From contig DAOQTX010000001.1 of the NCBI GenBank assembly GCA_035340715.1, positions 7,894 to 71,893 of the forward strand: DNA of 64,000 nucleotides, read 5' to 3'. The stretch comes from Bacteroidia bacterium (GTDB lineage: Bacteria; Bacteroidota; Bacteroidia; AKYH767-A; OLB10). Below, piece by piece: positions 1 through 64,000 of this stretch (the stretch's first letter is position 1; every line of letters begins with the position of its first letter). Below the pieces are notes generated by a model. The model ran no database searches. It was not told where the DNA came from and worked only from the letters and a program-made list of their open reading frames with translations. The position numbers and the translations under genes are program-made.

Positions 1-347
1 TTGGTGGGAGTATTTCTCCAGGAATAAAAATGAGATTTAAAGCTCTCAATGAGTTCACTGCTCAATTACCTTTGGTAGAGTCGAAAGGGAAAGTTTTTAA
101 AATTACTGGACGAAATACAACAGAATCAATAATTAGTGGTGTATTAAATGGTACCCTTGGAGAAATAGAATCCATGATCAAAACATATGAAAAACAATAT
201 CCTGATATTAGAATCGTATTAACGGGAGGCGATCACAGGATTTTTGCTGATAAACTAAAAAAGTCCATCTTTGTAGCCCCAAATTTAACGCTAAACGGCC
301 TTAATGAAATTCTGTTTTTTAATCAAAAGAACCTTGAAAAAAAGTAA
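1..347 (+). CDS. coaX: Type III pantothenate kinase (CoaX), C-terminal fragment; 5' end lies outside the window
   Basis: Frame 3 is open from base 3 (GGSISPGIKMRFKAL...). The GGxIxPGI and LTGG motifs are typical of the CoaX C-terminal half. The ORF-track ATG at 30 is internal. Confidence 0.55.
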   Translation, partial: GGSISPGIKMRFKALNEFTAQLPLVESKGKVFKITGRNTTESIISGVLNGTLGEIESMIKTYEKQYPDIRIVLTGGDHRIFADKLKKSIFVAPNLTLNGLNEILFFNQKNLEKK

Positions 348-1614
348 TCTACTCCTCACTCTGATCATAATTATAGGATCTTTTGGCAATTCGCTGGCTC
401 AATTAACCAATGTTTCTCCTTATTCTAGATATGGTATTGGAGATATTCAATTTGGCACTTTTATAACGCAGCAAACAATGGGAGGAGTTTCAAGTGCGTA
501 TCAATCACCATACAGGATTAATTTTAATAACCCTGCTTCTTATTCTTCAATAGCTGCTGCCACATTTGAAACCGGAGGTTTTGCCGAGTCCATATTTTTA
601 AAAACCAATCAGAAAAATGATGCAGCCAGCAATAGCAGTATTGGTTATCTTGGAATTGGATTTCCATTAATTAAAGAGAAAGCCGGATTGAGTTTTGGAT
701 TGGTTCCATTGAGTCAGGTAGGGTATTCAATTGAGTCCTCGCAAAGCGTAGACAGCATAGGTTCTATAAAATATACTTACAATGGAACTGGAGGAATCAA
801 TAGGGCTTACGTTGGCATTGGATATAAAATAAGCCCATCATTCAGCATTGGTTTTAATGCCGCTTATCTTTTTGGTAACCTCAGTCGTTACAGAAGTATT
901 GAATTCCCAAAAGGAACCAATTATTTTAACACCAGAAACACCAACGATCTTACTGTCAATGATGTCTATTTCAATTTTGGGGCTCAATACAAAAAAGGCT
1001 TCAATGAAAAAACAAGTTTAGTTGTAGGTTCCAACATTAGTTTAGAAAGTAATATCAACAACAAGTCAACTATTCTAAGTGAGAATTATTCTTTATCCTC
1101 CATCAACTCTCCTATTATAAAAGACACCAGTCAGTTTTTTAAGACCAAGAACAGTGATTTGGTTTTACCATTCATGTATTCATTTGGAGTGATGTTGTAT
1201 TCAGAAAAAAAGTGGGTAGCCGGAGTAGATTTCTCAATGCAAAACTGGGCCGACATAGAAGGAAGTTCTCCTCAAACCGAAAATAGCTATCAGATCAATA
1301 GTGGAATTCAATACACCCCAAAACCAGATGTTTTTGCTGCCAAGTATGTAGAAAAAATGAATTATCGTATGGGGTTACGCTATAATCACTCGTATCTTAA
1401 TCTAAACAACACAAACATTACCGATTATGGCATAAGTGTTGGAATAGGTCTACCGGTTCGAAAAGGATTTGCAGAAATGTCTATGATAAACATAGGAATT
1501 GAAGCCGGTCAGAGAGGAACAACTGATAACGCTCTTTTAAAAGAAACACATATAAAATTTTTATTTGGTGTTGTTATTAACGAAGAGTGGTTTAAAAGAA
1601 GAAAATTTGAGTAA
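304..1614 (+). CDS. Putative outer-membrane beta-barrel protein with signal peptide
   Basis: N-terminal signal peptide (LLLTLIIIIGSFGNSLAQ). Composition is rich in G/S/N/Y with alternating hydrophobic strands, as in OM barrels. Overlaps the coaX end by 44 nt. Confidence 0.4.
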   Translation: MKFCFLIKRTLKKSNLLLTLIIIIGSFGNSLAQLTNVSPYSRYGIGDIQFGTFITQQTMGGVSSAYQSPYRINFNNPASYSSIAAATFETGGFAESIFLKTNQKNDAASNSSIGYLGIGFPLIKEKAGLSFGLVPLSQVGYSIESSQSVDSIGSIKYTYNGTGGINRAYVGIGYKISPSFSIGFNAAYLFGNLSRYRSIEFPKGTNYFNTRNTNDLTVNDVYFNFGAQYKKGFNEKTSLVVGSNISLESNINNKSTILSENYSLSSINSPIIKDTSQFFKTKNSDLVLPFMYSFGVMLYSEKKWVAGVDFSMQNWADIEGSSPQTENSYQINSGIQYTPKPDVFAAKYVEKMNYRMGLRYNHSYLNLNNTNITDYGISVGIGLPVRKGFAEMSMINIGIEAGQRGTTDNALLKETHIKFLFGVVINEEWFKRRKFE

Positions 1615-1635
1615 CCAATTATATTATTAAAAAAA

Positions 1636-2931
1636 ATGAAACTTAGAATTACATTTTTATTTCTGTTGATGATTCCCTTTGTAAGCACAAAAGCTCAGGA
1701 TGGGAAATATGGAAAGGATAGTGTAGCATGTATCACTAACATTGCGTTGTTTACCGAGTATTATAAACAAGGTAATTATACCGATGCAACTGAGTTCTGG
1801 AAGAAAGTATTTAGTGATTGTCCCGCTGCACGTAAAAGCACCTATATCTACGGTGAAAACATGTATTTAAAAAGAATTGAAGCTGAAAAGGATGCAACAA
1901 AAAAACAAGGATTGATCGATACCTTAATGATGATTTACGATCAAAGAATTCAATATTATGGTGAACCGGGACCGGTAACAGGTAGAAAAGCAGTTAGCTT
2001 CTACACCTACCATCCCGATAAATTAAAAGAATCATTAAGTCTTTTTAGCAAAAGTATTGAGCTAGCCGGTAACAATAGTGAGGCAAGTGTAGTTTATCGT
2101 TATTTCCAGGTGGTAACTGAAATGTATGATAAAAAGCAAGCGGATAAAGAAATGGTACTTGAGGTGTTTGATCGAGCTTTATCCATTGCCGATCAAAATA
2201 TTTTAGACAGCGTTGACATTGAAAACTTTAGTATTGCTAAGCAAAACATAGAAGCACTGTTTGGCCCCTTTGCCACTTGTGAAGATTTAATCAGCATTTA
2301 TGGTCCAAAAGTTAAAGCGTATCCCGACAGCATTGCTTTATTAAAGACTGTTATTAATCTGTTCTCTAGAAAAGGCTGTACCGATTCTCCTCTGTATTTC
2401 AGTGCGGCTGAAAAATTATTCAAAGTAGAACCAAACGCTGCTTTTGCCAGAGAATTAGCACGAGGATATTTAAGTCAAAAGGATTATTCAAAAGCAATGT
2501 CGTTCTATACCAATGCCGTTGACCAAGAAACAAACGCCACTAAAAAATCTCAGTACTTATTGGAGATGGCTGATTTGAACTTGCGCTATTTGAAAAACTT
2601 TGGACAGGCAAGAGCTTATGCTCAAAAAGCATCCTCTATTCTACCTTCATGGGGTAAGCCTTATATTATGTTAGGTGACATTTATGCAAGTGCTGCAGGT
2701 GATTGCGGAGAAGGATTCAAATACAATGCAGTATTTTGGGCAGTGGTCGATAAATATATCAAGGCAAAAAATGTCGATGCTTCCGTAGCTTCTGAAGCCA
2801 ATACAAAAATTGCTACCTATTCGAAATATTATCCGAGCAAGGAAGATGTGTTTTTTCAAGGTTTTCAAGACGGACAATCCTATAAATTAGATTGTTGGAT
2901 TGGAGAAACTACTACAGTTAGAATTAATTAA
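1636..2931 (+). CDS. Secreted TPR-like repeat protein
   Basis: Signal peptide (FLFLLMIPFVSTKAQ). Helical repeats rich in A/L/Y/K. Conserved position between the OM protein and the LptC-like gene. Confidence 0.4.
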   Translation: MKLRITFLFLLMIPFVSTKAQDGKYGKDSVACITNIALFTEYYKQGNYTDATEFWKKVFSDCPAARKSTYIYGENMYLKRIEAEKDATKKQGLIDTLMMIYDQRIQYYGEPGPVTGRKAVSFYTYHPDKLKESLSLFSKSIELAGNNSEASVVYRYFQVVTEMYDKKQADKEMVLEVFDRALSIADQNILDSVDIENFSIAKQNIEALFGPFATCEDLISIYGPKVKAYPDSIALLKTVINLFSRKGCTDSPLYFSAAEKLFKVEPNAAFARELARGYLSQKDYSKAMSFYTNAVDQETNATKKSQYLLEMADLNLRYLKNFGQARAYAQKASSILPSWGKPYIMLGDIYASAAGDCGEGFKYNAVFWAVVDKYIKAKNVDASVASEANTKIATYSKYYPSKEDVFFQGFQDGQSYKLDCWIGETTTVRIN

Positions 2932-2956
2932 ATGTATCTTTGTTGCGGCAAGTAAC

Positions 2957-3508
2957 ATGAGTCGCAATTGGTTAAAAATATCATTAAAGGTTGGCTTGTT
3001 GCCAGCCTTTTTCATTTATGCGTGTAGCAACGATTTAGAGAAAGTTGACCAGATTTCATCTAAAAAAGAAATCCCTATTGAATCTTCTAAAAACGTAGAA
3101 GTATTATACAGCGACTCTGCGGTAGTTAAAGTTAAAGTACTTGCGCCTGAAATGGATCGCTACGTTCACCCAGAAGAGTATTTAGAGTTGCCAAAAGGTG
3201 TGCACTTAACATTTTATGATAATCAGTATCAAGCCAGTAGTACGCTTAAAGCTAATTATGCTATCAGAAAAGTTCAGGAGCAAAAAATGGAAGCAAGAGG
3301 AAATGTAGAAGTAGTCAATAACAAAAACGAAAAGCTTAATACAGAAAAGCTCATTTGGGATGAAAACAACCGAAAAATATATACAGATGCCTTTGCGAAA
3401 ATTACAACCGACAAAGAAATAATTTATGGAAACGGGTTCGAGGCGAATGAAGATTTCACACAATATCGTATCTTTAACATCAAAGGAATTATTGACCTTC
3501 CTAATTAA
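2957..3508 (+). CDS. lptC: LptC-like LPS-export periplasmic lipoprotein. Start moved to ATG 2957; the ORF track starts at 2900.
   Basis: Lipobox-like N-terminus (LLPAFFIYACSN). Its beta-rich C-terminal half resembles the LptC/OstA fold (LIWDENNRKIYTD...ITTDKEIIYGNGFEANEDFTQYRIFNIKG). The 2957 start avoids overlap with the upstream gene. Confidence 0.45.
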   Translation: MSRNWLKISLKVGLLPAFFIYACSNDLEKVDQISSKKEIPIESSKNVEVLYSDSAVVKVKVLAPEMDRYVHPEEYLELPKGVHLTFYDNQYQASSTLKANYAIRKVQEQKMEARGNVEVVNNKNEKLNTEKLIWDENNRKIYTDAFAKITTDKEIIYGNGFEANEDFTQYRIFNIKGIIDLPN

Positions 3509-3709
3509 ATGCTAAGAATATTAGAAATCAGTTGGTTGTCGTTCTCCATAATCGGTTTGATTATGGGATCGTATAAATTTTTATTCGAAGGAATGGAGTC
3601 TTCCATTTGGTTCTTTCTATTTTCCCTTATTGCCTTCATGTTTTATGTGATCAGACGAAGGCAAAGAATTGCTATGGATAGAGAAAACCATCGCAATTTA
3701 AACGGTTAA
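3509..3709 (+). CDS. Small (66 aa) two-helix membrane protein, hypothetical
   Basis: Two hydrophobic helices. Packed without gaps between the LptC-like gene (ends 3508) and the CNNM gene (starts 3711). Confidence 0.3.
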   Translation: MLRILEISWLSFSIIGLIMGSYKFLFEGMESSIWFFLFSLIAFMFYVIRRRQRIAMDRENHRNLNG

Positions 3710-3710
3710 A

Positions 3711-4994
3711 ATGCCCATGGATTATCTTTTTCTTACGCTACTTTCGATTACGCTCATTGCCTTTTTTTCTGGTGTTGAAATTGCATTTCTATCATCCAAC
3801 AAGTTTAAAATTGAATTGGATGTTACACAAAATGTGCTGTCCGCTAAAATATTGAGCCGCTTTGTAAAATCCCCCTCTCAATTCATCACTTCAATTCTGA
3901 TTGGTGTCAATATTTTCACGGTCATTTTTGGTATCTATTGTACTGCCCTCATAACGCCTGGTTTGATAAACATTCTTCCAGAAAGTTTGAGTGGTAATTT
4001 AAGCCTCCTGCTCATTCAAACCATTATTACAACCATATTTGTTCTTTTTGCAGGTGAGTTTATACCTAAGGCATTGTTTCGACTCAATCCCAATCAAGCA
4101 TTATCTGCCCTTTCAATTCCGTTGCTCATATTCTATTTTATAGCCTATCCTTTGGTACAAATTGTACTTTGGCTGGCACATTTTCTACTTAAAATTTTCT
4201 TCAACATTGAATTCAATGATGATAAACCGGCATTTGGAAGGACCGACCTCGATCATTTTATTGATGAAGTTGATCATTCTCTTGCGACTAAAGGAGAATT
4301 GAAGGATGAAATTCAAATGTTTCAGAAAGCATTGGATTTTGACCGAATCAAGGTTAGAGAATGTATGATCCCCAGGAATGATTTAGTTGCCATTGATATT
4401 GATTCATCTATAGAACAGTTAACACAACAATTTATTGATACGGGTTTATCTCGTATCCTGGTTTATAGAGATAATATTGACAACATTATAGGTTTTGTAC
4501 ACACTATTGAGTTGTTTAAAAAACCAGAATCAATTCAAGCGGTTTTATTGCCGTTAATGATTGTTCCCGAAACTATGTATGCACGAAAGCTCTTAAGTGA
4601 TTTTACACAAAATCGCAGGAGTGTTGCTGTAGTGGTTGATGAACATGGACTTACGTCCGGAATTATCACTGTAGAGGACATAATTGAAGAAATTTTTGGT
4701 GAAATTGATGATGAGTTTGATACAGAACAATTGACTGAAAAGGATTTAGGAAACAATGAATACCTCTTCAGCGGGAGATTAGAAGTACATTATTTGAATC
4801 AAAAATATGGTTTAGAATTACCAGAATCGGATGAATACCTGACTCTAGGTGGATTGGTTTTCCATTATCACGAAAATATCCCTCAATTGAGAGAATTAGT
4901 TACTCTAGGCAATTTTCAATTTTATATCATCTCGCTCAAAAACAATAGTATTGATATGTTGCGTTTAATCATTAGAGGTCAATCTGACCGCTAA
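3711..4994 (+). CDS. CNNM/CorC-HlyC family transporter (DUF21 TM domain, CBS pair, CorC_HlyC domain); hemolysin-like
   Basis: Four N-terminal TM helices, a CBS pair (MIPRNDLVAIDIDSS...ILVYRDNIDNIIGFVH) and a C-terminal CorC/HlyC transporter-associated domain. Confidence 0.75.
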   Translation: MPMDYLFLTLLSITLIAFFSGVEIAFLSSNKFKIELDVTQNVLSAKILSRFVKSPSQFITSILIGVNIFTVIFGIYCTALITPGLINILPESLSGNLSLLLIQTIITTIFVLFAGEFIPKALFRLNPNQALSALSIPLLIFYFIAYPLVQIVLWLAHFLLKIFFNIEFNDDKPAFGRTDLDHFIDEVDHSLATKGELKDEIQMFQKALDFDRIKVRECMIPRNDLVAIDIDSSIEQLTQQFIDTGLSRILVYRDNIDNIIGFVHTIELFKKPESIQAVLLPLMIVPETMYARKLLSDFTQNRRSVAVVVDEHGLTSGIITVEDIIEEIFGEIDDEFDTEQLTEKDLGNNEYLFSGRLEVHYLNQKYGLELPESDEYLTLGGLVFHYHENIPQLRELVTLGNFQFYIISLKNNSIDMLRLIIRGQSDR

Positions 4995-5085
4995 ATTATT
5001 TACAAATTCCTTTTTGAATTGTATATTCGCGGGTTCATTCCAAAATTAAAATACTCATTTACAAAAGTTTAAATAATTTTCATTT

Positions 5086-7167
5086 ATGGCCATTATAGAA
5101 AGAATTAGGAATAGGGCTGGTTTGCTCATCGGGATTATAGGTTTTAGTATCCTGGCATTTGTTATGAGCGATTTGCTTACATCCAATCGTCCATTCCTTT
5201 CAAACGATACTAGTGTTGCAGTAGTAGGAGGAGATAAAGTTAACATTCAAGATTTTGAAAACCGTGTCAATAAACTGGTTTTTAATTACAAACTGAATAG
5301 CGGAAATGAAACCGTTGATCAAAGCACAATGGATCAACTCCGAGAACAGGCATGGGCACAACTCGTGAATGATATGGTAATGGGATCGGAATATCAAAAG
5401 ATTGGTTTGAATGTAAGTGCAGATGAATTGTTTGATATGGTTCAAGGGCAAAACATTCATCCTCAGGTTCGCGAAGCATTTAAAGACCCAAATACCGGAC
5501 AGTTTAATGCCGCACAAGTCATTAATTTTTTGAAAAACATGGACAGCGATCCAACAGGAAAATCAAGAGCACAATGGGTGCTGTTTGAAAACGGAATGCG
5601 TGAAGAACGTTTGGGAGCTAAATACAATGCAATGCTTTCAGGTGGTGTTTATGTTACTTCAATCGAGTCAGAAAATTATCGATTGGCCAACGGAAGAAAG
5701 AGTACGATTAACTATGTACATGTAAACTACAACACGATTAATGACAGCGGTATAACTTTAACTGATGCTGAATTAAGAGCTGCTTACGAAGCAAATAAAA
5801 ACAAATACAAGCAAGAAAACTCTTCTCAAATTTCTTATGTAATCTATGATGTGCTTCCTTCAGCCAATGACCGTTTAAGAGCATTAGAATCGGCTAACAA
5901 GGCTGCAGAAGATTTTAGAAATACAAAAAATGATTCATTGTTTGCTGTTTCAAATAGTGATAATCCGGTAGATTTAAATTTTAAAGCTAAAGGTGATTTT
6001 GCACCTGCTATAGATTCTATAATATTTTCATTAAATACCGGAACAGTAATTGGCCCTTACGAAGAAAGTGGCTTTTATAAAGTTTCAAAAGTTATTGCGT
6101 TCAAAACAATTCCCGATTCAGTAAAAGCGCGTCATATTCTTTTTAAAGTGGATAACCCAGCGAATGATGCTATGGCCAAAGCTGCAGCTGATAGTATAAA
6201 GAACCTTATTGACAATGGTCAACCATTTGAAACATTTGCATTATTAAGCGCAGATCCTGGATCAGCACAAAAAGGTGGTGATTTAGGTTGGTTCCAAGCC
6301 GGAATGATGGTGCAGAATTTTAATGATGCTTGCTTTTATGGTAAGAAGGGTGACCTAGTGATTGTAAAAACTGAGTTTGGTTATCATATCATTAATGTAA
6401 CGGATCAAAGTAACGGTAAATTAAATGCTCAAGTTTACACAATTGACTTGGGAATTGAGGCTGGAAGTGACACCTATCAAGAAGCATTTGCACGAGCTAA
6501 CGCTTTCGCTTCGCAATACAGAACAGCCGCAGAATTTGATAAAGCAGTTACAGAACAAAAGCTGCAAATTAAAACAGCTGACTTTGTTAGAGAAACCGAT
6601 AAAACCATACCAGGTGTTGAAAGCGCTAGGGAAATAGTTCGATGGTCATATACTGGAGAAATAGGTGAAATCTCTAAAGCTTTTGAAGCGGACGACAAGT
6701 TTGTGGTAGCAAAATTAATTGACCGAAAAGAGAAAGGAATAGCAAAACTGGAACAAGTTAAACCTCAGGTAGAAGCAGAAGCTAGAAAGCAAAAGAAGTT
6801 TGAAATGATAAGTGCTAAGATGGCCGGAGGTGATATAAATACAATAGCTACAAGCATCGGAACTTCTGTTCAACAAGCCGGTGAATTAACTTTTGGATCA
6901 GGATATATACAGAATTTAGGCACGGAACCTGAAGTTGCCGGAACAGTATTTGGAATGAAAGTAGGTGAAACCTCTAAACCGATTAAAGGAAATACCGGAG
7001 TATTTATTGTTCAAGTTCACAATTTTGTTGAGGCTCCGGTTGATGGTGGAGGCATCGACAACAGAAGCACTTTATTGAGTACATTTAAACAACGCGTTCA
7101 ATACGAAGTTTCAAATGCTTTACGTGAGAAAGCAAACATAAAAGATAATCGTGGTAAGTTTTATTAG
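5086..7167 (+). CDS. ppiD: Periplasmic chaperone PpiD-like peptidyl-prolyl isomerase (SurA/parvulin family)
   Basis: N-terminal membrane anchor (LLIGIIGFSILAFVM), SurA-like chaperone region and a parvulin motif (GGDLGWFQAGMMVQNF...GYHII). Confidence 0.75.
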   Translation: MAIIERIRNRAGLLIGIIGFSILAFVMSDLLTSNRPFLSNDTSVAVVGGDKVNIQDFENRVNKLVFNYKLNSGNETVDQSTMDQLREQAWAQLVNDMVMGSEYQKIGLNVSADELFDMVQGQNIHPQVREAFKDPNTGQFNAAQVINFLKNMDSDPTGKSRAQWVLFENGMREERLGAKYNAMLSGGVYVTSIESENYRLANGRKSTINYVHVNYNTINDSGITLTDAELRAAYEANKNKYKQENSSQISYVIYDVLPSANDRLRALESANKAAEDFRNTKNDSLFAVSNSDNPVDLNFKAKGDFAPAIDSIIFSLNTGTVIGPYEESGFYKVSKVIAFKTIPDSVKARHILFKVDNPANDAMAKAAADSIKNLIDNGQPFETFALLSADPGSAQKGGDLGWFQAGMMVQNFNDACFYGKKGDLVIVKTEFGYHIINVTDQSNGKLNAQVYTIDLGIEAGSDTYQEAFARANAFASQYRTAAEFDKAVTEQKLQIKTADFVRETDKTIPGVESAREIVRWSYTGEIGEISKAFEADDKFVVAKLIDRKEKGIAKLEQVKPQVEAEARKQKKFEMISAKMAGGDINTIATSIGTSVQQAGELTFGSGYIQNLGTEPEVAGTVFGMKVGETSKPIKGNTGVFIVQVHNFVEAPVDGGGIDNRSTLLSTFKQRVQYEVSNALREKANIKDNRGKFY

Positions 7168-7186
7168 GATATAATTCTTACCCTAT

Positions 7187-7216
7187 AAAAACCACACTTC
7201 TCAGTGTGGTTTTTTA
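7187..7216. terminator. Bidirectional rho-independent terminator between convergent ppiD (+) and the gldH-like gene (-)
   Basis: Perfect hairpin AAAAACCACACT-TCTC-AGTGTGGTTTTTT, with an A-run on the left and a T-run on the right. Confidence 0.55.
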
Positions 7217-7696
7217 TTGGGCATATTCAAGTCTCATTCCGATATCTTCAATACCTAAAAGCGGATTTATCCGCATGGCCTGCATTATTTCAAATCGATA
7301 TTCCCCCAACTCTTTAAACTTAAAGCCTCGCACAAACAATGTTTGTTTTGCATATAGATCGCCTATGCCATTGCCCAGCCACTTTCCAGACTCCTCAGCC
7401 AAAATAATCTCTGCCGTGTCGCGCTGTACTATTCCCGAAGGAGTATACGTATTAATGAAAAGATATAAATTGCTGAATTTATAATCACCAACATTTCTTG
7501 TATTTAAGTACAAATGATATGATTTTGATGTATCGGGAACGTCAATTAGAAAATCTATAGATTCATTCATATCCCAGCCTTTCGCTCCAATTGCTTTATT
7601 GCTTTCAAATACTCTTTGTTGGTCGCAGGAAACAACTAGAAAAAATAAATACAATAATGTTATAAATCGTATGAAACTAAATTTCATGCTCCTCAA
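7214..7696 (-). CDS. gldH: Gliding-motility lipoprotein GldH-like (160 aa lipoprotein)
   Basis: Lipoprotein signal (LYLFFLVVSC). Its size and its position immediately downstream of PSP1/RicT and holB match the gldH neighbourhood recalled from annotated Flavobacteriia/Sphingobacteriia genomes. Call rests on synteny and memory, not a motif. Confidence 0.5.
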   Translation of the reverse strand: MRSMKFSFIRFITLLYLFFLVVSCDQQRVFESNKAIGAKGWDMNESIDFLIDVPDTSKSYHLYLNTRNVGDYKFSNLYLFINTYTPSGIVQRDTAEIILAEESGKWLGNGIGDLYAKQTLFVRGFKFKELGEYRFEIMQAMRINPLLGIEDIGMRLEYAQ

Positions 7697-8892
7697 TTCT
7701 TATCCTTCTTTTGAGAGGATGGCTTTCTAAATGAACGTTTGTTCTTATTCTTTTTTCTCTTTTTCTTTTTCTGATCCATCCTTGTCAAACTGTCTTGCCC
7801 TACTACATCGGCATATGATATTTCCACCTCTGCTTTTGATTCAGAGAATTCTTTTAAATCTTCCGGGAATTTGCTTCTACCGTTCATCTCTAAAATTTCA
7901 TTCACTCGATCGACACTCATCATAATCCATGAATCACTAGTCATGAGAGCAGCGTCTTCTCCGGAAAGCTCCCTCTTGTCATAAGCAAACCACATCAATC
8001 GTTTGAAAATGTCTGTCTTTTGGTGATAGGCATTTCCTTTTTTTGTTTTGAGCACCGTGTTTCCGGTCGGAATATCTTTCAAGGCATCCATATAACTATC
8101 CAACTCATAATTCAAACAACATTTCAACTTTCCGCATTGACCGGCTAACTTAAGCGGATTGAGCGATAAGTTTTGATAACGTGCTGCACTGGTAGATACG
8201 CCTTTAAAATCGGTGAGCCATGTACTGCAACAAAGTTCTCTTCCACAAGACCCAATGCCACCAAGACGACTGGCTTCCTGTCGCATTCCCACCTGCCTCA
8301 TCTCAATTTTTATACGAAATTCGTCAGCTAATTTTTTTATCAATTCACGAAAATCAACTCTACCATCAGCGGTGTAAAAAAATGTGGCTTTCTTTCCATC
8401 ACCTTGAAATTCAACATCACTCAACTTCATCACCAGATTTAACTTCAAAGCAATCTTCCTTGCTTTGTGCATGGTTTCGAATTCCTTATCCTTTGCCGAA
8501 TTCCATTTAGATATATCCGATTCGGATGCTTTTCTAAATATCTTTTTGACTACATCCTCATCTAAATTAACTTGTTTCTTTTTCAATTGAAGTTTCACCA
8601 AATCGCCCGTAAGCGATACCGTGCCAATATCATGTCCCGGATTACCTTCAACGGCCACTACATCGCCAGAGTCAAGCATTATTTTTTCGTGATTTCGAAA
8701 ATATTCTTTTCGACTTCCTTTAAATTGTACTTCAACGATGTCTAAATATTTCTCACCGGGATTTAAGGACATGTTCGACAGCCAATCATAAACATTTAAT
8801 TTGTTACATCCAGATGTTCCACAAGTGGAATGGTTGGAGCAGCCTTTTGGTGGCTCAGTACTTTGGTCAGTATTTTGATTTGATAAATTCAT
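7693..8892 (-). CDS. ricT: PSP1 domain protein (RicT-like, stage 0 sporulation protein YaaT family)
   Basis: Conserved PSP1 C-terminal domain region (GQCGKLKCCLNYELDSY). Cys-rich N-terminus. Confidence 0.7.
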   Translation of the reverse strand: MNLSNQNTDQSTEPPKGCSNHSTCGTSGCNKLNVYDWLSNMSLNPGEKYLDIVEVQFKGSRKEYFRNHEKIMLDSGDVVAVEGNPGHDIGTVSLTGDLVKLQLKKKQVNLDEDVVKKIFRKASESDISKWNSAKDKEFETMHKARKIALKLNLVMKLSDVEFQGDGKKATFFYTADGRVDFRELIKKLADEFRIKIEMRQVGMRQEASRLGGIGSCGRELCCSTWLTDFKGVSTSAARYQNLSLNPLKLAGQCGKLKCCLNYELDSYMDALKDIPTGNTVLKTKKGNAYHQKTDIFKRLMWFAYDKRELSGEDAALMTSDSWIMMSVDRVNEILEMNGRSKFPEDLKEFSESKAEVEISYADVVGQDSLTRMDQKKKKRKKNKNKRSFRKPSSQKKDKN

Positions 8893-8923
8893 ATGTATAA
8901 TAATACGTTAATAATTAGAAACA

Positions 8924-10060
8924 CTATCGCATTTCCAGACATTCAAATATCTTAAACGATATATGGATAAACAGGATCTTTGGATTCGCATTTCTCTCGA
9001 TCGAAGATATAGCTTTGTTTAAATATTCTACAAAGAGTGGAAGATTTTTGGCATTAACCACTTTTGCAAACTTATCGATATTTTTAAAGTGATCTTCGGT
9101 AAATCTCACCATTTCCTGCGGACCATAGTTCTTAATCATACATTCGCGTATGGTTTCTAAAGCAAATGCATAAAACAGTTTTTGGCCTTCCCTACCCCGT
9201 GCCGCAATTTCTTCGGTCATCGTTTGAAGTTCTTTGAAATTAGCAACCGGATGTAAGCAAATTCGCATCCATTGTAAAAAATATTCTTCACTCTCATTAT
9301 TAAATTCTTCTTCCAAAGCCATTGCGATAGCTTGATTCAGGTTATGAGCACTCAAATGAGCAATGTTGCGAGCTTTGACAAACTCGACTTGATAATCCTG
9401 TTGAAGGTTCTGAATAATCTCTTCGTTTTTTAATGGTGGGATTTTTATCAACTGCAATCGTGAACGAACGGTTGGTAATAGCTGTTCATAATCTTCGCTG
9501 ATTAAAATGAATATTGTTTTGTCTGGAGGCTCCTCAATAATCTTTAAAAGCTTGTTGCTAGCGTCTATTCTCATTTTCTCAGGTATCCACATCAAAATAA
9601 TTTTATAGGATCCTTCGAATGACTTCAAATTTATTTTTCGTAGAATGTCAGCACTTTCTTCTACTGATATAAACAACTGTTTGTTCTCTAGTTCAAGTAC
9701 TTTTATCCAATCGTTTAAACTGATGTATTTATTCTCCAATACCGCCTTCCTGAATGGAGCTATAAAGTCATCACTTTTCGGTTTGCTTTTTATTTCTTTA
9801 GTATTGGCCACCGGAAAACTGTATTGAATGTCTGGGTGAATCATCAATTCCGATTTCTTGCACGAATCGCATTCACCACAACTATCATTATCTAACGGCT
9901 TTCGGCACAATAAAAATTGAGCAAAGGCTCTGGCTAAAGAAAGTGCTCCAGCGCCCGGTGTTGATGCAAACAAAATACCATGTGGTACCCTGCCATTCCG
10001 AACGGAATGAACCAACTGGTCTTTCACCTTTTCATGGAAATTTATAGTATCAAATCTCAT
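8924..10060 (-). CDS. holB: DNA polymerase III delta-prime subunit
   Basis: AAA+ clamp-loader fold (HGILFASTPGAGALSLARAFAQFLLC). Zinc-module cysteines (CGECDSC). SRL-like motif (TVRSRLQ). Confidence 0.7.
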   Translation of the reverse strand: MRFDTINFHEKVKDQLVHSVRNGRVPHGILFASTPGAGALSLARAFAQFLLCRKPLDNDSCGECDSCKKSELMIHPDIQYSFPVANTKEIKSKPKSDDFIAPFRKAVLENKYISLNDWIKVLELENKQLFISVEESADILRKINLKSFEGSYKIILMWIPEKMRIDASNKLLKIIEEPPDKTIFILISEDYEQLLPTVRSRLQLIKIPPLKNEEIIQNLQQDYQVEFVKARNIAHLSAHNLNQAIAMALEEEFNNESEEYFLQWMRICLHPVANFKELQTMTEEIAARGREGQKLFYAFALETIRECMIKNYGPQEMVRFTEDHFKNIDKFAKVVNAKNLPLFVEYLNKAISSIERNANPKILFIHISFKIFECLEMR

Positions 10061-10138
10061 TCCGACAAAGATAGCATATTGAACAGGCTAAGTTGTCCCA
10101 TTAGATAGATTATTCTGATCATTTGAATCAAAAAGATA

Positions 10139-10146
10139 TATTTTTG
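10139..10146 (+). promoter_or_regulatory. Bacteroidetes -7 promoter element TAnnTTTG (TATTTTTG), ending 5 nt before the pgk ATG
   Basis: Exact match to the Bacteroidetes sigmaA -7 consensus TAnnTTTG. Its spacing implies a leaderless or near-leaderless pgk transcript. Confidence 0.35.
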
Positions 10147-10150
10147 CCAC

Positions 10151-11371
10151 ATGAAAACGATGAACGATATTTCTTTTGAAAATATAAAAGTGCTGATGAG
10201 AGTTGACTTCAATGTAGCATTGAACAAAACAGACCTAAGTATAACTGATGATAGTAGAATCAGAGCTGCGTTACCTTCGATCAACAAAATAATAAATGAT
10301 GGTGGGTCTTGTATACTTATGTCTCATTTAGGAAGACCCCTAAAAAAATTAAAAGAGGATGGCTCAATAGATTATAAAAAATATACGCTTAATCTTATAA
10401 CCGAGCGTTTGAGCCAACTGTGTGGCCGATCGGTTTTGTTTTCACAAGATTGCATTAGCGAAGAAGCAACAATAAAAGCAAGACAATTAAAGAATGGTGA
10501 GATTCTGCTTTTGGAGAATTTGCGTTTTCATCCTGAAGAAGAAAAAGGAAATGAAGAGTTCGCCCGCAAATTATCATCGTTGGGAAATTATTATGTAAAC
10601 GATGCTTTTGGAACTGCTCATCGTCAACATGCCTCAACATCTGTCATTGCTCAATTTTTTAAAGGTAAATGTTGTGCCGGTCTTTTAATGGCAGCTGAAA
10701 TCGAAAATGCAGAAAAAGTAATGTTGCATAGTACACGACCCTTTACGGCTATAGTAGGCGGAGCAAAAGTGTCGGATAAAATTTTAATCATCGAAAACCT
10801 AATGAATAAAGCGGATAACATTATTATTGGTGGCGGTATGATGTTTACTTTTTTAAAAGCTTTAGGTCATGAAATCGGTACTTCTATTTGCGAAGAGGAT
10901 AAAGTTGATTTAGCCATGCACTTATTAAATAAGGCAAAGGAGAAGGGAGTAAACCTAATGTTACCTAAAGATGCTGTGTTGGCAGATGCTTTTGACAACA
11001 ACGCAAAAACTATGATTAAAAAAACCGATCAAATTGAAAGCGGTTGGATGGGTTTGGATATTGGACCTGAAAGTATATCAGAATTCTCCAATGTAATTAA
11101 TCAGTCTGCTACTATTTTATGGAATGGACCCATGGGAGTTTTTGAAATGACTGCTTTCGAAAACGGAACTAAATCTGTTGCTAATGCTATTGCATCGGCT
11201 TCTTCAAATGGATCATATAGTTTAATAGGTGGAGGTGATTCTGCAGCCGCTATAAAAAAATTCAGATTGGAAGATAAAGTGAATTATGTTAGCACTGGCG
11301 GAGGAGCTTTACTGGAGTATTTTGAAGGGAAAGAACTTCCGGGAATCAGTTTCCTAAATCGGTATGAATAA
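10151..11371 (+). CDS. pgk: Phosphoglycerate kinase
   Basis: Full-length PGK. N-terminal substrate-binding motif (MRVDFNVAL). Nucleotide-binding region (GGGMMFTFLKA...STGGGALLE). Confidence 0.9.
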   Translation: MKTMNDISFENIKVLMRVDFNVALNKTDLSITDDSRIRAALPSINKIINDGGSCILMSHLGRPLKKLKEDGSIDYKKYTLNLITERLSQLCGRSVLFSQDCISEEATIKARQLKNGEILLLENLRFHPEEEKGNEEFARKLSSLGNYYVNDAFGTAHRQHASTSVIAQFFKGKCCAGLLMAAEIENAEKVMLHSTRPFTAIVGGAKVSDKILIIENLMNKADNIIIGGGMMFTFLKALGHEIGTSICEEDKVDLAMHLLNKAKEKGVNLMLPKDAVLADAFDNNAKTMIKKTDQIESGWMGLDIGPESISEFSNVINQSATILWNGPMGVFEMTAFENGTKSVANAIASASSNGSYSLIGGGDSAAAIKKFRLEDKVNYVSTGGGALLEYFEGKELPGISFLNRYE

Positions 11372-11373
11372 TC

Positions 11374-11892
11374 CTAAGGGCTTACTTCACCAACTTTTTC
11401 ATTAAACTCATTTTGTACATCTGTTATGGCCGGTTTAATCATACTGGCAATCTTCAGAATCTTGTCGTACAAAACCGATTCTTCTTTAGTGGATTGGTTG
11501 ATAAAATTCCAATAGGGTTCAACCGTTTTTAACATCCATAGAAAGATACTCAAGACTATTCCAAATTTAATCAGTCCAAAGAGACCTCCTGCCAATTTGT
11601 TGGTCCAATTCAGCGTCATTGCTTTTAATGCTGATTCGAACAACTTAGCTAAAAGAACCATGATGGTGATGATAATCACCAAAACCAATAAGAAGCTGAT
11701 AAATGCTAGCACTTTTTTATTGTCCGAAATACTCGAGATTAGAGCAGATACCCAATCGGTGAACTTAAATCCAAAATAAATTCCAAGTACTACCCCTATG
11801 ATCATAGCAACCTCATACAAAATTCCCTTTTGCATTCCCTTTATAAAACCAATAACCAAAGGAATCGCTAATATAAGATCGAGTATATTCAT
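11374..11892 (-). CDS. cvpA: CvpA family membrane protein (colicin V production protein-like)
   Basis: 172 aa with four TM helices. The N-terminus (MNILDLILAIPLVIGFIKG) is typical of CvpA. Confidence 0.65.
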   Translation of the reverse strand: MNILDLILAIPLVIGFIKGMQKGILYEVAMIIGVVLGIYFGFKFTDWVSALISSISDNKKVLAFISFLLVLVIIITIMVLLAKLFESALKAMTLNWTNKLAGGLFGLIKFGIVLSIFLWMLKTVEPYWNFINQSTKEESVLYDKILKIASMIKPAITDVQNEFNEKVGEVSP

Positions 11893-11967
11893 AAATATTA
11901 TAGGTGAAGATAATTACCGCTTCGAAGAAAAAAACGGGGATAAAGAAAAGATGATAAAATTGAATTG

Positions 11968-13104
11968 TTAATAGACCGTAGAAAATCCTTTTTGCTTAGC
12001 CTGAATTTCCAAATTCAATATTGTCGTGCCAAACAAAGTGCTGCTGAGTTCATTCTTATTTTCTCTGTAATACTCATTCAAATGCTTCTGCCGATCGTAG
12101 GGTAGTAGTTTTCGCATTTCTCTTATCGTTCGTAGTCTCCTTTCTTTAATTGCTAATACTGTTTTGTAGAGTTCATCTGTGTTTTTATTCTTCAAAGAAT
12201 CAGGTAGGAGTTCACCGGGTATGTCTTCGAGTGATTTTCTTGAACTCATGATAAAATCAACTAAGTCAACATCCTTAAATCGATTTTGAAATTTATCTGA
12301 CAATTTATAAAACATTCTCGACTCCATTGAAGCCCGGCCAGCAGAGCCGGCCTTCTTATCTAACTCCGTTAAACTTTTATAAAAATCATTTCCCAAATCC
12401 CCATAGGGTATATAGGTTTCATTTAACTGCTGATTTAATATATGTAGCTTTTCATATTCAACATTTGAAAGAAAATTCATCGGTATGGCTTTGTGGATTT
12501 TAATTTCATGTAAAGTGGTTTGATGAATTTCTGCTATGTGCATCCATCCAGATATTTCTTTCAGTTTATTATTGGCCTTATCGCAATAAACCGGAACCAT
12601 TGTAATTCCCTTTTGCCTAGCCAACTCAGTTGCTTCTGCATAATCTACGCTTCCTGTGTTGACCAAACCGTTACCAACCAAAAACAAAAGTCGAATATCG
12701 TTATCATTTTGAGACCATTGAATTTGTTTTACACATTCGAGTATTGCGTTCCCAACAAATTGATCTCCTTTTTCAACAAAGGGTTTCAGATCATGTAGTT
12801 GATTTTGAATTCTTTCAAAATCATTTGTCAAATCTGACAATACACTTACGTAATGATTTTTTTTTCCAAAACTAGGCCGAGCAAATCCAACCATCCCAAT
12901 TCTAACTTTCGGTTCTGGACGTATGGAGGATGAATAATTTAATATGTCATATATGTGATCGCGCAAATCATCTATAAGTCCATTGGTACTTCCACTTAGA
13001 TCCATTGAAAAAACTATATCCAGATCTTGTGCTTTACTTTTGAACCCAAAACTTGAGAGAAATAAAATTGTATAAAATATGCAGCTAAGGCGTCTGAAAT
13101 TCAT
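11968..13104 (-). CDS. Secreted von Willebrand factor A (VWA) domain protein with an unknown C-terminal domain
   Basis: Signal peptide. MIDAS motif DxSxS (DLSGST). Rossmann-like VWA fold over about 190 aa, followed by about 190 aa of charged helical sequence. Confidence 0.6.
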   Translation of the reverse strand: MNFRRLSCIFYTILFLSSFGFKSKAQDLDIVFSMDLSGSTNGLIDDLRDHIYDILNYSSSIRPEPKVRIGMVGFARPSFGKKNHYVSVLSDLTNDFERIQNQLHDLKPFVEKGDQFVGNAILECVKQIQWSQNDNDIRLLFLVGNGLVNTGSVDYAEATELARQKGITMVPVYCDKANNKLKEISGWMHIAEIHQTTLHEIKIHKAIPMNFLSNVEYEKLHILNQQLNETYIPYGDLGNDFYKSLTELDKKAGSAGRASMESRMFYKLSDKFQNRFKDVDLVDFIMSSRKSLEDIPGELLPDSLKNKNTDELYKTVLAIKERRLRTIREMRKLLPYDRQKHLNEYYRENKNELSSTLFGTTILNLEIQAKQKGFSTVY

Positions 13105-13167
13105 GTGCCGAAATATATTAAATCTATAAAGTTAATCAGATGAAATATCAATGGGTTCGTATATAAA

Positions 13168-13554
13168 TTGTCAACAAGGAGATTATATGACTACATTTGC
13201 ATCATGTTTGAAACCTATGAAATAACTAAAGAAAAATGGAAGACCCTTGTAAAAGTCTTATCGGATAAATTTGGAATAGAACCCGATTTGCAAGCAGTTT
13301 TGTTTTTAATAGGTGTTCAAGAATTAGGTGCAGGACCAATAAACTATTCTCGATTTGAAAAACAGGATTTGATTCATGTTGCTGTTTGCAAATTACTCAG
13401 TAGCGCGGGTTACTACGAATTGAAATATACTGATAACGAAGGTTGGCCACATTACGATCATATCAAACAAATTCCTCAAATGAAATTGGGAGAGCAAGAT
13501 TTGCTGCTTAAGGAGATGGCCATTAAATATTTTAATGCATTAGATCTTATTTGA
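13168..13554 (+). CDS. Hypothetical protein (128 aa)
   Basis: ORF with normal composition and no recognisable motif. Start uncertain (internal Met at MFETYEITKEKW). Confidence 0.3.
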   Translation: MSTRRLYDYICIMFETYEITKEKWKTLVKVLSDKFGIEPDLQAVLFLIGVQELGAGPINYSRFEKQDLIHVAVCKLLSSAGYYELKYTDNEGWPHYDHIKQIPQMKLGEQDLLLKEMAIKYFNALDLI

Positions 13555-13906
13555 TCACTACTACCTTATCCACTTGTTTTGACTGTTCTAGGCGTATATA
13601 ATCGCTAGCGGATAGATTTCCTTTACTTGCCTCAATATTTAAAACTGCTTCCCATTGAACAGAGAAAAACACCTGTCCACCTGAATCGGTTGTTTTTTGA
13701 AGATTGATATTGGCCTGTGCACCAGTACCTGGATTTACTACACTATCCTGGCGAAGTACAACAGTAGCACCAGATACGGGCTTGCCTAAGGTGTCCCTAA
13801 CAGTAATTAATGCATCAGCTGGTCCTGTCTTTTTACATGAAAACAGGGTGAAAGCAAGCAAAAAAGCGAACAAAGTGAGTAGAGAAAACCGTTTAAAAAA
13901 TCTCAT
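13547..13906 (-). CDS. Small secreted lipoprotein, hypothetical. Possible carboxypeptidase-regulatory-like beta-sandwich.
   Basis: Signal peptide with lipobox-like LFSC. Beta-rich segment (ITVRDTLGKPVSGATVVLRQD). Confidence 0.4.
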   Translation of the reverse strand: MRFFKRFSLLTLFAFLLAFTLFSCKKTGPADALITVRDTLGKPVSGATVVLRQDSVVNPGTGAQANINLQKTTDSGGQVFFSVQWEAVLNIEASKGNLSASDYIRLEQSKQVDKVVVIK

Positions 13907-13983
13907 GTTGAACGGAATTTATTATTATTGCAATAATTAAACATAACCGTATTGCAGTAATACAAAATTAAACTAATTGAAAT

Positions 13984-14652
13984 ATGAAAAAAACAATTTT
14001 TGTGTTATTTCTTGCATTTATAATGCCTTTTGCATCTAATTCTCAAAATTCAAAAATGGACTCAAATTCTACATCCACTAAAGTTGAAATTCAAACCGAC
14101 CTTGGAGCAATGACTTTTAAGCTTTACAATGAGACTCCTCAACACAGAGACAACTTTATAAAACTTATTAATGAAGGTTTCTATAATGGAACATTGTTTC
14201 ATAGGGTCATTAAAAATTTCATGATACAAGGTGGCGATCCCGATTCAAAAAATGCGGTTAGTGGCAAAGCATTGGGAATGGGTGATGTTGGATATACCGT
14301 TCCAGCAGAAATGAAGCCTGAATTGATTCATAAAAAAGGAACCCTTTGTGCAGCAAGAACTGAAAATCCGGCTAAAGCCAGCAGTGGTTGTCAGTTTTAT
14401 ATTTCGCAAGGAAAGGTCTACAGCGAATCAGAACTTAATGCCTTTGGCTCCAGAATGGGAAAAACCATGAGTGCTGATCAAATAAAAGCGTATACTAGTA
14501 CAGGCGGAATTCCTCATTTAGATGGAGGATATACCGTATTTGGAGAGATGATTTCAGGATTTGATGTCTTAGATAAAATTGCGGTAGTAGCCACCGATCC
14601 AAGAGATCGACCTTTGCAGGACGTAAAGATGACCATCAAAGTAATCAAGTAA
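13984..14652 (+). CDS. ppiB: Periplasmic cyclophilin-type peptidyl-prolyl cis-trans isomerase
   Basis: Signal peptide. Cyclophilin signature (FHRVIKNFMIQGGDP). Confidence 0.85.
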   Translation: MKKTIFVLFLAFIMPFASNSQNSKMDSNSTSTKVEIQTDLGAMTFKLYNETPQHRDNFIKLINEGFYNGTLFHRVIKNFMIQGGDPDSKNAVSGKALGMGDVGYTVPAEMKPELIHKKGTLCAARTENPAKASSGCQFYISQGKVYSESELNAFGSRMGKTMSADQIKAYTSTGGIPHLDGGYTVFGEMISGFDVLDKIAVVATDPRDRPLQDVKMTIKVIK

Positions 14653-14672
14653 TTAATCTATTATTATTCAAT

Positions 14673-14708
14673 TGAAGCGCTGAATATTTCTTCAGCGCTT
14701 TTTATTTT
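14673..14708 (+). terminator. Rho-independent terminator downstream of the cyclophilin gene
   Basis: Hairpin GAAGCGCTGAA-TATTTC-TTCAGCGCTT followed by TTTTATTTT. Confidence 0.55.
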
Positions 14709-14728
14709 AATACTGTATTTTTGCACGC

Positions 14729-15745
14729 ATGACTAATGATGTAAAAGAACTAATTCGCGAAGTGGAATCTTTTTCTCCAAGCAATGCTGAAGAATTAGAA
14801 CAATTCAGACTAAAGTTTTTAAGCAAAAAAGGAGTCATGAACGATCTGTTTTCAAAAATGAAACAGGCATCTCCTGATCAAAAAAGGGAATTGGGGCAGG
14901 TGATAAACGAACTAAAGCAAAAATCAGAAGCAGCTTATCAATCATTTAAAGAAGAACAAGGTCAAGCGGATCAAACAAACATTGACTTTGATTATACTTT
15001 ACCTGGTGTACCTCAACAGTATGGCAGCCAACATCCGGTCTCTTTAGTACGACAACAAATCCTATCTATATTTTCTAAGCTTGGATATGGAGTTTCAGAC
15101 GGCCCTGAAATGGAAGACGATTGGCATAATTTTACAGCACTTAATTTTCCACCTGAGCATCCTGCGCGCGACATGCAGGATACGTTTTTTGTCCAAGGAG
15201 ATCAGTTTGCACTTCGCACACACACTTCATCCGTACAAATAAGAGTATTGGAATCCTGCAAACCTCCGGTGAGACTATTAGCACCGGGCCGTGTGTATAG
15301 AAATGAAGCGATATCAGCCAGAGCACATTGTTTATTCCACCAAGTGGAAGGATTTTATGTTGATCGAAAAGTTTCCTTCGCTGATCTGAAATATGACTTA
15401 CTTTTTTTTGCTCGCGAAATGTTTGGCGAACAATCACAAATTCGATTACGACCTTCCTACTTTCCTTTTACAGAACCTTCGGCCGAAATTGATGTAAGTT
15501 GTAATCTATGTGAAGGGAAAGGATGTACGGTATGCAAACACAGTGGCTGGTTAGAAATTTTAGGATGCGGTATGATACACCCGGAAGTGCTTAAAAATGT
15601 TGGAATAGATGCTTCGGAATATTCTGGTTTTGCTTTTGGGATGGGAGTTGAGCGAATCGCGATGCTCAAATATGGAATTAGCGATTTAAGAGTCTTTTTT
15701 GAAAACGATATTCGATTTCTGAAACAGTTTAGGTTTGAGCAGTAA
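14729..15745 (+). CDS. pheS: Phenylalanine--tRNA ligase alpha subunit
   Basis: Class II aaRS motifs (FPPEHPARDMQDTFF, FPFTEPSAEIDV, GFAFGMGVERIAML). Confidence 0.9.
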   Translation: MTNDVKELIREVESFSPSNAEELEQFRLKFLSKKGVMNDLFSKMKQASPDQKRELGQVINELKQKSEAAYQSFKEEQGQADQTNIDFDYTLPGVPQQYGSQHPVSLVRQQILSIFSKLGYGVSDGPEMEDDWHNFTALNFPPEHPARDMQDTFFVQGDQFALRTHTSSVQIRVLESCKPPVRLLAPGRVYRNEAISARAHCLFHQVEGFYVDRKVSFADLKYDLLFFAREMFGEQSQIRLRPSYFPFTEPSAEIDVSCNLCEGKGCTVCKHSGWLEILGCGMIHPEVLKNVGIDASEYSGFAFGMGVERIAMLKYGISDLRVFFENDIRFLKQFRFEQ

Positions 15746-15750
15746 CCTGC

Positions 15751-17106
15751 TTAAACTCCTTCTTCATTATGTGTCAAGGGTTGACGTGTTACCTTGACTC
15801 TTTTAATTCTTCGTTTATCAGAAGACTCAATAGTAAATAATATATTTTTAAAATTGATTTGCTCTAATCGAAGAGGAATTCTTCCTTCTAATTCTAAAAT
15901 CAATCCGGCCAAAGTATCTGTCTCTCCATCTATGGTATCAAACATATTTTCATCCAACTCCATTACCTTACACATATCGTTAATTAAGATCTTAGCCTCA
16001 AAAACATAGTTATCATCATCCAATTTTGAGTAAAGAATTTCTTCATCGTCAAATTCATCGGTCATTTCACCTACAATTTCTTCCAACACATCTTCAAGCG
16101 TTATGAGGCCTTGAGTCGATCCATATTCATCTACCACTATGGCCATATGAACTTTCTTAGATTTAAACTCTTGTAACAAATCATTAATTTTCTTGCTCTC
16201 CGGTACTATAAACGTTTTGCGCAATAAGCTTTGCCAATTAAAACTATGATCATTACTAATGTGTTTAACCAAGTCCTTGCTATACAAGATGCCCGCTACA
16301 TTATCCAAGTCTTTTTCATATACAGGTATGCGACTATAACCTGAATCTTGAATCACTTTTATCACGCGTTCAAACGAATCGTTGAGCCGTAGTGCCACGA
16401 TATCAGGTTTGTATTTCATTATCTGCTTTACATCTATGTCTGAAAAACGAACAATCCCTTTAAGAATTTTCTTCTCTTCTTTTGGTGTTGTTTCATCCGA
16501 TGCAATTTCAATGGCATGAGTAAGTTCAGCCATTGTAACTTGATATCCTTTCTTTTTCATTCTACCTTCAATCAGATCTGTACTTTTCATTAATACGACT
16601 GAAAAAGGGCTTAAAAGTTTGTCCACAACAAATATGAAATATGATAACATACGTGCTACCCGAACATTTCTTTTGGTGGCCAATACTTTTGGTGTTACTT
16701 CACCAAAAATCACAAGCACGAAAGTCACCAATACTACTTCTAATAAGAAAGCAAGCAATGCATTATTTTCAAAATCAAAAACATTACTAATAAAAAGGGA
16801 AGTGGTAAGAATGATGGATATATTTACGAAGGTGTTTCCAATTAATAATACTGCCAACAAACGCTTGGGCTTTGACAATAGTTGCAATACCAAATGATCA
16901 TTTTTTGAATCACTATTTCGAAGTAGATTAAGCTGATTTGGATTCAATGAAAAGAAGGCAACTTCAGAACCACTAAACATACCCGACAGACATAATAATA
17001 TTGGAATACATAGCAGCAGAACTATGTTTTGAAGTTCCAACAAACTTGCTGAGTTGATTAAGAGAAGGGTTGTAAATGTTAAACTATCCGGGTCGGCAGC
17101 GTCCAA
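15751..17106 (-). CDS. gldE: GldE-like CNNM/CorC-HlyC family membrane protein (DUF21, CBS pair, CorC_HlyC)
   Basis: DUF21 TM region, CBS pair and CorC_HlyC C-terminal domain. Encoded directly downstream of mutY and ssb, the arrangement recalled for gldE in Flavobacterium johnsoniae. Confidence 0.6.
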   Translation of the reverse strand: MDAADPDSLTFTTLLLINSASLLELQNIVLLLCIPILLCLSGMFSGSEVAFFSLNPNQLNLLRNSDSKNDHLVLQLLSKPKRLLAVLLIGNTFVNISIILTTSLFISNVFDFENNALLAFLLEVVLVTFVLVIFGEVTPKVLATKRNVRVARMLSYFIFVVDKLLSPFSVVLMKSTDLIEGRMKKKGYQVTMAELTHAIEIASDETTPKEEKKILKGIVRFSDIDVKQIMKYKPDIVALRLNDSFERVIKVIQDSGYSRIPVYEKDLDNVAGILYSKDLVKHISNDHSFNWQSLLRKTFIVPESKKINDLLQEFKSKKVHMAIVVDEYGSTQGLITLEDVLEEIVGEMTDEFDDEEILYSKLDDDNYVFEAKILINDMCKVMELDENMFDTIDGETDTLAGLILELEGRIPLRLEQINFKNILFTIESSDKRRIKRVKVTRQPLTHNEEGV

Positions 17107-17157
17107 GTTCTAAGTGTGTTTCGTTATGGGAGACAAAAATAATAAGTTTAAAATAAT

Positions 17158-17185
17158 AAAGGGTGCGAAAATTCGCACCCTTTAT
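17158..17185 (-). terminator. Rho-independent terminator downstream of ssb
   Basis: Hairpin AAAGGGTGCGAA-AATT-CGCACCCTTTAT located 19 nt after the ssb stop. Flanked by A/T runs. Confidence 0.5.
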
Positions 17186-17203
17186 AGATTTTTAAGGAAA
17201 GGA

Positions 17204-17623
17204 CTAAAACGGAAGGTCATCCGATGGCCCACCAGCATTAGCTTCACTCGTTTCTTTTTCATCCGATGAGCTGTTGCTTGAATAGTCATCGTTTTTACGA
17301 GTCAAAATAGTAAGATTCTCGCCATTTATTTCGGTCATGTATTTTTTATTCCCGTCTTTGTCTTCCCAACTTCTGGTTTTAATTTTACCCTCAATAAAAA
17401 CAAGCATTCCTTTCTTAAGATATTTCTCCGCAACTTCAGCAAGTCCACGCCAAAGTACAATATTATGCCATTCGGTATTATCTACTTTTTGGCCATCGCG
17501 ATTTTTATACGTTTCAGATGTTGCTAAGGGAAATTTAGCTACCGGAATATTTCCATCCACATACTTTACTTCTGGGTCTTTTCCCAAGTTTCCAATTAAA
17601 ATTACTTTGTTGATTCCTGACAT
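17204..17623 (-). CDS. ssb: Single-stranded DNA-binding protein
   Basis: OB-fold N-terminus (INKVILIGNLGKDPEVKY...WHNIVLW). Acidic C-terminal tail ending DDLPF. Confidence 0.85.
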   Translation of the reverse strand: MSGINKVILIGNLGKDPEVKYVDGNIPVAKFPLATSETYKNRDGQKVDNTEWHNIVLWRGLAEVAEKYLKKGMLVFIEGKIKTRSWEDKDGNKKYMTEINGENLTILTRKNDDYSSNSSSDEKETSEANAGGPSDDLPF

Positions 17624-17716
17624 GATTTATTTATTTATTGATTCTCTTTCTTGTTCTATGAAACGAAGATAATAAGATGCTTCCGATTAAAATAATGAAA
17701 ATAAAAAATGGCACTT

Positions 17717-18778
17717 TTACACCCCATTTATAGGGGGCAATAGTGCCACAATTGCTTGCTTTATTGGTACCGGGAAAGGAAATTTTTGCAAATCCTTGAT
17801 CGGAACAAGCTGATAATCACCTTGTATCGATTTTATTTCCTCTATTTTTTGCTTTAAAAAAAATATTTCAAGTTTCTGATGAGAAAGCAGGTGTTTTTTG
17901 TGCAATATCATCTTATCCTTTAACGGAGCAATCGAATATCCTGCAAATGAAAGCTCTTCTACTTGTTTACGATTTAATTTGATTTTGCTTTCCACCAAAG
18001 GTAACTGATACAGTTGCCTCCATATATCACCCATTGATCTTTTCTGTACTATCACTTTTTGTTTATGAATCAGAAAAGCGTAATAAAAATACCTGACCAC
18101 TTTCTTTAGTTTTTGTTGCTTAGCTGGGAATTGATCGGTTTGGTTTTTTTGAAATGCAAAACATTTAGAATTCACCGGACATTCGCTGCACAAAGGACTT
18201 TTTGGACTACAAACTAATGCTCCTATCTCCATGAGTGCTTGATTGTGAAGTCCTGCTTGTTCTGGATGAATCAACAAGTCGGCTTTTTCTTGAATCAATT
18301 TCTGCAACTTTGGCCGATTCTTCTCCTTTACACCAAAAAACCGAGATAAAACCCTAATAACATTTCCATCCACAGCCGCATGCTTTTGATTAAATGCAAT
18401 GGAGCATATTGCTGCAGCTGTATAAGGTCCCACTCCATTCAATTTTAACCAATCAACATACTTGCGTGGGAAAATCCCATTTTCATTTTTATATATATGC
18501 TGTGCTGCTTTTTGTAAATTAATTGCCCTGGAGTAATATCCCAACCCCTGCCATAATTGGAGCACATCTTTTTCGCTGGCCAATGCAAGCTTTTTCACAT
18601 TTGGAAATGCTTTGATAAACTTATTATAATAAGGCAATCCTTGCTCAATTCGAGTTTGTTGGAATATAATTTCTGAAATCCAAATATGATAAGGCTGCTT
18701 TGTTTCTCTAAATGGAAGCCTGCGATGGTTGATTTTGTACCACTTTATTATTGATCGACTAAACCATAATTTTTGCAT
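17717..18778 (-). CDS. mutY: A/G-specific adenine DNA glycosylase
   Basis: HhH-GPD domain. 4Fe-4S cluster loop (CSPKSPLCSECPVNSKC). C-terminal NUDIX-like domain. Confidence 0.85.
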   Translation of the reverse strand: MQKLWFSRSIIKWYKINHRRLPFRETKQPYHIWISEIIFQQTRIEQGLPYYNKFIKAFPNVKKLALASEKDVLQLWQGLGYYSRAINLQKAAQHIYKNENGIFPRKYVDWLKLNGVGPYTAAAICSIAFNQKHAAVDGNVIRVLSRFFGVKEKNRPKLQKLIQEKADLLIHPEQAGLHNQALMEIGALVCSPKSPLCSECPVNSKCFAFQKNQTDQFPAKQQKLKKVVRYFYYAFLIHKQKVIVQKRSMGDIWRQLYQLPLVESKIKLNRKQVEELSFAGYSIAPLKDKMILHKKHLLSHQKLEIFFLKQKIEEIKSIQGDYQLVPIKDLQKFPFPVPIKQAIVALLPPINGV

Positions 18779-18852
18779 ATATGTTTACAAAAATAAAAGA
18801 TGCATGTGATTGATTATTAAAATTTTAGTTTTATTTGATAGAACAAAAAATA

Positions 18853-18860
18853 TATCTTTG
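18853..18860 (+). promoter_or_regulatory. Bacteroidetes -7 promoter element (TATCTTTG) upstream of the HU gene
   Basis: Matches TAnnTTTG, 32 nt upstream of the ATG at 18892. Confidence 0.4.
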
Positions 18861-18891
18861 CCCCGCTATTTAATAGAAGTACAGTAATAAA

Positions 18892-19221
18892 ATGACGAAA
18901 GCTGAATTAGTTGCAGAAGTATCTGCTAAAACCGGAATAGAGAAAATAATTGTTCAACAAACTGTTGAGTCAATGATGAAAGTTATTAAGAATTCATTGG
19001 CGCAAAACCGTAATGTTTACTTGAGAGGCTTTGGCAGTTTTATCGTTAAAAAAAGAGCTCAGAAAACCGGAAGAATTATCACTAAGAATACTACCATCAT
19101 CATTCCAGAACATTATATCCCTGCGTTTAAACCGGCTAAAGTGTTTATCGACAAAATAAAAAATGCCACTAGCAAGCCAATCAGTTCAACTCCTCCTCCC
19201 AATAATCCTTTTTCGAGTTGA
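18892..19221 (+). CDS. hup: HU/IHF family DNA-binding protein
   Basis: Classic HU fold sequence (MTKAELVAEVSAKTG...RGFGSF...GRNPKTG-like arm). Confidence 0.85.
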   Translation: MTKAELVAEVSAKTGIEKIIVQQTVESMMKVIKNSLAQNRNVYLRGFGSFIVKKRAQKTGRIITKNTTIIIPEHYIPAFKPAKVFIDKIKNATSKPISSTPPPNNPFSS

Positions 19222-19233
19222 GTATAAAATTAA

Positions 19234-20058
19234 ATGAACAAAAAGTATCTTAAACTTCTTGCAGTTATTGTTGCCATTGCGCTCATCCCTCTAATCTATT
19301 TTCTACCCAAACAAAAAGTATCTGAAAAAGAACAGGTAACGAATGTAAATGATTTTGCATCCAACGATTTCGAAAGTCAGTTGTTGAGTAAAGCAGAATT
19401 AAAAGCACCTCCAATACTGACAAAAGAACTAAATCAAATTAAAGATTCGATTAAAAGTTCTGGATGTGATCAATATGTTGCATTGGCTAATAAATGGCTG
19501 GAATATCAACGCTATGGAATTGCTGCCATGTATTTTGAAAAATGCAGTAATAACGGAAGAGATACTTTGATTTCGCTCGCAGCTGAAAACTATTTAGAAG
19601 CTTTGCGTTTTAGTCAAGACTCTCTAGAAATGAGACATTATGGTTCGAAAGCCATTCAATCATTTCAAAAATATTTAGACTCTGACACATCAAATCTGGA
19701 TATAAAAACGTCTTTGGCTGTAGCTATGGTTGAGAGTGGACAAAACCCAATGCAAGGAATAATGTTATTACGAGAGGTGTTGGCCACCGATCCGGATAAT
19801 GCAAATGCCTTAATAAATATGGGTTTTTTCTCTATACGCAGTGGACAATACGAAAAAGCCATAGAACGCTTTGAACATTTGCTAAAAACCGACCCATCAA
19901 GGATAGAAGTTTATCTCTATTTGGGAGAATCATATCAACAAATTGGCAATAAAAATGAGGCTATTAGGCAATTTAATCTGTTTTTACAGTATTCTGATGA
20001 TGAAGACCTTAAAACAGAGGTAAAATCTTATATTAATCAAATAAAAAACAACCTCTAG
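19234..20058 (+). CDS. TPR repeat protein with N-terminal membrane anchor
   Basis: N-terminal TM helix followed by several 34-residue TPR-like repeats (AIERFEHLLKTDPSRIEVYLYLGESYQQIGNKNEAI). Confidence 0.55.
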   Translation: MNKKYLKLLAVIVAIALIPLIYFLPKQKVSEKEQVTNVNDFASNDFESQLLSKAELKAPPILTKELNQIKDSIKSSGCDQYVALANKWLEYQRYGIAAMYFEKCSNNGRDTLISLAAENYLEALRFSQDSLEMRHYGSKAIQSFQKYLDSDTSNLDIKTSLAVAMVESGQNPMQGIMLLREVLATDPDNANALINMGFFSIRSGQYEKAIERFEHLLKTDPSRIEVYLYLGESYQQIGNKNEAIRQFNLFLQYSDDEDLKTEVKSYINQIKNNL

Positions 20059-20072
20059 AGCCGAGGAAATTA

Positions 20073-20080
20073 TATATTTG
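20073..20080 (+). promoter_or_regulatory. Bacteroidetes -7 promoter element (TATATTTG) upstream of the unlisted microprotein ORF
   Basis: Matches TAnnTTTG, 38 nt upstream of the ATG at 20119. Confidence 0.35.
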
Positions 20081-20118
20081 CAGTCCCGAATTTGAAACTA
20101 ATTAATTTTTTATAGATC

Positions 20119-20208
20119 ATGCCAAGCGGTAAGAAGAGAAAACGACATAAAATGGCTACGCATAAGCGTAAAAAAAGGCTTAGAAAAAACAGGCATAAAA
20201 AGAAATAA
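20119..20208 (+). CDS. 29-aa highly basic microprotein, ribosomal protein bS22-like (MPSGKKRKRHKMATHKRKKRLRKNRHKKK). Not in the supplied ORF track.
   Basis: ATG at 20119, stop TAA at 20206-20208. 19 of 29 residues are K/R/H. Pattern resembles the small basic bS22 protein recalled from actinobacterial and Bacteroidetes ribosome structures. Has its own -7 motif. Confidence 0.45.
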   Translation: MPSGKKRKRHKMATHKRKKRLRKNRHKKK

Positions 20209-20384
20209 TCTTTTTGTACACCAGCCTGCCTGTAATCTGCTGAATTATAGTTGCTTAACTTTAGGGTTATTGAGTAAAATCCTGCTTTTTTACAAAACCC
20301 CTATCGTAAAATTTTCGTTAAACAGATGTTGAAACCAACATGATGTGACGCTTTTTAATGGATTCAAATATTGAAGGCAATTAA

Positions 20385-21938
20385 GTGAATAATGAATTGA
20401 TAATAAATGCAAGTGGTTCGGATGTAACCATTGCATTGATGCAGGATAAACGTCTTTTAGAACTAAACAGAGATAAAAAAGAACACAAATTCTCTGTTGG
20501 TGATATCTATTTAGGTAAGGTCAAAAAAATAATGCCGGGGCTTAATGCTGCCTTTGTTGATGTAGGATATAATAAAGATGCCTTTTTACATTATTTTGAT
20601 CTCGGTCCGCAAATAAAATCGCTTTTAAAGTTTACTAAACTTGCAACCAATCAAAAACTAAATTCATCACTGCTCGATGATTTTGAGTTGGAATCAGATA
20701 TAATAAAAACGGGTAAGATGTCTGATGTATTGAGTGCGAATCAATGGATACCTGTACAAATTGCCAAAGAACCCATTTCTTCTAAGGGACCTCGCTTGAG
20801 TTCAGAGTTTTCTTTAGCAGGTAGATATATTGTATTGGTACCATTCTCGAACATCGTTTCTATTTCGCAAAAAATAAAAAGTTCAGAAGAGCGAAGTCGC
20901 TTAAAGCGTTTGGCAACGAGCATTAAGCCTAAAAACTTCGGCATCATTATTCGAACCGTTGCCAGTGGTAAAAAAGTTGCCGAATTGGATAACGATATCC
21001 GTGACTTAATGGTGAAGTGGAATACATTGTATCAAAAGCTATGTAAAGCAAAACCAAATCATCGACTATTGGGAGAAATGGATCGTACCACAACTATTTT
21101 AAGAGATTCTCTCAACCCAAATTTCAACGCTATTCATGTTGATGATAATGATTTGGCAGAAGAGATTAAAAATTATATCAAAACCATAGCACCCGAGCAA
21201 GAGAGCATTGTTAAGCATTTCAAAGGTCGCAATCATATATTCGATCATTTTGGAGTTAACAAACAAATCAAAAATCTTTTTGGGAAAACCGTAAATATGA
21301 CAGGTGGAACCTATCTGGTTATTGAGCATACGGAGGCATTGCATGTTATTGATGTTAACAGTGGCGGCAGAAAAGCTAAAGGTGAATCGGATAGTCAAAG
21401 CAATGCCATCAACGTAAACAAAATAGCAGCAAAAGAAATTGCTCGACAACTTCGATTGCGTGATATGGGAGGCATTATCGTAGTTGATTTTATCGACATG
21501 CACAATGCAGCTCACAAGAAAGATCTTTTTCAAACCATTAAAAATGAGCTAAAGGAAGACAAAGCCAAACACAGTGTTTTACCACCAAGTAAATTTGGCT
21601 TAGTTCAAATTACCCGTCAACGGGTTCGACCTGAAACTAATATTACCACTGTAGAAAAGTGTCCGGCCTGCAAGGGAAGTGGAGAAGTAAAAGCTACGGT
21701 GTTATTTATTGATGAAATAGAAAACAATATTCGCTACTTAGTTGAAGATCAAAACGAGAAGAATTTTTCTATTACCGTTCATCCATATATTGCAGCATAT
21801 ATCCTTAAAGGATTCTTCTCACTGCGATACAAATGGTATATGAAATATAAACGGTGGATCAACGTTAAAGCCGATAATTCATATCACATGCTGCAATACC
21901 ATTTCTTCAATAAAAACGGAGAAGAAATAATAATCTAA
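20385..21938 (+). CDS. rng: Ribonuclease G (RNase E/G family)
   Basis: N-terminal S1 domain (GDIYLGKVKKIMPGLNAAFVDVG). RNase E/G catalytic core (HVIDVNSG...IVVDFIDM). Size 517 aa fits RNase G. Confidence 0.8.
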   Translation: MNNELIINASGSDVTIALMQDKRLLELNRDKKEHKFSVGDIYLGKVKKIMPGLNAAFVDVGYNKDAFLHYFDLGPQIKSLLKFTKLATNQKLNSSLLDDFELESDIIKTGKMSDVLSANQWIPVQIAKEPISSKGPRLSSEFSLAGRYIVLVPFSNIVSISQKIKSSEERSRLKRLATSIKPKNFGIIIRTVASGKKVAELDNDIRDLMVKWNTLYQKLCKAKPNHRLLGEMDRTTTILRDSLNPNFNAIHVDDNDLAEEIKNYIKTIAPEQESIVKHFKGRNHIFDHFGVNKQIKNLFGKTVNMTGGTYLVIEHTEALHVIDVNSGGRKAKGESDSQSNAINVNKIAAKEIARQLRLRDMGGIIVVDFIDMHNAAHKKDLFQTIKNELKEDKAKHSVLPPSKFGLVQITRQRVRPETNITTVEKCPACKGSGEVKATVLFIDEIENNIRYLVEDQNEKNFSITVHPYIAAYILKGFFSLRYKWYMKYKRWINVKADNSYHMLQYHFFNKNGEEIII

Positions 21939-21997
21939 GCATTACTTTTTGTTTAAAAAGCGTATTGCAGAGTCAGCTGATCTTTGCTTTTCTTTGG

Positions 21998-22005
21998 TAT
22001 TTTTG
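21998..22005 (+). promoter_or_regulatory. Bacteroidetes -7 promoter element (TATTTTTG) upstream of the PBP1a gene
   Basis: Matches TAnnTTTG, 16 nt upstream of the ATG at 22022. Confidence 0.3.
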
Positions 22006-22021
22006 TTAGCCGTATTACATT

Positions 22022-24244
22022 ATGGGAATTGCACAAAAAAATACTCGAAAATATATTAGCATTCTTTGGCTGATTTTGGTTGGTCCATTGGTTGGTCTAA
22101 CATTGCTAATATTTATGATCAGTTGGGGATTGTTTGGACCACTCCCAACATTTGAAGACCTAGAAAATCCAAAAAGCAATTTAGCATCAGTTATTTATTC
22201 TTCCGACCAAGAAGTTATAGGTAAATACTATTTCCAAAATCGTACCAATACGAAATACGGTGAACTTTCACCCAATCTTGTAAATGCTTTGTTGGCCACT
22301 GAAGATATAAGATATGAGGATCATACTGGTATTGACGTTCGTGGATTGATGCGTGTATTATTCAAAACTATATTGCTGCAACAAAAAAGTAGTGGAGGTG
22401 GTAGCACATTAACACAACAGTTGGCAAAAAATTTATTCCCTAGAAACGATAGTCAAAATAAATTAAGTTTTATTGGAACTAAACTTAAAGAATGGATAAC
22501 GGCTATAAAGCTTGAACGCAATTATACCAAAGAAGAAATAATGGCTATGTACCTAAACACTGTAGAGTTTGGAAGTAATGCATATGGTATAAAAAGTGCT
22601 GCTCAAATTTTTTATAATGTAAAGCCCTCCGAACTCAGTGTAGTTCAATCGGCAGTATTGGTTGGTCTATTAAAAGCACCTACCTATTATAGTCCTGTCC
22701 GCAATCCTGAAAACAGCACCAACAGGCGGAATACAGTTTTGGCACAAATGGAGAAGTATGAGTTCATCACTAAAGCAGAATTTGATAGCCTTTCCGCTTT
22801 ACCATTAGGACTGGAATATAAAGCAGATGATCATAATACCGGTTTAGCAACTTACTTTAGAGAAGTACTGCGATTGGAACTTAATAAATGGTGCAAAGAC
22901 CATTTGAAAGCCGATGGACAACCCTACAATATTTATAGAGATGGTTTAAAAATATATACCACCATTGACTCACGAATGCAGCGCTATGCTGAAGAGGCCG
23001 TTAAAGAACAAATGACCGATTTACAGAAAACTTTTGACGCACATTGGAAAGGAAAGACTGCTTGGAAAGATCAGCCTCAAATAATTACCGATGCCGTTAA
23101 AAACACCGACCGTTATCGCGAATACAAGAAAGAAGGTTTAAGTGATAAAGAAATTAATAAGTTGTTTGATGAAAAGGTTGAAATGAAAGTTTTTTCATGG
23201 CAGGGCGACAAGGACACGCTAATGAGTCCTTTAGATAGCATTAAGTATTACAAAATGTTTCTTCAAACCGGATTTATGGCTATGGAACCACAAACCGGTT
23301 ATGTAAAAGCTTGGGTTGGTGGAAACGATTACAATTATTTCAAATACGATCATGTGAAAGAAGGGCGAAGACAAGTTGGATCTACCTTTAAACCATTTCT
23401 CTATACATTAGCTATTCAAGAAGGATATTCTCCTTGTTATAAAGTTTCGAATGTGCCGGTTACCATCAATTTGGAAGATGGCAATACCTGGACTCCAAAA
23501 AATTCGGATGGAAAATATGGCGGCATGCTTTCACTAAAAGAAGCTCTTGCTGAATCGGTAAATACCATCTCGGCATACCTTATAAAACAATTTGGTCCTA
23601 CACCGGTGATTGAACTTGCCACAAAAATGGGACTAAAAGGACCCATGGATGCAGTACCTTCTATAGCCCTAGGCACTCCTGATGTTTCGTTAATGGAAAT
23701 GGTTGGAGCTTATGGAACTTTTGCCAACAAGGGTGTATGGACACAGCCGATTTACATTACCCGTATTGAAGATAAAAATGGAGTAGTTCTTCAAGAGTTT
23801 ATTCCCCGACAAGTAGAAGCGATCAGCGAAGAAACAGCCTATATTACACTCAATCTTTTACAAGGTGTAGTTCAGTACGGAACCGGAGTTCGCCTCCGTT
23901 ATAAATATAACTTGGCAAATCCTATTGCCGGAAAAACAGGAACCAGTCAGAACAATAGCGATGGATGGTTTATGGGAATCACTCCGGACTTAGTTGGCGG
24001 AGCTTGGGTGGGTTGTGAAGATCGTTCAATACATTTCCGGTCCACCTCTTTAGGTCAAGGAGCTAATACAGCCCTGCCGATTTGGGCTTTGTTCATGAAA
24101 AAAGTTTATTCTGATAAACAAATCACCATAAGCACTGGCGAATTTGAGAAACCCCAAAAGCCACTTTCCATTGAACTGAACTGCGACCGATACAAAGAAG
24201 CCATAAGCTCTCCTGAATCAGGTGGCAATAACTTTGGTTTTTAA
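22022..24244 (+). CDS. mrcA: Penicillin-binding protein 1A (bifunctional glycosyltransferase/transpeptidase)
   Basis: Signal anchor. GT51 motifs (EDIRYEDHTGID, GGSTLTQQLAKN). Transpeptidase motifs (STFKP, SxN, KTGT: AGKTGTSQ). Confidence 0.85.
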   Translation: MGIAQKNTRKYISILWLILVGPLVGLTLLIFMISWGLFGPLPTFEDLENPKSNLASVIYSSDQEVIGKYYFQNRTNTKYGELSPNLVNALLATEDIRYEDHTGIDVRGLMRVLFKTILLQQKSSGGGSTLTQQLAKNLFPRNDSQNKLSFIGTKLKEWITAIKLERNYTKEEIMAMYLNTVEFGSNAYGIKSAAQIFYNVKPSELSVVQSAVLVGLLKAPTYYSPVRNPENSTNRRNTVLAQMEKYEFITKAEFDSLSALPLGLEYKADDHNTGLATYFREVLRLELNKWCKDHLKADGQPYNIYRDGLKIYTTIDSRMQRYAEEAVKEQMTDLQKTFDAHWKGKTAWKDQPQIITDAVKNTDRYREYKKEGLSDKEINKLFDEKVEMKVFSWQGDKDTLMSPLDSIKYYKMFLQTGFMAMEPQTGYVKAWVGGNDYNYFKYDHVKEGRRQVGSTFKPFLYTLAIQEGYSPCYKVSNVPVTINLEDGNTWTPKNSDGKYGGMLSLKEALAESVNTISAYLIKQFGPTPVIELATKMGLKGPMDAVPSIALGTPDVSLMEMVGAYGTFANKGVWTQPIYITRIEDKNGVVLQEFIPRQVEAISEETAYITLNLLQGVVQYGTGVRLRYKYNLANPIAGKTGTSQNNSDGWFMGITPDLVGGAWVGCEDRSIHFRSTSLGQGANTALPIWALFMKKVYSDKQITISTGEFEKPQKPLSIELNCDRYKEAISSPESGGNNFGF

Positions 24245-24313
24245 ACTACAGCAGATATTTTTATTACATTACCAACTGTACTATTTTTACCCTTCTAATA
24301 GGAAATTTCGATC

Positions 24314-25012
24314 ATGAACAAAGTTGTAGAAAACGCTCTTGAAGCCATTAAAGGAATAGAAAACAACATGACCATTTTGTTTGGTGGCTTTGGCCTCTGT
24401 GGCATTCCCGAGCACTGTATAGCGGAACTTCAAAAAACTGAAATCACCGGTTTAACTTGCATCTCAAACAATGCAGGTGTTGATGATTTTGGATTAGGAT
24501 TATTGTTGAAGAAGAAGCAAATAAAAAAAATGATTTCATCATATGTGGGAGAGAATGCGGAGTTTGAAAGACAAATGCTCTCCGGTGAATTGGAAGTTGA
24601 ATTGATACCTCAGGGTACTTTAGCTACTCGATGTTTGGCAGCAGGATACGGAATGCCTGCAATATTTACTCCAGCTGGTGTAGGAACAGAAGTTGCCGAA
24701 GGAAAAGAAATCCGGAACTTCAATGGAAAAGACTATCTCTTAGAATATGCATTCGATGCAGATTTTGCAATTGTAAAGGCATGGAAAGGTGATCCCCATG
24801 GGAATTTAATTTTCAAAGGCACTGCCCGAAACTTCAACCCACTTATGGCAATGGCAGGAAAGATCACCATTGCCGAAGTTGAAGAACTTTTACCTGCAGG
24901 AGAATTAGACCCAAATCAAATTCAGGTGCCGGGAATTTTTGTAAATAGAATTTTCAAAGGCGCATCTTTTGAAAAAAGAATTGAGCAACGAACTACATTA
25001 CCAAGAAATTAA
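24314..25012 (+). CDS. scoA: 3-oxoacid CoA-transferase subunit A
   Basis: CoA-transferase family I alpha-subunit motifs (FGGFGLCGIPE, glutaconate-CoA-transferase fold). Confidence 0.8.
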   Translation: MNKVVENALEAIKGIENNMTILFGGFGLCGIPEHCIAELQKTEITGLTCISNNAGVDDFGLGLLLKKKQIKKMISSYVGENAEFERQMLSGELEVELIPQGTLATRCLAAGYGMPAIFTPAGVGTEVAEGKEIRNFNGKDYLLEYAFDADFAIVKAWKGDPHGNLIFKGTARNFNPLMAMAGKITIAEVEELLPAGELDPNQIQVPGIFVNRIFKGASFEKRIEQRTTLPRN

Positions 25013-25016
25013 ACTT

Positions 25017-25679
25017 ATGGCATTAGATAAAAACGGAATAGCTAAACGCATTGCTAAAGAATTGAAAGATGGATATTATGTAAATCTGGGTATAGGCATA
25101 CCTACATTAGTTGCCAACTTTATACCCGATGGAATGAACGTAGTCCTTCAATCCGAAAACGGTTTATTGGGAATGGGCCCATTTCCATTTGAAGGAGATG
25201 AAGATGCTGACATCATAAATGCAGGTAAACAAACCATTACTACAGTAGCCGGATCAGCTTTCTTCGATTCGGCATTAAGTTTTGGAATGATTCGAAGTGG
25301 ACGAGTTGACCTAACCGTTTTGGGTGCAATGGAAGTAAGCGAAAATGGCGACATTGCCAATTGGAAAATACCTGGTAAAATGGTTAAAGGAATGGGAGGC
25401 GCAATGGATCTAGTAGCTTCGGCTAAGAACATTATTGTAGCTATGCAACACGTAAACAAAAAAGGAGAAAGTAAATTATTGCCGTCCTGTACTTTACCCA
25501 TTACTGGATTAAAATGCGTTAAGCGGATCGTAACCGAATTAGCCGTATTGGATATACTCCCCGAAGGAGGGTTTGCCTTATTGGAGAGAGCTCCGGGAAT
25601 TAGTGTAGAAGAAATTAAAAATGCAACAGCCGGGAAACTTATTATCCATGGAGAAATACCAGAAATCTCTTTAAATTAA
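25017..25679 (+). CDS. scoB: 3-oxoacid CoA-transferase subunit B. Start moved to ATG 25017; the ORF track starts at 24969.
   Basis: Typical beta-subunit N-terminus (MALDKNGIAKRIAKELKDGYYVNLGIGIPT). Catalytic Glu region (SENG). The 25017 start removes the overlap with scoA. Confidence 0.8.
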   Translation: MALDKNGIAKRIAKELKDGYYVNLGIGIPTLVANFIPDGMNVVLQSENGLLGMGPFPFEGDEDADIINAGKQTITTVAGSAFFDSALSFGMIRSGRVDLTVLGAMEVSENGDIANWKIPGKMVKGMGGAMDLVASAKNIIVAMQHVNKKGESKLLPSCTLPITGLKCVKRIVTELAVLDILPEGGFALLERAPGISVEEIKNATAGKLIIHGEIPEISLN

Positions 25680-26426
25680 ATGACCACTCAACCTGACTTT
25701 GTTTACAAAGAAATAGATAGCGAAGGGCATGATACCTTAGATGTAATCGCTTTGGCCGATAACTTCAATCGTTGGATGTACGACACGATACATCCTTTTT
25801 GCAAAGGTGATATTTTGGAGATTGGAAGTGGAACAGGAAATATTTCAACTTTCTTTCTCAATAACAACGAGTCCATATTTCTTTCGGATATTAGAGATTC
25901 ATATTGCGAAATTCTTCAGCAAAAGTTTAATACACATTCTAATCTACTAGGCGTTCAAAACATTGATTTAATCGACCCCCTATTTGATAAAAAATTTGAA
26001 AATCATTTGAATCGATACGATACTGTTTTTGCTTTGAATGTGGTGGAGCACATTGAAGACGATTTGTTGGCCATCGCCAATTGCAAAAAAATGCTCCGAA
26101 AAAATGGTCATCTCATAATCCTCGTACCTGCATATCAATTTCTTTACAATCGTTTCGACAAAGAATTGTTTCATTACAGAAGGTACAACAAGCAATCGTT
26201 GGCGTCATTGTTTTTAAAAAACAATCTTGAACTTAGAAAACAAATGTATTTTAATGCCTTGGGTATAGCGGGTTGGTTTGTCAGTGGCAAACTTATGCGA
26301 AAGAAAATTATACCAAAAGGACAAATGTCCTTCTATAACAAAATAGTCCCTATCGCAAAAATTCTTGATTTTGTGCTTTTAAAAAAGATTGGATTATCCG
26401 TAATTAGTATTGGTCGAAAAAGTTGA
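25680..26426 (+). CDS. Class I SAM-dependent methyltransferase
   Basis: Motif I ([12 protein letters not shown]). Post-I acidic residue. Motif II region ([10 protein letters not shown]). Confidence 0.6.
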
Positions 26427-26428
26427 AT

Positions 26429-28951
26429 ATGAAGTTCGAGAAACTATCAATTGTAATTCCTGCCTATAACGAAGGCAAAACCATTCATCTTATATTAGAT
26501 AAGATAAAACAAGTAGAGTTGTTGAATGGTATCTCGAAAGAAATTATCATTGTTAACGACTGCTCAACCGACAATACCAGTGAAGCTATTCAATCCTATA
26601 TGAAACAGAATGAGGCACTCAATATTCGACTTCATAATCAGGAATATAATCAGGGAAAGGGGGCTGCTTTACATCAAGGGATTAAACTGGCTACAGGCGA
26701 TTACGTTATTATACAAGATGCCGATTTAGAGTACGATCCTCAAGAGTATAATCTTTTGATTAAGCCGGTGTTGGATGGTTTTGCAGATATTGTTTACGGC
26801 TCAAGATTTTTGGGAGGAAATGCACATCGAATATTATTTTTCTGGCATACGATCGGGAATAAATTCTTAACCTTCTTGTCCAATATGTTCACTAATCTGA
26901 ATTTAAGTGACATGGAGACCTGTTATAAAATGTTCAGAAGAGATATTATACAATCGCTCGAATTAAAAGAAAAAAGATTTGGATTCGAGCCCGAAGTGAC
27001 TGCAAAGATTGCTCGTGTAAAAGATGTTAGAATTTATGAAGTGGGCATTTCGTATTATGGAAGAACTTTTGCAGAAGGCAAGAAGATTGGATGGAAGGAT
27101 GGTTTTAGAGCCATTTATTGTATTATTAAATACAACTTTCGCCATTTCCGGATTTTCAAACATTTCTCTTCTTTTATTATTGCACTTTGTCTGTTGATAG
27201 GTACAATGTATGCCTATAAAAACAGAGTTGTAGGATGGGATAAAGAACAATATAAAACCATCATCACTGCTGATGGACGAGGGTATTATCTTTACCTTCC
27301 AGCTATTTTCATCTATAATGACCTTCAATATTCATTTATTGAGCCCATTGAGAAATCACTCGGATATTCGCATTATGCAGCAGATTACTTAATTAATCTG
27401 GATAAAAAAAAAATTAATCTCTACCCTCTAGGACTTGCCATACTTTGGTTTCCTTTTTTTTTAATCGCGTACTTCTTAAGTTTTCTACTTGGCTTTCCAC
27501 TAGACGGCTATAGCTTTCTGTTCCAGGTTTCAATTGTAGGCGCTGCTTTATTTTATGTGGGCCTGGGTCTTATATTCCTAAAAAAACTAATTCGATCATT
27601 TATTCAGTCCGAAATTATTACCGGCTTCGCTGTTGGTTTTATTTTCCTTGCAACCAATCTGTTTTATTATACCACCATTGAATGCAGTATGACGCATGCA
27701 TATAGTTTTTCCCTAATTAGTATTTGGAGTTACCTTTTGTATTCATTGTCGAAAACATTTTCTTCCAAAAAAATGTTGCTCTCCGCATTACTTTTAGGTT
27801 TAATCTTTACCATTCGTCCATCCAATGTTTTTATATGTGCCTTTATTCCTTTTCTTGCCGGCACACCACAACTGTTTAGAAATTTAATTATAAAAGTTTT
27901 TTTTAGTGTTGGGAATCTCTTACGCGCTATACTATTTGTACTATTGGTTCCAATACTGCAAATGATATTTTGGAAAATTCAAAGCGGTAGTTTTTTTATA
28001 GATACTTATTCTCTTTTAAATTTATCCTTAGATTTTTCTAAACCGCATATTGGACAAATTTTAGTGAGTTATAGAAAAGGGCTTTTCGTTTACACGCCAA
28101 TCTTATTCATCTCACTGCTCGGTTTTATAAAACTATTCCGTTCCAAGAACTGGTTTTCGTTTATTTCTTTGCTTGTAGCACTATCTATTATTATTTATGT
28201 GGTTTCCTCTTGGCCTATTTGGTGGTATGGTGGCAGTTATGGAATGCGCCCCATGATAGATATATATGTTTTCTTTGGTTTGCTCCTGGCTTTTGCTTTC
28301 TCCTGGAAGTCTAAAGTTTTTAAAGCTCTCCTTATTGGAATGTGCAGCGTATTAATGGTCGTAAACTTTATTCAAATGTATCAATACCGAAGTTATATTA
28401 TGCATTGGATAGACATGAATAAAGCATCCTATTGGAAGATCTTTTTAAAAACTGACGATTCCTATAAAGGAATATTATACAATAAGAAAAACACGCTCGA
28501 AGTAGGAGATCGAAAAGAATTTGCACGATGGAAAAATTCCTTTGATGCAGAAAATGTTTGGGGCAATTCTCATACACTCTCTTCAGTGTACTCATCTTCA
28601 GCTCCAAATTCGGTTTTACTATCCACTATAAATACTTACAGCCCCACACTAATCATTCCACGATCAGATTTGGGAGATAGCACAGTGGTACTTCAGGTGT
28701 CTTGTAAAGTGATGGTAAAATCCAATCAACATCTTAGCAGTATTGTAGTATCTACTGAAGATGGGACCTCAAGCCTTTATTATGATGCTTTTGCATTAAA
28801 CTCTATAGCTCCATCCAATTCATGGAACGATGTATCGGCTAAATTCTTTGTGCCAAGAAAAGAATTAGAAAATGAATTTGTAAAGATATATTTCTATTGC
28901 ACCGAAGGTGAGTTGTATGTGGATGATGTTGAAGTGATCGGTTATCGATAA
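26429..28951 (+). CDS. Fusion protein. N-terminal GT2 (GtrB/DPM1-like polyprenol-phosphate glycosyltransferase), central polytopic membrane domain of about 11-13 TM helices, and a C-terminal beta-rich periplasmic domain of about 190 aa.
   Basis: GT2 motifs ([30 protein letters not shown]). Residues about 240-660 are nearly all hydrophobic helices. C-terminal 180 aa are soluble. ATG 26429 preferred over the ORF-track TTG at 26423. Stop TGA of the methyltransferase lies 3 nt before the start. Confidence 0.65.
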
Positions 28952-28956
28952 ACGAT

Positions 28957-30936
28957 TTAATCAACTTCAATCTCATAAACTATTCCTTTTAAATCTTTTG
29001 ATGGAAATGGGATGTTATCTTGGTGATAGACCACCGGTGGCCACCATTCACCATAATGAAACTCCTGCGTAATCACCATCACCATTTGATTGTTTGGTAC
29101 CGAAGTTACTTCCGTGTTCATCTTACAGATCAATCGCATTTTATCCTTTGAAGGCCCTATACGCCAATTTATTTCTTCCGGCTTCCATTCAATCTCAAAA
29201 TAATAAAAATCACTTTTAAACAACTCATCCTCATTTTGAGGAGACCGTAAAGTTATGGCTTGATGATAATCATCCCATCGGTGTAAATTATAAATACCCT
29301 CTTTTGTACGGAAAGGGACAACTCCTTTTATATCTGTTTTTGGATCTCTGCAAGCCATATCCCAATTCGTACAGGCAACAATGATGTCTGAGTTTAATCT
29401 AGCATCCTCATTCGGATATTGACTATTGTTTCCGTAGGAAGTCTTCGGCCAATACTGACTCGTTTTAATAATCTCAAAATCTATCTCCGAATAATTTAAA
29501 GTTGGAACTCTTACGGATGCATCCATTTCTACATGCTTAGGAATATAGCCTTGATCAGAACAGACTCTCCTCTCATTCCACTTCGACTCCGATTGATACA
29601 ACAACCAAAATGCATTGGTCAATCCATTCCAAACATTATTGGAACTAAGCAATTCAGGAAACTTTATTTTAGCTCTGTAAGTTCCATACGTTAAGCCAAT
29701 GCGTGAAATAATTCCTACTTGTTCTTTTCGCTTATCCTTTCTTGATTGATTCCCCGGATTAGATAGTTCAATAGCATTTTCATTTTTAGCTACTGTCTTG
29801 CATGGGCAATCCGTTATATAAAAATGATCTTTCAATCTTTTATGATCCGGCCATTTGGAATACTCTTCAAACTGAGCATTCGACATATTCTCTCCAACAA
29901 CATCCATTGATGCATCAATGTTGTTAAAGTTCTTATCCTTATGAAGCATATGAAAATACTGTTCAAACAACGCATTTTGAAACAACTCTTTGTGATCTCC
30001 GCACTGCTCTGTGAAACAATGATCAGAGAATTCTTCTCCCGGATATTTAAAGCGATCTACATAAATGCCATTTGCTCCTGTATAACGTGCAAAAACACTT
30101 AGCTCTTCTTGGAAAGGAATCCAAACCCAATTGATTCCTGATTTTTCACTTTTAATAATACTCCATGGATTTATAAACTCTCCGGATGAGGACTTTTGGG
30201 ATAGAAAGAGGACACTGCTATCCAACTCCTGAAATGCGCCTTCATTAAAAACCAAAATCGAAAATTCATATGTTCCGGTACGAGGGTTTCGTTTCCATCG
30301 ATTGTTGATGCTTCCTTCATCTTCTTTTTGATTCGCCATATACACCGCATCCATGTGCAGCTGTTCACTTAAAGATCTTCCGGATTTGTTCGATTTTTCT
30401 TTAATAGAATTCAACCATTCCGGATTGGATTCAATTTCTTCGATATAGGATTTAATGAGTAGCTCTTTCTCGGCATGACTTAATTTTGTCCCACCATAAT
30501 ATTTTTCCTCGTTTCTAGGATTACCCATTATTCGAAGAGAATCTTTAATGGTAATGATTCCTTCATCTGGAATTTTTACTGAACGAACTTCATCAGGATT
30601 CTCCCATGAACCATAGAAATTTTCATGCGATAGAGGATCATTCTCTTCTAATTTATACTTCTTGTTTTGATAATAAACTTTATAGTAGATTATCTCATTA
30701 GGTGTCCCTTTTATATCTAAGGAGAATCTAATAAACCCCGGATCTTGATTATCAGAAGGAATCACAATTCCATTCTGAAATGCGTTGTTTAAATCCATCT
30801 CCAAACGATAGTTCCCTTCCTTAGGCATCATGCCTTCTAAAATGTGAACATTGCTTACTTCAAAATTTACCTCACTAAAATCACAAGCGGAAAGAAAAAG
30901 AAGTAGTGCAGAATATATACAACTCTTTAAATGCAT
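28957..30936 (-). CDS. Lipoprotein with a C-terminal GH16 (beta-glucanase/laminarinase-like) domain. Start corrected to ATG 30936; the ORF track starts at 30996.
   Basis: Lipoprotein signal (MHLKSCIYSALLLFLSACDF). GH16 catalytic motif ExDxE (SEIDFEII) with flanking jelly-roll signatures (GTYRAKIKFPE, FYYFEIEWKPEEINWRIG). The ORF-track N-terminal 20 aa are encoded by the terminator hairpin of the upstream gene and are rejected. Confidence 0.55.
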   Translation of the reverse strand: MHLKSCIYSALLLFLSACDFSEVNFEVSNVHILEGMMPKEGNYRLEMDLNNAFQNGIVIPSDNQDPGFIRFSLDIKGTPNEIIYYKVYYQNKKYKLEENDPLSHENFYGSWENPDEVRSVKIPDEGIITIKDSLRIMGNPRNEEKYYGGTKLSHAEKELLIKSYIEEIESNPEWLNSIKEKSNKSGRSLSEQLHMDAVYMANQKEDEGSINNRWKRNPRTGTYEFSILVFNEGAFQELDSSVLFLSQKSSSGEFINPWSIIKSEKSGINWVWIPFQEELSVFARYTGANGIYVDRFKYPGEEFSDHCFTEQCGDHKELFQNALFEQYFHMLHKDKNFNNIDASMDVVGENMSNAQFEEYSKWPDHKRLKDHFYITDCPCKTVAKNENAIELSNPGNQSRKDKRKEQVGIISRIGLTYGTYRAKIKFPELLSSNNVWNGLTNAFWLLYQSESKWNERRVCSDQGYIPKHVEMDASVRVPTLNYSEIDFEIIKTSQYWPKTSYGNNSQYPNEDARLNSDIIVACTNWDMACRDPKTDIKGVVPFRTKEGIYNLHRWDDYHQAITLRSPQNEDELFKSDFYYFEIEWKPEEINWRIGPSKDKMRLICKMNTEVTSVPNNQMVMVITQEFHYGEWWPPVVYHQDNIPFPSKDLKGIVYEIEVD

Positions 30937-30960
30937 TCCCAAATCTACACTTCTTCGATT

Positions 30961-30999
30961 AACAACAAAAATGGTCTGCAATTTCTTGCAGACCATTTT
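30961..30999 (-). terminator. Rho-independent terminator of the giant adhesin gene
   Basis: 14-bp perfect stem AAAATGGTCTGCAA / TTGCAGACCATTTT with loop TTTC. Followed on the minus strand by TTTTTGTTGTT. Lies 38 nt after the stop at 31037-31039. Confidence 0.6.
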
Positions 31000-31036
31000 G
31001 TTTGTAGGGGCTATTTATCGATTCGGAACGAACTTC

Positions 31037-34000
31037 TTATTGAAGAACAATTCTTACGATTTCACTATCACCATCAACATTAAGTTGAATCATATATACA
31101 CCTTTGCGCAATGTGCTAAAGTCGTAGTTGATTTGGTTCAATCCGCCATCGGCAATACCGCTGTGGCTATAAACCATCTTACCCGTCATATCCATCATGT
31201 GCATAGTGTACTGAGCTCCATATTCAGCATTAAACTGTAAGCTTAGCGATCCATCGGTTGGGTTCGGGAATGCCTTCACAGCCATTCCATCACCTAATCC
31301 GTGAGCAACTCTTGGAGGAGCAGCAGGACAAGTAAGCACACTGTTCTGTTGAACACCACCTGACCAACTTTGGTTGATCAATGCTACTGCATTTGAAAGT
31401 GCAGTTGCACTGTATGGTGAGCTACAACCTGCCAGTTTCTTATTAGCCTCAGCCAATATTTGATTTACGGTCATACCACTGAATGGCGCGTTTGCATAAA
31501 TCATATTGCCTAAGCTAACGGTGCTGGTAGGCGCAAAATTAGGATCATACTGATCAAACTTAACGTTCAATGTCAACGCTACCAATTCAGCAGCGAAAGT
31601 ATTGCTATACGTTGAGAATGTTGGATTCACCAAGTTAGCTGTCAATGACGCAGGAGATCCAGTACTTGGCAAGAACAACTTCACAGCCGTTACATTGGTT
31701 AACTGTAGTGACTTACCACCGGCACAGTACGAAGTACCACCAAGTGTTAAGTATGCAGGACCAGGGAATACCGCATTAAAGTTATTTGCTAAGTAGGTTC
31801 CGGCATTGCTTCCGTTAGGAGCTACATTCCAACCAGCAGTAGTTTCAGTTCTGAATCCAATACAGCTGTATGCAGGCTCAGTAATAACTACTGTTGCCGC
31901 TACAGTACAATTATTAGCATCGGTAACTACTACAGTATAAGTAGAAGCATACAATCCACTTGCAGAAGCAGTTGTTTGAGCAGGAACAGTGTTCCAGCTA
32001 TAACTGTATGGAGGAGTTCCTCCACCTACTGTAGCTGTAGCAGAACCATCACTTCCTCCAGGGAATGAAACGTTCGTCTGACTGGTGCTGATAGACAAGG
32101 CTGCAGGATTACTGATCGAGGCGCTGCACTGAGTACTACATCCATTCGCATCGGTAACAATAACTGTATAAGTACCACCAGATAATCCGCTTACAGAAGA
32201 CATTGTAGAGCCATTGCTCCAAGCATAGCTATATGGTGCAGTTCCACCACTTGCACTTACAGAAGCTGTTCCATCATTTGCTCCGTTACAGCTGATGTTA
32301 TTTTCAGCAACTGAACATACCAATTGATTTGGCTCTGTAATCACTACGCATAAGTATGCTGCACAACCTTTACCGTCAATTACATTGATTGTATATGGAC
32401 CGGCAACTAAGTCGGAACGATCTTCAGTAGTTGCACCATCATCCCAAACAAATGAGTATGGTGTAGTTCCACCGCTGATCACTATGTCAATAGTACCAGT
32501 GTTTCCACCGTTACAGTCGACATTTGTACCGGTTCCGCTGATCGACAATGGTGTTGCAGGCTGACTGATAATTACCAACATTGAAGCGGTACATCCGTTA
32601 GCATCTCCAACCGTTACGGTGTAGATACCAGCCGTCAATCCGGTAGCAGTTTGAGTAGTTTGAATTGGCGCTGTGCTCCAGTTATATGAGTAAGGAGCAA
32701 CTCCACCACTCACATGAACTGTAGCGTTTCCGTTATTTCCACCAAAGCAACTGATATCGGTCTTAGTTACTGATAGTGCTATTGCATCCGGCTCAGTTAA
32801 AGTAATCTGAGCTGCAGCAATACAAGTTCCATCATCAACAGTAACTGTGTATGTACCCGCTGTTAATCCAGTGATATCTTCAGTGGTTGCACCATTACTC
32901 CATAAGTAGGTGTATGTGCCGCTTCCACTAACTACCGTCAGATTCACAGAACCATCAGTACCACCATTGCAACGGATATTATATCCACCTGCATAAACTG
33001 GTGAAGCAATATTCAACGCTAGGTTACCATTGTTAGGCATAATTACACAATGAACAGTAACACAACCATTTTCATCGGTTACAGTTACATAATTAGCACC
33101 TGCCGGTAAACCGGTAGCTGTTGCCGTTGTTTGAACCGGGTTGGTATTCCATGCATAGCTGTATGGTCCACTTCCTCCGGATACACTCACTTGAGCTGAT
33201 CCGTTGGCTACACCACAACCTGCTACTTGAAGTATTGAGTCAACTACAACCATTGGTGCAGGCTCAACAACTTCAATGCTATCTTGTGCAATACATCCAT
33301 TTGCATCGCTTACTGTTACATAGTACCAACCTGCAAGCAGATTACTGATTACATTTTGGTTTCCTCCAGTGCTCCAGCTATAAGAGTATGGTGAAGTTCC
33401 ACCACTAACAATTACACCTGCGCTACCGTTGCTGTATCCATTGCAGCTAACATCAGTCTTGCTCATGGCAAGAGATAATGCAGCAGGCTCGTTTACAACA
33501 CCAGATAATTCAAGAGTACAACCTGTTGAATCGGTAATGGTAACCGTATATGAACCTCCGGCTAATCCACTAGCATTCTGAGTCGTTTGACCATTGCTCC
33601 ATGCAAAGCTGTAAGGCATAATACCACCACTTAAGTTGGTAACCGCTAATGAACCATCGGCAGCACCATTACATGATACATGCGTTGGAACCAAAACAGC
33701 TGACAATGAAGCAGGTTGATTTACAACTACAGTACACATTGTAGTACAACCATTTGCATCAGTCACCACTACAGTGTAAGTACCAGCTGCAAGGTCAGTA
33801 GCAATTGCATTGGTTTGGATCGGGCTGGTATTCCAGCTATAGCTGTATGGAGCCTGACCACCAAACACATTTACAGTTGCAGTACCATTAGCCTGACCAC
33901 AATATGCAAACGTACAAGAAGTGTTGCATGTAAATGGTGCAGGTTCAGTTATCTGAACAGATCCATTAATGCTACATCCGTTGGCATCGGTTACCGTTAT

Positions 34001-37000
34001 AAAATAAGTACCGGCAGCCAATCCACCTGCCATAGCGGTAGTTTGACCATTGCTCCACAAGTAAGTATATGGCTGTGTGCCTCCACTTACATTAGCAGTA
34101 GCATGTCCGGTAGCAGCACCGTAGCAGTTGTTGTCAACCTTATTGATATTTAATGCCAATGGCATTGGTTCATTAATAACAGCAATGCAAGATGTAGAAC
34201 ATCCACTAGCATCAGTAATGGTTACGGTATAAACACCAGCTCCCAGTCCAGTTGCAGTTGCAGTGCTTTGGAATGGTGCAGTATTCCAGTTGTATGAATA
34301 TGGAGGAGTTCCACCATTAACAACAACAGTAGCTGAACCATCTTGATATCCATTACATGTTACATTAGTTGTAGAAGAAATAGAGCAGCTTAAGTTACCG
34401 GTTTGACCGATAATAACTACATCTGCATTCACACAACCATTTGCATCCGTAACGATCACGTTATAAACACCTGCTGCCAATCCGGTAGCCGTTGCATAGA
34501 ACTGACCATCAGACCATAGATAAGTATAAGGACCTACTCCACCTGTAGCGGTTACGGTAGCAGAACCATTATCCTGTCCACAACTTGCGTCAATTCCAAC
34601 AGTACTTAATAGTAATGCTGCAGGCTCTGTAACTGTTATGCTAGCATTAACTACACAACCATTCACATCAGATATGGTAACACTGTATGTACCGGCTCCA
34701 ACACCACTTAAGTCTTCGGTAGTTGCTCCGTTGCTCCATACAAAAGAGTATGAAGGAACTCCACCACTAACGGTTAAGTCAATTGCACCGGTTAAGTTTC
34801 CATTACAGTCAACATTAGTTACTGTATATCCATAATTCAACTGAGTAGGTTGACCAATTTTAACACAGCATACTATGCTACATCCTAGAGAGTCAGTTAC
34901 TGTTACATAATATGTACCAGCAGCCAATCCTGTTGCAGTAGCGGTAGTTTGTACCGGAACTGTATTCCAAGCATACGTATATGGAGCACCCACACTATAT
35001 GGAGTACCACCACTTACATTGGTTGTTCCACTTCCATCAGCACTACCAAAGCAAGTAGGAGCAACTACAGTAGAGTCAACACATACAAGTGCTGAAGGCT
35101 CAGTTATTACAATACTTGCAGATGCAGTACATCCAGAGAAATCTTGAACTATTACTGTATACACGCCTGCCACTAAGTTTGTAGCTGTTGGAGTATTCTG
35201 AAGATTATTCCATAAGAACATGTATGGAGCTGTTCCACCACTAACACTTACGGTAGCAGAACCACTGTTACCGCCATTACAAGCTACATTCGAACCACTG
35301 ATGTTCAATAACATTCCTGCAGGCTCATTTACGGTCACCTGACAAGTAATACTACATCCATTGGCATCGGTAATGGTAACGGTATGAACTCCGGCTGCAA
35401 CTAAATTAGCAGTAGCTGTTGTCGCTCCATTGCTCCACAAGTAAGATAGAGCACCTGTTCCACCTACGGCAGATACAGTTACTTTACCATCGGAATATCC
35501 ATTACAAGATACATGATCCAATACTGAACAATTCGCAATAATCTGACTTGGGTCAATGATCTCTACTTCTTCAGTAGCGGTACAACCACCTGCATCGGTA
35601 ACAGTAACGGTATAAACACCGGCTATTAATCCAACTGCAAGATCAGTTGTTTGACCATCGCTCCACAAGTAGCTATAAGGCTGTGTACCACCCACCGGAA
35701 CAGCTAGAGCTGAACCATCGTTTCCACCGAAACATGATGGGTTTACTGAAGGATCAATATCTACCTGTAAAGTACCAGGCTGACTGATCACTACATTCGC
35801 CATTTCATTACATCCATTTGCATCAGTAACGGTAACAACATACACACCAGCCGTTAATCCGGTTGCTGTAGCTGTTGTTTGACCATTGCTCCACAAGTAA
35901 CTGTACGGTGCGGTTCCTCCTTCTGCCAATGCAGTTGCAGAACCCAATCCACCATTACATGGAATGTTTACTACGTTAATCATTGTAACCACTAAAGCAC
36001 TGTCTGGCTCGGTTACTTCAATGCTATCCTGAGCAGAACATCCTACAGCATCTGTTACCGTAACAGTATACATACCAGCAACTAAACCAGTGGCAGTTGC
36101 AGTATTCTGTGGAGGTACTGTATTCCATAAGATTGTATATGGAGGTGTTCCACCTGATATTGTTGTAACAGAAGCAGTACCATTGTTACCACCGGTGCAA
36201 CTTACACTGGTTGTTGACAATGCACCTATCACAATTGAATTAGGTTGATTTACTATAATTCCACTTACTACTATAGAACAGTTGTTGGCATCCGTTACCG
36301 TTACGCTGTACGATCCGGCTACTAATCCACTAGCTGTTTGTGTCGTCTGACCATCGCTCCATAAGTAAGTATAAGCTCCGGTTCCACCCACTGGGAATAC
36401 TGTAGCTGATCCGTCATTGCCACCATTACAAGTGGTATTCACCACAGAGAATGTAGCTGTTATTGCAACCGGTTCGGTTACTGTAACATCACATACTGCA
36501 GTACATCCATTGGCATCGGTAACTACTACAGTCCAAACACCTGTACTTAAACCTACAGCCGTAGCTGTTGTTTGAGCAGGATTGGTATTCCATAAGTAGC
36601 TTAGCTGACCAGAACCACCGGTAGCAACAGCTGTAGCCTGACCATCATTTCCACCATTACAGCTTACGTTATTATCTACACTGCATGATAAGTTAATTGC
36701 AGGAGGCTCTGGAATAACCACAGTACAACTGGTATTACAACCATTAGCATCCACCACTATTACGGTATAAGTACCCGCAGGTAAACCTGTTGCAGAAGCA
36801 GTAGTTTGAACCGGGTTTGTACTCCATATATACATATAAGGACCCGTTCCACCATTTACATCTATACATGCTGCTCCATCGTTAGCTCCAAAACAACTTA
36901 CCGGCTGGAAGCACTGATTGTTTACAGAACAACTTAATGAGCTAGACTGAGAAACAGTCACTGCACACTCAGAAGTACAACCTTTAGCATCGGTAACCAC

Positions 37001-40000
37001 GACTGTATAAGTTCCGGCAGCAAGGTTGGTTGCTGTAATCGCTGTTGAACCATTGCTCCATAAGAAGCTGTAAGGAACTACACCACCCGTTGGGAATACA
37101 GAAGCCGATCCATCGTTTCCACCACTACAGCTTGCGGCTGTGCTGCTCGAACTACAGTTCAATGCAGGAGGCTCGTTAACAATGATGGTAGCATATATGA
37201 TACACTTCTTACGATCTTTAACCGCCACAGTATAAACACCTGCAGATATGCCGGTTAAATCTTCTGTGGTTGCTCCATTGCTCCAAGTATATCGATATGG
37301 ACCATTTTGGTTATGAGGGGTTCCACCGGTAACAGTAAGATCAATTGATCCATCGCTTCCTCCGTTGCACGATACATTAGTTACAATATACAATGCCACC
37401 ATTTGTGGAGCGGAGTTTATGGTTACGTTACGTGAACGTGTACAACCATTTGCATCGGTCACCGTTACTTTATAAGTACCTGCAGGCATACCAATGATAT
37501 CCTGAGTGGTTGCACCTGTGCTCCATAAATAGGAGAATGGAGAGGTACCACCTACCGCTTTAACTTTAGCAATACCATCCGATCCGCCATAACAGCTCAC
37601 ATTCTTCTTACGAACAATGTTGATTACGATTTCAGCAGGCTCATTGATGGTAGTTGTTACTGCTTGAGTACAACCATTTGCATCGGTAACTACTACAGTA
37701 TAAGCACCTGCAGCTAAGCCGGTTGCTGTAGAAGTGGTTTGAACAGGATTGGTACTCCAGCTATAGCTATAAGGAGGAGTTCCACCAATGGCTAAGGCTT
37801 GTATTGATCCATCACTTAAACCATAGCAGCTTACATCATTTGGAATGGTAAATACTGCTAAAGGTGAAGGCTCAGTTACGGTAACCACGGAAATATGGAT
37901 ACAACCATTCGCATCTGTTATAGTCACCGTATAGTTTCCGGCTGACAATCCACCAACCGTACTTGTTTGAGCACCATTGCTCCACAAATAGCTATAAGGA
38001 GGTGTTCCGCCAACTGGAATTGCAGTTATTGAACCATCTGATCCACCGGCACAACTTACATTAGTTACCGAAGAAGGACAGATACAACTCAATGCTGTAG
38101 GCTCCGTAATAGTCCATGACATCGATGAACTACATCCATTGTCATCGGTTACTGTTACGGTATAAACACCAGCTGGTAATCCGGCAACACTTTGAGTTGT
38201 TTCACCGGTATTCCAATCAAATAAGTATGGAGATACACCACCGCTAACAACAACAGAAATACTTCCGTTGGTACCACCATTACAACTTACATTAGTAGCT
38301 GTACCGGCAATTACAATCGCTGATGGTTCACTAACAATGATGGTTTGTGTATGAACACAACCACTGGCATCGGTAACGGTAACGGTATATGATCCAGCTG
38401 ATAAACCACTGTTTGTTGCAGTCGAATTACCATTTGACCAAATGTAAGTATATGGAGCTACTCCACCTGTTACATATAGTTCGATAATACCATTGTTCGC
38501 ACCATTACATACAAGATCGGTTACTACCTCATTCAATGCGATGGCATCAGGCTCGGTAACTGTACCATTTACCTGGTAAGTACAACCATTCGCATCGGTT
38601 ACTATTAAGGTATAACTACCTGCACATAAATTGTCTGCAACATTAGTTGTTTGAGCAGGGTTGGTATTCCATAAATATGAATATGGAGGTGTACCACCGC
38701 TGATATTTACAATCAACTTGCCATCACATGCACCATTACAGCTGGCATTCACCACTGACATGGTATGCGTAAAGGCAGGAGGATTAATCAATGAATAAGA
38801 ACCTAATTTCACACAACCGTTTGCATCGGTCACGGTAACAACGTAGGTACCGGCAGTTAAGCCTGTAGCCGTAGCTGTTGTTTGACCATTGCTCCATAAG
38901 TAAGTATATGGTGCTACACCACCCTGAGGAATTGCAACAATAGATCCATTAGATCCACCGAAGCATGATGGGTTGGTAAGTGTCGCTTGCAATTGCAATA
39001 ATGAATCCGGTTGTATTACCTGAGCTACCACATAGTGTAAGCATCCTAATGAATCGCTCACCGTAATGGTATAGGTTCCGGCACACAATCCGCTGGCAGA
39101 CGAAGTGGTTGCTCCGTTCGACCATAAGAAGTTATATCCGCTTCCTGAACTGTATGGTGTTCCACCGCTAACTGCTAATGAAATTGAACCGTTACATGTT
39201 CCATGACAAGCAGGGTTAACAACCGTTGCTACTACTTGCATCTGAGCAGGCTCAGCTATTAAGAAGCAAACAACCGTATCACAACCAACTGCATCGGTTA
39301 TGGTTACACAATAGATGCCTGATGACAAGCTATCCGCATCTTCATCCGTTGCACCATTGCTCCATAAGTAAGTGTATGGACCAACTCCACCGCTTACAGC
39401 AACACTGGCAATACCGTCACCACCGCCAAAGCAGCTTACGTTTACTACTGTTTTACCAACCACAATTTGTGGGTTGCTTAATATATCTACAGCGGTTTGG
39501 TAGGTACAACCATTAGCATCGGTAACCGTAACGGTATAGGTACCTGCTGTTATATTAACAAGGTCTTCAGAAGTGGCATTATTGCTCCATAAATAAGTAT
39601 ATGGAGGTGTTCCACCTGAAGGAGTAATGTCTATCGATCCTGAAGCATCACCATAGCAAACTACATCTACATGAGTTTCTGTAGCTGATACCGGCAATGG
39701 CTCACCAACAAATGCACATGCAGGGAATGATGAACACTGTGGTGGAGGATAGCTGTTGGTATTTGCTTTATCGGTTACCACTAAGCAATAGTTGCCAGTA
39801 GGTAGTCCTGTGATTAAATCAGATCCTAAGAAACTGATGGTATCACGTATTAAGACGTTATTGTTATCATACCACTGGTAGCGATATGGCGGCACACCTA
39901 AGAATGCCAAGCCGGTAATTGAACCGCTCGGATCACCCGCACAAAGTGCAGAGGTAGGTATGGCAACGGCTACCGGAGCATCAATGAAGTTTACATTGGC

Positions 40001-43000
40001 AATTCCGGAAGTTGCGATACAACCACCAAAGTTAGGTGGGAAGTAAACCGTTACCTGGAATAATCCAACTCCTACTGTAGTGAAAGTACTATCAGGACTA
40101 GGACCAAAGCCCCAATCGAATAAAGTACCAATTGGCCATCCACCAGGATAGTTAACCGGATCGGAAGCAACTAAGGTTACTGATCCACCGGTACAAACCG
40201 TAGTATCGTCTGGTGAAATAATAGGTTGAGGCACAGCTACAGGAGAAACGCTAATAGAATCTTGTGCTGTACAACCGGTAATATTATCTGTCACGGTTAC
40301 TACAAATGTAGTTGGACCATTCAATACCGCATTAGCGGTTTGCTGATTTGGATTAGAGAATAATCCGGCAGGAGCCCAGCTATAGGTTACACCACTTGGT
40401 GCAAACTGCCATCCTTCATTGGTAGCCGACCAGCTATTGTTCGCATTGCGACCTGGAACTACTTCGGCTAAGGTACCATTTGAATTCTCAATACCTAAGG
40501 TATGGTTGCCACCATCGGTGGTCATTTGCGTAATGTGAACCTGAATAATATTGGATCCTTCACTCAAAACAATTTGAGATGTCATTGGGCTACCGCCACC
40601 TCCAAAGTGAGGAATAGCATTGAAGTTAACTACCAATTTTTGATTGGGCGAAATACCGGTAGTGAAATAATCAATCGTTCCACCAGCACCAGGGTTAAAG
40701 TCTTCCCATGGGAAGGTAATAATATTATTTGGAGTGCCTGCACCAGGCAATAAACCACCGGTACAACATCCGTTAGGAGCAGCCAGATCAAAGGATATAA
40801 ATCCATTGGAGGCAATTACAAATTGGCTGTATGAATTACCATAGAAACCAAAGTTAAATCCTATAGGCAATGCAGCACTGGTTTGATCGTCACCCAAAGT
40901 AACAGCAGTACCCACACCGGCTATCGGTGCAAATGGTACGGATGATACCTGATAAGTGGTTCCAAACGGAGAGGTTCCACTTGCGCTCAATTGAATTGAG
41001 TCACCGGCACAAACTACCGCAGGAACAGCATTTATGGCTGTAACCGATGGTAAGGCATTTACTACAACAGTAATAGTGTCTGAACTCTGACAAGAATCAG
41101 GAGTTGTAGGATCTATACCATAAACAATATAAGTAGTTGTTTGCGTAGGACAAACATTAACCGTTTGACCAATTAAATTACCCGGCTGCCAGGTATATTG
41201 ATAGTTTGTATTTAAGCTATTTGCAGAAAGATCGGTACACTCGCCTAAGCAAAGGTCAGAATCGATTGCACTTGCTGTAATATCATCAGCAGGAGTTGAA
41301 ACTGCAACTACCATTACACGACCAGATTCACAAGCGCCACCCGAACCGGCAAAAGGTAATGTCATACCCGGATTGGTTGCATTTATACTTGTAGTTTGAA
41401 TTGCGAAGTCGTTTAAATCATTATTATCCGAAGTACCATTTCTTGATAAGCTCAATCCTGCATTTGCAGTTGTAGCATCAATACCATTTCCTGTCCATGC
41501 AGAAGCAGGAGCAACAGGGTTACTTGGATTGCCGGGTATGTTTATGCTCATACCGGCAATATTTGCTGAAGGCCAGTTCCAAATAACAAAATCTCTGATT
41601 GCACCGGTATTATCCATCAAAATAGCCCATCCGGTAAATGAAGGGAATGACCCAGGATTCCAGAACAAATTCGATCCCCAAGGATTAGTAACTCCATCAG
41701 TCCAGAACATGGTTTGACCCGGAGCAATAGTACCTGATAGAACCTGAACGGTTGCATTGACAAAATTAATGTCTGTATAACTGTCACTTACTGCAAGTCT
41801 CCAACCTGTTACATCAACTGCTGAGCCACTTACGTTTTGAATCTCGATTTGATCTGTTCCACCTAAATCGGCCTCTGTAATTAAAATTGCAGAGGAGCCT
41901 GCTTGATTTCCTGAACCGCTTATCAAGGTGTCAATAGCAGCCACGTAGAATGTATCGGTACCGGTAATAATTGGGTTAAATGGAGAACCATATGCTAAAG
42001 GCGTTCCGCCACTGGCTTCATCATACCATACAATTGGGAACCCATTACTGGTAGCAGTTAAGTTAACAGCACCGATACCACAAATTGTATCTCCTAAGGA
42101 TGATAATATTTGAGGAGCAGATATATCAACTTTTAATATGTTAGAATAAACAGTGTCTTGACAATATGCTTTTAGTCTGTACCAAGTCATACTGCTAAGC
42201 GTATCGGTTTCATAGAAAGAACTATCCGCTCCGCTAATATCAGAGAAGTTAATACCATCATTAGAAATTTGCCATTGCAACATTCCCAATGTTGCAGTAG
42301 AAGTGAATGAGGTTACACCACTATAACATAATACTGAATCTCCTACGAAAGAAATTGCCGGAGCTTCAGGGAATGTAGAAACTACTACTACCACATTGCT
42401 GCTCGCGGTACAACCACTCGCAGGATCGGTTACGGTAACAAAGAAGTTCTCGGTACCTAATGTAGTTGCCGTAAAGGTTGGGTTTGCAATATTTGGATTG
42501 TCCAAATTAGCCGCAGGTGACCATGAATAAGTTACTGCTCCACCAGTTAATCGCATGCTCGGACGGAATTGCTGCAAAGCACCTGTTAAATCGGCACATG
42601 GATCGGCATTGTCTGAACGGAAGGTATTACATGCCGGAGTAGCGGTCATAAATACCAAGTCAAAAAATGAGGTTGTAGCATTTGCGAAACAAGTATTGAT
42701 AACCACATCAGATACTCCATCCCACATGAATGGCGTGCTGAAGTTCATGGTGTTCCAACCCAATACAGTACTTACATTACCTGTAAACACAGTAGTAAAT
42801 CCGGCTGTTTGATAGGTTGTAACAGCAAAACATCCATTTGGAGAAGCATGCGCCATACTGATAGTAAATCCGGTATAAGGCTGCGTACTTAATTTATTGG
42901 AAACATTGAATGCTAATGAGCTTATTTGACCAGGTCCTAAAATGCCTGCTGCATTTAATTCTGATGCTCTGATTAGAATTTGTGAACGCTGAGTTAAGTT

Positions 43001-46000
43001 TGCACCGTTAAATATTTGTCCGGTAACTAAGCCCGGATCTTGCCCGCCACCTATCGTAACCACACTGCTCTTAGAGGCCACAGCATTTAATTGCAATCCA
43101 TTACCGATACAAACGGTATCTACCAATGGAATATCTATGCTAACTAAAGGAGCAGGATTTACCGTAATGGTAACTGAAGCGGTATCAATGCAACCACCAC
43201 CACTAGCTGTAACAATATAGGTAGTCGTAACGGTTGGGGTAGCAGTAACGCTGGCACCACTGGTAGCACTTAAGCCTGCAGCTGGTGACCATGAGAAGCT
43301 GGTCCATGAAGGATCGCCACCGGCAGTCAATACCACGTTTGCCTGATCGCAAGCCGAAGTTGAACCGCTAGGGGTAATGCTCAATGGAGGTGCAGGATCT
43401 ACCTGATAATTAGCTATACATGCTTGAGAGAAACATCCATAAGAAACATTCCAATTATAGAATAATCCGAATGTAGTACTACCAAAAATTGTAGGAGCAG
43501 CAGGAGGAATATGAGATCCATATCCGTTAATCAATATCTGGAAAGGAATCTGATAAGGAGCACCGGCTGCTACGGTACCATTTTGATGTACCAATAAGTT
43601 AGGGCTGGTAACAATACGCATACGGTATTGATTTCCTTTAGGTACAAACCAGTTTAAGTTAACGGTTTGCACGTTGAAAGGAGGATTCACTGAAGTGTTG
43701 GTAACGGTAGTAACACCACTCACCAATCCACCTAAATTATTTCCGGCACTGTCTTGTAATTGTATAGCATAAGGTGAACCAATAGGTCCGTTAGGGATAA
43801 TATCAACCGTGTTGATACGAAGACCATTATCGGATAATACCGAGAATACCATATACTGCTGTGTAGTTGGGAAATAACCCACACCGGCTGTTGGGTTCGA
43901 TACCGGATCGTAACCAATTTGAGCAGGTGTAGCACCCGGATCTTCAACCACGTAGGCTGACCCACTGCTGAATACATAAGGACTATAGTTATTACCCGTA
44001 GCAACCACAGGACCACCAATAGTATCGGTCCATAACAGAGTACCACCCGAACCAACAGCACTTAAATTAACCGTACCCTGACCACAAATGGTATCGCCTA
44101 AACAAGCAGGCGCTGCAGGGGTTGGCAATGCCGTAACCAAGATTGAGTCTTGAGAAGTACAACCATTGTTATCGGCTGTAACTACATAATACGTATTTCC
44201 TGAAGGAGGCGTAGCTTGTACGTTTGCTCCGGTAGCAGGGTTGGTAGCTGGCGACCATGAATAAGTGATTGTGCCAGACCCTGAAGGAGTTCCCGGGAAT
44301 ACTACGTTATTAAAATTACAAGTAGCAGCTCCAAATAAATTATCGGAACTGGTCATTGTAAATCCAAATACATCGCCATTGCTTACTGCAATTGAAGCTG
44401 AACTGCTTTGAACCAAACCACCTCCGGTATTATATCCGGGTACATTTGTACGTATTCCATTTAAGTAATATTGAGGAAAATCGAAATTAGCCCCATCAAC
44501 AGTTGAATATTGCCAATCGAAGGTAACAAAACCATTTGCATTGATCACATGAATTACATCAATACTTGTATTACCTGTTCCACCATCACTTGAATTCATA
44601 TTCAAATCAGATGAGGTATGAAAGTTAATAGTTCCTAAATCACCGCTCGTATGTTGTTCTGTCCATGATACTGGTACATAAGTGCCTGTGAATCCATTGG
44701 TAGGAGGTGTACCACCCGATAAAATAGCAGAAGCACTCAGATTAATAACTGTATTTTCACAGAACACAGATTGATCTGCCGTTACAGAAGTAATTATAGG
44801 AGTACTACCAACATTGATCACAACGGTATCGGTATTCACACAACCGGTGCTTGTATCGGTACCGGTTAAAATATAGGTTGTGGTTACCGAAGGAGTTGCA
44901 ATTACAGGTGTTCCTGAAGTTGCACTCAAACCTGCGGCAGGGGCCCAGCTATATTGATAGTTGGGGTCGTTCGTACTGCTTGCACTTAAAGTAGCTGAAC
45001 CTATACCATCGCACAATTGCGTAGTGCTGGCACTTATATTTACATCATCTGCAATGCCCGGTATTACTGTTACCGCTAAGCGGTTAAGTGAAGAACATCC
45101 CGAACCCGGGTCCACTTCTTGAGCATACCAGGTTTGTGTTCCGCAAGCATAAGGAGTTACTAAAGGAGAACCGGTACCTATTAAGTTACCACCTGTTGGG
45201 GCATCGTACCATTCTAAATTACCACCATTAACAGGTGTAGCATAAATATTGGCTTGTCCACAACCACAAAATACATTCGTAACGCTATCCAATGTTGGTG
45301 TAGGCAATGCAGGAATAACATTAACTATGGTAGTATCCGAAGCCGAACATCCATTCAAATCGGTTACGGTTAAGGTATAAATAGTAGTGGTTGTTGGAGA
45401 AGCAACCGGATCGGCAATGGCATTGTTGTTTAACGATGCCGCAGGTTGCCAATCGAATGTTAAGTTTGGATCTCCGAATGAATAATCTACTTTTCCATAA
45501 AAGTTTCGATTTGCAATACTGGATGTTAATGTTCCACCCCATCCTGAATACATTGTTATAGTACCATCACTTCCTAAATTAGTTGCACAACCTGAACCGG
45601 TTAAATAAGCAACGCTTTGTCCACCTAATGCAAAAGAATAGGTAGCTCCCGGAGGAATGGTTACATTCAAATCAACAGGTATTAAAGTGTAATTAATTAC
45701 TGAAGGTGGAGTACTTGTACCACCAGAAACACAAGCAATATTCGAAGCAATAAGCGTCCAATTTGCATCTGTTGACACATTGGTTGGATAAGAACAGGCC
45801 ATTGAAGAAGTTCTCAAATAAACCGACTCTGTTAAATTAGTACCTAAAGTAGCAGTACTATTAAAGTATAAATAGTTTATAGTAATAGGGAAGGCAGAAT
45901 TATTCTGTATTTCAAAACCAACAGCGGCAGAACTATTAGTTGTTCCTACAGGAGTGGCATTAAAGGTTCCACTGATAAAGTTATTCGCATGTAGTGTAGT

Positions 46001-49000
46001 GCTCGATCCTTCGCAAATGGTATTGGCATCAGCCGTAGGGAAGATGGTTGGCAAAGGATTTACCACCACTACTGCTTCGGTTCTAACGCTCGGACAAACG
46101 CCATTGTCGTCTTCGGCCCAATAGCTGGTAGTAACTACCGGAGTTGGGTTAAAGGTAGCGCCTGTAAAGAGCAAGGTGCCACCAAATTCTGAATCGTACC
46201 ACTTAATTGTACTCGAACCGGTAGCGGTAATGCTGGCTGTTTCACCAACACAAATCGTATCATTAGTAACGCCAGGTGCGTTGTTGGCTACACCGGGAGA
46301 GGTTACGGTTACACTTCCTGTTGTGGTACAACCAGTACTTTGATCGGTAACGGTAACCGTATAGGTTTGTGTACCGCTTACGATAAAGGTAATGTCTTGT
46401 GTAGTATCACCGGTTGACCAACTGTAGCTTAAGTTACATGGAGGCTGAGTAAACGTTGTGTTGAGTGTTCCAATGCTGGAAGCATTTGGACCGGCTGCGT
46501 GAACCACCCAATCAGATGCATTATTATTATCGGTAGCTGCAATACGGCTAACTCCGGATGAGGAAGTGCCAATGGCACCGGACCAATCTGATGCTGTTAC
46601 CGCAGGAGCACCGGTTCCTACCACATTAAAGCCATTCAATGCTACAACATCTTTAATGGTATTGTTTTGATCATATAATATATAACCATTTTGAACGGTT
46701 GAACTTGTAGTAGGTAAAGTAGAGGCAAAATATACTCCCGGTATATTTGGACTGCCTGCACCCCTTGATATTACAAATACGGCTCCGGCAGGAATTATGT
46801 TTCCGGCAGGAATAACCTGATTGCCTACGGCAGAACCTGTTACTTCAAGTCTCCATCCCGAAATATCAACCGGAACAGGGCTTATATTGGTTAATTCAAT
46901 CCAGTCATCCCCAGGTTCAAATGGTGAGGGAGGCCCTTGTCCGGTACCGGCTTCAAACTGCTGAACCTCTGAAATGACCACCAAACCACAAGCATCAATG
47001 AAGCCTTGCGATTCAAGAGTCAATGAGTTATTTGAACATAAGGTTGTATCGTCAGATACAGTCAAGACCGGTGCAGGAGTTACCACCACAATCACTTCGG
47101 TACGTACCGAAGGACAAATGCCATTAAAATCATCAACATAGAAAGTGTCGGTAACCAATGGTGTTGGGTTAAAAGTTGGGCCTGTGGCCAATTGTGTTCC
47201 ACCTACAGGGGCATCCCACCAACGTAAAGTTCCGGGTCCGCTGGCTGTTAAATTGGCAGTTTCGCCCTGGCATAATGAATCGCCAGGAGCGGTAGGTGGA
47301 GGGTTACCTGCCCCTAAGTTATTTATACCAACTGTATCCGTAGCCGAACATCCTGTAACGCCATCGGTAACTGTTACGGTATAAGTCGTAAAGCCGATTG
47401 GAGGAGTTGCGGTAGGATTAGAGATATTAGTAGCACTTAATGCCGGTCCGCTCCAAGAAAATGTTGGAGGTGAGGCAGCATCAAATCTCCAAGCTTCAGG
47501 ATATGTTACTGCACCCCAATTTCCCACAGATCTACCCGGAGGTGAACCACCAACAGTACCTGTGGCATTTTCAGAACCTAATGCGGTTGTATTTGAACCT
47601 TGCGTATTATTGGTTAAGTGAATTTCAAAACGACTATTTCCATTGTTTTCATGCAATTGCAATTGAGTAGAAATTCCGGGAGTTGCAGAAAAATAATTAA
47701 CGTTATCAAAGTTAACAACATATATCCTGAATGGAGCAGTGCCTACCGTATAAGCAGTTACTTGCCCGGCAGTTGGATTTAGATCCTCCCAACCAAATGC
47801 GATACAATTGTTTGGGTTGGTTGCTGTTGGGAACAAAGTAGGTACTCTACTTTCAACCGCGGTAGCCAAATTGGTTGCAAACTCTACATATCCATTTGAA
47901 TTAATGTATAAAACGGTTTGAGGAACTCCATAAAAAGTAAAAGTAAAAGGTAAAGTTTGTGGTCCGGAATACACATCATCACCTGTAACTGGGCTTAAAG
48001 CACCCCCAGGAACCGGTATTACGTTAGGTGTAATTGAAGTTATATTGTAACCCACCGTTTGACCTGAAATATTAGTATTTAACTGAACCGTTTCTCCATC
48101 GCAAATGGTATAAAAAGGTGATGCAGTTGCATCAACTTGTATTTGAGTATTAATAGGTGAAGCCAATAGGTCGTTACCTGCAAATCCGTCTCCTGCAATA
48201 CTCACATTGAATGAGAAAGTATAGGTACCGGCAGCAGTCATATCGTAATTTGTACTAAAGGTTATCACTTGTGTAGCCAAACTGGCCAAGGTACCACTGT
48301 TTAACACTACCGCTGGGAATGAAGTTGGGTTTGGCCCGGTAACACTACAGGTAATGGTAGCATTGTTTACTGAAAAATCTATGGTAGAAGTACCCAATTG
48401 TTGTAAAGTAGCCGAAACGGTTTGATTGGCACCATTACAAACAGGGTTTATTGGGGCTGCCTGATTGACCATAGCCAAATCAACAGGCGTAGCAGGCAAG
48501 AACTCCATTTGAACGTTTATACGATTACTATTTCTTGAAAATGTTGCCGGCATTGTAGATCCACCGGTAGAACCTGCTGCATTAGTAGTAGAAGTATACC
48601 TCCAAGCTGGGATTGTTCCTGATCCTGTGAAAGTAGGTCTCTGATTTTCTACTAAAATCATTATGTTGCCTCCTCCCCATATATAATTTGAAATATCAAA
48701 CTCTTTCCATCCAGAGCCTCCTGATATGGCAGTTGCATTGTCATAAACCAATGTTGCACCTGCAATTTCAGTCGCCCAGGTAATAGTAGTGGTTGGAAAC
48801 TGTGTTGTTGCACCAACTTCTTTGATATATACTCTGGACATAATGGTGGTAACTCCAGCAAATCCGGCTGTATTCTGAAACCATCTCAATTTATCAATTG
48901 ATGATCCGGCAAATACTCCTTGAGCATTTATTTCGGAAGCAGTATATATTGCTCCTCCTCGATGAAATGCAAATGTACTTGTCCAAGCTGACCAATAAAC

Positions 49001-49195
49001 TGGTGCACCTACTGTTGTAGATAATGTGCTTGTTCCAGTACCAAGTGTTACAAGTTGTGCCTGAGCCTGTGGCGTTTGCCAAAGACTAAAAGCCGTCATT
49101 AAAACGGCTGTCATTAAACAAACACTCCAGTTTTTAAGCGATGTTCGGTTGTTGTAGAAATTACCCATGGCTATAGAGATTTTAATATTTTTCAA
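31037..49195 (-). CDS. Giant (6052 aa) SprB-like cell-surface adhesin. Signal peptide, two lamin-tail domains, Ig-like/unknown beta modules, about 32-35 tandem SprB repeats and a T9SS C-terminal sorting domain.
   Basis: Single uninterrupted 18,159-nt ORF. N-terminal signal peptide (LMTAVLMTAFSLWQTPQAQA). SprB-repeat consensus CxGxxDGxIxxxxxGGxxPYxYxWSNGxTT...AGxYxVTVTDANGC repeated about 35 times. Two LTD-like segments (DWIELTNISPVPVDISGWRL, IEIQNVSGSAVDVTGWRL). The C-terminal about 80 aa match the Por_Secre_tail CTD (KAFPNPTDGSLSLQF...GVYMIQLNVDGDSEIVRIVLQ). Alternative start at the Met 9 codons downstream (MGNFYNN). Confidence 0.85.
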   Translation of the reverse strand: MKNIKISIAMGNFYNNRTSLKNWSVCLMTAVLMTAFSLWQTPQAQAQLVTLGTGTSTLSTTVGAPVYWSAWTSTFAFHRGGAIYTASEINAQGVFAGSSIDKLRWFQNTAGFAGVTTIMSRVYIKEVGATTQFPTTTITWATEIAGATLVYDNATAISGGSGWKEFDISNYIWGGGNIMILVENQRPTFTGSGTIPAWRYTSTTNAAGSTGGSTMPATFSRNSNRINVQMEFLPATPVDLAMVNQAAPINPVCNGANQTVSATLQQLGTSTIDFSVNNATITCSVTGPNPTSFPAVVLNSGTLASLATQVITFSTNYDMTAAGTYTFSFNVSIAGDGFAGNDLLASPINTQIQVDATASPFYTICDGETVQLNTNISGQTVGYNITSITPNVIPVPGGALSPVTGDDVYSGPQTLPFTFTFYGVPQTVLYINSNGYVEFATNLATAVESRVPTLFPTATNPNNCIAFGWEDLNPTAGQVTAYTVGTAPFRIYVVNFDNVNYFSATPGISTQLQLHENNGNSRFEIHLTNNTQGSNTTALGSENATGTVGGSPPGRSVGNWGAVTYPEAWRFDAASPPTFSWSGPALSATNISNPTATPPIGFTTYTVTVTDGVTGCSATDTVGINNLGAGNPPPTAPGDSLCQGETANLTASGPGTLRWWDAPVGGTQLATGPTFNPTPLVTDTFYVDDFNGICPSVRTEVIVVVTPAPVLTVSDDTTLCSNNSLTLESQGFIDACGLVVISEVQQFEAGTGQGPPSPFEPGDDWIELTNISPVPVDISGWRLEVTGSAVGNQVIPAGNIIPAGAVFVISRGAGSPNIPGVYFASTLPTTSSTVQNGYILYDQNNTIKDVVALNGFNVVGTGAPAVTASDWSGAIGTSSSGVSRIAATDNNNASDWVVHAAGPNASSIGTLNTTFTQPPCNLSYSWSTGDTTQDITFIVSGTQTYTVTVTDQSTGCTTTGSVTVTSPGVANNAPGVTNDTICVGETASITATGSSTIKWYDSEFGGTLLFTGATFNPTPVVTTSYWAEDDNGVCPSVRTEAVVVVNPLPTIFPTADANTICEGSSTTLHANNFISGTFNATPVGTTNSSAAVGFEIQNNSAFPITINYLYFNSTATLGTNLTESVYLRTSSMACSYPTNVSTDANWTLIASNIACVSGGTSTPPSVINYTLIPVDLNVTIPPGATYSFALGGQSVAYLTGSGCATNLGSDGTITMYSGWGGTLTSSIANRNFYGKVDYSFGDPNLTFDWQPAASLNNNAIADPVASPTTTTIYTLTVTDLNGCSASDTTIVNVIPALPTPTLDSVTNVFCGCGQANIYATPVNGGNLEWYDAPTGGNLIGTGSPLVTPYACGTQTWYAQEVDPGSGCSSLNRLAVTVIPGIADDVNISASTTQLCDGIGSATLSASSTNDPNYQYSWAPAAGLSATSGTPVIATPSVTTTYILTGTDTSTGCVNTDTVVINVGSTPIITSVTADQSVFCENTVINLSASAILSGGTPPTNGFTGTYVPVSWTEQHTSGDLGTINFHTSSDLNMNSSDGGTGNTSIDVIHVINANGFVTFDWQYSTVDGANFDFPQYYLNGIRTNVPGYNTGGGLVQSSSASIAVSNGDVFGFTMTSSDNLFGAATCNFNNVVFPGTPSGSGTITYSWSPATNPATGANVQATPPSGNTYYVVTADNNGCTSQDSILVTALPTPAAPACLGDTICGQGTVNLSAVGSGGTLLWTDTIGGPVVATGNNYSPYVFSSGSAYVVEDPGATPAQIGYDPVSNPTAGVGYFPTTQQYMVFSVLSDNGLRINTVDIIPNGPIGSPYAIQLQDSAGNNLGGLVSGVTTVTNTSVNPPFNVQTVNLNWFVPKGNQYRMRIVTSPNLLVHQNGTVAAGAPYQIPFQILINGYGSHIPPAAPTIFGSTTFGLFYNWNVSYGCFSQACIANYQVDPAPPLSITPSGSTSACDQANVVLTAGGDPSWTSFSWSPAAGLSATSGASVTATPTVTTTYIVTASGGGCIDTASVTITVNPAPLVSIDIPLVDTVCIGNGLQLNAVASKSSVVTIGGGQDPGLVTGQIFNGANLTQRSQILIRASELNAAGILGPGQISSLAFNVSNKLSTQPYTGFTISMAHASPNGCFAVTTYQTAGFTTVFTGNVSTVLGWNTMNFSTPFMWDGVSDVVINTCFANATTSFFDLVFMTATPACNTFRSDNADPCADLTGALQQFRPSMRLTGGAVTYSWSPAANLDNPNIANPTFTATTLGTENFFVTVTDPASGCTASSNVVVVVSTFPEAPAISFVGDSVLCYSGVTSFTSTATLGMLQWQISNDGINFSDISGADSSFYETDTLSSMTWYRLKAYCQDTVYSNILKVDISAPQILSSLGDTICGIGAVNLTATSNGFPIVWYDEASGGTPLAYGSPFNPIITGTDTFYVAAIDTLISGSGNQAGSSAILITEADLGGTDQIEIQNVSGSAVDVTGWRLAVSDSYTDINFVNATVQVLSGTIAPGQTMFWTDGVTNPWGSNLFWNPGSFPSFTGWAILMDNTGAIRDFVIWNWPSANIAGMSINIPGNPSNPVAPASAWTGNGIDATTANAGLSLSRNGTSDNNDLNDFAIQTTSINATNPGMTLPFAGSGGACESGRVMVVAVSTPADDITASAIDSDLCLGECTDLSANSLNTNYQYTWQPGNLIGQTVNVCPTQTTTYIVYGIDPTTPDSCQSSDTITVVVNALPSVTAINAVPAVVCAGDSIQLSASGTSPFGTTYQVSSVPFAPIAGVGTAVTLGDDQTSAALPIGFNFGFYGNSYSQFVIASNGFISFDLAAPNGCCTGGLLPGAGTPNNIITFPWEDFNPGAGGTIDYFTTGISPNQKLVVNFNAIPHFGGGGSPMTSQIVLSEGSNIIQVHITQMTTDGGNHTLGIENSNGTLAEVVPGRNANNSWSATNEGWQFAPSGVTYSWAPAGLFSNPNQQTANAVLNGPTTFVVTVTDNITGCTAQDSISVSPVAVPQPIISPDDTTVCTGGSVTLVASDPVNYPGGWPIGTLFDWGFGPSPDSTFTTVGVGLFQVTVYFPPNFGGCIATSGIANVNFIDAPVAVAIPTSALCAGDPSGSITGLAFLGVPPYRYQWYDNNNVLIRDTISFLGSDLITGLPTGNYCLVVTDKANTNSYPPPQCSSFPACAFVGEPLPVSATETHVDVVCYGDASGSIDITPSGGTPPYTYLWSNNATSEDLVNITAGTYTVTVTDANGCTYQTAVDILSNPQIVVGKTVVNVSCFGGGDGIASVAVSGGVGPYTYLWSNGATDEDADSLSSGIYCVTITDAVGCDTVVCFLIAEPAQMQVVATVVNPACHGTCNGSISLAVSGGTPYSSGSGYNFLWSNGATTSSASGLCAGTYTITVSDSLGCLHYVVAQVIQPDSLLQLQATLTNPSCFGGSNGSIVAIPQGGVAPYTYLWSNGQTTATATGLTAGTYVVTVTDANGCVKLGSYSLINPPAFTHTMSVVNASCNGACDGKLIVNISGGTPPYSYLWNTNPAQTTNVADNLCAGSYTLIVTDANGCTYQVNGTVTEPDAIALNEVVTDLVCNGANNGIIELYVTGGVAPYTYIWSNGNSTATNSGLSAGSYTVTVTDASGCVHTQTIIVSEPSAIVIAGTATNVSCNGGTNGSISVVVSGGVSPYLFDWNTGETTQSVAGLPAGVYTVTVTDDNGCSSSMSWTITEPTALSCICPSSVTNVSCAGGSDGSITAIPVGGTPPYSYLWSNGAQTSTVGGLSAGNYTVTITDANGCIHISVVTVTEPSPLAVFTIPNDVSCYGLSDGSIQALAIGGTPPYSYSWSTNPVQTTSTATGLAAGAYTVVVTDANGCTQAVTTTINEPAEIVINIVRKKNVSCYGGSDGIAKVKAVGGTSPFSYLWSTGATTQDIIGMPAGTYKVTVTDANGCTRSRNVTINSAPQMVALYIVTNVSCNGGSDGSIDLTVTGGTPHNQNGPYRYTWSNGATTEDLTGISAGVYTVAVKDRKKCIIYATIIVNEPPALNCSSSSTAASCSGGNDGSASVFPTGGVVPYSFLWSNGSTAITATNLAAGTYTVVVTDAKGCTSECAVTVSQSSSLSCSVNNQCFQPVSCFGANDGAACIDVNGGTGPYMYIWSTNPVQTTASATGLPAGTYTVIVVDANGCNTSCTVVIPEPPAINLSCSVDNNVSCNGGNDGQATAVATGGSGQLSYLWNTNPAQTTATAVGLSTGVWTVVVTDANGCTAVCDVTVTEPVAITATFSVVNTTCNGGNDGSATVFPVGGTGAYTYLWSDGQTTQTASGLVAGSYSVTVTDANNCSIVVSGIIVNQPNSIVIGALSTTSVSCTGGNNGTASVTTISGGTPPYTILWNTVPPQNTATATGLVAGMYTVTVTDAVGCSAQDSIEVTEPDSALVVTMINVVNIPCNGGLGSATALAEGGTAPYSYLWSNGQTTATATGLTAGVYVVTVTDANGCNEMANVVISQPGTLQVDIDPSVNPSCFGGNDGSALAVPVGGTQPYSYLWSDGQTTDLAVGLIAGVYTVTVTDAGGCTATEEVEIIDPSQIIANCSVLDHVSCNGYSDGKVTVSAVGGTGALSYLWSNGATTATANLVAAGVHTVTITDANGCSITCQVTVNEPAGMLLNISGSNVACNGGNSGSATVSVSGGTAPYMFLWNNLQNTPTATNLVAGVYTVIVQDFSGCTASASIVITEPSALVCVDSTVVAPTCFGSADGSGTTNVSGGTPYSVGAPYTYAWNTVPVQTTATATGLAAGTYYVTVTDSLGCSIVCCVKIGQPTQLNYGYTVTNVDCNGNLTGAIDLTVSGGVPSYSFVWSNGATTEDLSGVGAGTYSVTISDVNGCVVNASITVTEPAALLLSTVGIDASCGQDNGSATVTATGGVGPYTYLWSDGQFYATATGLAAGVYNVIVTDANGCVNADVVIIGQTGNLSCSISSTTNVTCNGYQDGSATVVVNGGTPPYSYNWNTAPFQSTATATGLGAGVYTVTITDASGCSTSCIAVINEPMPLALNINKVDNNCYGAATGHATANVSGGTQPYTYLWSNGQTTAMAGGLAAGTYFITVTDANGCSINGSVQITEPAPFTCNTSCTFAYCGQANGTATVNVFGGQAPYSYSWNTSPIQTNAIATDLAAGTYTVVVTDANGCTTMCTVVVNQPASLSAVLVPTHVSCNGAADGSLAVTNLSGGIMPYSFAWSNGQTTQNASGLAGGSYTVTITDSTGCTLELSGVVNEPAALSLAMSKTDVSCNGYSNGSAGVIVSGGTSPYSYSWSTGGNQNVISNLLAGWYYVTVSDANGCIAQDSIEVVEPAPMVVVDSILQVAGCGVANGSAQVSVSGGSGPYSYAWNTNPVQTTATATGLPAGANYVTVTDENGCVTVHCVIMPNNGNLALNIASPVYAGGYNIRCNGGTDGSVNLTVVSGSGTYTYLWSNGATTEDITGLTAGTYTVTVDDGTCIAAAQITLTEPDAIALSVTKTDISCFGGNNGNATVHVSGGVAPYSYNWSTAPIQTTQTATGLTAGIYTVTVGDANGCTASMLVIISQPATPLSISGTGTNVDCNGGNTGTIDIVISGGTTPYSFVWDDGATTEDRSDLVAGPYTINVIDGKGCAAYLCVVITEPNQLVCSVAENNISCNGANDGTASVSASGGTAPYSYAWSNGSTMSSVSGLSGGTYTVIVTDANGCSTQCSASISNPAALSISTSQTNVSFPGGSDGSATATVGGGTPPYSYSWNTVPAQTTASASGLYASTYTVVVTDANNCTVAATVVITEPAYSCIGFRTETTAGWNVAPNGSNAGTYLANNFNAVFPGPAYLTLGGTSYCAGGKSLQLTNVTAVKLFLPSTGSPASLTANLVNPTFSTYSNTFAAELVALTLNVKFDQYDPNFAPTSTVSLGNMIYANAPFSGMTVNQILAEANKKLAGCSSPYSATALSNAVALINQSWSGGVQQNSVLTCPAAPPRVAHGLGDGMAVKAFPNPTDGSLSLQFNAEYGAQYTMHMMDMTGKMVYSHSGIADGGLNQINYDFSTLRKGVYMIQLNVDGDSEIVRIVLQ
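31871..39973 (-). repeat. Tandem coding repeat array of about 32-35 SprB repeats, about 77-85 aa (about 240 bp) each. Includes near-identical DNA segments.
   Basis: Recurrent protein motif PYxYxW(S/N)(N/T)(G/N). Recurrent nucleotide strings on the plus strand, e.g. CCATTGCTCCA(C/T)AAGTAAGTATATGG at about 34040, 35660, 35890, 38890 and 39350. Boundaries estimated from residue counting, +/- 100 nt. Confidence 0.7.
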
Positions 49196-49233
49196 AATTT
49201 ATGTTTTAAGGTTTTCGTTTTCTTTCGGTTAAA

Positions 49234-49749
49234 TTATTTGCTGAGTTTGTATTCGGTAGCGGTAACGGTATCGTTAAAACCATCGCGGTTATAATCCACC
49301 CATATTTTCATTTCAGTTAAACCGGCATCGGTAAATTGCACTTTAGCAATATATGATTGCTTAGCAAGTGTAATTGGATTTTGATTTAGCTGCATGTTGT
49401 TTGTAGAACTACCGGCAAACTCTGCATACAAAACCGGAAGATTGGAAGAATTATTAATGTTCGTATAAACTACTATATAGAAAAAATCATCTTCTCCGTT
49501 CTCAGAACCATTATCCAATGCATTTGATGTATATCTTTCAATAGGAACGTATCCTATCAATGTTTGACTTACATTATTCAGCTTCATCGTCATACCACGA
49601 TCGGGATAAGGACTAAAAGTAAACTCTATAGGAGTTCCTTTGATATCGCCTGTCCAGGTGCCTTCCATGTCGGATACACTTTGTGCGGTTGAAACTTGAC
49701 TGATGGCCATAAAGCCTGAAACAAGCAACAGAATGAATAGCTTTTTCAT
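49234..49749 (-). CDS. Small secreted beta-rich protein (171 aa) encoded 38 nt upstream of the giant adhesin gene, probably co-transcribed with it
   Basis: Signal peptide (MKKLFILLLVSGFMAISQVSTAQS). The ORF track extends to an upstream ATG at 49977, which adds a second hydrophobic segment; that start is uncertain. Confidence 0.45.
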   Translation of the reverse strand: MKKLFILLLVSGFMAISQVSTAQSVSDMEGTWTGDIKGTPIEFTFSPYPDRGMTMKLNNVSQTLIGYVPIERYTSNALDNGSENGEDDFFYIVVYTNINNSSNLPVLYAEFAGSSTNNMQLNQNPITLAKQSYIAKVQFTDAGLTEMKIWVDYNRDGFNDTVTATEYKLSK

Positions 49750-50380
49750 GATATGAGTAGGTTTAATTTTGTCGGAAACCGAGTGAGTGGAAGAAAAAGA
49801 AAAACCACGATGTACATCAGTATTTATCGTGGCTTCAGCCCTTTGGGCCTGATCAAAAGATTGATTGTCTGTGCAGGTAACAGGCGTATTCAAAACGCTC
49901 ATTGGTGTTAACCAGGTTATCACCAAACCCGAACAGATAAATAAGATTAATAAAGCGAGCGTAAAAAATTCTACCATCCGCTAATGATTTATTTTATGTA
50001 AGACAATTATGCAATTTAAAGCAATACTCTTCACTTGTAAAGGTTTTTACCAAACTTTTTTATCATTCTTACCAAAGAAATTATCCCACTCACCCAAAAA
50101 CATATGGATGAGAGCCATATTAAAACATCAAAAACAAGCCTAAAGGCTCGTTTAAGTTTTAAAACAATAATTCAAAGTGAAAAGGGCTTCTTGTAGCGGG
50201 ATTGAATTTCTTAACGATGTAAGAATATGAACGCAATTTAATAGGTTTTTCGAATTTGTCAAATAGCTGTCACAAAATATTTTCTGTCTTTGCCAAGGCT
50301 CAGGCCTGTAAAAACCTTTAAAAGCCTTGTAAACATTGACTTTTCTGCCATTTTGTTACTTTTCAACAAAAATGAAAATT

Positions 50381-50414
50381 GTTAATAAAAACAAGCCTGT
50401 GTGCCCGAACCGGG
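50381..50414 (-). terminator. Possible weak terminator downstream of fcl
   Basis: Short GC stem GCCCG-GTT-CGGGC on the minus strand, followed about 10 nt later by GTTTTTATT. Weak geometry. Confidence 0.3.
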
Positions 50415-50420
50415 CCTTGC

Positions 50421-51359
50421 TTACTGAAGGACGATCTGCCCTTTTGCAAGCTCTTCCCACAACTGCTCAATACCTTGCTGTAGAGAAATTTTGTGTTTCC
50501 ATCCCAATTGATGAATGCGATTTACATCCAACAATTTTCGCGGAGTGCCATCGGGTTTCTCGGTATTGAATTTTAATTCTCCATTATAAGCACTGATGTT
50601 TTTAATCATCAATGCCAAATCTTTTATACTTATATCTTCTCCTGTTCCTACATTTATAGTTTGTGCATCGTTGTAATGCAGCATTAGAAAATAGCAGGCA
50701 TCAGCCAAATCATTTACATGTAAAAATTCTCTTTTGGGTGTTCCGCTTCCCCATATCTCAACGAATGATTTTTCTTCTTCTTTGGCTTGAAAAAATTTTC
50801 GCAACAATGCCGGAAGTACATGAGAATTATTCAAATCATAATTATCATTTGGCCCATATAAATTGGTTGGCATTGCTGAAATAAAATTGCATTGGTATTG
50901 AAGACGAAACGCTTCGCACATTTTCAAACCGGCAATCTTTGCCAATGCGTAAGGCTCATTGGTAGGTTCCAATGCTCCGGTGAGCAAGTATTCTTCTTTG
51001 ATGGGCTGCGCACTCATTTTAGGATAAATGCAAGACGAACCAAGGAACAATAGTTTCTTAACCTTATGCTCATAGGCTTGTCGGATCACATTACATTCAA
51101 TCATCAGATTGTCGTAAATGAAATCGGCACGGTAAACATTATTGGCATGAATGCCTCCAACTTTAGCCGCAGCTAAAAAAACATAATCGGGTTTTTCATC
51201 GCTAAAAAGTTTTTGCACCGCTGCCTGATTGCGCAAGTCACACTCTGTTGAAGTGCGTGTGATAATGGTATTGTAACCTTCGCTTTTCAGTTTCCGAATC
51301 AATGCCGAGCCCACCATTCCCCGGTGACCGGCTACATATATACGATCGCTTTTATTCAT
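50421..51359 (-). CDS. fcl: GDP-L-fucose synthase (GDP-4-keto-6-deoxy-D-mannose 3,5-epimerase/4-reductase)
   Basis: Typical N-terminus (RIYVAGHRGMVGSAL). SDR catalytic YxxxK region. Sits directly downstream of gmd. Confidence 0.85.
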   Translation of the reverse strand: MNKSDRIYVAGHRGMVGSALIRKLKSEGYNTIITRTSTECDLRNQAAVQKLFSDEKPDYVFLAAAKVGGIHANNVYRADFIYDNLMIECNVIRQAYEHKVKKLLFLGSSCIYPKMSAQPIKEEYLLTGALEPTNEPYALAKIAGLKMCEAFRLQYQCNFISAMPTNLYGPNDNYDLNNSHVLPALLRKFFQAKEEEKSFVEIWGSGTPKREFLHVNDLADACYFLMLHYNDAQTINVGTGEDISIKDLALMIKNISAYNGELKFNTEKPDGTPRKLLDVNRIHQLGWKHKISLQQGIEQLWEELAKGQIVLQ

Positions 51360-51368
51360 TGCGTACGA

Positions 51369-52487
51369 TTAACTTTCGTGGTAATTATAAATATCATGTC
51401 CACCATCTTTTAAATACTTATCGCGCTTAAATAGTTTTAAGTCGGCTTCAACCATTTCTTTAACAATTTGGTCGAGGTCATATTTGGGTTTCCATCCTAG
51501 TTCTTTTTGTGCTTTGCTGGGATCACCAATAAGTAAATCAACTTCGGCAGGGCGGTAGTATGCCGGGTCGATCATCACCACCTTTTGACCAATTTCCACT
51601 TTATATTCCGGGTGCTTTGATTCTGCTACAATAGCATATTCACTATCGCCTGTGCCTTTAAATTCTAAGGTTACGCCTATTTCGTTAAAGGCCATAATAA
51701 TAAAATCGCGTACACTGGTAGTAATACCGGTTGCCACTACATAATCATCTGCTTGATCTCGTTGCAGCATCAGATACATGGCTTCTACATAGTCTTTAGC
51801 ATGTCCCCAATCGCGCTTCGCATCAATATTACCCATATACATACGTTCTTGAAGTCCAAGTGCAATGCGGGATACCGCGCGTGTAATTTTTCGAGTTACA
51901 AAAGTTTCACCTCGTAAGGGCGATTCGTGATTAAACAAAATGCCATTCACTGTAAACATATTATAGGCTTCGCGATAATTAATCATGATCCAATAAGCAT
52001 ATAACTTTGCAACAGCGTAAGGCGAACGAGGATAAAAAGGAGTGGTTTCTTTTTGAGGAATTTCTTGCACCAAACCATAGAGCTCTGAAGTAGAGGCCTG
52101 ATATATTCTACACTTATGGGTAAGATTGAGCATTCGCACCGCTTCCAAAATACGGAGAGCGCCCAATGCATCTGCATTAGCGGTGTACTCCGGAGTAGAG
52201 AAACTTACATTGACATGCGACATGGCTCCTAAGTTGTAAATCTCATCGGGCTGCACTTCCTGGATAATGCGAATGATATTGGCTGAGTCGGTTAAATCGC
52301 CATAATGCAATTTTAGTTTTACATCTTTTTCATGAATATCATTATACAAGTGATCGATTCGTTCGGTATTGAACAAGGAGCTTCTTCGCTTAATTCCATG
52401 TACCATGTATCCTTTTTCAATCAGCAGTTCTGCCAGGTAGGCTCCGTCTTGTCCGGTGATCCCTGTTATGAGTGCGGTTTTTTTCAT
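51369..52487 (-). CDS. gmd: GDP-mannose 4,6-dehydratase
   Basis: Classic N-terminus ([26 protein letters not shown]). Extended SDR fold. 372 aa. Confidence 0.9.
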
Positions 52488-52763
52488 TCCTTAAAAATTT
52501 AGAAAAGCAAGGTTGTGCAAAGATAACAATCGCCCAAGCAAGTGAGATCAAATCGATCGGATACCTTACATACTTTCTTACAATCAATTGTGAATAGACA
52601 AATGAAGAATAATTTCATAAAAGAATTTAAGGCGGTTGGTACTTGTTTAGTACATTTGCTTGATATAAGGCTACCGGCCTTTTCTGAAACAAAATCTTTT
52701 TCATCGGATATAGAGAACTAAATCTCCTTTTTTAACGTATAGTATCAATTACATAAACACAAT

Positions 52764-55073
52764 ATGTCAGCATCATCTCAAAGTGAAAACAATAATGTAA
52801 TCCTTGATCAGAATGAGATTAAAAAGTTTTTACTGAAAATTGTCAAAAACTGGTTTTGGTTCGTCCTCTTTATAGCTATTGGGGCAGGACTCTCGGTAGC
52901 GTATTTATATAAAGCCATACCGAAGTATGGCGTTTCGGCTAGCATTTTAGTGAAAGAACAAAAAAATGCATTGGAAGATGCTTTTAAGTCCAGTTTGACT
53001 ATGAGCAACAACCGAGAAAATCTGGCAAACGAAACCAAGATCATTACAAGTACTCGCTTGATTGAAAAAGTAGTGGATACTTTAAAACTGGATATCAGTT
53101 ATCATATCAAAGGACGCATTAAAACCGGTGAGGTTTATAAAGGCACTCCTTTTAAAGTGGTAGGTCAGGTTCACGATCCAGAGCTTTATGGTGTACCTTT
53201 TAATGTTACCATTCAAAATGCTACTTCATTCAAATTAGAAGTAATAAAAGACGACTACTTGTTTACCAAGATTGGTCGGTTTAACGAACCTATAGTAACC
53301 GATAAATTCTCAGTGATTATTGAAGGAAACACCGACCAGATAAAATCGAATGCTCGAATCAATGAGATTGAATACTTGTTTATCGTTAATAACAGAAATT
53401 ACCTCATTCGAAAATATCAAAAAGCACTTACTGTAAAACTAGAAGATGAAGCTTCGGTTATCAATCTGAGTCTTGAAGATGAAGTAACCGAAAAAACGGT
53501 TGACTTTTTAAATATGTTGGTCGATCTGTACATTGAAAATTCCGTATCGGTAATGAAACAGGTGAATGAAAACACCTTGGCATTTATTGACCGCGAACTG
53601 GAAGAAGTAGCCAATAGTTTGAATAGCGTGGAAGGAAATCTGGAACAATTTCAGAGACAAAAATCTTTGATAGATCCGAATCAAGAACAAAGCGCTTATT
53701 TCCAACGGATGATGGATGTGGATGCACAGCGCTCAAAATTAAATGTACAGTTAAATGCCTTAGATCAGATTTATCGCTACCTCACTTCAGGCGATGAAAA
53801 TATGGCCATCGCACCCTCATTGCTTGCTGATCAAAACGATGCTTCGCTTAATTCTGCATTTAATGAATTGTATACATTACAGCAACGAAGAACCAATTTA
53901 CTTTTTTCCAATACACCCAATAGTCCGGTAGTAAAAGAATTGGACAACCAAATATCATCGGCCAAACAGAATGTTATTGGAATGGTATTGAACATTCGTA
54001 AAACGATTGTAACCAATATCAATTCTCTTTCCAGTCAGGCAGGACAGTTCCAAGGGGCCATCCGACAAATGCCCACCATTACTCGTGGTTTGGTTAACAT
54101 CAGCAGAAAAGTAGAAATCTTTGAAAAGATTTATCTCTTTCTTTTAGAGACGAGATCGCAAACCATCATTGCCCGTGCAGGTATTGTGGCCGACAAAACC
54201 ATCATCGAATCTGCAAAGCCAAATGGTGTTGTAAAACCAGCTAAAGAGAAAATTTTATTTATGGGTATAGCGGGCGGTATCGCCATTGCATTCTTGTTAA
54301 TCTTCGTCAAGAGTTTGTTCTACAACTACATTCAAACAAAAGATGATTTAAAAGAATTAACCACTCAACCCATTATAGGTGTGATAGCCCGATCAAAAGA
54401 AGCCGGTGAAGACTACCTGGTAGTGGACAAATATCCTCAATCGCCAACGGCTGAAGCATTCAGGGTTATTCGAACCAACTTGACTTATTTTAGTCCAAAA
54501 TCGGAAAGTAAAATTGTTTTGATTACCTCATCATTGCCGGCCGAAGGCAAATCTTTTACTGCGGTAAATCTTGCTTCCATTTTAGCAAGAGCAAAAAAGA
54601 AAGTGATCTTATTGGATATTGATTTGCATAAACCCAAACAAGCCAATGCGTTTGACATTCAAAACGATGTAGGCTTAACAACTTATTTAGTTGGGAAGGC
54701 CAATATGAACCAAATCATAAAAGAAACGCCAATTCAGAATTTGCAGATCATTTTAACCGGTCCTCGAACACCCAATGCGGCCGAGTTGATATTAGACAAT
54801 AGTTTAGTAGAACTGTTTGCTGAGTTGCGCAAGCATTATGAATATATCATATTAGATACTGCACCGGTAGGTTTGATTTCTGACACCTTATATTTAATGA
54901 AATACTCTGACATAAACCTTTATGTATTGAAAGCCGGTTTCTCAAAGCGCGATTTCGTAGATATTGCGCATCAGATTATGGATAAGAATCAAGTAAAGAG
55001 CATGAACTTTATTTTAAACAATGTTAATCCTAAACATATACCGGGAGGATACGGTAGCGGTTATTACAAGTAA
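52764..55073 (+). CDS. wzc: Polysaccharide biosynthesis tyrosine autokinase (Wzc-like). Wzz-type chain-length-determinant N-terminal domain plus C-terminal P-loop BY-kinase domain with Tyr-rich tail.
   Basis: Two TM helices flank a long coiled-coil periplasmic domain. Walker A (SSLPAEGKSFTAVNLA). Walker B (ILLDID, ILDTAP). C-terminal tail GGYGSGYYK. Confidence 0.8.
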   Translation: MSASSQSENNNVILDQNEIKKFLLKIVKNWFWFVLFIAIGAGLSVAYLYKAIPKYGVSASILVKEQKNALEDAFKSSLTMSNNRENLANETKIITSTRLIEKVVDTLKLDISYHIKGRIKTGEVYKGTPFKVVGQVHDPELYGVPFNVTIQNATSFKLEVIKDDYLFTKIGRFNEPIVTDKFSVIIEGNTDQIKSNARINEIEYLFIVNNRNYLIRKYQKALTVKLEDEASVINLSLEDEVTEKTVDFLNMLVDLYIENSVSVMKQVNENTLAFIDRELEEVANSLNSVEGNLEQFQRQKSLIDPNQEQSAYFQRMMDVDAQRSKLNVQLNALDQIYRYLTSGDENMAIAPSLLADQNDASLNSAFNELYTLQQRRTNLLFSNTPNSPVVKELDNQISSAKQNVIGMVLNIRKTIVTNINSLSSQAGQFQGAIRQMPTITRGLVNISRKVEIFEKIYLFLLETRSQTIIARAGIVADKTIIESAKPNGVVKPAKEKILFMGIAGGIAIAFLLIFVKSLFYNYIQTKDDLKELTTQPIIGVIARSKEAGEDYLVVDKYPQSPTAEAFRVIRTNLTYFSPKSESKIVLITSSLPAEGKSFTAVNLASILARAKKKVILLDIDLHKPKQANAFDIQNDVGLTTYLVGKANMNQIIKETPIQNLQIILTGPRTPNAAELILDNSLVELFAELRKHYEYIILDTAPVGLISDTLYLMKYSDINLYVLKAGFSKRDFVDIAHQIMDKNQVKSMNFILNNVNPKHIPGGYGSGYYK

Positions 55074-55079
55074 GCATTG

Positions 55080-56864
55080 ATGAAGGAATATAAAAACAAG
55101 AAAGGAAGCCTTCCGAATGCCATCCATTGTTTGAGAGAACATTTAGCTCCTTTTCATAAAAAGAGAGCCGCATTGCTTTCGGTGGTGATTTGTCTATCTG
55201 CAGTGCTCGATGTATTTGGACTGGCCAGTATATTACCATTAATACAATTGGCTGCCGATATGGATGCCATTCACACCAACCCATATTTAAATACAATGTA
55301 TACTTATTTGGGGTTTAGTGAGCCCAAAACCTTTTTGTTGACTTTGATGCTTTGCACCTTATTGTTTTTTGTGCTAAAGAATGTTTTTGGCTTGTTGGTA
55401 AACTTTATGCAAACACGATTCTCAGCTGATGTGGCAACTTACTTAAGCAAAAACCAATTTTCAAAATATTACAGTTTTGACTTGAATCGTTTTCAGAGCA
55501 TAAAGTCGAGTATAATTATCAACCATGTGTACCGCAATCCGCTTTCTTTTTGCGAGTATATATTAATGCCGGTCATCATGCTTTTCAGTGAGTCGGTAAT
55601 ATTTTTACTCATCATTACCGGAATTGCTATTTACAATATCGACTTGTTTCTTTTCACTTCAGCTGTAGTGATCCCAACTTCTTTTATTATTTATTATAGT
55701 ATACGAAGTACCAATGCGCGGATTGGTAGGGAAATTGATGCGAACTATCCAAAAGCTCTTGCCGCTCTAACCCATGCCATTGATGGATATGTGGACATAA
55801 AACTTTTTAATAAAGAGTCGTATTATGGAAAACGATTTGTCGATGCACAGTTTAAATTACATAACCTTCATCTCAAGTCGTACTTTTTAAATATGGTTCC
55901 GTTAAGGGCAAATGAAATTGTGGCTTTGCTGGGTGTAGTGTCCATATTCATTTATGCTATTTTCTTCACCAACAATCAATCACAGGTCATATTATTTGTT
56001 GGTTTATTTGCTGCGGCTGCCTATCGCCTAATGCCTTCACTGACACGTATATTAAATTCATTATTATTCATCAAAAAAAATCAGGTGGCTATTGATAATC
56101 TTAATATTTACAACAAATGGTACAAGCAGGAGTTGGCCAATGAGCGACATGAGAAAATTGAATTTGAAAAAAGCATCTCGTTTGATAAGGTTACGTATCA
56201 CTTTCCGGAAAGTGATGTAAAGGTGATTGACGAGCTTACCTTTACCGTTAACAAAGGAGAAACGATTGGTTTTGTTGGATCATCCGGATCGGGCAAAACC
56301 ACTTTGATGAATTTATTGCTTGGATTCCATGAACCGGTAAGTGGTGATATTATGATAGATGATATTGCTTTGAACAAGACCTATCGAAAACACTGGCGAA
56401 GCATGATCGGATATGTAAAGCAAGATGTTTTTATGGTAGACGGTAGTATTAAAGAAAACATAGCTTTTGGAGAAAACGAAGTAGATGAAGTAAAATTAAA
56501 AAGCGCTATCAAACAGGCTTCATTAGATAAGTTTATCGATTCTTTGCCTCAGGGCTGGGATACACCGGTTGGCGAAAAAGGAAGTCGATTATCGGGTGGA
56601 CAGAAACAGCGTATGGGAATTGCCCGAGCTTTGTACAATAATGCACAGATACTGGTTTTTGATGAAGCCACCAGTGCATTGGATGTTGAAACCGAGAATG
56701 AAGTTACTGAGGCCATAAATTCGCTAACCGATCATAATAGAACCATATTGATCATTGCACATCGTATAACTACATTAAAAAGATGTGATCGAATTTATGA
56801 GTTAAAAGAGGGGAAGATTTCAGCTGTTTATCAATATCGCGAATTGATTGAAAAAGTTCTTTAG
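55080..56864 (+). CDS. ABC transporter, fused permease/ATP-binding protein (MsbA/exporter type). Start moved to ATG 55080.
   Basis: Six N-terminal TM helices. Walker A (GSSGSGKTT), ABC signature (LSGGQKQR), Walker B (ILVFDEATSALD). Confidence 0.8.
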   Translation: MKEYKNKKGSLPNAIHCLREHLAPFHKKRAALLSVVICLSAVLDVFGLASILPLIQLAADMDAIHTNPYLNTMYTYLGFSEPKTFLLTLMLCTLLFFVLKNVFGLLVNFMQTRFSADVATYLSKNQFSKYYSFDLNRFQSIKSSIIINHVYRNPLSFCEYILMPVIMLFSESVIFLLIITGIAIYNIDLFLFTSAVVIPTSFIIYYSIRSTNARIGREIDANYPKALAALTHAIDGYVDIKLFNKESYYGKRFVDAQFKLHNLHLKSYFLNMVPLRANEIVALLGVVSIFIYAIFFTNNQSQVILFVGLFAAAAYRLMPSLTRILNSLLFIKKNQVAIDNLNIYNKWYKQELANERHEKIEFEKSISFDKVTYHFPESDVKVIDELTFTVNKGETIGFVGSSGSGKTTLMNLLLGFHEPVSGDIMIDDIALNKTYRKHWRSMIGYVKQDVFMVDGSIKENIAFGENEVDEVKLKSAIKQASLDKFIDSLPQGWDTPVGEKGSRLSGGQKQRMGIARALYNNAQILVFDEATSALDVETENEVTEAINSLTDHNRTILIIAHRITTLKRCDRIYELKEGKISAVYQYRELIEKVL

Positions 56865-56955
56865 TGCATTAAATCAGAACTAAATCAAAAAAGTCTCGTA
56901 TAGGTTTAAGCACATTTCTTATTTTTGAAACAGACATCTGCATCTCCTGCTTTTT

Positions 56956-58059
56956 ATGGAAAACAAACCCAGGATCATAATCGTAGTCGGTACCAGACCT
57001 AATTTTATTAAAGTTACCAGGTTTAAGTACGAAAATATTCAAATGGGATCTCCATTTGAGATACAAATTGTACATACCGGTCAGCATTACGATAATAAAA
57101 TGGCCGACATTTTCTTCGAGCAATTTGAATTAACACCTGATTTTTATTTGAACATCGCACCTGCTTCTCCCAATTCGCAGATGGCTGAAATCATGCAAAA
57201 ATTTGAAGAGGTTTTGCTTGAGCAAAAGCCCGATATGGTATTTGTAGTTGGCGATGTAAATTCAACTTTTGCAGCTGCTTTTACTGCCCATAAATGCGGG
57301 ATAAAATTGGCACATATTGAAAGCGGATTGCGAAGTTTTGATCGCAGCATGCCTGAAGAAATAAACCGCCTTTTAACAGATGAGATCAGCGACTATTTTT
57401 TTGTAACCGAAGAAAGTGGAACCAGCAATTTGCTAAATGAGAAAAAAAGTAAAAATCAGATATTTGAAGTGGGCAATACAATGATCGATACTTTAGTTGC
57501 ATTTGAAGACAAAATTCAACAAAGTACTATTGTAGAAACACTCGGCATTCAAAAGCAAAAATTTGTTTTGACTACTATGCATCGCCCGGCTACTGTGGAC
57601 TCTGAAAAAGGCTTAGCACAATTGCTCGAGGTTTTTACTTTGATCTGCCAATCCTATCAATTGGTATTTCCCATTCACCCGCGCACGGTTAAAAGAGCTG
57701 AAGAATTTGGTTTGTATAGTTCATTTAAGTCTAATGCCAATTTAATTCTATGCGAGCCATTAGATTATTTTGCATTTCAAAAACTTATAGCCGACTGCGC
57801 ATTCGTTATAACCGATAGTGGAGGTATTCAGGAAGAAACTACTTTTCGTCAAAAACCCTGCTTAACATTAAGACCCAATACCGAACGACCCATTACAACC
57901 ACCATTGGAAGTAATACCTTGGTTAGTTTTGAAATTGAAGAGATTAAAAGATACATTCAATCGATTAAAAACAACACGTACAAGCAAGGAGTAATTCCGG
58001 ATAAATGGGATGGACATTCCAGCAAAAGAATTTTAGAGATTTGTCAAGAAATAGTATAG
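56956..58059 (+). CDS. wecB: UDP-N-acetylglucosamine 2-epimerase (non-hydrolysing)
   Basis: N-terminus (RIIIVVGTRPNFIKV). Catalytic His/Glu region (HIESGLRSFDRSMPEEINR). C-terminal motif (DSGGIQEE). Confidence 0.85.
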   Translation: MENKPRIIIVVGTRPNFIKVTRFKYENIQMGSPFEIQIVHTGQHYDNKMADIFFEQFELTPDFYLNIAPASPNSQMAEIMQKFEEVLLEQKPDMVFVVGDVNSTFAAAFTAHKCGIKLAHIESGLRSFDRSMPEEINRLLTDEISDYFFVTEESGTSNLLNEKKSKNQIFEVGNTMIDTLVAFEDKIQQSTIVETLGIQKQKFVLTTMHRPATVDSEKGLAQLLEVFTLICQSYQLVFPIHPRTVKRAEEFGLYSSFKSNANLILCEPLDYFAFQKLIADCAFVITDSGGIQEETTFRQKPCLTLRPNTERPITTTIGSNTLVSFEIEEIKRYIQSIKNNTYKQGVIPDKWDGHSSKRILEICQEIV

Positions 58060-58077
58060 TGAAGATTGTTTGAAAAG

Positions 58078-59088
58078 ATGAAGTTTATAGTTTATAGTCG
58101 AGAAGATTCTGTACAGCCATTATCATTTGTTAATCAGAGTTGGCCGGTATTCTTCCTGCCAGAATATGCACAAAGCATTGAAAAGATCGGTATGGAATCG
58201 ATGGTTTATTTTTTGGATGAGACCAATCAATCGGTGATGCCCTGCAAATTGTATCGAAAGAATATATTCTCAAGTTTACAGATTATTTGTGCTCCACATA
58301 AAAATGGAAAAGAGTTGTCTATAAATGATCAAGAACTATTTTTAAATGAAGTGATTAAACTATGTAAAAAGGATTCAATAGCAGATCGTTTTTTACAAGC
58401 AGAGCCTACGGGTTATACTTTAGCAAAACCAAAACAAACGCAACATTGTGCATTTGGAACTTATAGAACAGCATTGCAAACTTTGTCAGAAGAGGAAATT
58501 TTAAACTCTTTCAAAACGAGATTCAAACAGGGAGTAGCCGCTAGTTTACGAATGGGGGCGCAGAGTAAATTTGGACGTGAGCATTTTAACGATTTCTATA
58601 CTCTTTATCAGAATACCATGTCGAAAGCAGGCATGCCGGTTGACCCTGCTTATTACTTTAAAGCATATTTTGAATTTTTAGCAGAGGAGAATGCTAACGT
58701 TGCGGTGGTTTATGAAAACAATGATCCGATTGGAGGGGTCTTTTATTTATCCAGCGGACATTCGGCTTATATCACTCATGCAGGATCTGACAATAGTGTC
58801 AGTAAAAACTATGGCGCTGTAAAGCAATTGCATTATGAACTGATGTGTAGGCTAAAATCAAAAGGGGTTCAATACTACGACTTTGCAGGAGTTCGAGTGG
58901 ACAATAAAAATCCGAAACTTGATGGTATATTTCGGTTCAAAGCGGGCTTTGGAGGAGATCTCCATCAAGGCTATTTATGGAAACAAAATATATCCAATTT
59001 TAAGACTAATCTTCACGCTGCATTGCTTCGCATAAAGTTATTGGGCAAAGAAATTCCAAAAGATATCATAGATCAGCAAAACGCTTAG
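58078..59088 (+). CDS. FemAB/BioF2-like GNAT-fold protein (Acetyltransf_6 / FemAB-related family found in polysaccharide loci). Start moved to ATG 58078.
   Basis: C-terminal half resembles FemAB-related proteins (GGVFYLSSGHSAYITHAGSD...KQLHYELMCRLKSKGVQYYDFAGV...FRFKAGFGG). The ORF track starts at TTG 58066. Confidence 0.5.
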   Translation: MKFIVYSREDSVQPLSFVNQSWPVFFLPEYAQSIEKIGMESMVYFLDETNQSVMPCKLYRKNIFSSLQIICAPHKNGKELSINDQELFLNEVIKLCKKDSIADRFLQAEPTGYTLAKPKQTQHCAFGTYRTALQTLSEEEILNSFKTRFKQGVAASLRMGAQSKFGREHFNDFYTLYQNTMSKAGMPVDPAYYFKAYFEFLAEENANVAVVYENNDPIGGVFYLSSGHSAYITHAGSDNSVSKNYGAVKQLHYELMCRLKSKGVQYYDFAGVRVDNKNPKLDGIFRFKAGFGGDLHQGYLWKQNISNFKTNLHAALLRIKLLGKEIPKDIIDQQNA

Positions 59089-59124
59089 TACATTTGTGTC
59101 CCTTAATTGAGACCCGACCTATAA

Positions 59125-60174
59125 ATGAACAGCACCGTTAAAAAGCTTCTGATCACATTCGATTATGAATTATTTCTTGGCAGCCGAAGCGGTAAGGTTG
59201 ATTCTTGTTTAATGATTCCTACCAAGAAGATTCTAAGTGCTATGGAAGAGTACGGAATAAAAGCCATCTTTTTTATTGATACCACTTACTTATTAAAGCT
59301 GAAAGAATACAGCATCAAATACGATTTGTGTAAAAGAGACCTGGAGCGCATTGTGTTGCAGATTCAACAAATGATCAAACAAGGGTGCTATGTATATCCT
59401 CACATACACCCTCATTGGCTCGATGCGGAGTATCTTCCACATCTAAATGAATGGTCTTTAAAGAATATCTCCCGTTATCGTTTTGAACAATGCGATACTG
59501 CTACGCAACAAAAATTATTTTCTGAATCGCACTTGTATTTGACCGAGATTATAAGAAAGGTAAACCCTACCTATGTATGTGATATGTACCGCGCAGGAGG
59601 GTGGAGTTTGCAACCGTTTGAAATGTTCGAGCCATTGTTCAGGCAATATGGTTATAAGTATGAATCGAGTGTATTGGCTGGATTTTATTCTTTTTCGAAT
59701 GCGCAACATTTTGATTTTAGTGAACATCCTTCAAAATACATTTATCGCTTTTCGTCTGATCCTTGCAAAGAAGAACTGAATGGCTTGTTTACAGAGTTCA
59801 GTAATCAATGCATATCCATCAGCAAAAAAAATGAACTCTTAAACAAATTCTGGCAAAAAATTGTAAAGCGCTTTTCAAGAGATTATAGTTTTGGCCGCGG
59901 AATAGGACAAAGCGAAAAAGCACTCTATCATGTAAAGCCTATAAATGCAAAGGGCATTCGATTGGGTGATTCGAATTATGAATACATCAGCATTGAAAAT
60001 ATGAGTGCGATAAAAAACAGTTTGTATAAAGACTTTTTTAATGTGCATGATTACATGATGTTTGTTAGTCATCCCAAAATGGTTACCAACCACAACCTAT
60101 ATTGTTTCAGTCGTTTTATGGACTCAATTTCAAATAGGCACTTGTTTGAAACTGACTTCAAAAGAATGATTTAA
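59125..60174 (+). CDS. Putative polysaccharide deacetylase-like (CE4/NodB-related) protein
   Basis: N-terminal segment (KKLLITFDYELFLGS...KAIFFIDT) resembles the start of the NodB-homology barrel. Histidine-rich region (YPHIHPHW). A FemAB-like neighbour is a known partner of this family in EPS loci. Call is tentative. Confidence 0.4.
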   Translation: MNSTVKKLLITFDYELFLGSRSGKVDSCLMIPTKKILSAMEEYGIKAIFFIDTTYLLKLKEYSIKYDLCKRDLERIVLQIQQMIKQGCYVYPHIHPHWLDAEYLPHLNEWSLKNISRYRFEQCDTATQQKLFSESHLYLTEIIRKVNPTYVCDMYRAGGWSLQPFEMFEPLFRQYGYKYESSVLAGFYSFSNAQHFDFSEHPSKYIYRFSSDPCKEELNGLFTEFSNQCISISKKNELLNKFWQKIVKRFSRDYSFGRGIGQSEKALYHVKPINAKGIRLGDSNYEYISIENMSAIKNSLYKDFFNVHDYMMFVSHPKMVTNHNLYCFSRFMDSISNRHLFETDFKRMI

Positions 60175-60248
60175 TCAATTTTCTTTACGTATTTTTGAAC
60201 ATATTGATTGGATATTATATTTAATCAAACTTTTTGAATGATACGGCC

Positions 60249-61382
60249 ATGATTTATTTAACCTTTGGAGATCAACCTTCGGGTGTATACAGCAGTCAGG
60301 TGATTGAGGTATGCAAACACCTTGAAAAATCTTTTCATATCCGGGTTAAATTAATTGCATTTATCTCTCTTCGCTCCTTTTTAAGTAATCGGTCAAAAAT
60401 AAAGGCACAGTATAAGAATTCTGTTGTGCTGCCAATGTTTCCTAAAATGAGATATTGGCGCTTTAACCTATTGACTTTATCTTTTATAAGCGCTTTCAAT
60501 CGAAAGCAATCCATCATTGCCCGAAATGTTATAGCCATGCAATTGGCATTGAAGCTTAAAAAATTCAGTTTAGCCAATAAAGTATGCTATGATGGGAGAG
60601 GTGCTATTGCAGCAGAATGGAATGAGTACAATGTTACCCCTGATGAGAAATTGAAAAGTGAGATTTTCAAATTAGAAGCCATTAGCGTTAAAAAAGCTGA
60701 TTTTAGAATTTCTGTTTCTTCGCAATTAATTACCTATTGGGCTGATACTTTTGGTTATCAATCTTGCGAGCATGTTATTATCCCTTGCACTTCGATGAAC
60801 CCTGAAATGGGTCAAAAAGTAATAAAGGATGAAGCCCGGAAAAAACTGAATATATCTGCAAATAATAAAGTCCTGATCTACGCAGGATCGGTAGCCGGAT
60901 GGCAGTCGTTTGAATTGGTGCATAATTTTTTAAAGCCTTGGCTTCAGAAAGATACCGGGAACAAAATAGTTTTTCTATCCAAAGAAGATAAAAACATCGA
61001 TTCGTTAAAAACTGAATTTCCGGAACAGATCATTCAAAAGTGGGTTTCCCATCAGGAAGTTGGGTCTATCATGTCGGCAGGCGATTATGGCTTGCTGATT
61101 CGGGAGAAGAGTGTTACCAATAGAGTATCATCGCCAACTAAGTTTGCAGAATATTTGGCGGCTGGATTGCCCGTTCTAATTTCAGATGGCATAGGTGATT
61201 ATACTGATTTTGTAAGGGAACATAATTGTGGAATCATCGTAAATGGAAATATGCCCGCTTCACTTCCTGAAGTATCGAATGACGATCAATTCAGGTATAA
61301 GGAATTGGTTCACAATTTGTTTACCAAAGAAGCTCAAAACGAGAAGTACAAAAAGGTTTTAAAAAAACTAAATGAGTTGTAA
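60249..61382 (+). CDS. GT-B fold glycosyltransferase (GT4-like). Start moved to ATG 60249.
   Basis: C-terminal GT-B nucleotide-sugar binding region (VLIYAGSVAGWQSFEL...EYLAAGLPVLISDGIGD). The ORF track starts at TTG 60234. Confidence 0.5.
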   Translation: MIYLTFGDQPSGVYSSQVIEVCKHLEKSFHIRVKLIAFISLRSFLSNRSKIKAQYKNSVVLPMFPKMRYWRFNLLTLSFISAFNRKQSIIARNVIAMQLALKLKKFSLANKVCYDGRGAIAAEWNEYNVTPDEKLKSEIFKLEAISVKKADFRISVSSQLITYWADTFGYQSCEHVIIPCTSMNPEMGQKVIKDEARKKLNISANNKVLIYAGSVAGWQSFELVHNFLKPWLQKDTGNKIVFLSKEDKNIDSLKTEFPEQIIQKWVSHQEVGSIMSAGDYGLLIREKSVTNRVSSPTKFAEYLAAGLPVLISDGIGDYTDFVREHNCGIIVNGNMPASLPEVSNDDQFRYKELVHNLFTKEAQNEKYKKVLKKLNEL

Positions 61383-61385
61383 AAT

Positions 61386-62294
61386 ATGAATACACGTGTT
61401 TTGATTACCGGTGGAGCCGGTTTTATTGGTTCGGCCGTAATCAATGATTTAGAAAAAGATCATGAAATATTTGTTATCGACAATCTCTCTTTTGGAAGTC
61501 GTTCATTTATAAAAACGGATGATGAACATTTTTTTGAAACCGATATACTCGACCGAAAAAAGATATTCGAAATAATGAATACCGTTAAACCGCAAATTGT
61601 GATTCATCTTGCGGCCATACATTTTATTCCTTATTGCAATCAACATCCTTATGAATCGTCCAATATTAATATTCAAGGGACCATCAATATGTTGGACGCC
61701 TGTGCTGAACAAAATGTAGAGAAGTTTTTCTTTGCCAGTACAGCAGCTGTCTATCCAATTTATGAAGAAGCGGTAAGTGAGGTACACCCCACCGGTCCAC
61801 TTGATATATACGGATTATCTAAACTTACCGGTGAACGTTTGTGCAATGAGTTCTTTTTGAAAAGTAACATCACCACAATCGTCTGCCGATTTTTTAATGC
61901 ATTCGGACCCAATGAAACCAATCCTCATCTGATTCCTGAAATTCAACAGCAAATAAATGAAGGGAAGCGAAAAATCTTTTTAGGTAATCTTACACCTAAG
62001 CGTGATTTTATTCATACCAGCGATATGGCTTCAGCGGTAAGAACATTATTGCAAAATGTAAAATCAGGAATTCATACGTATAATCTGGGAAGAGGAATAG
62101 AATATTCCGTAACCGAAATCGTTGAATCATTTGAAAGACAATTGAACGAGAAAGTACATATTGAAGTAGAAGCATCTCGTGTACGAAAAGTAGAACGTAT
62201 GCATCTTCTTGCCGATGTTAGCAAACTAAAAGCATTGGGCTGGGAACCCAAAATAGGAATTGATGAGGGCATCAAAACCTTAATCGAACAATAA
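61386..62294 (+). CDS. NAD-dependent sugar epimerase/dehydratase (extended SDR)
   Basis: Rossmann motif (VLITGGAGFIGS). Catalytic YxxxK (YGLSKLTGE). Size 302 aa. Confidence 0.75.
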   Translation: MNTRVLITGGAGFIGSAVINDLEKDHEIFVIDNLSFGSRSFIKTDDEHFFETDILDRKKIFEIMNTVKPQIVIHLAAIHFIPYCNQHPYESSNINIQGTINMLDACAEQNVEKFFFASTAAVYPIYEEAVSEVHPTGPLDIYGLSKLTGERLCNEFFLKSNITTIVCRFFNAFGPNETNPHLIPEIQQQINEGKRKIFLGNLTPKRDFIHTSDMASAVRTLLQNVKSGIHTYNLGRGIEYSVTEIVESFERQLNEKVHIEVEASRVRKVERMHLLADVSKLKALGWEPKIGIDEGIKTLIEQ

Positions 62295-62302
62295 GTGTTT
62301 AT

Positions 62303-63415
62303 ATGAAGATTATTTTTTGCACCGATGGTATTTTTCCTTTGGCCGTAGGGGGTATGCAACGCCACAGCCGTTTGTTGATTGAACAACTCGCGCTTTATAA
62401 AGACATAGAATTACATGTGCTTCATCCACACAAAAATTCTAAAATATTTAAAAGTCTTCCTTCCATTATCGAAACCGGAATCGAGTATAAAAGAAGTGGC
62501 AAATACATAGCCGACTGTTATGAATACTCTAAATCAATATTCAGCTATATAGAAAAACACCCTGATGCACTGATTTATAGTCAGGGACTATCGGTTTGGT
62601 TCATGATCAGTAAATTGAAAGGAAGAGTGATTGTAAATCCTCACGGTCTTGAACCGTTTCAAACACAAACGTTAAAGGATAGAATTATCACCATTCCATT
62701 CCGATTTGTATTCAATCATTTGTTTGAACAAGCCACTCATGTTATCTCTTTAGGAGGAAGGCTCACAAAAATTCTAAACAAAAAAGCAGGAAAGCAAAAA
62801 GTAGTAACCATTCCTAATGCAATAAACTTACCACACAAACCTACTCGTGAAACATTTAACGATTGTATTCATGTACTCTTTGTTGGACGCTTTGCTTTTA
62901 ACAAAGGGATTAAATATCTCATTGATGCCATTGATTTGTTAAATCAAGAAGGATTTGAACATAAATTCAAATTTACGTTGGTAGGAAAAGGACCTTTATA
63001 CGAATCGATTGTCGGTCAAAGTTCGTTTTCAAATTTATCGTTTGCAGGTGCAGCATCGGATGAAGATTTGAAGAAACTATATATGGAAGCAGATGTGTTT
63101 ATATTGCCCACTCTATTTGAAGGTATGCCTACAGTGGTTTTGGAGGCAATGGGATTTGCTTTACCTATTTTGGTAACCGACACCGGGGCCACTTGCTCTA
63201 TGGTTGATGAAACCAATGGATATATTATTGATAAAAAGTCTGCTGCCGATATTAAAGAAAAACTGATCGAATTTTCAAAACTCAGTACTGAAGAAAGAAA
63301 GAAAATGTCTGATGCTTCTTATGATAAAGTAAAGCAGAACTTTACATGGGATCATGTAGCCGAATTGCATGTAGATCTGTTTAAAAAAATGTCAACATCA
63401 AAAGAGCGTGTATGA
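62303..63415 (+). CDS. Glycosyltransferase family 4 (GT-B)
   Basis: N-terminal acceptor domain (GGMQRH). C-terminal EX7E-type motif region (FILPTLFEGMPTVVLEAMGFALPILVTDTGA). Confidence 0.75.
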   Translation: MKIIFCTDGIFPLAVGGMQRHSRLLIEQLALYKDIELHVLHPHKNSKIFKSLPSIIETGIEYKRSGKYIADCYEYSKSIFSYIEKHPDALIYSQGLSVWFMISKLKGRVIVNPHGLEPFQTQTLKDRIITIPFRFVFNHLFEQATHVISLGGRLTKILNKKAGKQKVVTIPNAINLPHKPTRETFNDCIHVLFVGRFAFNKGIKYLIDAIDLLNQEGFEHKFKFTLVGKGPLYESIVGQSSFSNLSFAGAASDEDLKKLYMEADVFILPTLFEGMPTVVLEAMGFALPILVTDTGATCSMVDETNGYIIDKKSAADIKEKLIEFSKLSTEERKKMSDASYDKVKQNFTWDHVAELHVDLFKKMSTSKERV

Positions 63416-64000
63416 TTATTTAAAACATAACAGCCATTTTATACTAATAGTATTTATATGGATAGCAGCCGGAATGGTTGTAAAGGAATCTGCTATGTTG
63501 CTCGTACCTGCATCCATACTGTTGTTTAAATTAAAAGGACGTTATGCAGAAATGCTCATCGGCTTTATTTTCATTCTAACAATGAGCGACAGCCGTGAAA
63601 CTGAAATGGCTTTTGCCAAGACTGTAAAAGATATTTATCTCGTAATGATGGCAGGGTTTCTAATATTTGACAGAAAAACATTCCAACAAAAAAACACTTT
63701 TATACACCCTTTCATCCCTTTTTTGATTTGGTCTTCCGTGATGATATTTTTCTCACCTATATCTACTGTTGCAGCTCAAAAAACATTATCATGGGGATTA
63801 CTATTCTTTACGGTTCCTGCCTTTTTCAATAAATGCATTGAGCAAGAAGGACTTACCTTCTTTCGAAAATATTTCTATCTCGTATTTTTTCTACTCGCTG
63901 CCGGTTTCATTTTAATGGTTCCATTTAGGGAAGCATTTTTTGTTACCGGTCGTTATAATGGTGTTATGGGGAATCCAAATGGAATAGGAATATTTTGCAC
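63408..64000 (+). CDS. Wzy/O-antigen ligase family polytopic membrane protein, 3' truncated by the window end
   Basis: Multiple TM helices. Characteristic RxxGxxGNPN motif (GRYNGVMGNPNGIGIF). The frame opens after a stop at 63381-63383. Start is either GTG 63408, overlapping the upstream GT by 8 nt, or ATG 63474. Confidence 0.5.
   Translation, partial: MYDYLKHNSHFILIVFIWIAAGMVVKESAMLLVPASILLFKLKGRYAEMLIGFIFILTMSDSRETEMAFAKTVKDIYLVMMAGFLIFDRKTFQQKNTFIHPFIPFLIWSSVMIFFSPISTVAAQKTLSWGLLFFTVPAFFNKCIEQEGLTFFRKYFYLVFFLLAAGFILMVPFREAFFVTGRYNGVMGNPNGIGIFC

Follow-up and report, generated by a model that had tools for sequence, protein, structure and literature searches.

A single gene in the 64-kb stretch of Bacteroidia DNA analyzed here (the window) joins a GT2 domain of the polyprenyl-phosphate (Pol-P) sugar synthase type, a polytopic membrane domain with a GT-C fold, and a CBM-like β-sandwich within one polypeptide. 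The product is likely a bifunctional envelope glycosyltransferase, i.e., a two-in-one variant of GtrB/GT-C periplasmic glycosylation that probably operates on a glycan. Rather than a new kind of machine, it represents the natural merger of two steps of a pathway that is already known.

The reading frame is intact over 840 codons, with a TTG two codons upstream of the ATG, at position 26423, as an alternative start in the ORF listing. The initial annotation had recognized a one-polypeptide fusion and envisaged that a corrected assembly could resolve it into two genes. The identical 840-residue product is, however, encoded on 11 contigs from metagenome assemblies, and the neighbors of the gene were alike in all four contigs displayed (ENA assemblies ERZ27257434 and ERZ27257442; JGI metagenomes 3300009690 and 3300025861). 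An assembly or frameshift artifact was thus rejected on the basis of identical ORFs in independent assemblies. The motifs quoted in that annotation were all found in the translation, namely IPAYNEG (residues 10-16), DCSTDNT (44-50), QDADLEYDP (96-104), and a longer stretch at residues 269-291. An AlphaFold2 model of the whole protein had an overall pLDDT of 81.9 and was confident over residues 1-680. Features of the gene and its surroundings are compiled in Table 1.

Table 1. Coordinates of the fusion gene, its domains and motifs, and the flanking genes in the window
Feature	Positions	Residues	Strand	Basis
Whole fusion gene (GT2 + GT-C + CBM-like domain)	26429..28951 (stop codon included)	840 in total	+	Uninterrupted translation
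Cytoplasmic GT-A/GT2 domain, predicted Pol-P sugar synthase type (DPM1/GtrB/ArnC-like)	26429..27133	1-235	+	
DxD (DAD) metal/nucleotide-sugar motif, D97-A98-D99	26717..26725	97-99	+	Aligned to DAD of DPMS and GtrB
Arg126, matching Pyrococcus DPMS Arg117	26804..26806	126	+	phmmer alignment to 5mlz; invariant in A1
Polytopic GT-C-fold membrane domain, 11 or 13 crossings	27134..28390	236-654	+	
Signature DGxGYYxYLP, first extracytoplasmic loop	27269..27301	281-291	+	Conservation and model
Partly helical linker, last TM helix to β-sandwich	28391..28516	655-696	+	Secondary structure of model
β-Jelly-roll, CBM-like domain, predicted periplasmic	28517..28948	697-840	+	
Class I SAM methyltransferase	25680..26426	248 in total	+	Pfam Methyltransf_12/23/11/25
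Lipoprotein with cryptic GH16-like region, convergent neighbor	28957..30996	679 in total	-	EIDFEI motif; GH16 match E 0.009
Protein with SprB and Por_Secre_tail domains	31037..49195	6052 in total	-	Domain matches

Modeled separately with 50 homologues, the C-terminal 191 residues attained a pLDDT of 90.5 and folded into a nine-strand β-sandwich starting at about residue 697, whose structural matches were CBM-like β-sandwich folds at 7 to 17% identity. Residues 655-840 matched nothing in Pfam, which places the domain outside the defined CBM families. The soluble, β-rich C terminus described initially is therefore correct as to fold but not as a single block of 190 residues, since a domain of ∼145 residues follows a linker of ∼40 residues. 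The charge distribution predicts a periplasmic location for this domain.

The genes flanking the fusion recur in related loci (designated by L numbers), including those in which synthase and transferase are separate genes (split systems). The methyltransferase is a conserved partner of the GT2. Its TGA (26424-26426) is separated from the fusion ATG by a spacer of two bases (26427-26428); in L005, an orthologue with 64% identity immediately precedes the split GT2; the methyltransferase is present too in L015, L016, L039, L063, L089, and L095; and GT2 and methyltransferase are fused in proteins P0089, P0107, P0114, and P0116. Downstream, the lipoprotein/adhesin block noted at the outset is indeed formed by the 679-residue lipoprotein and then the 6052-residue SprB/Por_Secre_tail protein. 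In L005 and L063, the split system is accompanied by an orthologue of the lipoprotein (40% identity), and the lipoprotein occurs in L015 and L017 as well. Three of its 934 homologues carry PF00722, and a sequence search of the PDB with the lipoprotein gave no match; we refer to it as GH16-like in view of its motif and sub-threshold matches.

The large SprB-like adhesin next to the fusion makes it conceivable that the same chemistry serves a protein acceptor, i.e., PMT-like O-glycosylation of secreted or T9SS cargo, as the initial annotation had contemplated. PMT, TMTC, and TMEM260 are GT-C enzymes that have lectin-like or repeat domains and modify proteins. A Por_Secre_tail gene follows the split system in L005, and PorZ is encoded beside two fused homologues. 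However, Bacteroidota carry many T9SS cargo genes, so adjacency to one of them, which is what this proposal had in its favor, is weak evidence, and such adjacency is absent from L007, L009, L011, and L013. Moreover, the neighbors that recur around the family relate to glycans (the GH16-like lipoprotein, MBOAT+AlgX pairs, and Wzy_C, alongside further GT-C-like genes), and the C-terminal domain resembles polysaccharide-binding CBMs. The conserved neighbors thus favor a glycan substrate, and we regard a protein acceptor as unlikely.

No GtrA-family gene (PF04138) was found among the scanned ORFs of at least 100 residues in the window or among the called genes of eleven distinct related loci. Accommodation of both activities in one protein had suggested a self-contained machine, a description that the data do not establish, as a flippase step would still be required and no GtrA gene lies nearby, although one may be present at another site in the genome. 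A bolder scenario would have the fusion synthesize, flip, and transfer the sugar without a GtrA-type flippase, the GT-C domain or the domain interface moving the Und-P-sugar; the methyltransferase, the GH16-like lipoprotein, and MBOAT/AlgX would join it in building a Bacteroidota surface glycan, methylated and acetylated, that is as yet undescribed. We consider this combination quite improbable.

The GT2 domain matched PF00535 over residues 7-175 (E 1.5e-33). Its best PDB sequence matches were DPMS (4e-18), GtrB (1e-12), and ArnC (7e-12), which also headed the profile version of the search, and ranks 1 to 25 of a Foldseek search were occupied exclusively by these three enzymes. To assess conservation, we used two alignments of 51 sequences each, query included, of fused (A1) and standalone (A2) homologues. 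D97 and D99 of the DxD motif are conserved in at least 90% of the A1 sequences. The equivalence of Arg126 to Arg117 of DPMS presumes that a tag shifts the chain numbering of 5mlz by 22 residues. Arg117 of DPMS/DPM1 binds the dolichyl-phosphate acceptor, and R117, R131, and S135 are the binders of the acceptor phosphate in PfDPMS (PMC7185993). The last two residues correspond here to H140 (at least 90% conserved) and N144 (invariant), neither of which is identical to DPMS. The domain reached none of the NCBIfam equivalog cut-offs, the best score being that of AglJ (109 bits versus a cut-off of 325), and we therefore assign no specific orthology. By homology, we predict a Pol-P sugar synthase type of enzyme, with DPMS, ArnC, and GtrB nearest in both sequence and fold.

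These same equivalog scores, far under their cut-offs, together with the lack of conservation of DPMS R131 and S135 and a Wzy_C gene in one related neighborhood, would also fit a GT2 of the ordinary or processive kind whose acceptor is different, for example a growing polymer or an oligosaccharide linked to Und-PP, with the membrane domain as polymerase, ligase, or export channel in the manner of cellulose/hyaluronan synthases or Wzy/WaaL-type proteins. Against this reading, Pol-P glycosyltransferases outranked every other GT-A enzyme in the sequence and fold searches, and the QxxRW motif of processive synthases was not seen on reading the translation. We judge it very unlikely.

The model shows a helical polytopic block from about residue 246 to residue 654. 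In fold searches, this region shared the GT-C fold over about 340 to 350 aligned residues, with ALG12/ALG9 (GT22), ArnT (GT83), and PMT (GT39) as best structural matches at 7 to 12% identity, and 6 of the 51 fused homologues matched Pfam PMT_2 directly. The GT-C likeness of the membrane domain suspected initially is thus supported. The query membrane domain itself had no Pfam match outside GT2 families at E ≤ 1, the standalone relative P0121 had no Pfam match whatever, and a family profile retrieved no GT-C chain from the PDB sequences. The LA_3751/LA_3752 NCBIfam match scored 26 to 29 bits versus a cut-off of 200, and neither the query nor the standalone relatives reached any curated GT-C model in Pfam or NCBIfam. 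GT-C status therefore rests on the predicted structure and on the weak PMT_2 and LA_3751 matches. The membrane-domain family comprises 5,688 representatives at 50% identity, mostly from Bacteroidota, with database names no more specific than "glycosyltransferase" or "hypothetical protein".

The DGxGYYxYLP signature is located 14 residues past TM1 (246-268), in a loop (269-334) that contains short helices in the model, as does GT-C EL1. D282 and Y286 of the signature are invariant among fused homologues, and D282, G285, and L290 among standalone ones. The acidic first loop flagged in the initial annotation thus carries an aspartate, Asp282, that is invariant in both 51-sequence alignments and is a candidate catalytic base.

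A simple hydropathy scan yielded 10 peaks, and DSSP suggested 12 helices in the model. Across 100 homologues, K/R-poor loops (355-362, 417-422, and 594-606) alternate with K/R-rich ones (385-395, 442-448, 478-493, 572-575, and 625-629), a pattern that puts both the conserved loops and the C-terminal domain on the extracytoplasmic side and implies an odd number of crossings. Hence, either segment 278-297 is itself membrane-spanning, or one helix of the pair 335-354 and 363-384 fails to span the membrane. A 12-TM topology with a cytoplasmic C terminus was rejected, as it breaks the positive-inside rule at every short loop past residue 355. The original estimate of about a dozen TM helices was therefore roughly right, the exact number being 11 or 13. 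Both this topology pattern and the fusion to, or adjacency of, a synthase indirectly back the use of a lipid-phosphate-linked sugar as donor on the extracytoplasmic side.

Comparison with split relatives traces the origin of the gene. In L005 and L063, the methyltransferase gene is followed by those of a 240-residue GT2 and a GT-C+CBM protein, 80 and 37% identical to the corresponding parts of the fusion; the standalone GT2 compared with the N-terminal 235 residues is from a Vicingus MAG. In these loci, there is a 4-nt overlap between the GT2 and GT-C genes, whereas the window protein runs continuously and colinearly over the junction (KYN-FRHF... versus KYNMFQ-stop and MITF...). In L007, the PBP1a and CoA-transferase synteny of the window is kept, with the genes split. 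All 150 closest membrane-domain representatives are standalone and the best 80 genome loci are unfused without exception; a GT2 gene lies directly upstream on the same strand in nine of these 80, and some loci have a GT2 gene followed by two tandem GT-C paralogues. A neighbor-joining tree clusters the membrane domain with seven standalone+CBM proteins; its identities are 42% at best to standalone relatives and at most 33% to other fused proteins. The fusion is thus recent and independent, and other Bacteroidota lineages carry separate GT2-GT-C fusions; fusion of two adjacent operon genes is the best explanation for the window gene. The term "unusual" applied to it initially is apt for this GT-C subfamily only, since GT2-GT-C fusions are common in Bacteroidota in general, with 62 of the 119 other best full-length matches combining both domains. 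A full-text literature search returned no description of a GT2-GT-C fusion.

The GT2 domain of the fusion has no TM helix of its own and neither do its split relatives (240 to 251 residues), additional PMT_2 genes are often found near fused homologues, and polytopic partners that support a synthase have precedents (PMC3485146; PMC10821137), all of which could suit an inert membrane domain that merely anchors or activates the synthase, like Ppm1 D1/Ppm2 or GacJ/WpsB, while other GT-C enzymes consume the lipid-linked sugar; but we judge this very unlikely, given that the full GT-C fold and the CBM-like domain are kept, that the periplasm-facing residues D282, H423, Y527, G551, Y555, W595, and R607 are invariant in fused and standalone proteins alike (R463 is invariant in A2 and at least 90% conserved in A1), and that most family members have no adjacent GT2 (of the 80 closest genome loci, 59 lack a GT2 within 6 kb), so the GT-C family is independent of a linked synthase and has a function of its own.

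Building on the three folds, the conserved residues, the relation between split and fused forms, and the conserved neighbors, we infer the enzyme activities, the sugar, its acceptor, and the role of the methyltransferase in the bifunctional envelope glycosyltransferase along the following lines. At the cytoplasmic face, the GT2 domain would act like DPM1, GtrB, and ArnC and load undecaprenyl phosphate with a single sugar taken from a nucleotide sugar. The lipid-linked sugar would then reach the outer leaflet via a flippase step, for which no gene is found nearby. There, the GT-C domain of the same polypeptide would take it as donor, with Asp282 in the first periplasmic loop as putative catalytic base, and deliver the sugar to an acceptor that the periplasmic CBM-like domain may bind. 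Most likely, this acceptor is a glycan; candidates are polysaccharides of the surface or the periplasm, molecules of the LPS type, and the sugar chains of glycoproteins. The methyltransferase, co-translated with the fusion, probably acts in the cytoplasm, where it would methylate either the lipid-linked sugar or the precursor of that sugar. The fusion would both provide the TM-less GT2 with a membrane anchor and bring donor synthesis beside donor consumption.

This scheme is reminiscent of GtrA/GtrB/GtrC, ArnC/ArnE-F/ArnT, CsbB/GtcA/YfhO, and GacI/GacK/GacL, all of which pair a GT2 synthase with an extracytoplasmic GT-C transferase. As in Gtr-type systems, the two genes are adjacent in the closest relatives of the window protein. 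However, here they form one polypeptide, there is no GtrA/SMR-type flippase gene nearby, the methyltransferase is a conserved extra partner, and the GT-C part falls outside the curated GtrC, YfhO, ArnT, and PMT_2 models. The dependence of a synthase on a membrane partner is found in GacI/GacJ and WpsA/WpsB (PMC10821137). In Mycobacterium tuberculosis Ppm1 (Rv2051c), a TM-less Pol-P-mannose synthase is fused to a polytopic partner with six TM segments, whereas the two parts are separate ORFs in Mycobacterium smegmatis (PMC3485146). The window protein shares with Ppm1 the fusion of a TM-less synthase to a polytopic domain and its counterpart as separate operon genes in related species, but the membrane domain comes first in Ppm1 and the GT2 first here. 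Furthermore, the Ppm1 partner domain resembles apolipoprotein N-acyltransferase, not GT-C.

ALG12/ALG9, ArnT, and PMT resemble the window protein in carrying an acidic residue on their first extracytoplasmic loop and in using Pol-P-monosaccharide donors, a use predicted in our case, although the query matches none of their Pfam models, and DGxGYYxYLP appears to differ from the motifs of these families. A C-terminal jelly-roll replaces the MIR domains of PMT or the periplasmic domain of ArnT. Mycobacterial AftD and EmbA-C are much larger, unfused to a donor synthase, and belong to another sequence family. The Agl system of Haloferax volcanii, source of the best NCBIfam match, includes Dol-P-hexose synthases (AglJ/AglD), an outer-face Dol-P-sugar transferase (AglS), and a SAM methyltransferase that acts on the lipid-linked sugar (AglP). 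It differs in being an archaeal N-glycosylation pathway of separate proteins, while nothing here indicates a protein acceptor. Flavobacterium psychrophilum FpgA, a type-2 glycosyltransferase of 319 residues with WcaA among its listed similarities, was dismissed as a comparison.

Which synthase serves which GT-C transferase usually has to be guessed. The answer can be read directly from natural fusions and from their split relatives, in this case for a large GT-C family that has no Pfam model matching the query. With both active sites on one polypeptide, the protein is also a handy system in which to study how a lipid-linked sugar passes from a cytoplasmic to a periplasmic site and whether a flippase is needed. 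The chemistry is as expected, so the finding adds to established biology and does not overturn it. Collectively, the fusion, its methyltransferase, the GH16-like lipoprotein, and MBOAT/AlgX may outline an uncharacterized envelope-glycan pathway in gliding, T9SS-bearing Bacteroidota.

The fusion gene is a single 840-codon ORF without interruption, and the motifs quoted in the initial annotation are all present in its translation where that annotation had placed them. Database gene calls return the identical 840-residue product on 11 contigs, and the 4 displayed (two ENA assemblies and two JGI metagenomes) have the same neighbors. Because the same product and neighbors recur across separate assemblies, joining of the two halves by an assembly or frameshift error is ruled out. 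Residues 1 to 235 match Pfam Glycos_transf_2 (E 1.5e-33). Their best PDB sequence matches are the Pyrococcus dolichyl-phosphate mannose synthase (DPMS; 4e-18), GtrB, and ArnC, and these three exclusively occupy Foldseek ranks 1 to 25. With the nearest NCBIfam models (AglJ, PgfS, ArnC, PpgS, and one for a haloarchaeal dolichyl-phosphate hexose transferase), scores fall far short of the equivalog cutoff in every case. D97-A-D99 aligns to the DAD motif of DPMS, GtrB, and ArnC, and the invariant Arg126, assuming a 22-residue tag offset in the numbering of the DPMS chain 5mlz, aligns to DPMS Arg117, which is among the residues binding dolichyl-phosphate (PMC7185993). Different residues, H140 (at least 90% conserved) and N144 (invariant), stand at DPMS R131 and S135. 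Reading the translation revealed no QxxRW, the motif typical of processive GT2 synthases. By sequence and fold, this domain is most likely a member of the polyprenyl-phosphate (Pol-P)-sugar synthase group.

Sequence methods alone are nearly blind for the membrane domain (residues ∼236 to 654). The query region has no Pfam match at an E value of ≤1, its sole NCBIfam match is a sub-threshold one to the LA_3751/LA_3752 putative glycosyltransferase family, and a profile of 51 homologues found no GT-C chain in the PDB. The domain nevertheless has a GT-C fold, and 6 of 51 fused homologues match Pfam PMT_2 (best E 3.9e-8), so the GT-C similarity proposed in the initial annotation stands, outside any curated GT-C sequence family of Pfam or NCBIfam. 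The signature DGxGYYxYLP is located in the loop following the first transmembrane (TM) helix (246 to 268). Within it, Asp282, the candidate that occupies the position of the catalytic acid in GT-C enzymes, is invariant in two 51-sequence alignments, one of fused and one of standalone homologues, each including the query. H423, Y527, G551, Y555, W595, and R607 are likewise invariant in both. R463 is shared by at least 90% of the fused sequences and by all of the standalone ones. Topology was derived by applying the positive-inside rule to an average of 100 homologues. From residue 355 on, short K/R-free loops (355 to 362, 417 to 422, and 594 to 606) alternate strictly with K/R-rich loops (385 to 395, 442 to 448, 478 to 493, 572 to 575, and 625 to 629). 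This alternation predicts a periplasmic location for H423, R463, the conserved loop 520 to 557, W595/R607, and the C-terminal domain. It also requires an odd count of crossings between the first TM helix and residue 385, which can arise in two ways: the hydrophobic DGxGYY segment (278 to 297) is itself a crossing, or one of two helices (335 to 354 and 363 to 384) is not. Both solutions predict a periplasm-facing Asp282 and 11 or 13 crossings in total. A 12-helix topology with a cytoplasmic C terminus is contradicted by the charge pattern at every loop.

Residues 650 to 840, modeled with 50 homologues sharing the domain (pLDDT 90.5), form a β-jelly-roll beginning at about residue 697. Its resemblances are to a porphyran-binding CBM of a T9SS protein (12.7), CBM22 (12.3 to 11.7), and CBM16, CBM4, CBM6/35/36, and CBM61 (11.7 to 9.3), and no Pfam CBM model is matched. 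The model predicts a CBM-like fold, the counterpart of which would be the CBM-type domains that AftD and EmbA-C carry in the periplasm.

A whole-protein search returned mostly Bacteroidota proteins of about 660 to 780 residues that share the GT2 and membrane domains (31 to 47% identical over 66 to 84% of the query) without having the C-terminal one. GT2 and the query's membrane family are combined in 62 of the 119 other best full-length matches, and therefore GT2–GT-C fusion as such is common in the phylum. Many ∼720-residue Bacteroidota proteins (within P0056 to P0120 of the database matches) have only the GT2 domain in common with the query (57 to 74% identical); their different membrane domain of ∼480 residues is undetected by the query's membrane-domain profile, a few match PMT_2, and some (P0059, P0061, and P0062) have at their C terminus an extra domain akin to the jelly-roll of the query. 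With residues 236 to 840 alone, the closest relatives are standalone membrane proteins, covering up to 99% of this region, jelly-roll included (560 to 707 residues), or only its membrane part (about 430 to 450 residues). An exhaustive search with the membrane domain yielded 5,688 representatives at an E value of ≤1e-3 (1,681 at ≤1e-30); in the best 150 of the 5,688 the domain begins at residue 2 to 50, and these are therefore unfused. Among genomes of GTDB species, none of the best 80 loci, which lie nearly all in Bacteroidota MAGs, is fused, in a scan that under-samples fusions because its one peptide pattern is unmatched by the fused clade and the query. A GT2 gene lies directly upstream on the same strand in 9 loci, a GT2 match occurs elsewhere within 6 kb in 12 (3 of these weak), and 59 have no GT2 within 6 kb. 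The arrangement at two loci, L024 and L075 (see the table), suggests one synthase feeding several transferases.

Identity of the query membrane domain peaks at 42.5% with standalone proteins (median 35 to 36%) and does not exceed 33% with other fused proteins (median 28%). In a neighbor-joining tree without support values, the query and seven standalone CBM-bearing proteins make up one clade, and the fused proteins scatter over about nine groups. The decisive comparison is with L005/L063, a Vicingus sp. MAG in which the genes are split and those for GT2 and GT-C+CBM overlap by 4 nt. The window protein is colinear over this junction: it reads on from ...CIIKYN, versus ...CIIKYNMFQ and a stop, then MITFIKNKLSIVSLVI..., in the split form. 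L007, a related locus, retains the window's upstream synteny (PBP1a and CoA-transferase A and B), and its GT2 gene precedes two membrane genes that are separate from it. The window gene thus arose recently and independently, by fusion of two adjacent, translationally coupled genes.

Features of the window and of related loci
Locus	Coordinates (strand)	Feature	Length (residues)	Identity to window counterpart
Window	24314-25679	CoA-transferase subunit ORFs
Window	25680-26426	Methyltransferase ORF, upstream of the fusion gene; TGA 2 bases ahead of the fusion ATG
Window	26429-28951 (+)	Fusion gene	840
Window	28957-30996 (-)	Predicted lipoprotein, lipobox LSAC; convergent with the fusion gene	679
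Window	31037-49195 (-)	Giant ORF with LTD, Ig_7, SprB, and Por_Secre_tail domains	6052
Window	50421-63415	Polysaccharide biosynthesis and export: GDP-fucose synthase-like epimerase and GDP-mannose 4,6-dehydratase (both on the - strand); Wzz/tyrosine-kinase protein; ABC exporter; UDP-GlcNAc 2-epimerase; FemAB-like protein; NAD-dependent epimerase; GT4; two ORFs without Pfam match
L005/L063		Methyltransferase	248	64%
L005/L063		Standalone GT2	240	80% (window residues 1-235)
L005/L063		GT-C+CBM	707	37%
L005/L063		Lipoprotein	665	40%
L005	1-1934	MBOAT neighbor
L011	7319-8728	MBOAT neighbor
L010	1892-9271	Fused homologue adjoining PorZ-like T9SS gene, recO, another PMT/PMT_2 GT-C gene
L012	5001-11803	Same arrangement as L010
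L024	3362-7731	One small GT2, then two tandem GT-C+CBM paralogues
L075	5080-9512	Same arrangement as L024

Read most simply, the protein would be a two-in-one version of a known periplasmic glycosylation route. The GT2 domain would make an undecaprenyl-phosphate sugar at the inner face, the lipid-linked sugar would reach the outer leaflet, and the GT-C domain would move the sugar onto an acceptor that the CBM-like domain puts in place. The standalone relatives of the GT2 domain lack a TM helix, and the fusion therefore also provides membrane anchoring, the same solution as in Mycobacterium tuberculosis Ppm1 versus the split M. smegmatis Ppm1/Ppm2 (PMC3485146) and in GacI/GacJ and WpsA/WpsB (PMC10821137). 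Classical three-component loci have a flippase gene, whereas no GtrA-type gene was found in the 64-kb window or at the related loci inspected, so that the self-contained machine of the initial annotation is a putative one. The methyltransferase, whose best NCBIfam match is an uninformative one to UbiG (E 2e-7), adjoins the system in several relatives and is its conserved partner. Four proteins of ∼465 residues (P0089, P0107, P0114, and P0116) carry the same GT2 subfamily N-terminally fused to a class I methyltransferase domain, a second Rosetta-stone link, which ties the upstream methyltransferase of the window to the sugar synthase in function. Because SAM is cytoplasmic, the most economical inference is that the lipid-linked sugar or its precursor would be methylated before flipping.

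Gene context leans toward a glycan as the acceptor. The predicted lipoprotein accompanies the system in the closest clade. It has no Pfam or PDB sequence match above threshold, and it shows sub-threshold GH16 matches (E 0.009 for one) and an EIDFEI motif similar to that at the catalytic site of GH16. Its family comprises 934 detected homologues (PF00722 in a few); among the matches listed, almost all have about 650 to 690 residues and are unnamed or "hypothetical protein." The family recurs next to DPM1-like GT2 genes, methyltransferases, and GT-C-like membrane genes (including DUF6311), as well as Wzy_C and MBOAT+AlgX O-acetylation pairs. MBOAT genes, usually with an AlgX-domain partner (polysaccharide O-acetylation type), lie a few kilobases from the GT2, GT-C, and lipoprotein genes at L005, L011, and further related loci. 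Protein O-glycosylation is a minor rival: T9SS-related genes (Por_Secre_tail cargo and PorZ) are close to some loci, but other related loci have none nearby, and their abundance in these Bacteroidota genomes counts against adjacency as support. The L010/L012 arrangement may reflect gene order kept among related genomes and not a functional link. The polysaccharide locus of the window could be supplier or target of the fusion enzyme. The window also carries GldH, typical Bacteroidota housekeeping genes, and an SprB-like T9SS cargo gene, the giant ORF, whose domains lead us to read its product as a putative T9SS-secreted SprB-like adhesin; its GC content (0.41 to 0.45) is clearly higher than elsewhere in the window (0.34 to 0.39). 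The CoA-transferase ORFs overlap in the mechanical ORF list (TTG start at 24969 versus end at 25012), an ordinary start-codon ambiguity; in database gene calls the second subunit starts later (220 residues).

By analogy, the protein would act as a synthase of the GtrB/ArnC type and a transferase of the ArnT/PMT/ALG type in one chain. All three parts were recognized at the level of fold (Pol-P synthase, GT-C transferase, and CBM-like domain), and at the level of sequence the protein falls outside every curated GT-C and CBM family. A full-text literature search of incomplete coverage found no description of such GT2–GT-C fusions, a negative that counts as absence of evidence and no more. While the chemistry is as expected, there is, as far as could be seen, no earlier description of the architecture, of the unmodeled GT-C family, or of the conserved neighborhood. 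Fusion is not surprising in principle and its interest is moderate, but it provides a clean pairing of a synthase with its transferase and thus a good experimental object.

Follow-up and report, generated by a model that had tools for sequence, protein, structure and literature searches.

A single minus-strand open reading frame of 6052 codons, counted from a TTG, takes up 28% of the 64-kb stretch of DNA analysed here (the window), and we found it unbroken from 31037 to 49195, as the initial annotation had stated. Its product carries, from N to C terminus, a Sec signal peptide, a modular half, 35 SprB repeats, a ~200-aa domain and a T9SS sorting domain. The gene lies within a polysaccharide and GDP-fucose biosynthesis locus, and its features and immediate surroundings are as follows.

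49234..49977, minus strand: upstream co-oriented small ORF, 247 aa, or 171 aa with a signal peptide if translated from the alternative start at 49749
31037..49195, minus strand: giant ORF, 6052 codons counted from the TTG; stop codon at 31037..31039
49058..49168, minus strand: predicted Sec signal peptide, aa 10-46 (MGNFYNNRTSLKNWSVCLMTAVLMTAFSLWQTPQAQA, followed by QL), by sequence inspection
48491..49057, minus strand: distal "tip" jelly-roll domain, copy 1, aa 47-235
47441..48103, minus strand: ~220-aa module, copy 1, aa 365-585, with an FYG...NGxxxF motif
46643..46987, minus strand: lamin-tail domain 1, aa 737-851 (PF00932)
42548..43069, minus strand: "tip" jelly-roll domain, copy 2, aa 2043-2216; P0012 matches in two stretches
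41582..41905, minus strand: lamin-tail domain 2, aa ~2431-2538 (PF00932, 35.5 bits with the segment scanned alone)
40376..41023, minus strand: ~220-aa module, copy 2, aa 2725-2940
31871..39964, minus strand: array of 35 SprB repeats, aa ~3078-5775 (PF13573, 35 stretches, 1143 bits)
31271..31870, minus strand: ~200-aa domain between stalk and C-terminal sorting domain (CTD), aa 5776-5975, with no Pfam match
31040..31270, minus strand: T9SS type A CTD, aa 5976-6052 (TIGR04183, PF18962)
30968..30999, minus strand: intrinsic-terminator-like hairpin, a 14-bp stem then a T-rich tail, 38 nt past the giant stop codon

The true start of the giant gene is probably the ATG at 49168 (MGNFYNN...), giving 6043 aa. 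This start is called in one assembly, and a 77%-identical relative starts at this point too, with the same signal peptide. With the start at 49168, the gap to the upstream ORF becomes 65 nt, in place of the 38 nt given earlier. The protein predicted from this ATG has a mass of 617 kDa and a pI of about 4.05. The giant ORF is identical to NCBI HNQ11668.1/HNT79068.1, whose name there is "T9SS type A sorting domain-containing protein". By eye, the signal peptide that the initial annotation had proposed has R/K in its n-region, then the hydrophobic core WSVCLMTAVLMTAFSLW, then a c-region with an AQA↓QL site; the homologous gene in the relative L089 opens with the same 38 residues. The Bacteroidota O-glycosylation motif D[ST][AILVMT] occurs 36 times in the protein against 26 +/- 5 in shuffles, a weak enrichment. 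Horizontal transfer, prompted as a candidate by a GC content of 43%, was rejected because the GC excess lies wholly at codon position 2 and GC3 (0.28) equals that of the neighbouring genes; by its composition, the gene is native to its genome.

Terminator-like hairpins lie between fcl and the upstream small ORF as well as past the giant stop codon. The two genes flanked by these hairpins seem to form a transcription unit of their own. Upstream of this putative operon we found no exact match to the Bacteroidetes -7 promoter box TAnnTTTG, which is also not enriched in the window. The 247-aa ORF, a candidate partner of the giant gene in the initial annotation, has no family match in Pfam or NCBIfam and one relative only, at 59% identity, where the gene order gmd-fcl-ORF-giant is kept; as judged from these searches, it is an ORFan apart from this close relative, which likewise adjoins a giant gene. 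The 679-aa ORF downstream, whose listed ATG is overlapped by the hairpin at 30968..30999, was considered as a partner and rejected, since the terminator lies in between and its L042 homologue is not beside a giant gene. Neither of these two ORFs matched PorP_SprF. The window contains a gldH gene, with no porV, porU, sprA or gldKLMN and no T6SS genes inside its 64 kb; the presence of the T9SS machinery in the host, a member of the Bacteroidia, is assumed from its phylum, the CTD and the gldH gene. In none of 80 related genomes compared for conserved synteny does the giant gene lie near PBP1a; the 842-aa GT2 glycosyltransferase gene is conserved there in its N-terminal domain, and nothing else is.

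Pfam PF13573 and motif parsing both returned 35 SprB repeats, where about 32-35 consecutive units had been estimated before, and this count rests on short-read assemblies evidently of one strain. Units recur with a period of 74-83 aa after a first interval of 95 aa, each carries two conserved Cys, and their alignment gives a mean identity of 45% at the amino-acid and 53% at the nucleotide level. The AF2 model built for three units consists of beta structure throughout (pLDDT 93.5). Its top PDB matches in Foldseek were three stem fragments of GhpA (9flw, 9flp and 9fly; E 5e-9 to 9e-8), but many proteins unrelated to these also match Ig-like tandem repeats about as well. The repeat profile detected GhpA as well, in 11 stretches with an E-value of 2.9e-12, at an identity between GhpA and the SprB repeats of 19-26% only.

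At the C-terminal end, the T9SS sorting domain that had been proposed was matched by TIGR04183 (NCBIfam; 113.7 bits where the cutoff is 23, the match reaching the last residue) and by PF18962 (Por_Secre_tail; 71.3 bits), so that the profile check suggested with the initial annotation returned SprB, CTD and LTD matches alike. No Pfam or NCBIfam match to a type B CTD (TIGR04131 / CHU_C PF13585) was found in the giant protein at E<=0.01, and FPNP and GxY motifs are seen in the CTD sequence. By these profiles, the CTD of the giant protein is type A, not the type B of Flavobacterium SprB. The sole match when both protein halves were compared with PDB sequences was a weak one of the CTD to 8glk_D, a 75-residue chain deposited as "Endonuclease I". 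The ~200-aa domain that precedes the CTD is matched by four contig-end fragments at 42-57% identity and by two weaker partial matches; Por_Secre_tail is present in all four fragments and SprB repeats in one. A link to TANFOR-type polymorphic toxins (PMC7073777) was discarded after NCBIfam scans of the giant protein and the two flanking ORFs gave no TANFOR match.

The N-terminal half, about 3000-3070 aa that had been described as non-repeat, proved to be a mosaic that includes duplicated modules. It holds five Ig_7 domains and about nine more Ig-like modules, two LTDs, a ~220-aa module and a ~180-aa jelly-roll domain in two copies each, and three unique domains of ~160-200 aa. PF00932 (LTD) matched the whole protein in two stretches with 72.7 bits, against a gathering cutoff of 34.3. 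The two copies of the ~220-aa module share 35% identity, and homologues of it occupy an N-terminal position in the T9SS cargo proteins P0002, P0005, P0006 and P0009. Neither copy has a significant Pfam match even at E<=5. A NIDO identity, suggested by a motif, is not claimed here: neither copy had a Pfam NIDO match at that threshold, and the assignment was dropped.

The two jelly-roll domains resemble carbohydrate-binding modules, and one of them sits at the very tip. The tip jelly roll occurs in about 5000 representative proteins, and its family recurs, often at the N terminus, in other T9SS cargo, some of it type A proteins 4.4-4.9 kaa long. The multi-domain head probably binds carbohydrate, and enzymatic or toxic activity could be hidden in the roughly 1000 aa of N-terminal domains that have no family assignment. 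A homologue search with the N-terminal 700 aa returned only nine matches, weak and partial, and found no relative among GTDB species representatives; aa 1-3100 gave no match to any PDB sequence at E<=0.01 (phmmer).

PorV, the general shuttle, recognises every type A CTD, while type B cargo requires a cognate PorP/SprF protein whose gene is usually downstream (PMC12618676). A covalent bond to A-LPS is reported for type A cargo (PMC9143113), and in F. johnsoniae some of this cargo is shed (PMC12618676). We favour, with a probability of about 0.72, the reading that the giant protein is type A T9SS cargo, a static surface-attached or shed adhesin with an Ig-like stalk and a head, uncoupled from the gliding motor. 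The steps that such a protein would follow are all inferred from its domain order and from published T9SS work. Sec would export it to the periplasm by way of the N-terminal signal peptide; the last ~77 residues, the type A CTD, would be recognised at the SprA/Sov translocon and passed to PorV; and after removal of the CTD, the protein would be attached to the surface or shed into the medium. Attachment may follow the mode shown in Porphyromonas gingivalis, where type A cargo is bound to anionic LPS. The C-terminal end would then adjoin the cell, leaving the N-terminal ~3000 aa as the working end. The 35 SprB repeats are likely to form a chain of small Ig-like beta-sandwiches that serves as a stalk, ~120-160 nm long if each Ig-like domain adds about 4 nm, in line with the 240-nm GhpA fibre. 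At its end, the predicted head would present two jelly-rolls, two lamin-tail domains, the two modules shared with other T9SS cargo and three further domains, set among Ig-like spacers. Such a protein may function as a multivalent adhesin of long reach that binds polysaccharide or the surfaces of particles or cells.

Cargo is directed onto the helical gliding track by a type B CTD. Because the pair of type B CTD and SprF is absent here, we expect no coupling to the gliding motor. The initial annotation had noted that no PorP/SprF-like gene flanks the giant gene, and we detected none in the 28 window ORFs scanned or in the stored Pfam annotation of the remaining called genes. It had taken this as a sign of an orphan or differently organised system. 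That interpretation is not supported, because type A cargo takes the general PorV shuttle and needs no cognate SprF/PorP, so that the absence of an adjacent sprF is to be expected.

The protein might instead be a true SprB-type gliding adhesin, a mobile filament on a helical track that is organised without sprC, sprD and sprF. The 35 SprB repeats and a size near that of F. johnsoniae SprB speak for this, and the gldH gene in the window suggests a gliding-capable lineage. A type A CTD alone is also compatible with a role in motility, because RemA, whose CTD is type A, is reported as a mobile gliding lectin/adhesin in work cited in PMC12618676. We nevertheless regard a gliding filament as unlikely, given a CTD of type A rather than B, a 64-kb window with no PorP/SprF-like gene among its scanned and annotated genes, and a similarity to SprB that is known through the generic SprB-repeat profile only. 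What stands of the earlier description as a SprB-like adhesin is a giant, adhesin-like, Sec- and T9SS-targeted protein with SprB repeats; the SprB-type gliding filament is not supported.

We can also extend the favoured reading of static type A cargo, doubtful though this extension is, to a division of SprB fibres into two classes by anchoring. The giant protein would then be a natural example of the second class, a static capture appendage, possibly multimeric and GhpA-like, that is fixed along the type A route (PorV/PorU, lipid-glycan) and not by a PorP-like barrel; the polysaccharide and GDP-fucose locus might be the source of the anchor glycan or bring about glycosylation of the fibre, and the conserved small ORF might assist in assembly or anchoring.

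Somewhat less probable still, in our estimate, is that the protein forms a multimeric appendage of the GhpA kind, in which aligned protomers make a rigid "grappling hook" that catches cells or flagella. Beyond the matches of the repeat model and repeat profile to GhpA, the two proteins are alike in plan and size (5898 aa for GhpA and 6043 aa here; bioRxiv 10.1101/2024.01.29.577165), and the repeats contain conserved Cys where GhpA has disulfides that link neighbouring Ig-like domains. However, the structural matches lose weight because many unrelated proteins match Ig-like tandem repeats about as well, and the sequence of the N-terminal half matches neither GhpA nor any other PDB chain. In Aureispira sp. 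CCB-QB1, the PorP and PorE homologues ghpB and ghpC lie downstream of ghpA and serve in anchoring (bioRxiv 10.1101/2024.01.29.577165); homologues of this type are absent from the window, as are T6SS genes. GhpA itself is a heptamer.

The giant gene is not an assembly artefact, because its repeats have diverged (maximum 67% nucleotide identity between units), the longest exact direct repeat within the CDS is 26 nt, and at least six metagenome sample assemblies (one ENA, four JGI and one SRA-derived) agree. Eight contigs are 100% identical to the window over the retrieved loci, and two of them carry a full-length gene call, with retrieved loci that miss 372 nt in one case and ~10 kb at the 3' end in the other. 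That the ORF arose from collapsed or mis-joined repeats, or is a pseudogene interrupted in the real genome, is highly improbable even though every available assembly is short-read and several contigs end inside the gene: besides the divergence and the agreement among contigs, the frame is open from signal peptide to CTD with domain matches throughout, its GC3 equals that of its neighbours, and gene start and gene order are kept in the 77%-identical relative.

The giant protein is a fresh member of an already known class, and its NCBI name already places it as type A. Proteins with SprB repeats and Por_Secre_tail were noted earlier (PMC7073777), and P0007, P0161, P0016, P0020 and others use the same vocabulary of tip jelly roll, Ig_7, SprB repeats and type A CTD. 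The four contig-end fragments have the pre-CTD domain and the CTD in common with it. None of the proteins examined combines 35 SprB repeats with its N-terminal mosaic, and we found no full-length orthologue in the representative genomes of GTDB species. It also carries several widespread domains that have no match among the Pfam models searched.

The main value of the analysis is corrective: how a T9SS fibre is handled is predicted by its CTD type, not by its repeat type, and what looked like an orphan SprB gene is on this basis an unremarkable type A cargo gene. The protein is like SprB of Flavobacterium johnsoniae (6497 aa) in being giant Bacteroidota T9SS cargo with SprB repeats (PF13573) and a Sec signal peptide, and filament formation would be expected of both. 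Its N-terminal half consists of LTD, Ig_7, jelly-roll and other modules, and its likeness to SprB is seen in the generic repeat profile. [quoted passage not shown] The giant protein differs in its CTD, which is type A, and in having no SprF-like gene beside it. In CTD type, and hence in recognition by PorV, it is like RemA of F. johnsoniae. When SprB was given RemA's type A CTD, it was secreted and surface-exposed but immobile (PMC12618676). This chimera, in which the body of SprB is joined to a type A CTD, amounts to a laboratory analogue of the giant protein, which is in turn its natural counterpart. If the protein is indeed a static capture fibre, it would add to the kinds of T9SS surface appendage known from uncultured Bacteroidia. 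Among solved structures, GhpA (PDB 9flp, 9flw and 9fly) comes closest to the repeat stalk. Both proteins have a signal peptide, an adhesin-like head, a long Ig-like stem and a T9SS sorting domain; they differ in that the GhpA hook module has no detectable sequence similarity to the N terminus of the giant protein and in the anchoring genes of GhpA. The GhpA cryo-EM structure is a usable template for stalks built of SprB repeats.

The giant gene is a single minus-strand frame at 31037..49195 whose 6052 codons, counted from a TTG, translate without interruption, as the initial annotation had claimed. Because this 18-kb frame is open throughout, a chance origin can be ruled out. The true start is probably the ATG at 49168 (MGNFYNN...), nine codons inside the TTG; it is the start of a 6043-aa gene call in one public assembly, and the homologous gene of a relative with 77% DNA identity opens with the same 38 residues. 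The ~40 nt ahead of this ATG (window 49169..49210 (-); ~3965..4007 of L089, the relative's locus) are nearly identical between the two organisms, compared with 77% for the genes. This stretch contains TAAATTTTG, one base from the Bacteroidetes -7 box TAnnTTTG, and may represent either an internal promoter or a 5' leader. From ATG 49168, the product is 617 kDa with a pI of ~4.05 and 159 Cys, and is abundant in Thr, Gly, Ser, Ala and Val. The GC content of the gene is 43% versus ~36% in its flanks, with the excess confined to codon position 2 (0.54 versus ~0.33) and a GC3 (0.28) equal to that of neighbouring genes. Amino acid composition therefore explains the higher GC, and we dropped the idea of a foreign origin.

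We scanned the protein as two halves against Pfam and NCBIfam. In the C-terminal half, Pfam detects 35 SprB-repeat stretches (1143 bits) and, at the C-terminus, a Por_Secre_tail (71 bits), while NCBIfam identifies a type A T9SS C-terminal sorting domain (CTD; TIGR04183) that reaches the last residue with 113.7 bits against a cutoff of 23. Neither scan matched a type B domain (TIGR04131 / CHU_C) in the protein. The N-terminal half contains five Ig_7 domains ('CHU_C associated') and two lamin-tail domains, so that the SprB, Por_Secre_tail/TIGR04183 and LTD profiles proposed for checking in the initial annotation all matched. Its description of the ~3000-aa N-terminus as non-repeat does not hold: windowed self-comparison revealed a mosaic with internal copies, including ~9 additional ~80-aa Ig-like modules and a ~290-aa block in two copies (aa 364-654 and 2728-3013). 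A ~220-aa module (aa 365-585 and 2725-2940) is also found in two copies in P0005, a 'PQQ-dependent sugar dehydrogenase' of the actinomycete Asanoa sp., and is therefore not limited to Bacteroidota or T9SS cargo. Three ~160-200-aa domains of the N-terminal half have no Pfam match, and a ~200-aa domain that follows the SprB array and precedes the CTD matches only a handful of contig-end fragments, the best four of which (42-57% identity) all carry Por_Secre_tail. We also identified two copies of a jelly roll, termed the tip domain.

Copies of the tip jelly-roll domain in the giant protein
48491..49057, minus strand: copy 1, ~180 aa, at the extreme N-terminus (aa 47-235)
42548..43069, minus strand: copy 2 (aa 2043-2216)

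An exhaustive search with a tip-domain profile matched 5057 representative proteins, many of them 2-6.5 kaa long with several copies each, and the members that we scanned bear Por_Secre_tail or CHU_C tails. The domain is often N-terminal in T9SS cargo and often multi-copy in giant proteins. No family in the Pfam copy searched covers it in the scanned members, making it a candidate new family for curation.

For type A CTDs, PorV serves as a general shuttle that recognises them all; cargo with a type B CTD needs a cognate PorP/SprF-like protein, usually encoded directly downstream (PMC12618676). We found no PorP/SprF match by Pfam or NCBIfam among 28 scanned window ORFs, nor among the other genes in the stored annotation, in agreement with the initial annotation. 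Its proposal of an orphan or differently organised system is unnecessary, since type A cargo using the PorV route predicts a missing sprF. [quoted passage not shown] SprB is held by SprF, and type A cargo of P. gingivalis is covalently linked to anionic LPS (PMC9143113). Based on the CTD type and these swaps, we favour a static, long-reach adhesin that would be secreted and then either surface-attached or shed. Its C-terminus would lie proximal to the cell, with 35 Ig-like domains forming a stalk of perhaps ~120-160 nm (estimated from typical Ig-domain size and the dimensions of GhpA, the Aureispira grappling-hook protein) that carries a multivalent N-terminal head, which probably binds glycans. 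That the protein is instead a true gliding SprB is unlikely: both the type of its CTD and the lack of SprF argue against this, although RemA has been reported to be mobile and the window contains gldH.

The gliding-motility lipoprotein gene gldH (7214..7696 (-); TIGR03511, 113 bits) lies 23 kb from the giant gene and adjoins PSP1/RicT-like and HolB genes, and BamG, LptC and a SurA-like PPIase are encoded in the left third of the window (304..1614, 2900..3508, 5086..7167 (+)). Taken together, these genes point to a neighbourhood for outer-membrane biogenesis, in a lineage perhaps able to glide.

For aa 3704-3936, which span three SprB units in a row, a model built on an alignment of the protein's own 29 repeat triplets is all-beta, with a high-confidence pLDDT of 93.5. 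In a Foldseek search of the PDB, GhpA cryo-EM fragments ranked 1, 2 and 4 (E 5e-9 to 9e-8), with the rest of the list mostly eukaryotic Ig-domain adhesion molecules, and an HMM of the repeat triplets detected GhpA by sequence (E 2.9e-12, 11 stretches). GhpA is a 5898-aa protein with a signal peptide, an N-terminal adhesin-like hook, a heptameric, disulfide-stabilised, O-glycosylated 240-nm stem of 52 Ig-like repeats and a T9SS sorting domain, and PorP and PorE homologues are encoded downstream (bioRxiv 10.1101/2024.01.29.577165). A GhpA-like multimeric hook is structurally attractive, but is quite improbable given the absence of a PorP or PorE homologue in the window, the lack of detectable similarity between the giant protein and the hook module, and the many other proteins that Ig-like repeats also match.

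When excised and aligned, the 35 SprB repeat units show mean identities of 45% (aa) and 53% (nt), with 67% nt for the closest pair. The longest exact direct repeat across the whole CDS is 26 nt, below any assembler k-mer of consequence, so the repeats are unlikely to have misled assembly. We compared the window with eight loci on contigs that include the flanking genes (one ENA assembly, four JGI metagenomes, one SRA-derived assembly; short-read data throughout, evidently from one strain), and each was 100% identical to it; two of the contigs carry a full-length gene call, and the others terminate within the gene. NCBI HNQ11668.1/HNT79068.1 have the same 6052-aa sequence, and an assembly artefact or pseudogene is very unlikely.

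The host is an uncultured member of the Bacteroidia. No PBP1a from a GTDB species representative, all of them MAGs, exceeds 67-68% identity to its own. The giant gene sits in a polysaccharide-biosynthesis neighbourhood (50421..63415 and 24314..28951), with gmd, fcl, a Wzc-type kinase, an ABC exporter and glycosyltransferases on one flank, and a 679-aa ORF, a GT2 glycosyltransferase, a methyltransferase and PBP1a on the other; the locus also has a UDP-GlcNAc 2-epimerase. None of 80 related genomes has the giant gene in its PBP1a neighbourhood, and the sole full-length homologue of the 679-aa ORF among them (33% identity; locus L042) does not adjoin one. A terminator-like hairpin with a 14-bp stem, which begins 38 nt past the giant stop codon, overlaps the start codon listed for the 679-aa ORF, and two further such hairpins separate fcl from a small ORF upstream of the giant gene. 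With terminator-like hairpins on both sides, the transcription unit appears to comprise the small ORF and the giant gene. For the 679-aa ORF (28957..30996 (-)), translation more likely begins at Met21 (ATG at 30936), because the listed ATG lies inside the hairpin; the product has a lipoprotein-like signal (LLFLSAC) at Met21, and its C-terminus shows a faint GH16/ConA-like match (E 0.009). The small ORF has no family match and one relative (59% identity), located in L089, where the gmd-fcl-ORF-giant order is preserved. The 76-codon N-terminal extension of the ORF, ahead of a signal-peptide-like segment, is kept without indels (window 49234..49977 (-) versus L089 3204..3941), with 17, 11 and 23 differences at the three codon positions. 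This conservation suggests that the 247-aa form, which would have two hydrophobic segments, may be real rather than the 171-aa form.

Proteins with SprB repeats and Por_Secre_tail have been recognised as predicted T9SS substrates (PMC7073777). The database proteins P0007 and P0161, which share modules with the giant protein, also combine the two, giant type A cargo of 4.4-4.9 kaa with the same tip domain exist, and the NCBI pipeline names HNQ11668.1/HNT79068.1 'T9SS type A sorting domain-containing protein'. The giant protein itself is new, very large and uncharacterised; its kind, SprB-repeat cargo with a type A CTD, is already known. Its own interest is modest; more useful by-products are the connection of SprB repeats with the structure of GhpA, and the widespread tip domain, unmatched in the Pfam copy searched. 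Its SprB-repeat stalk resembles the Ig-like repeat stem of GhpA by fold and sequence profile. The two genes differ in genomic context, with PorP/PorE homologues downstream of GhpA and none in the window. In effect, the giant protein is the natural version of the chimera of SprB with a type A CTD.
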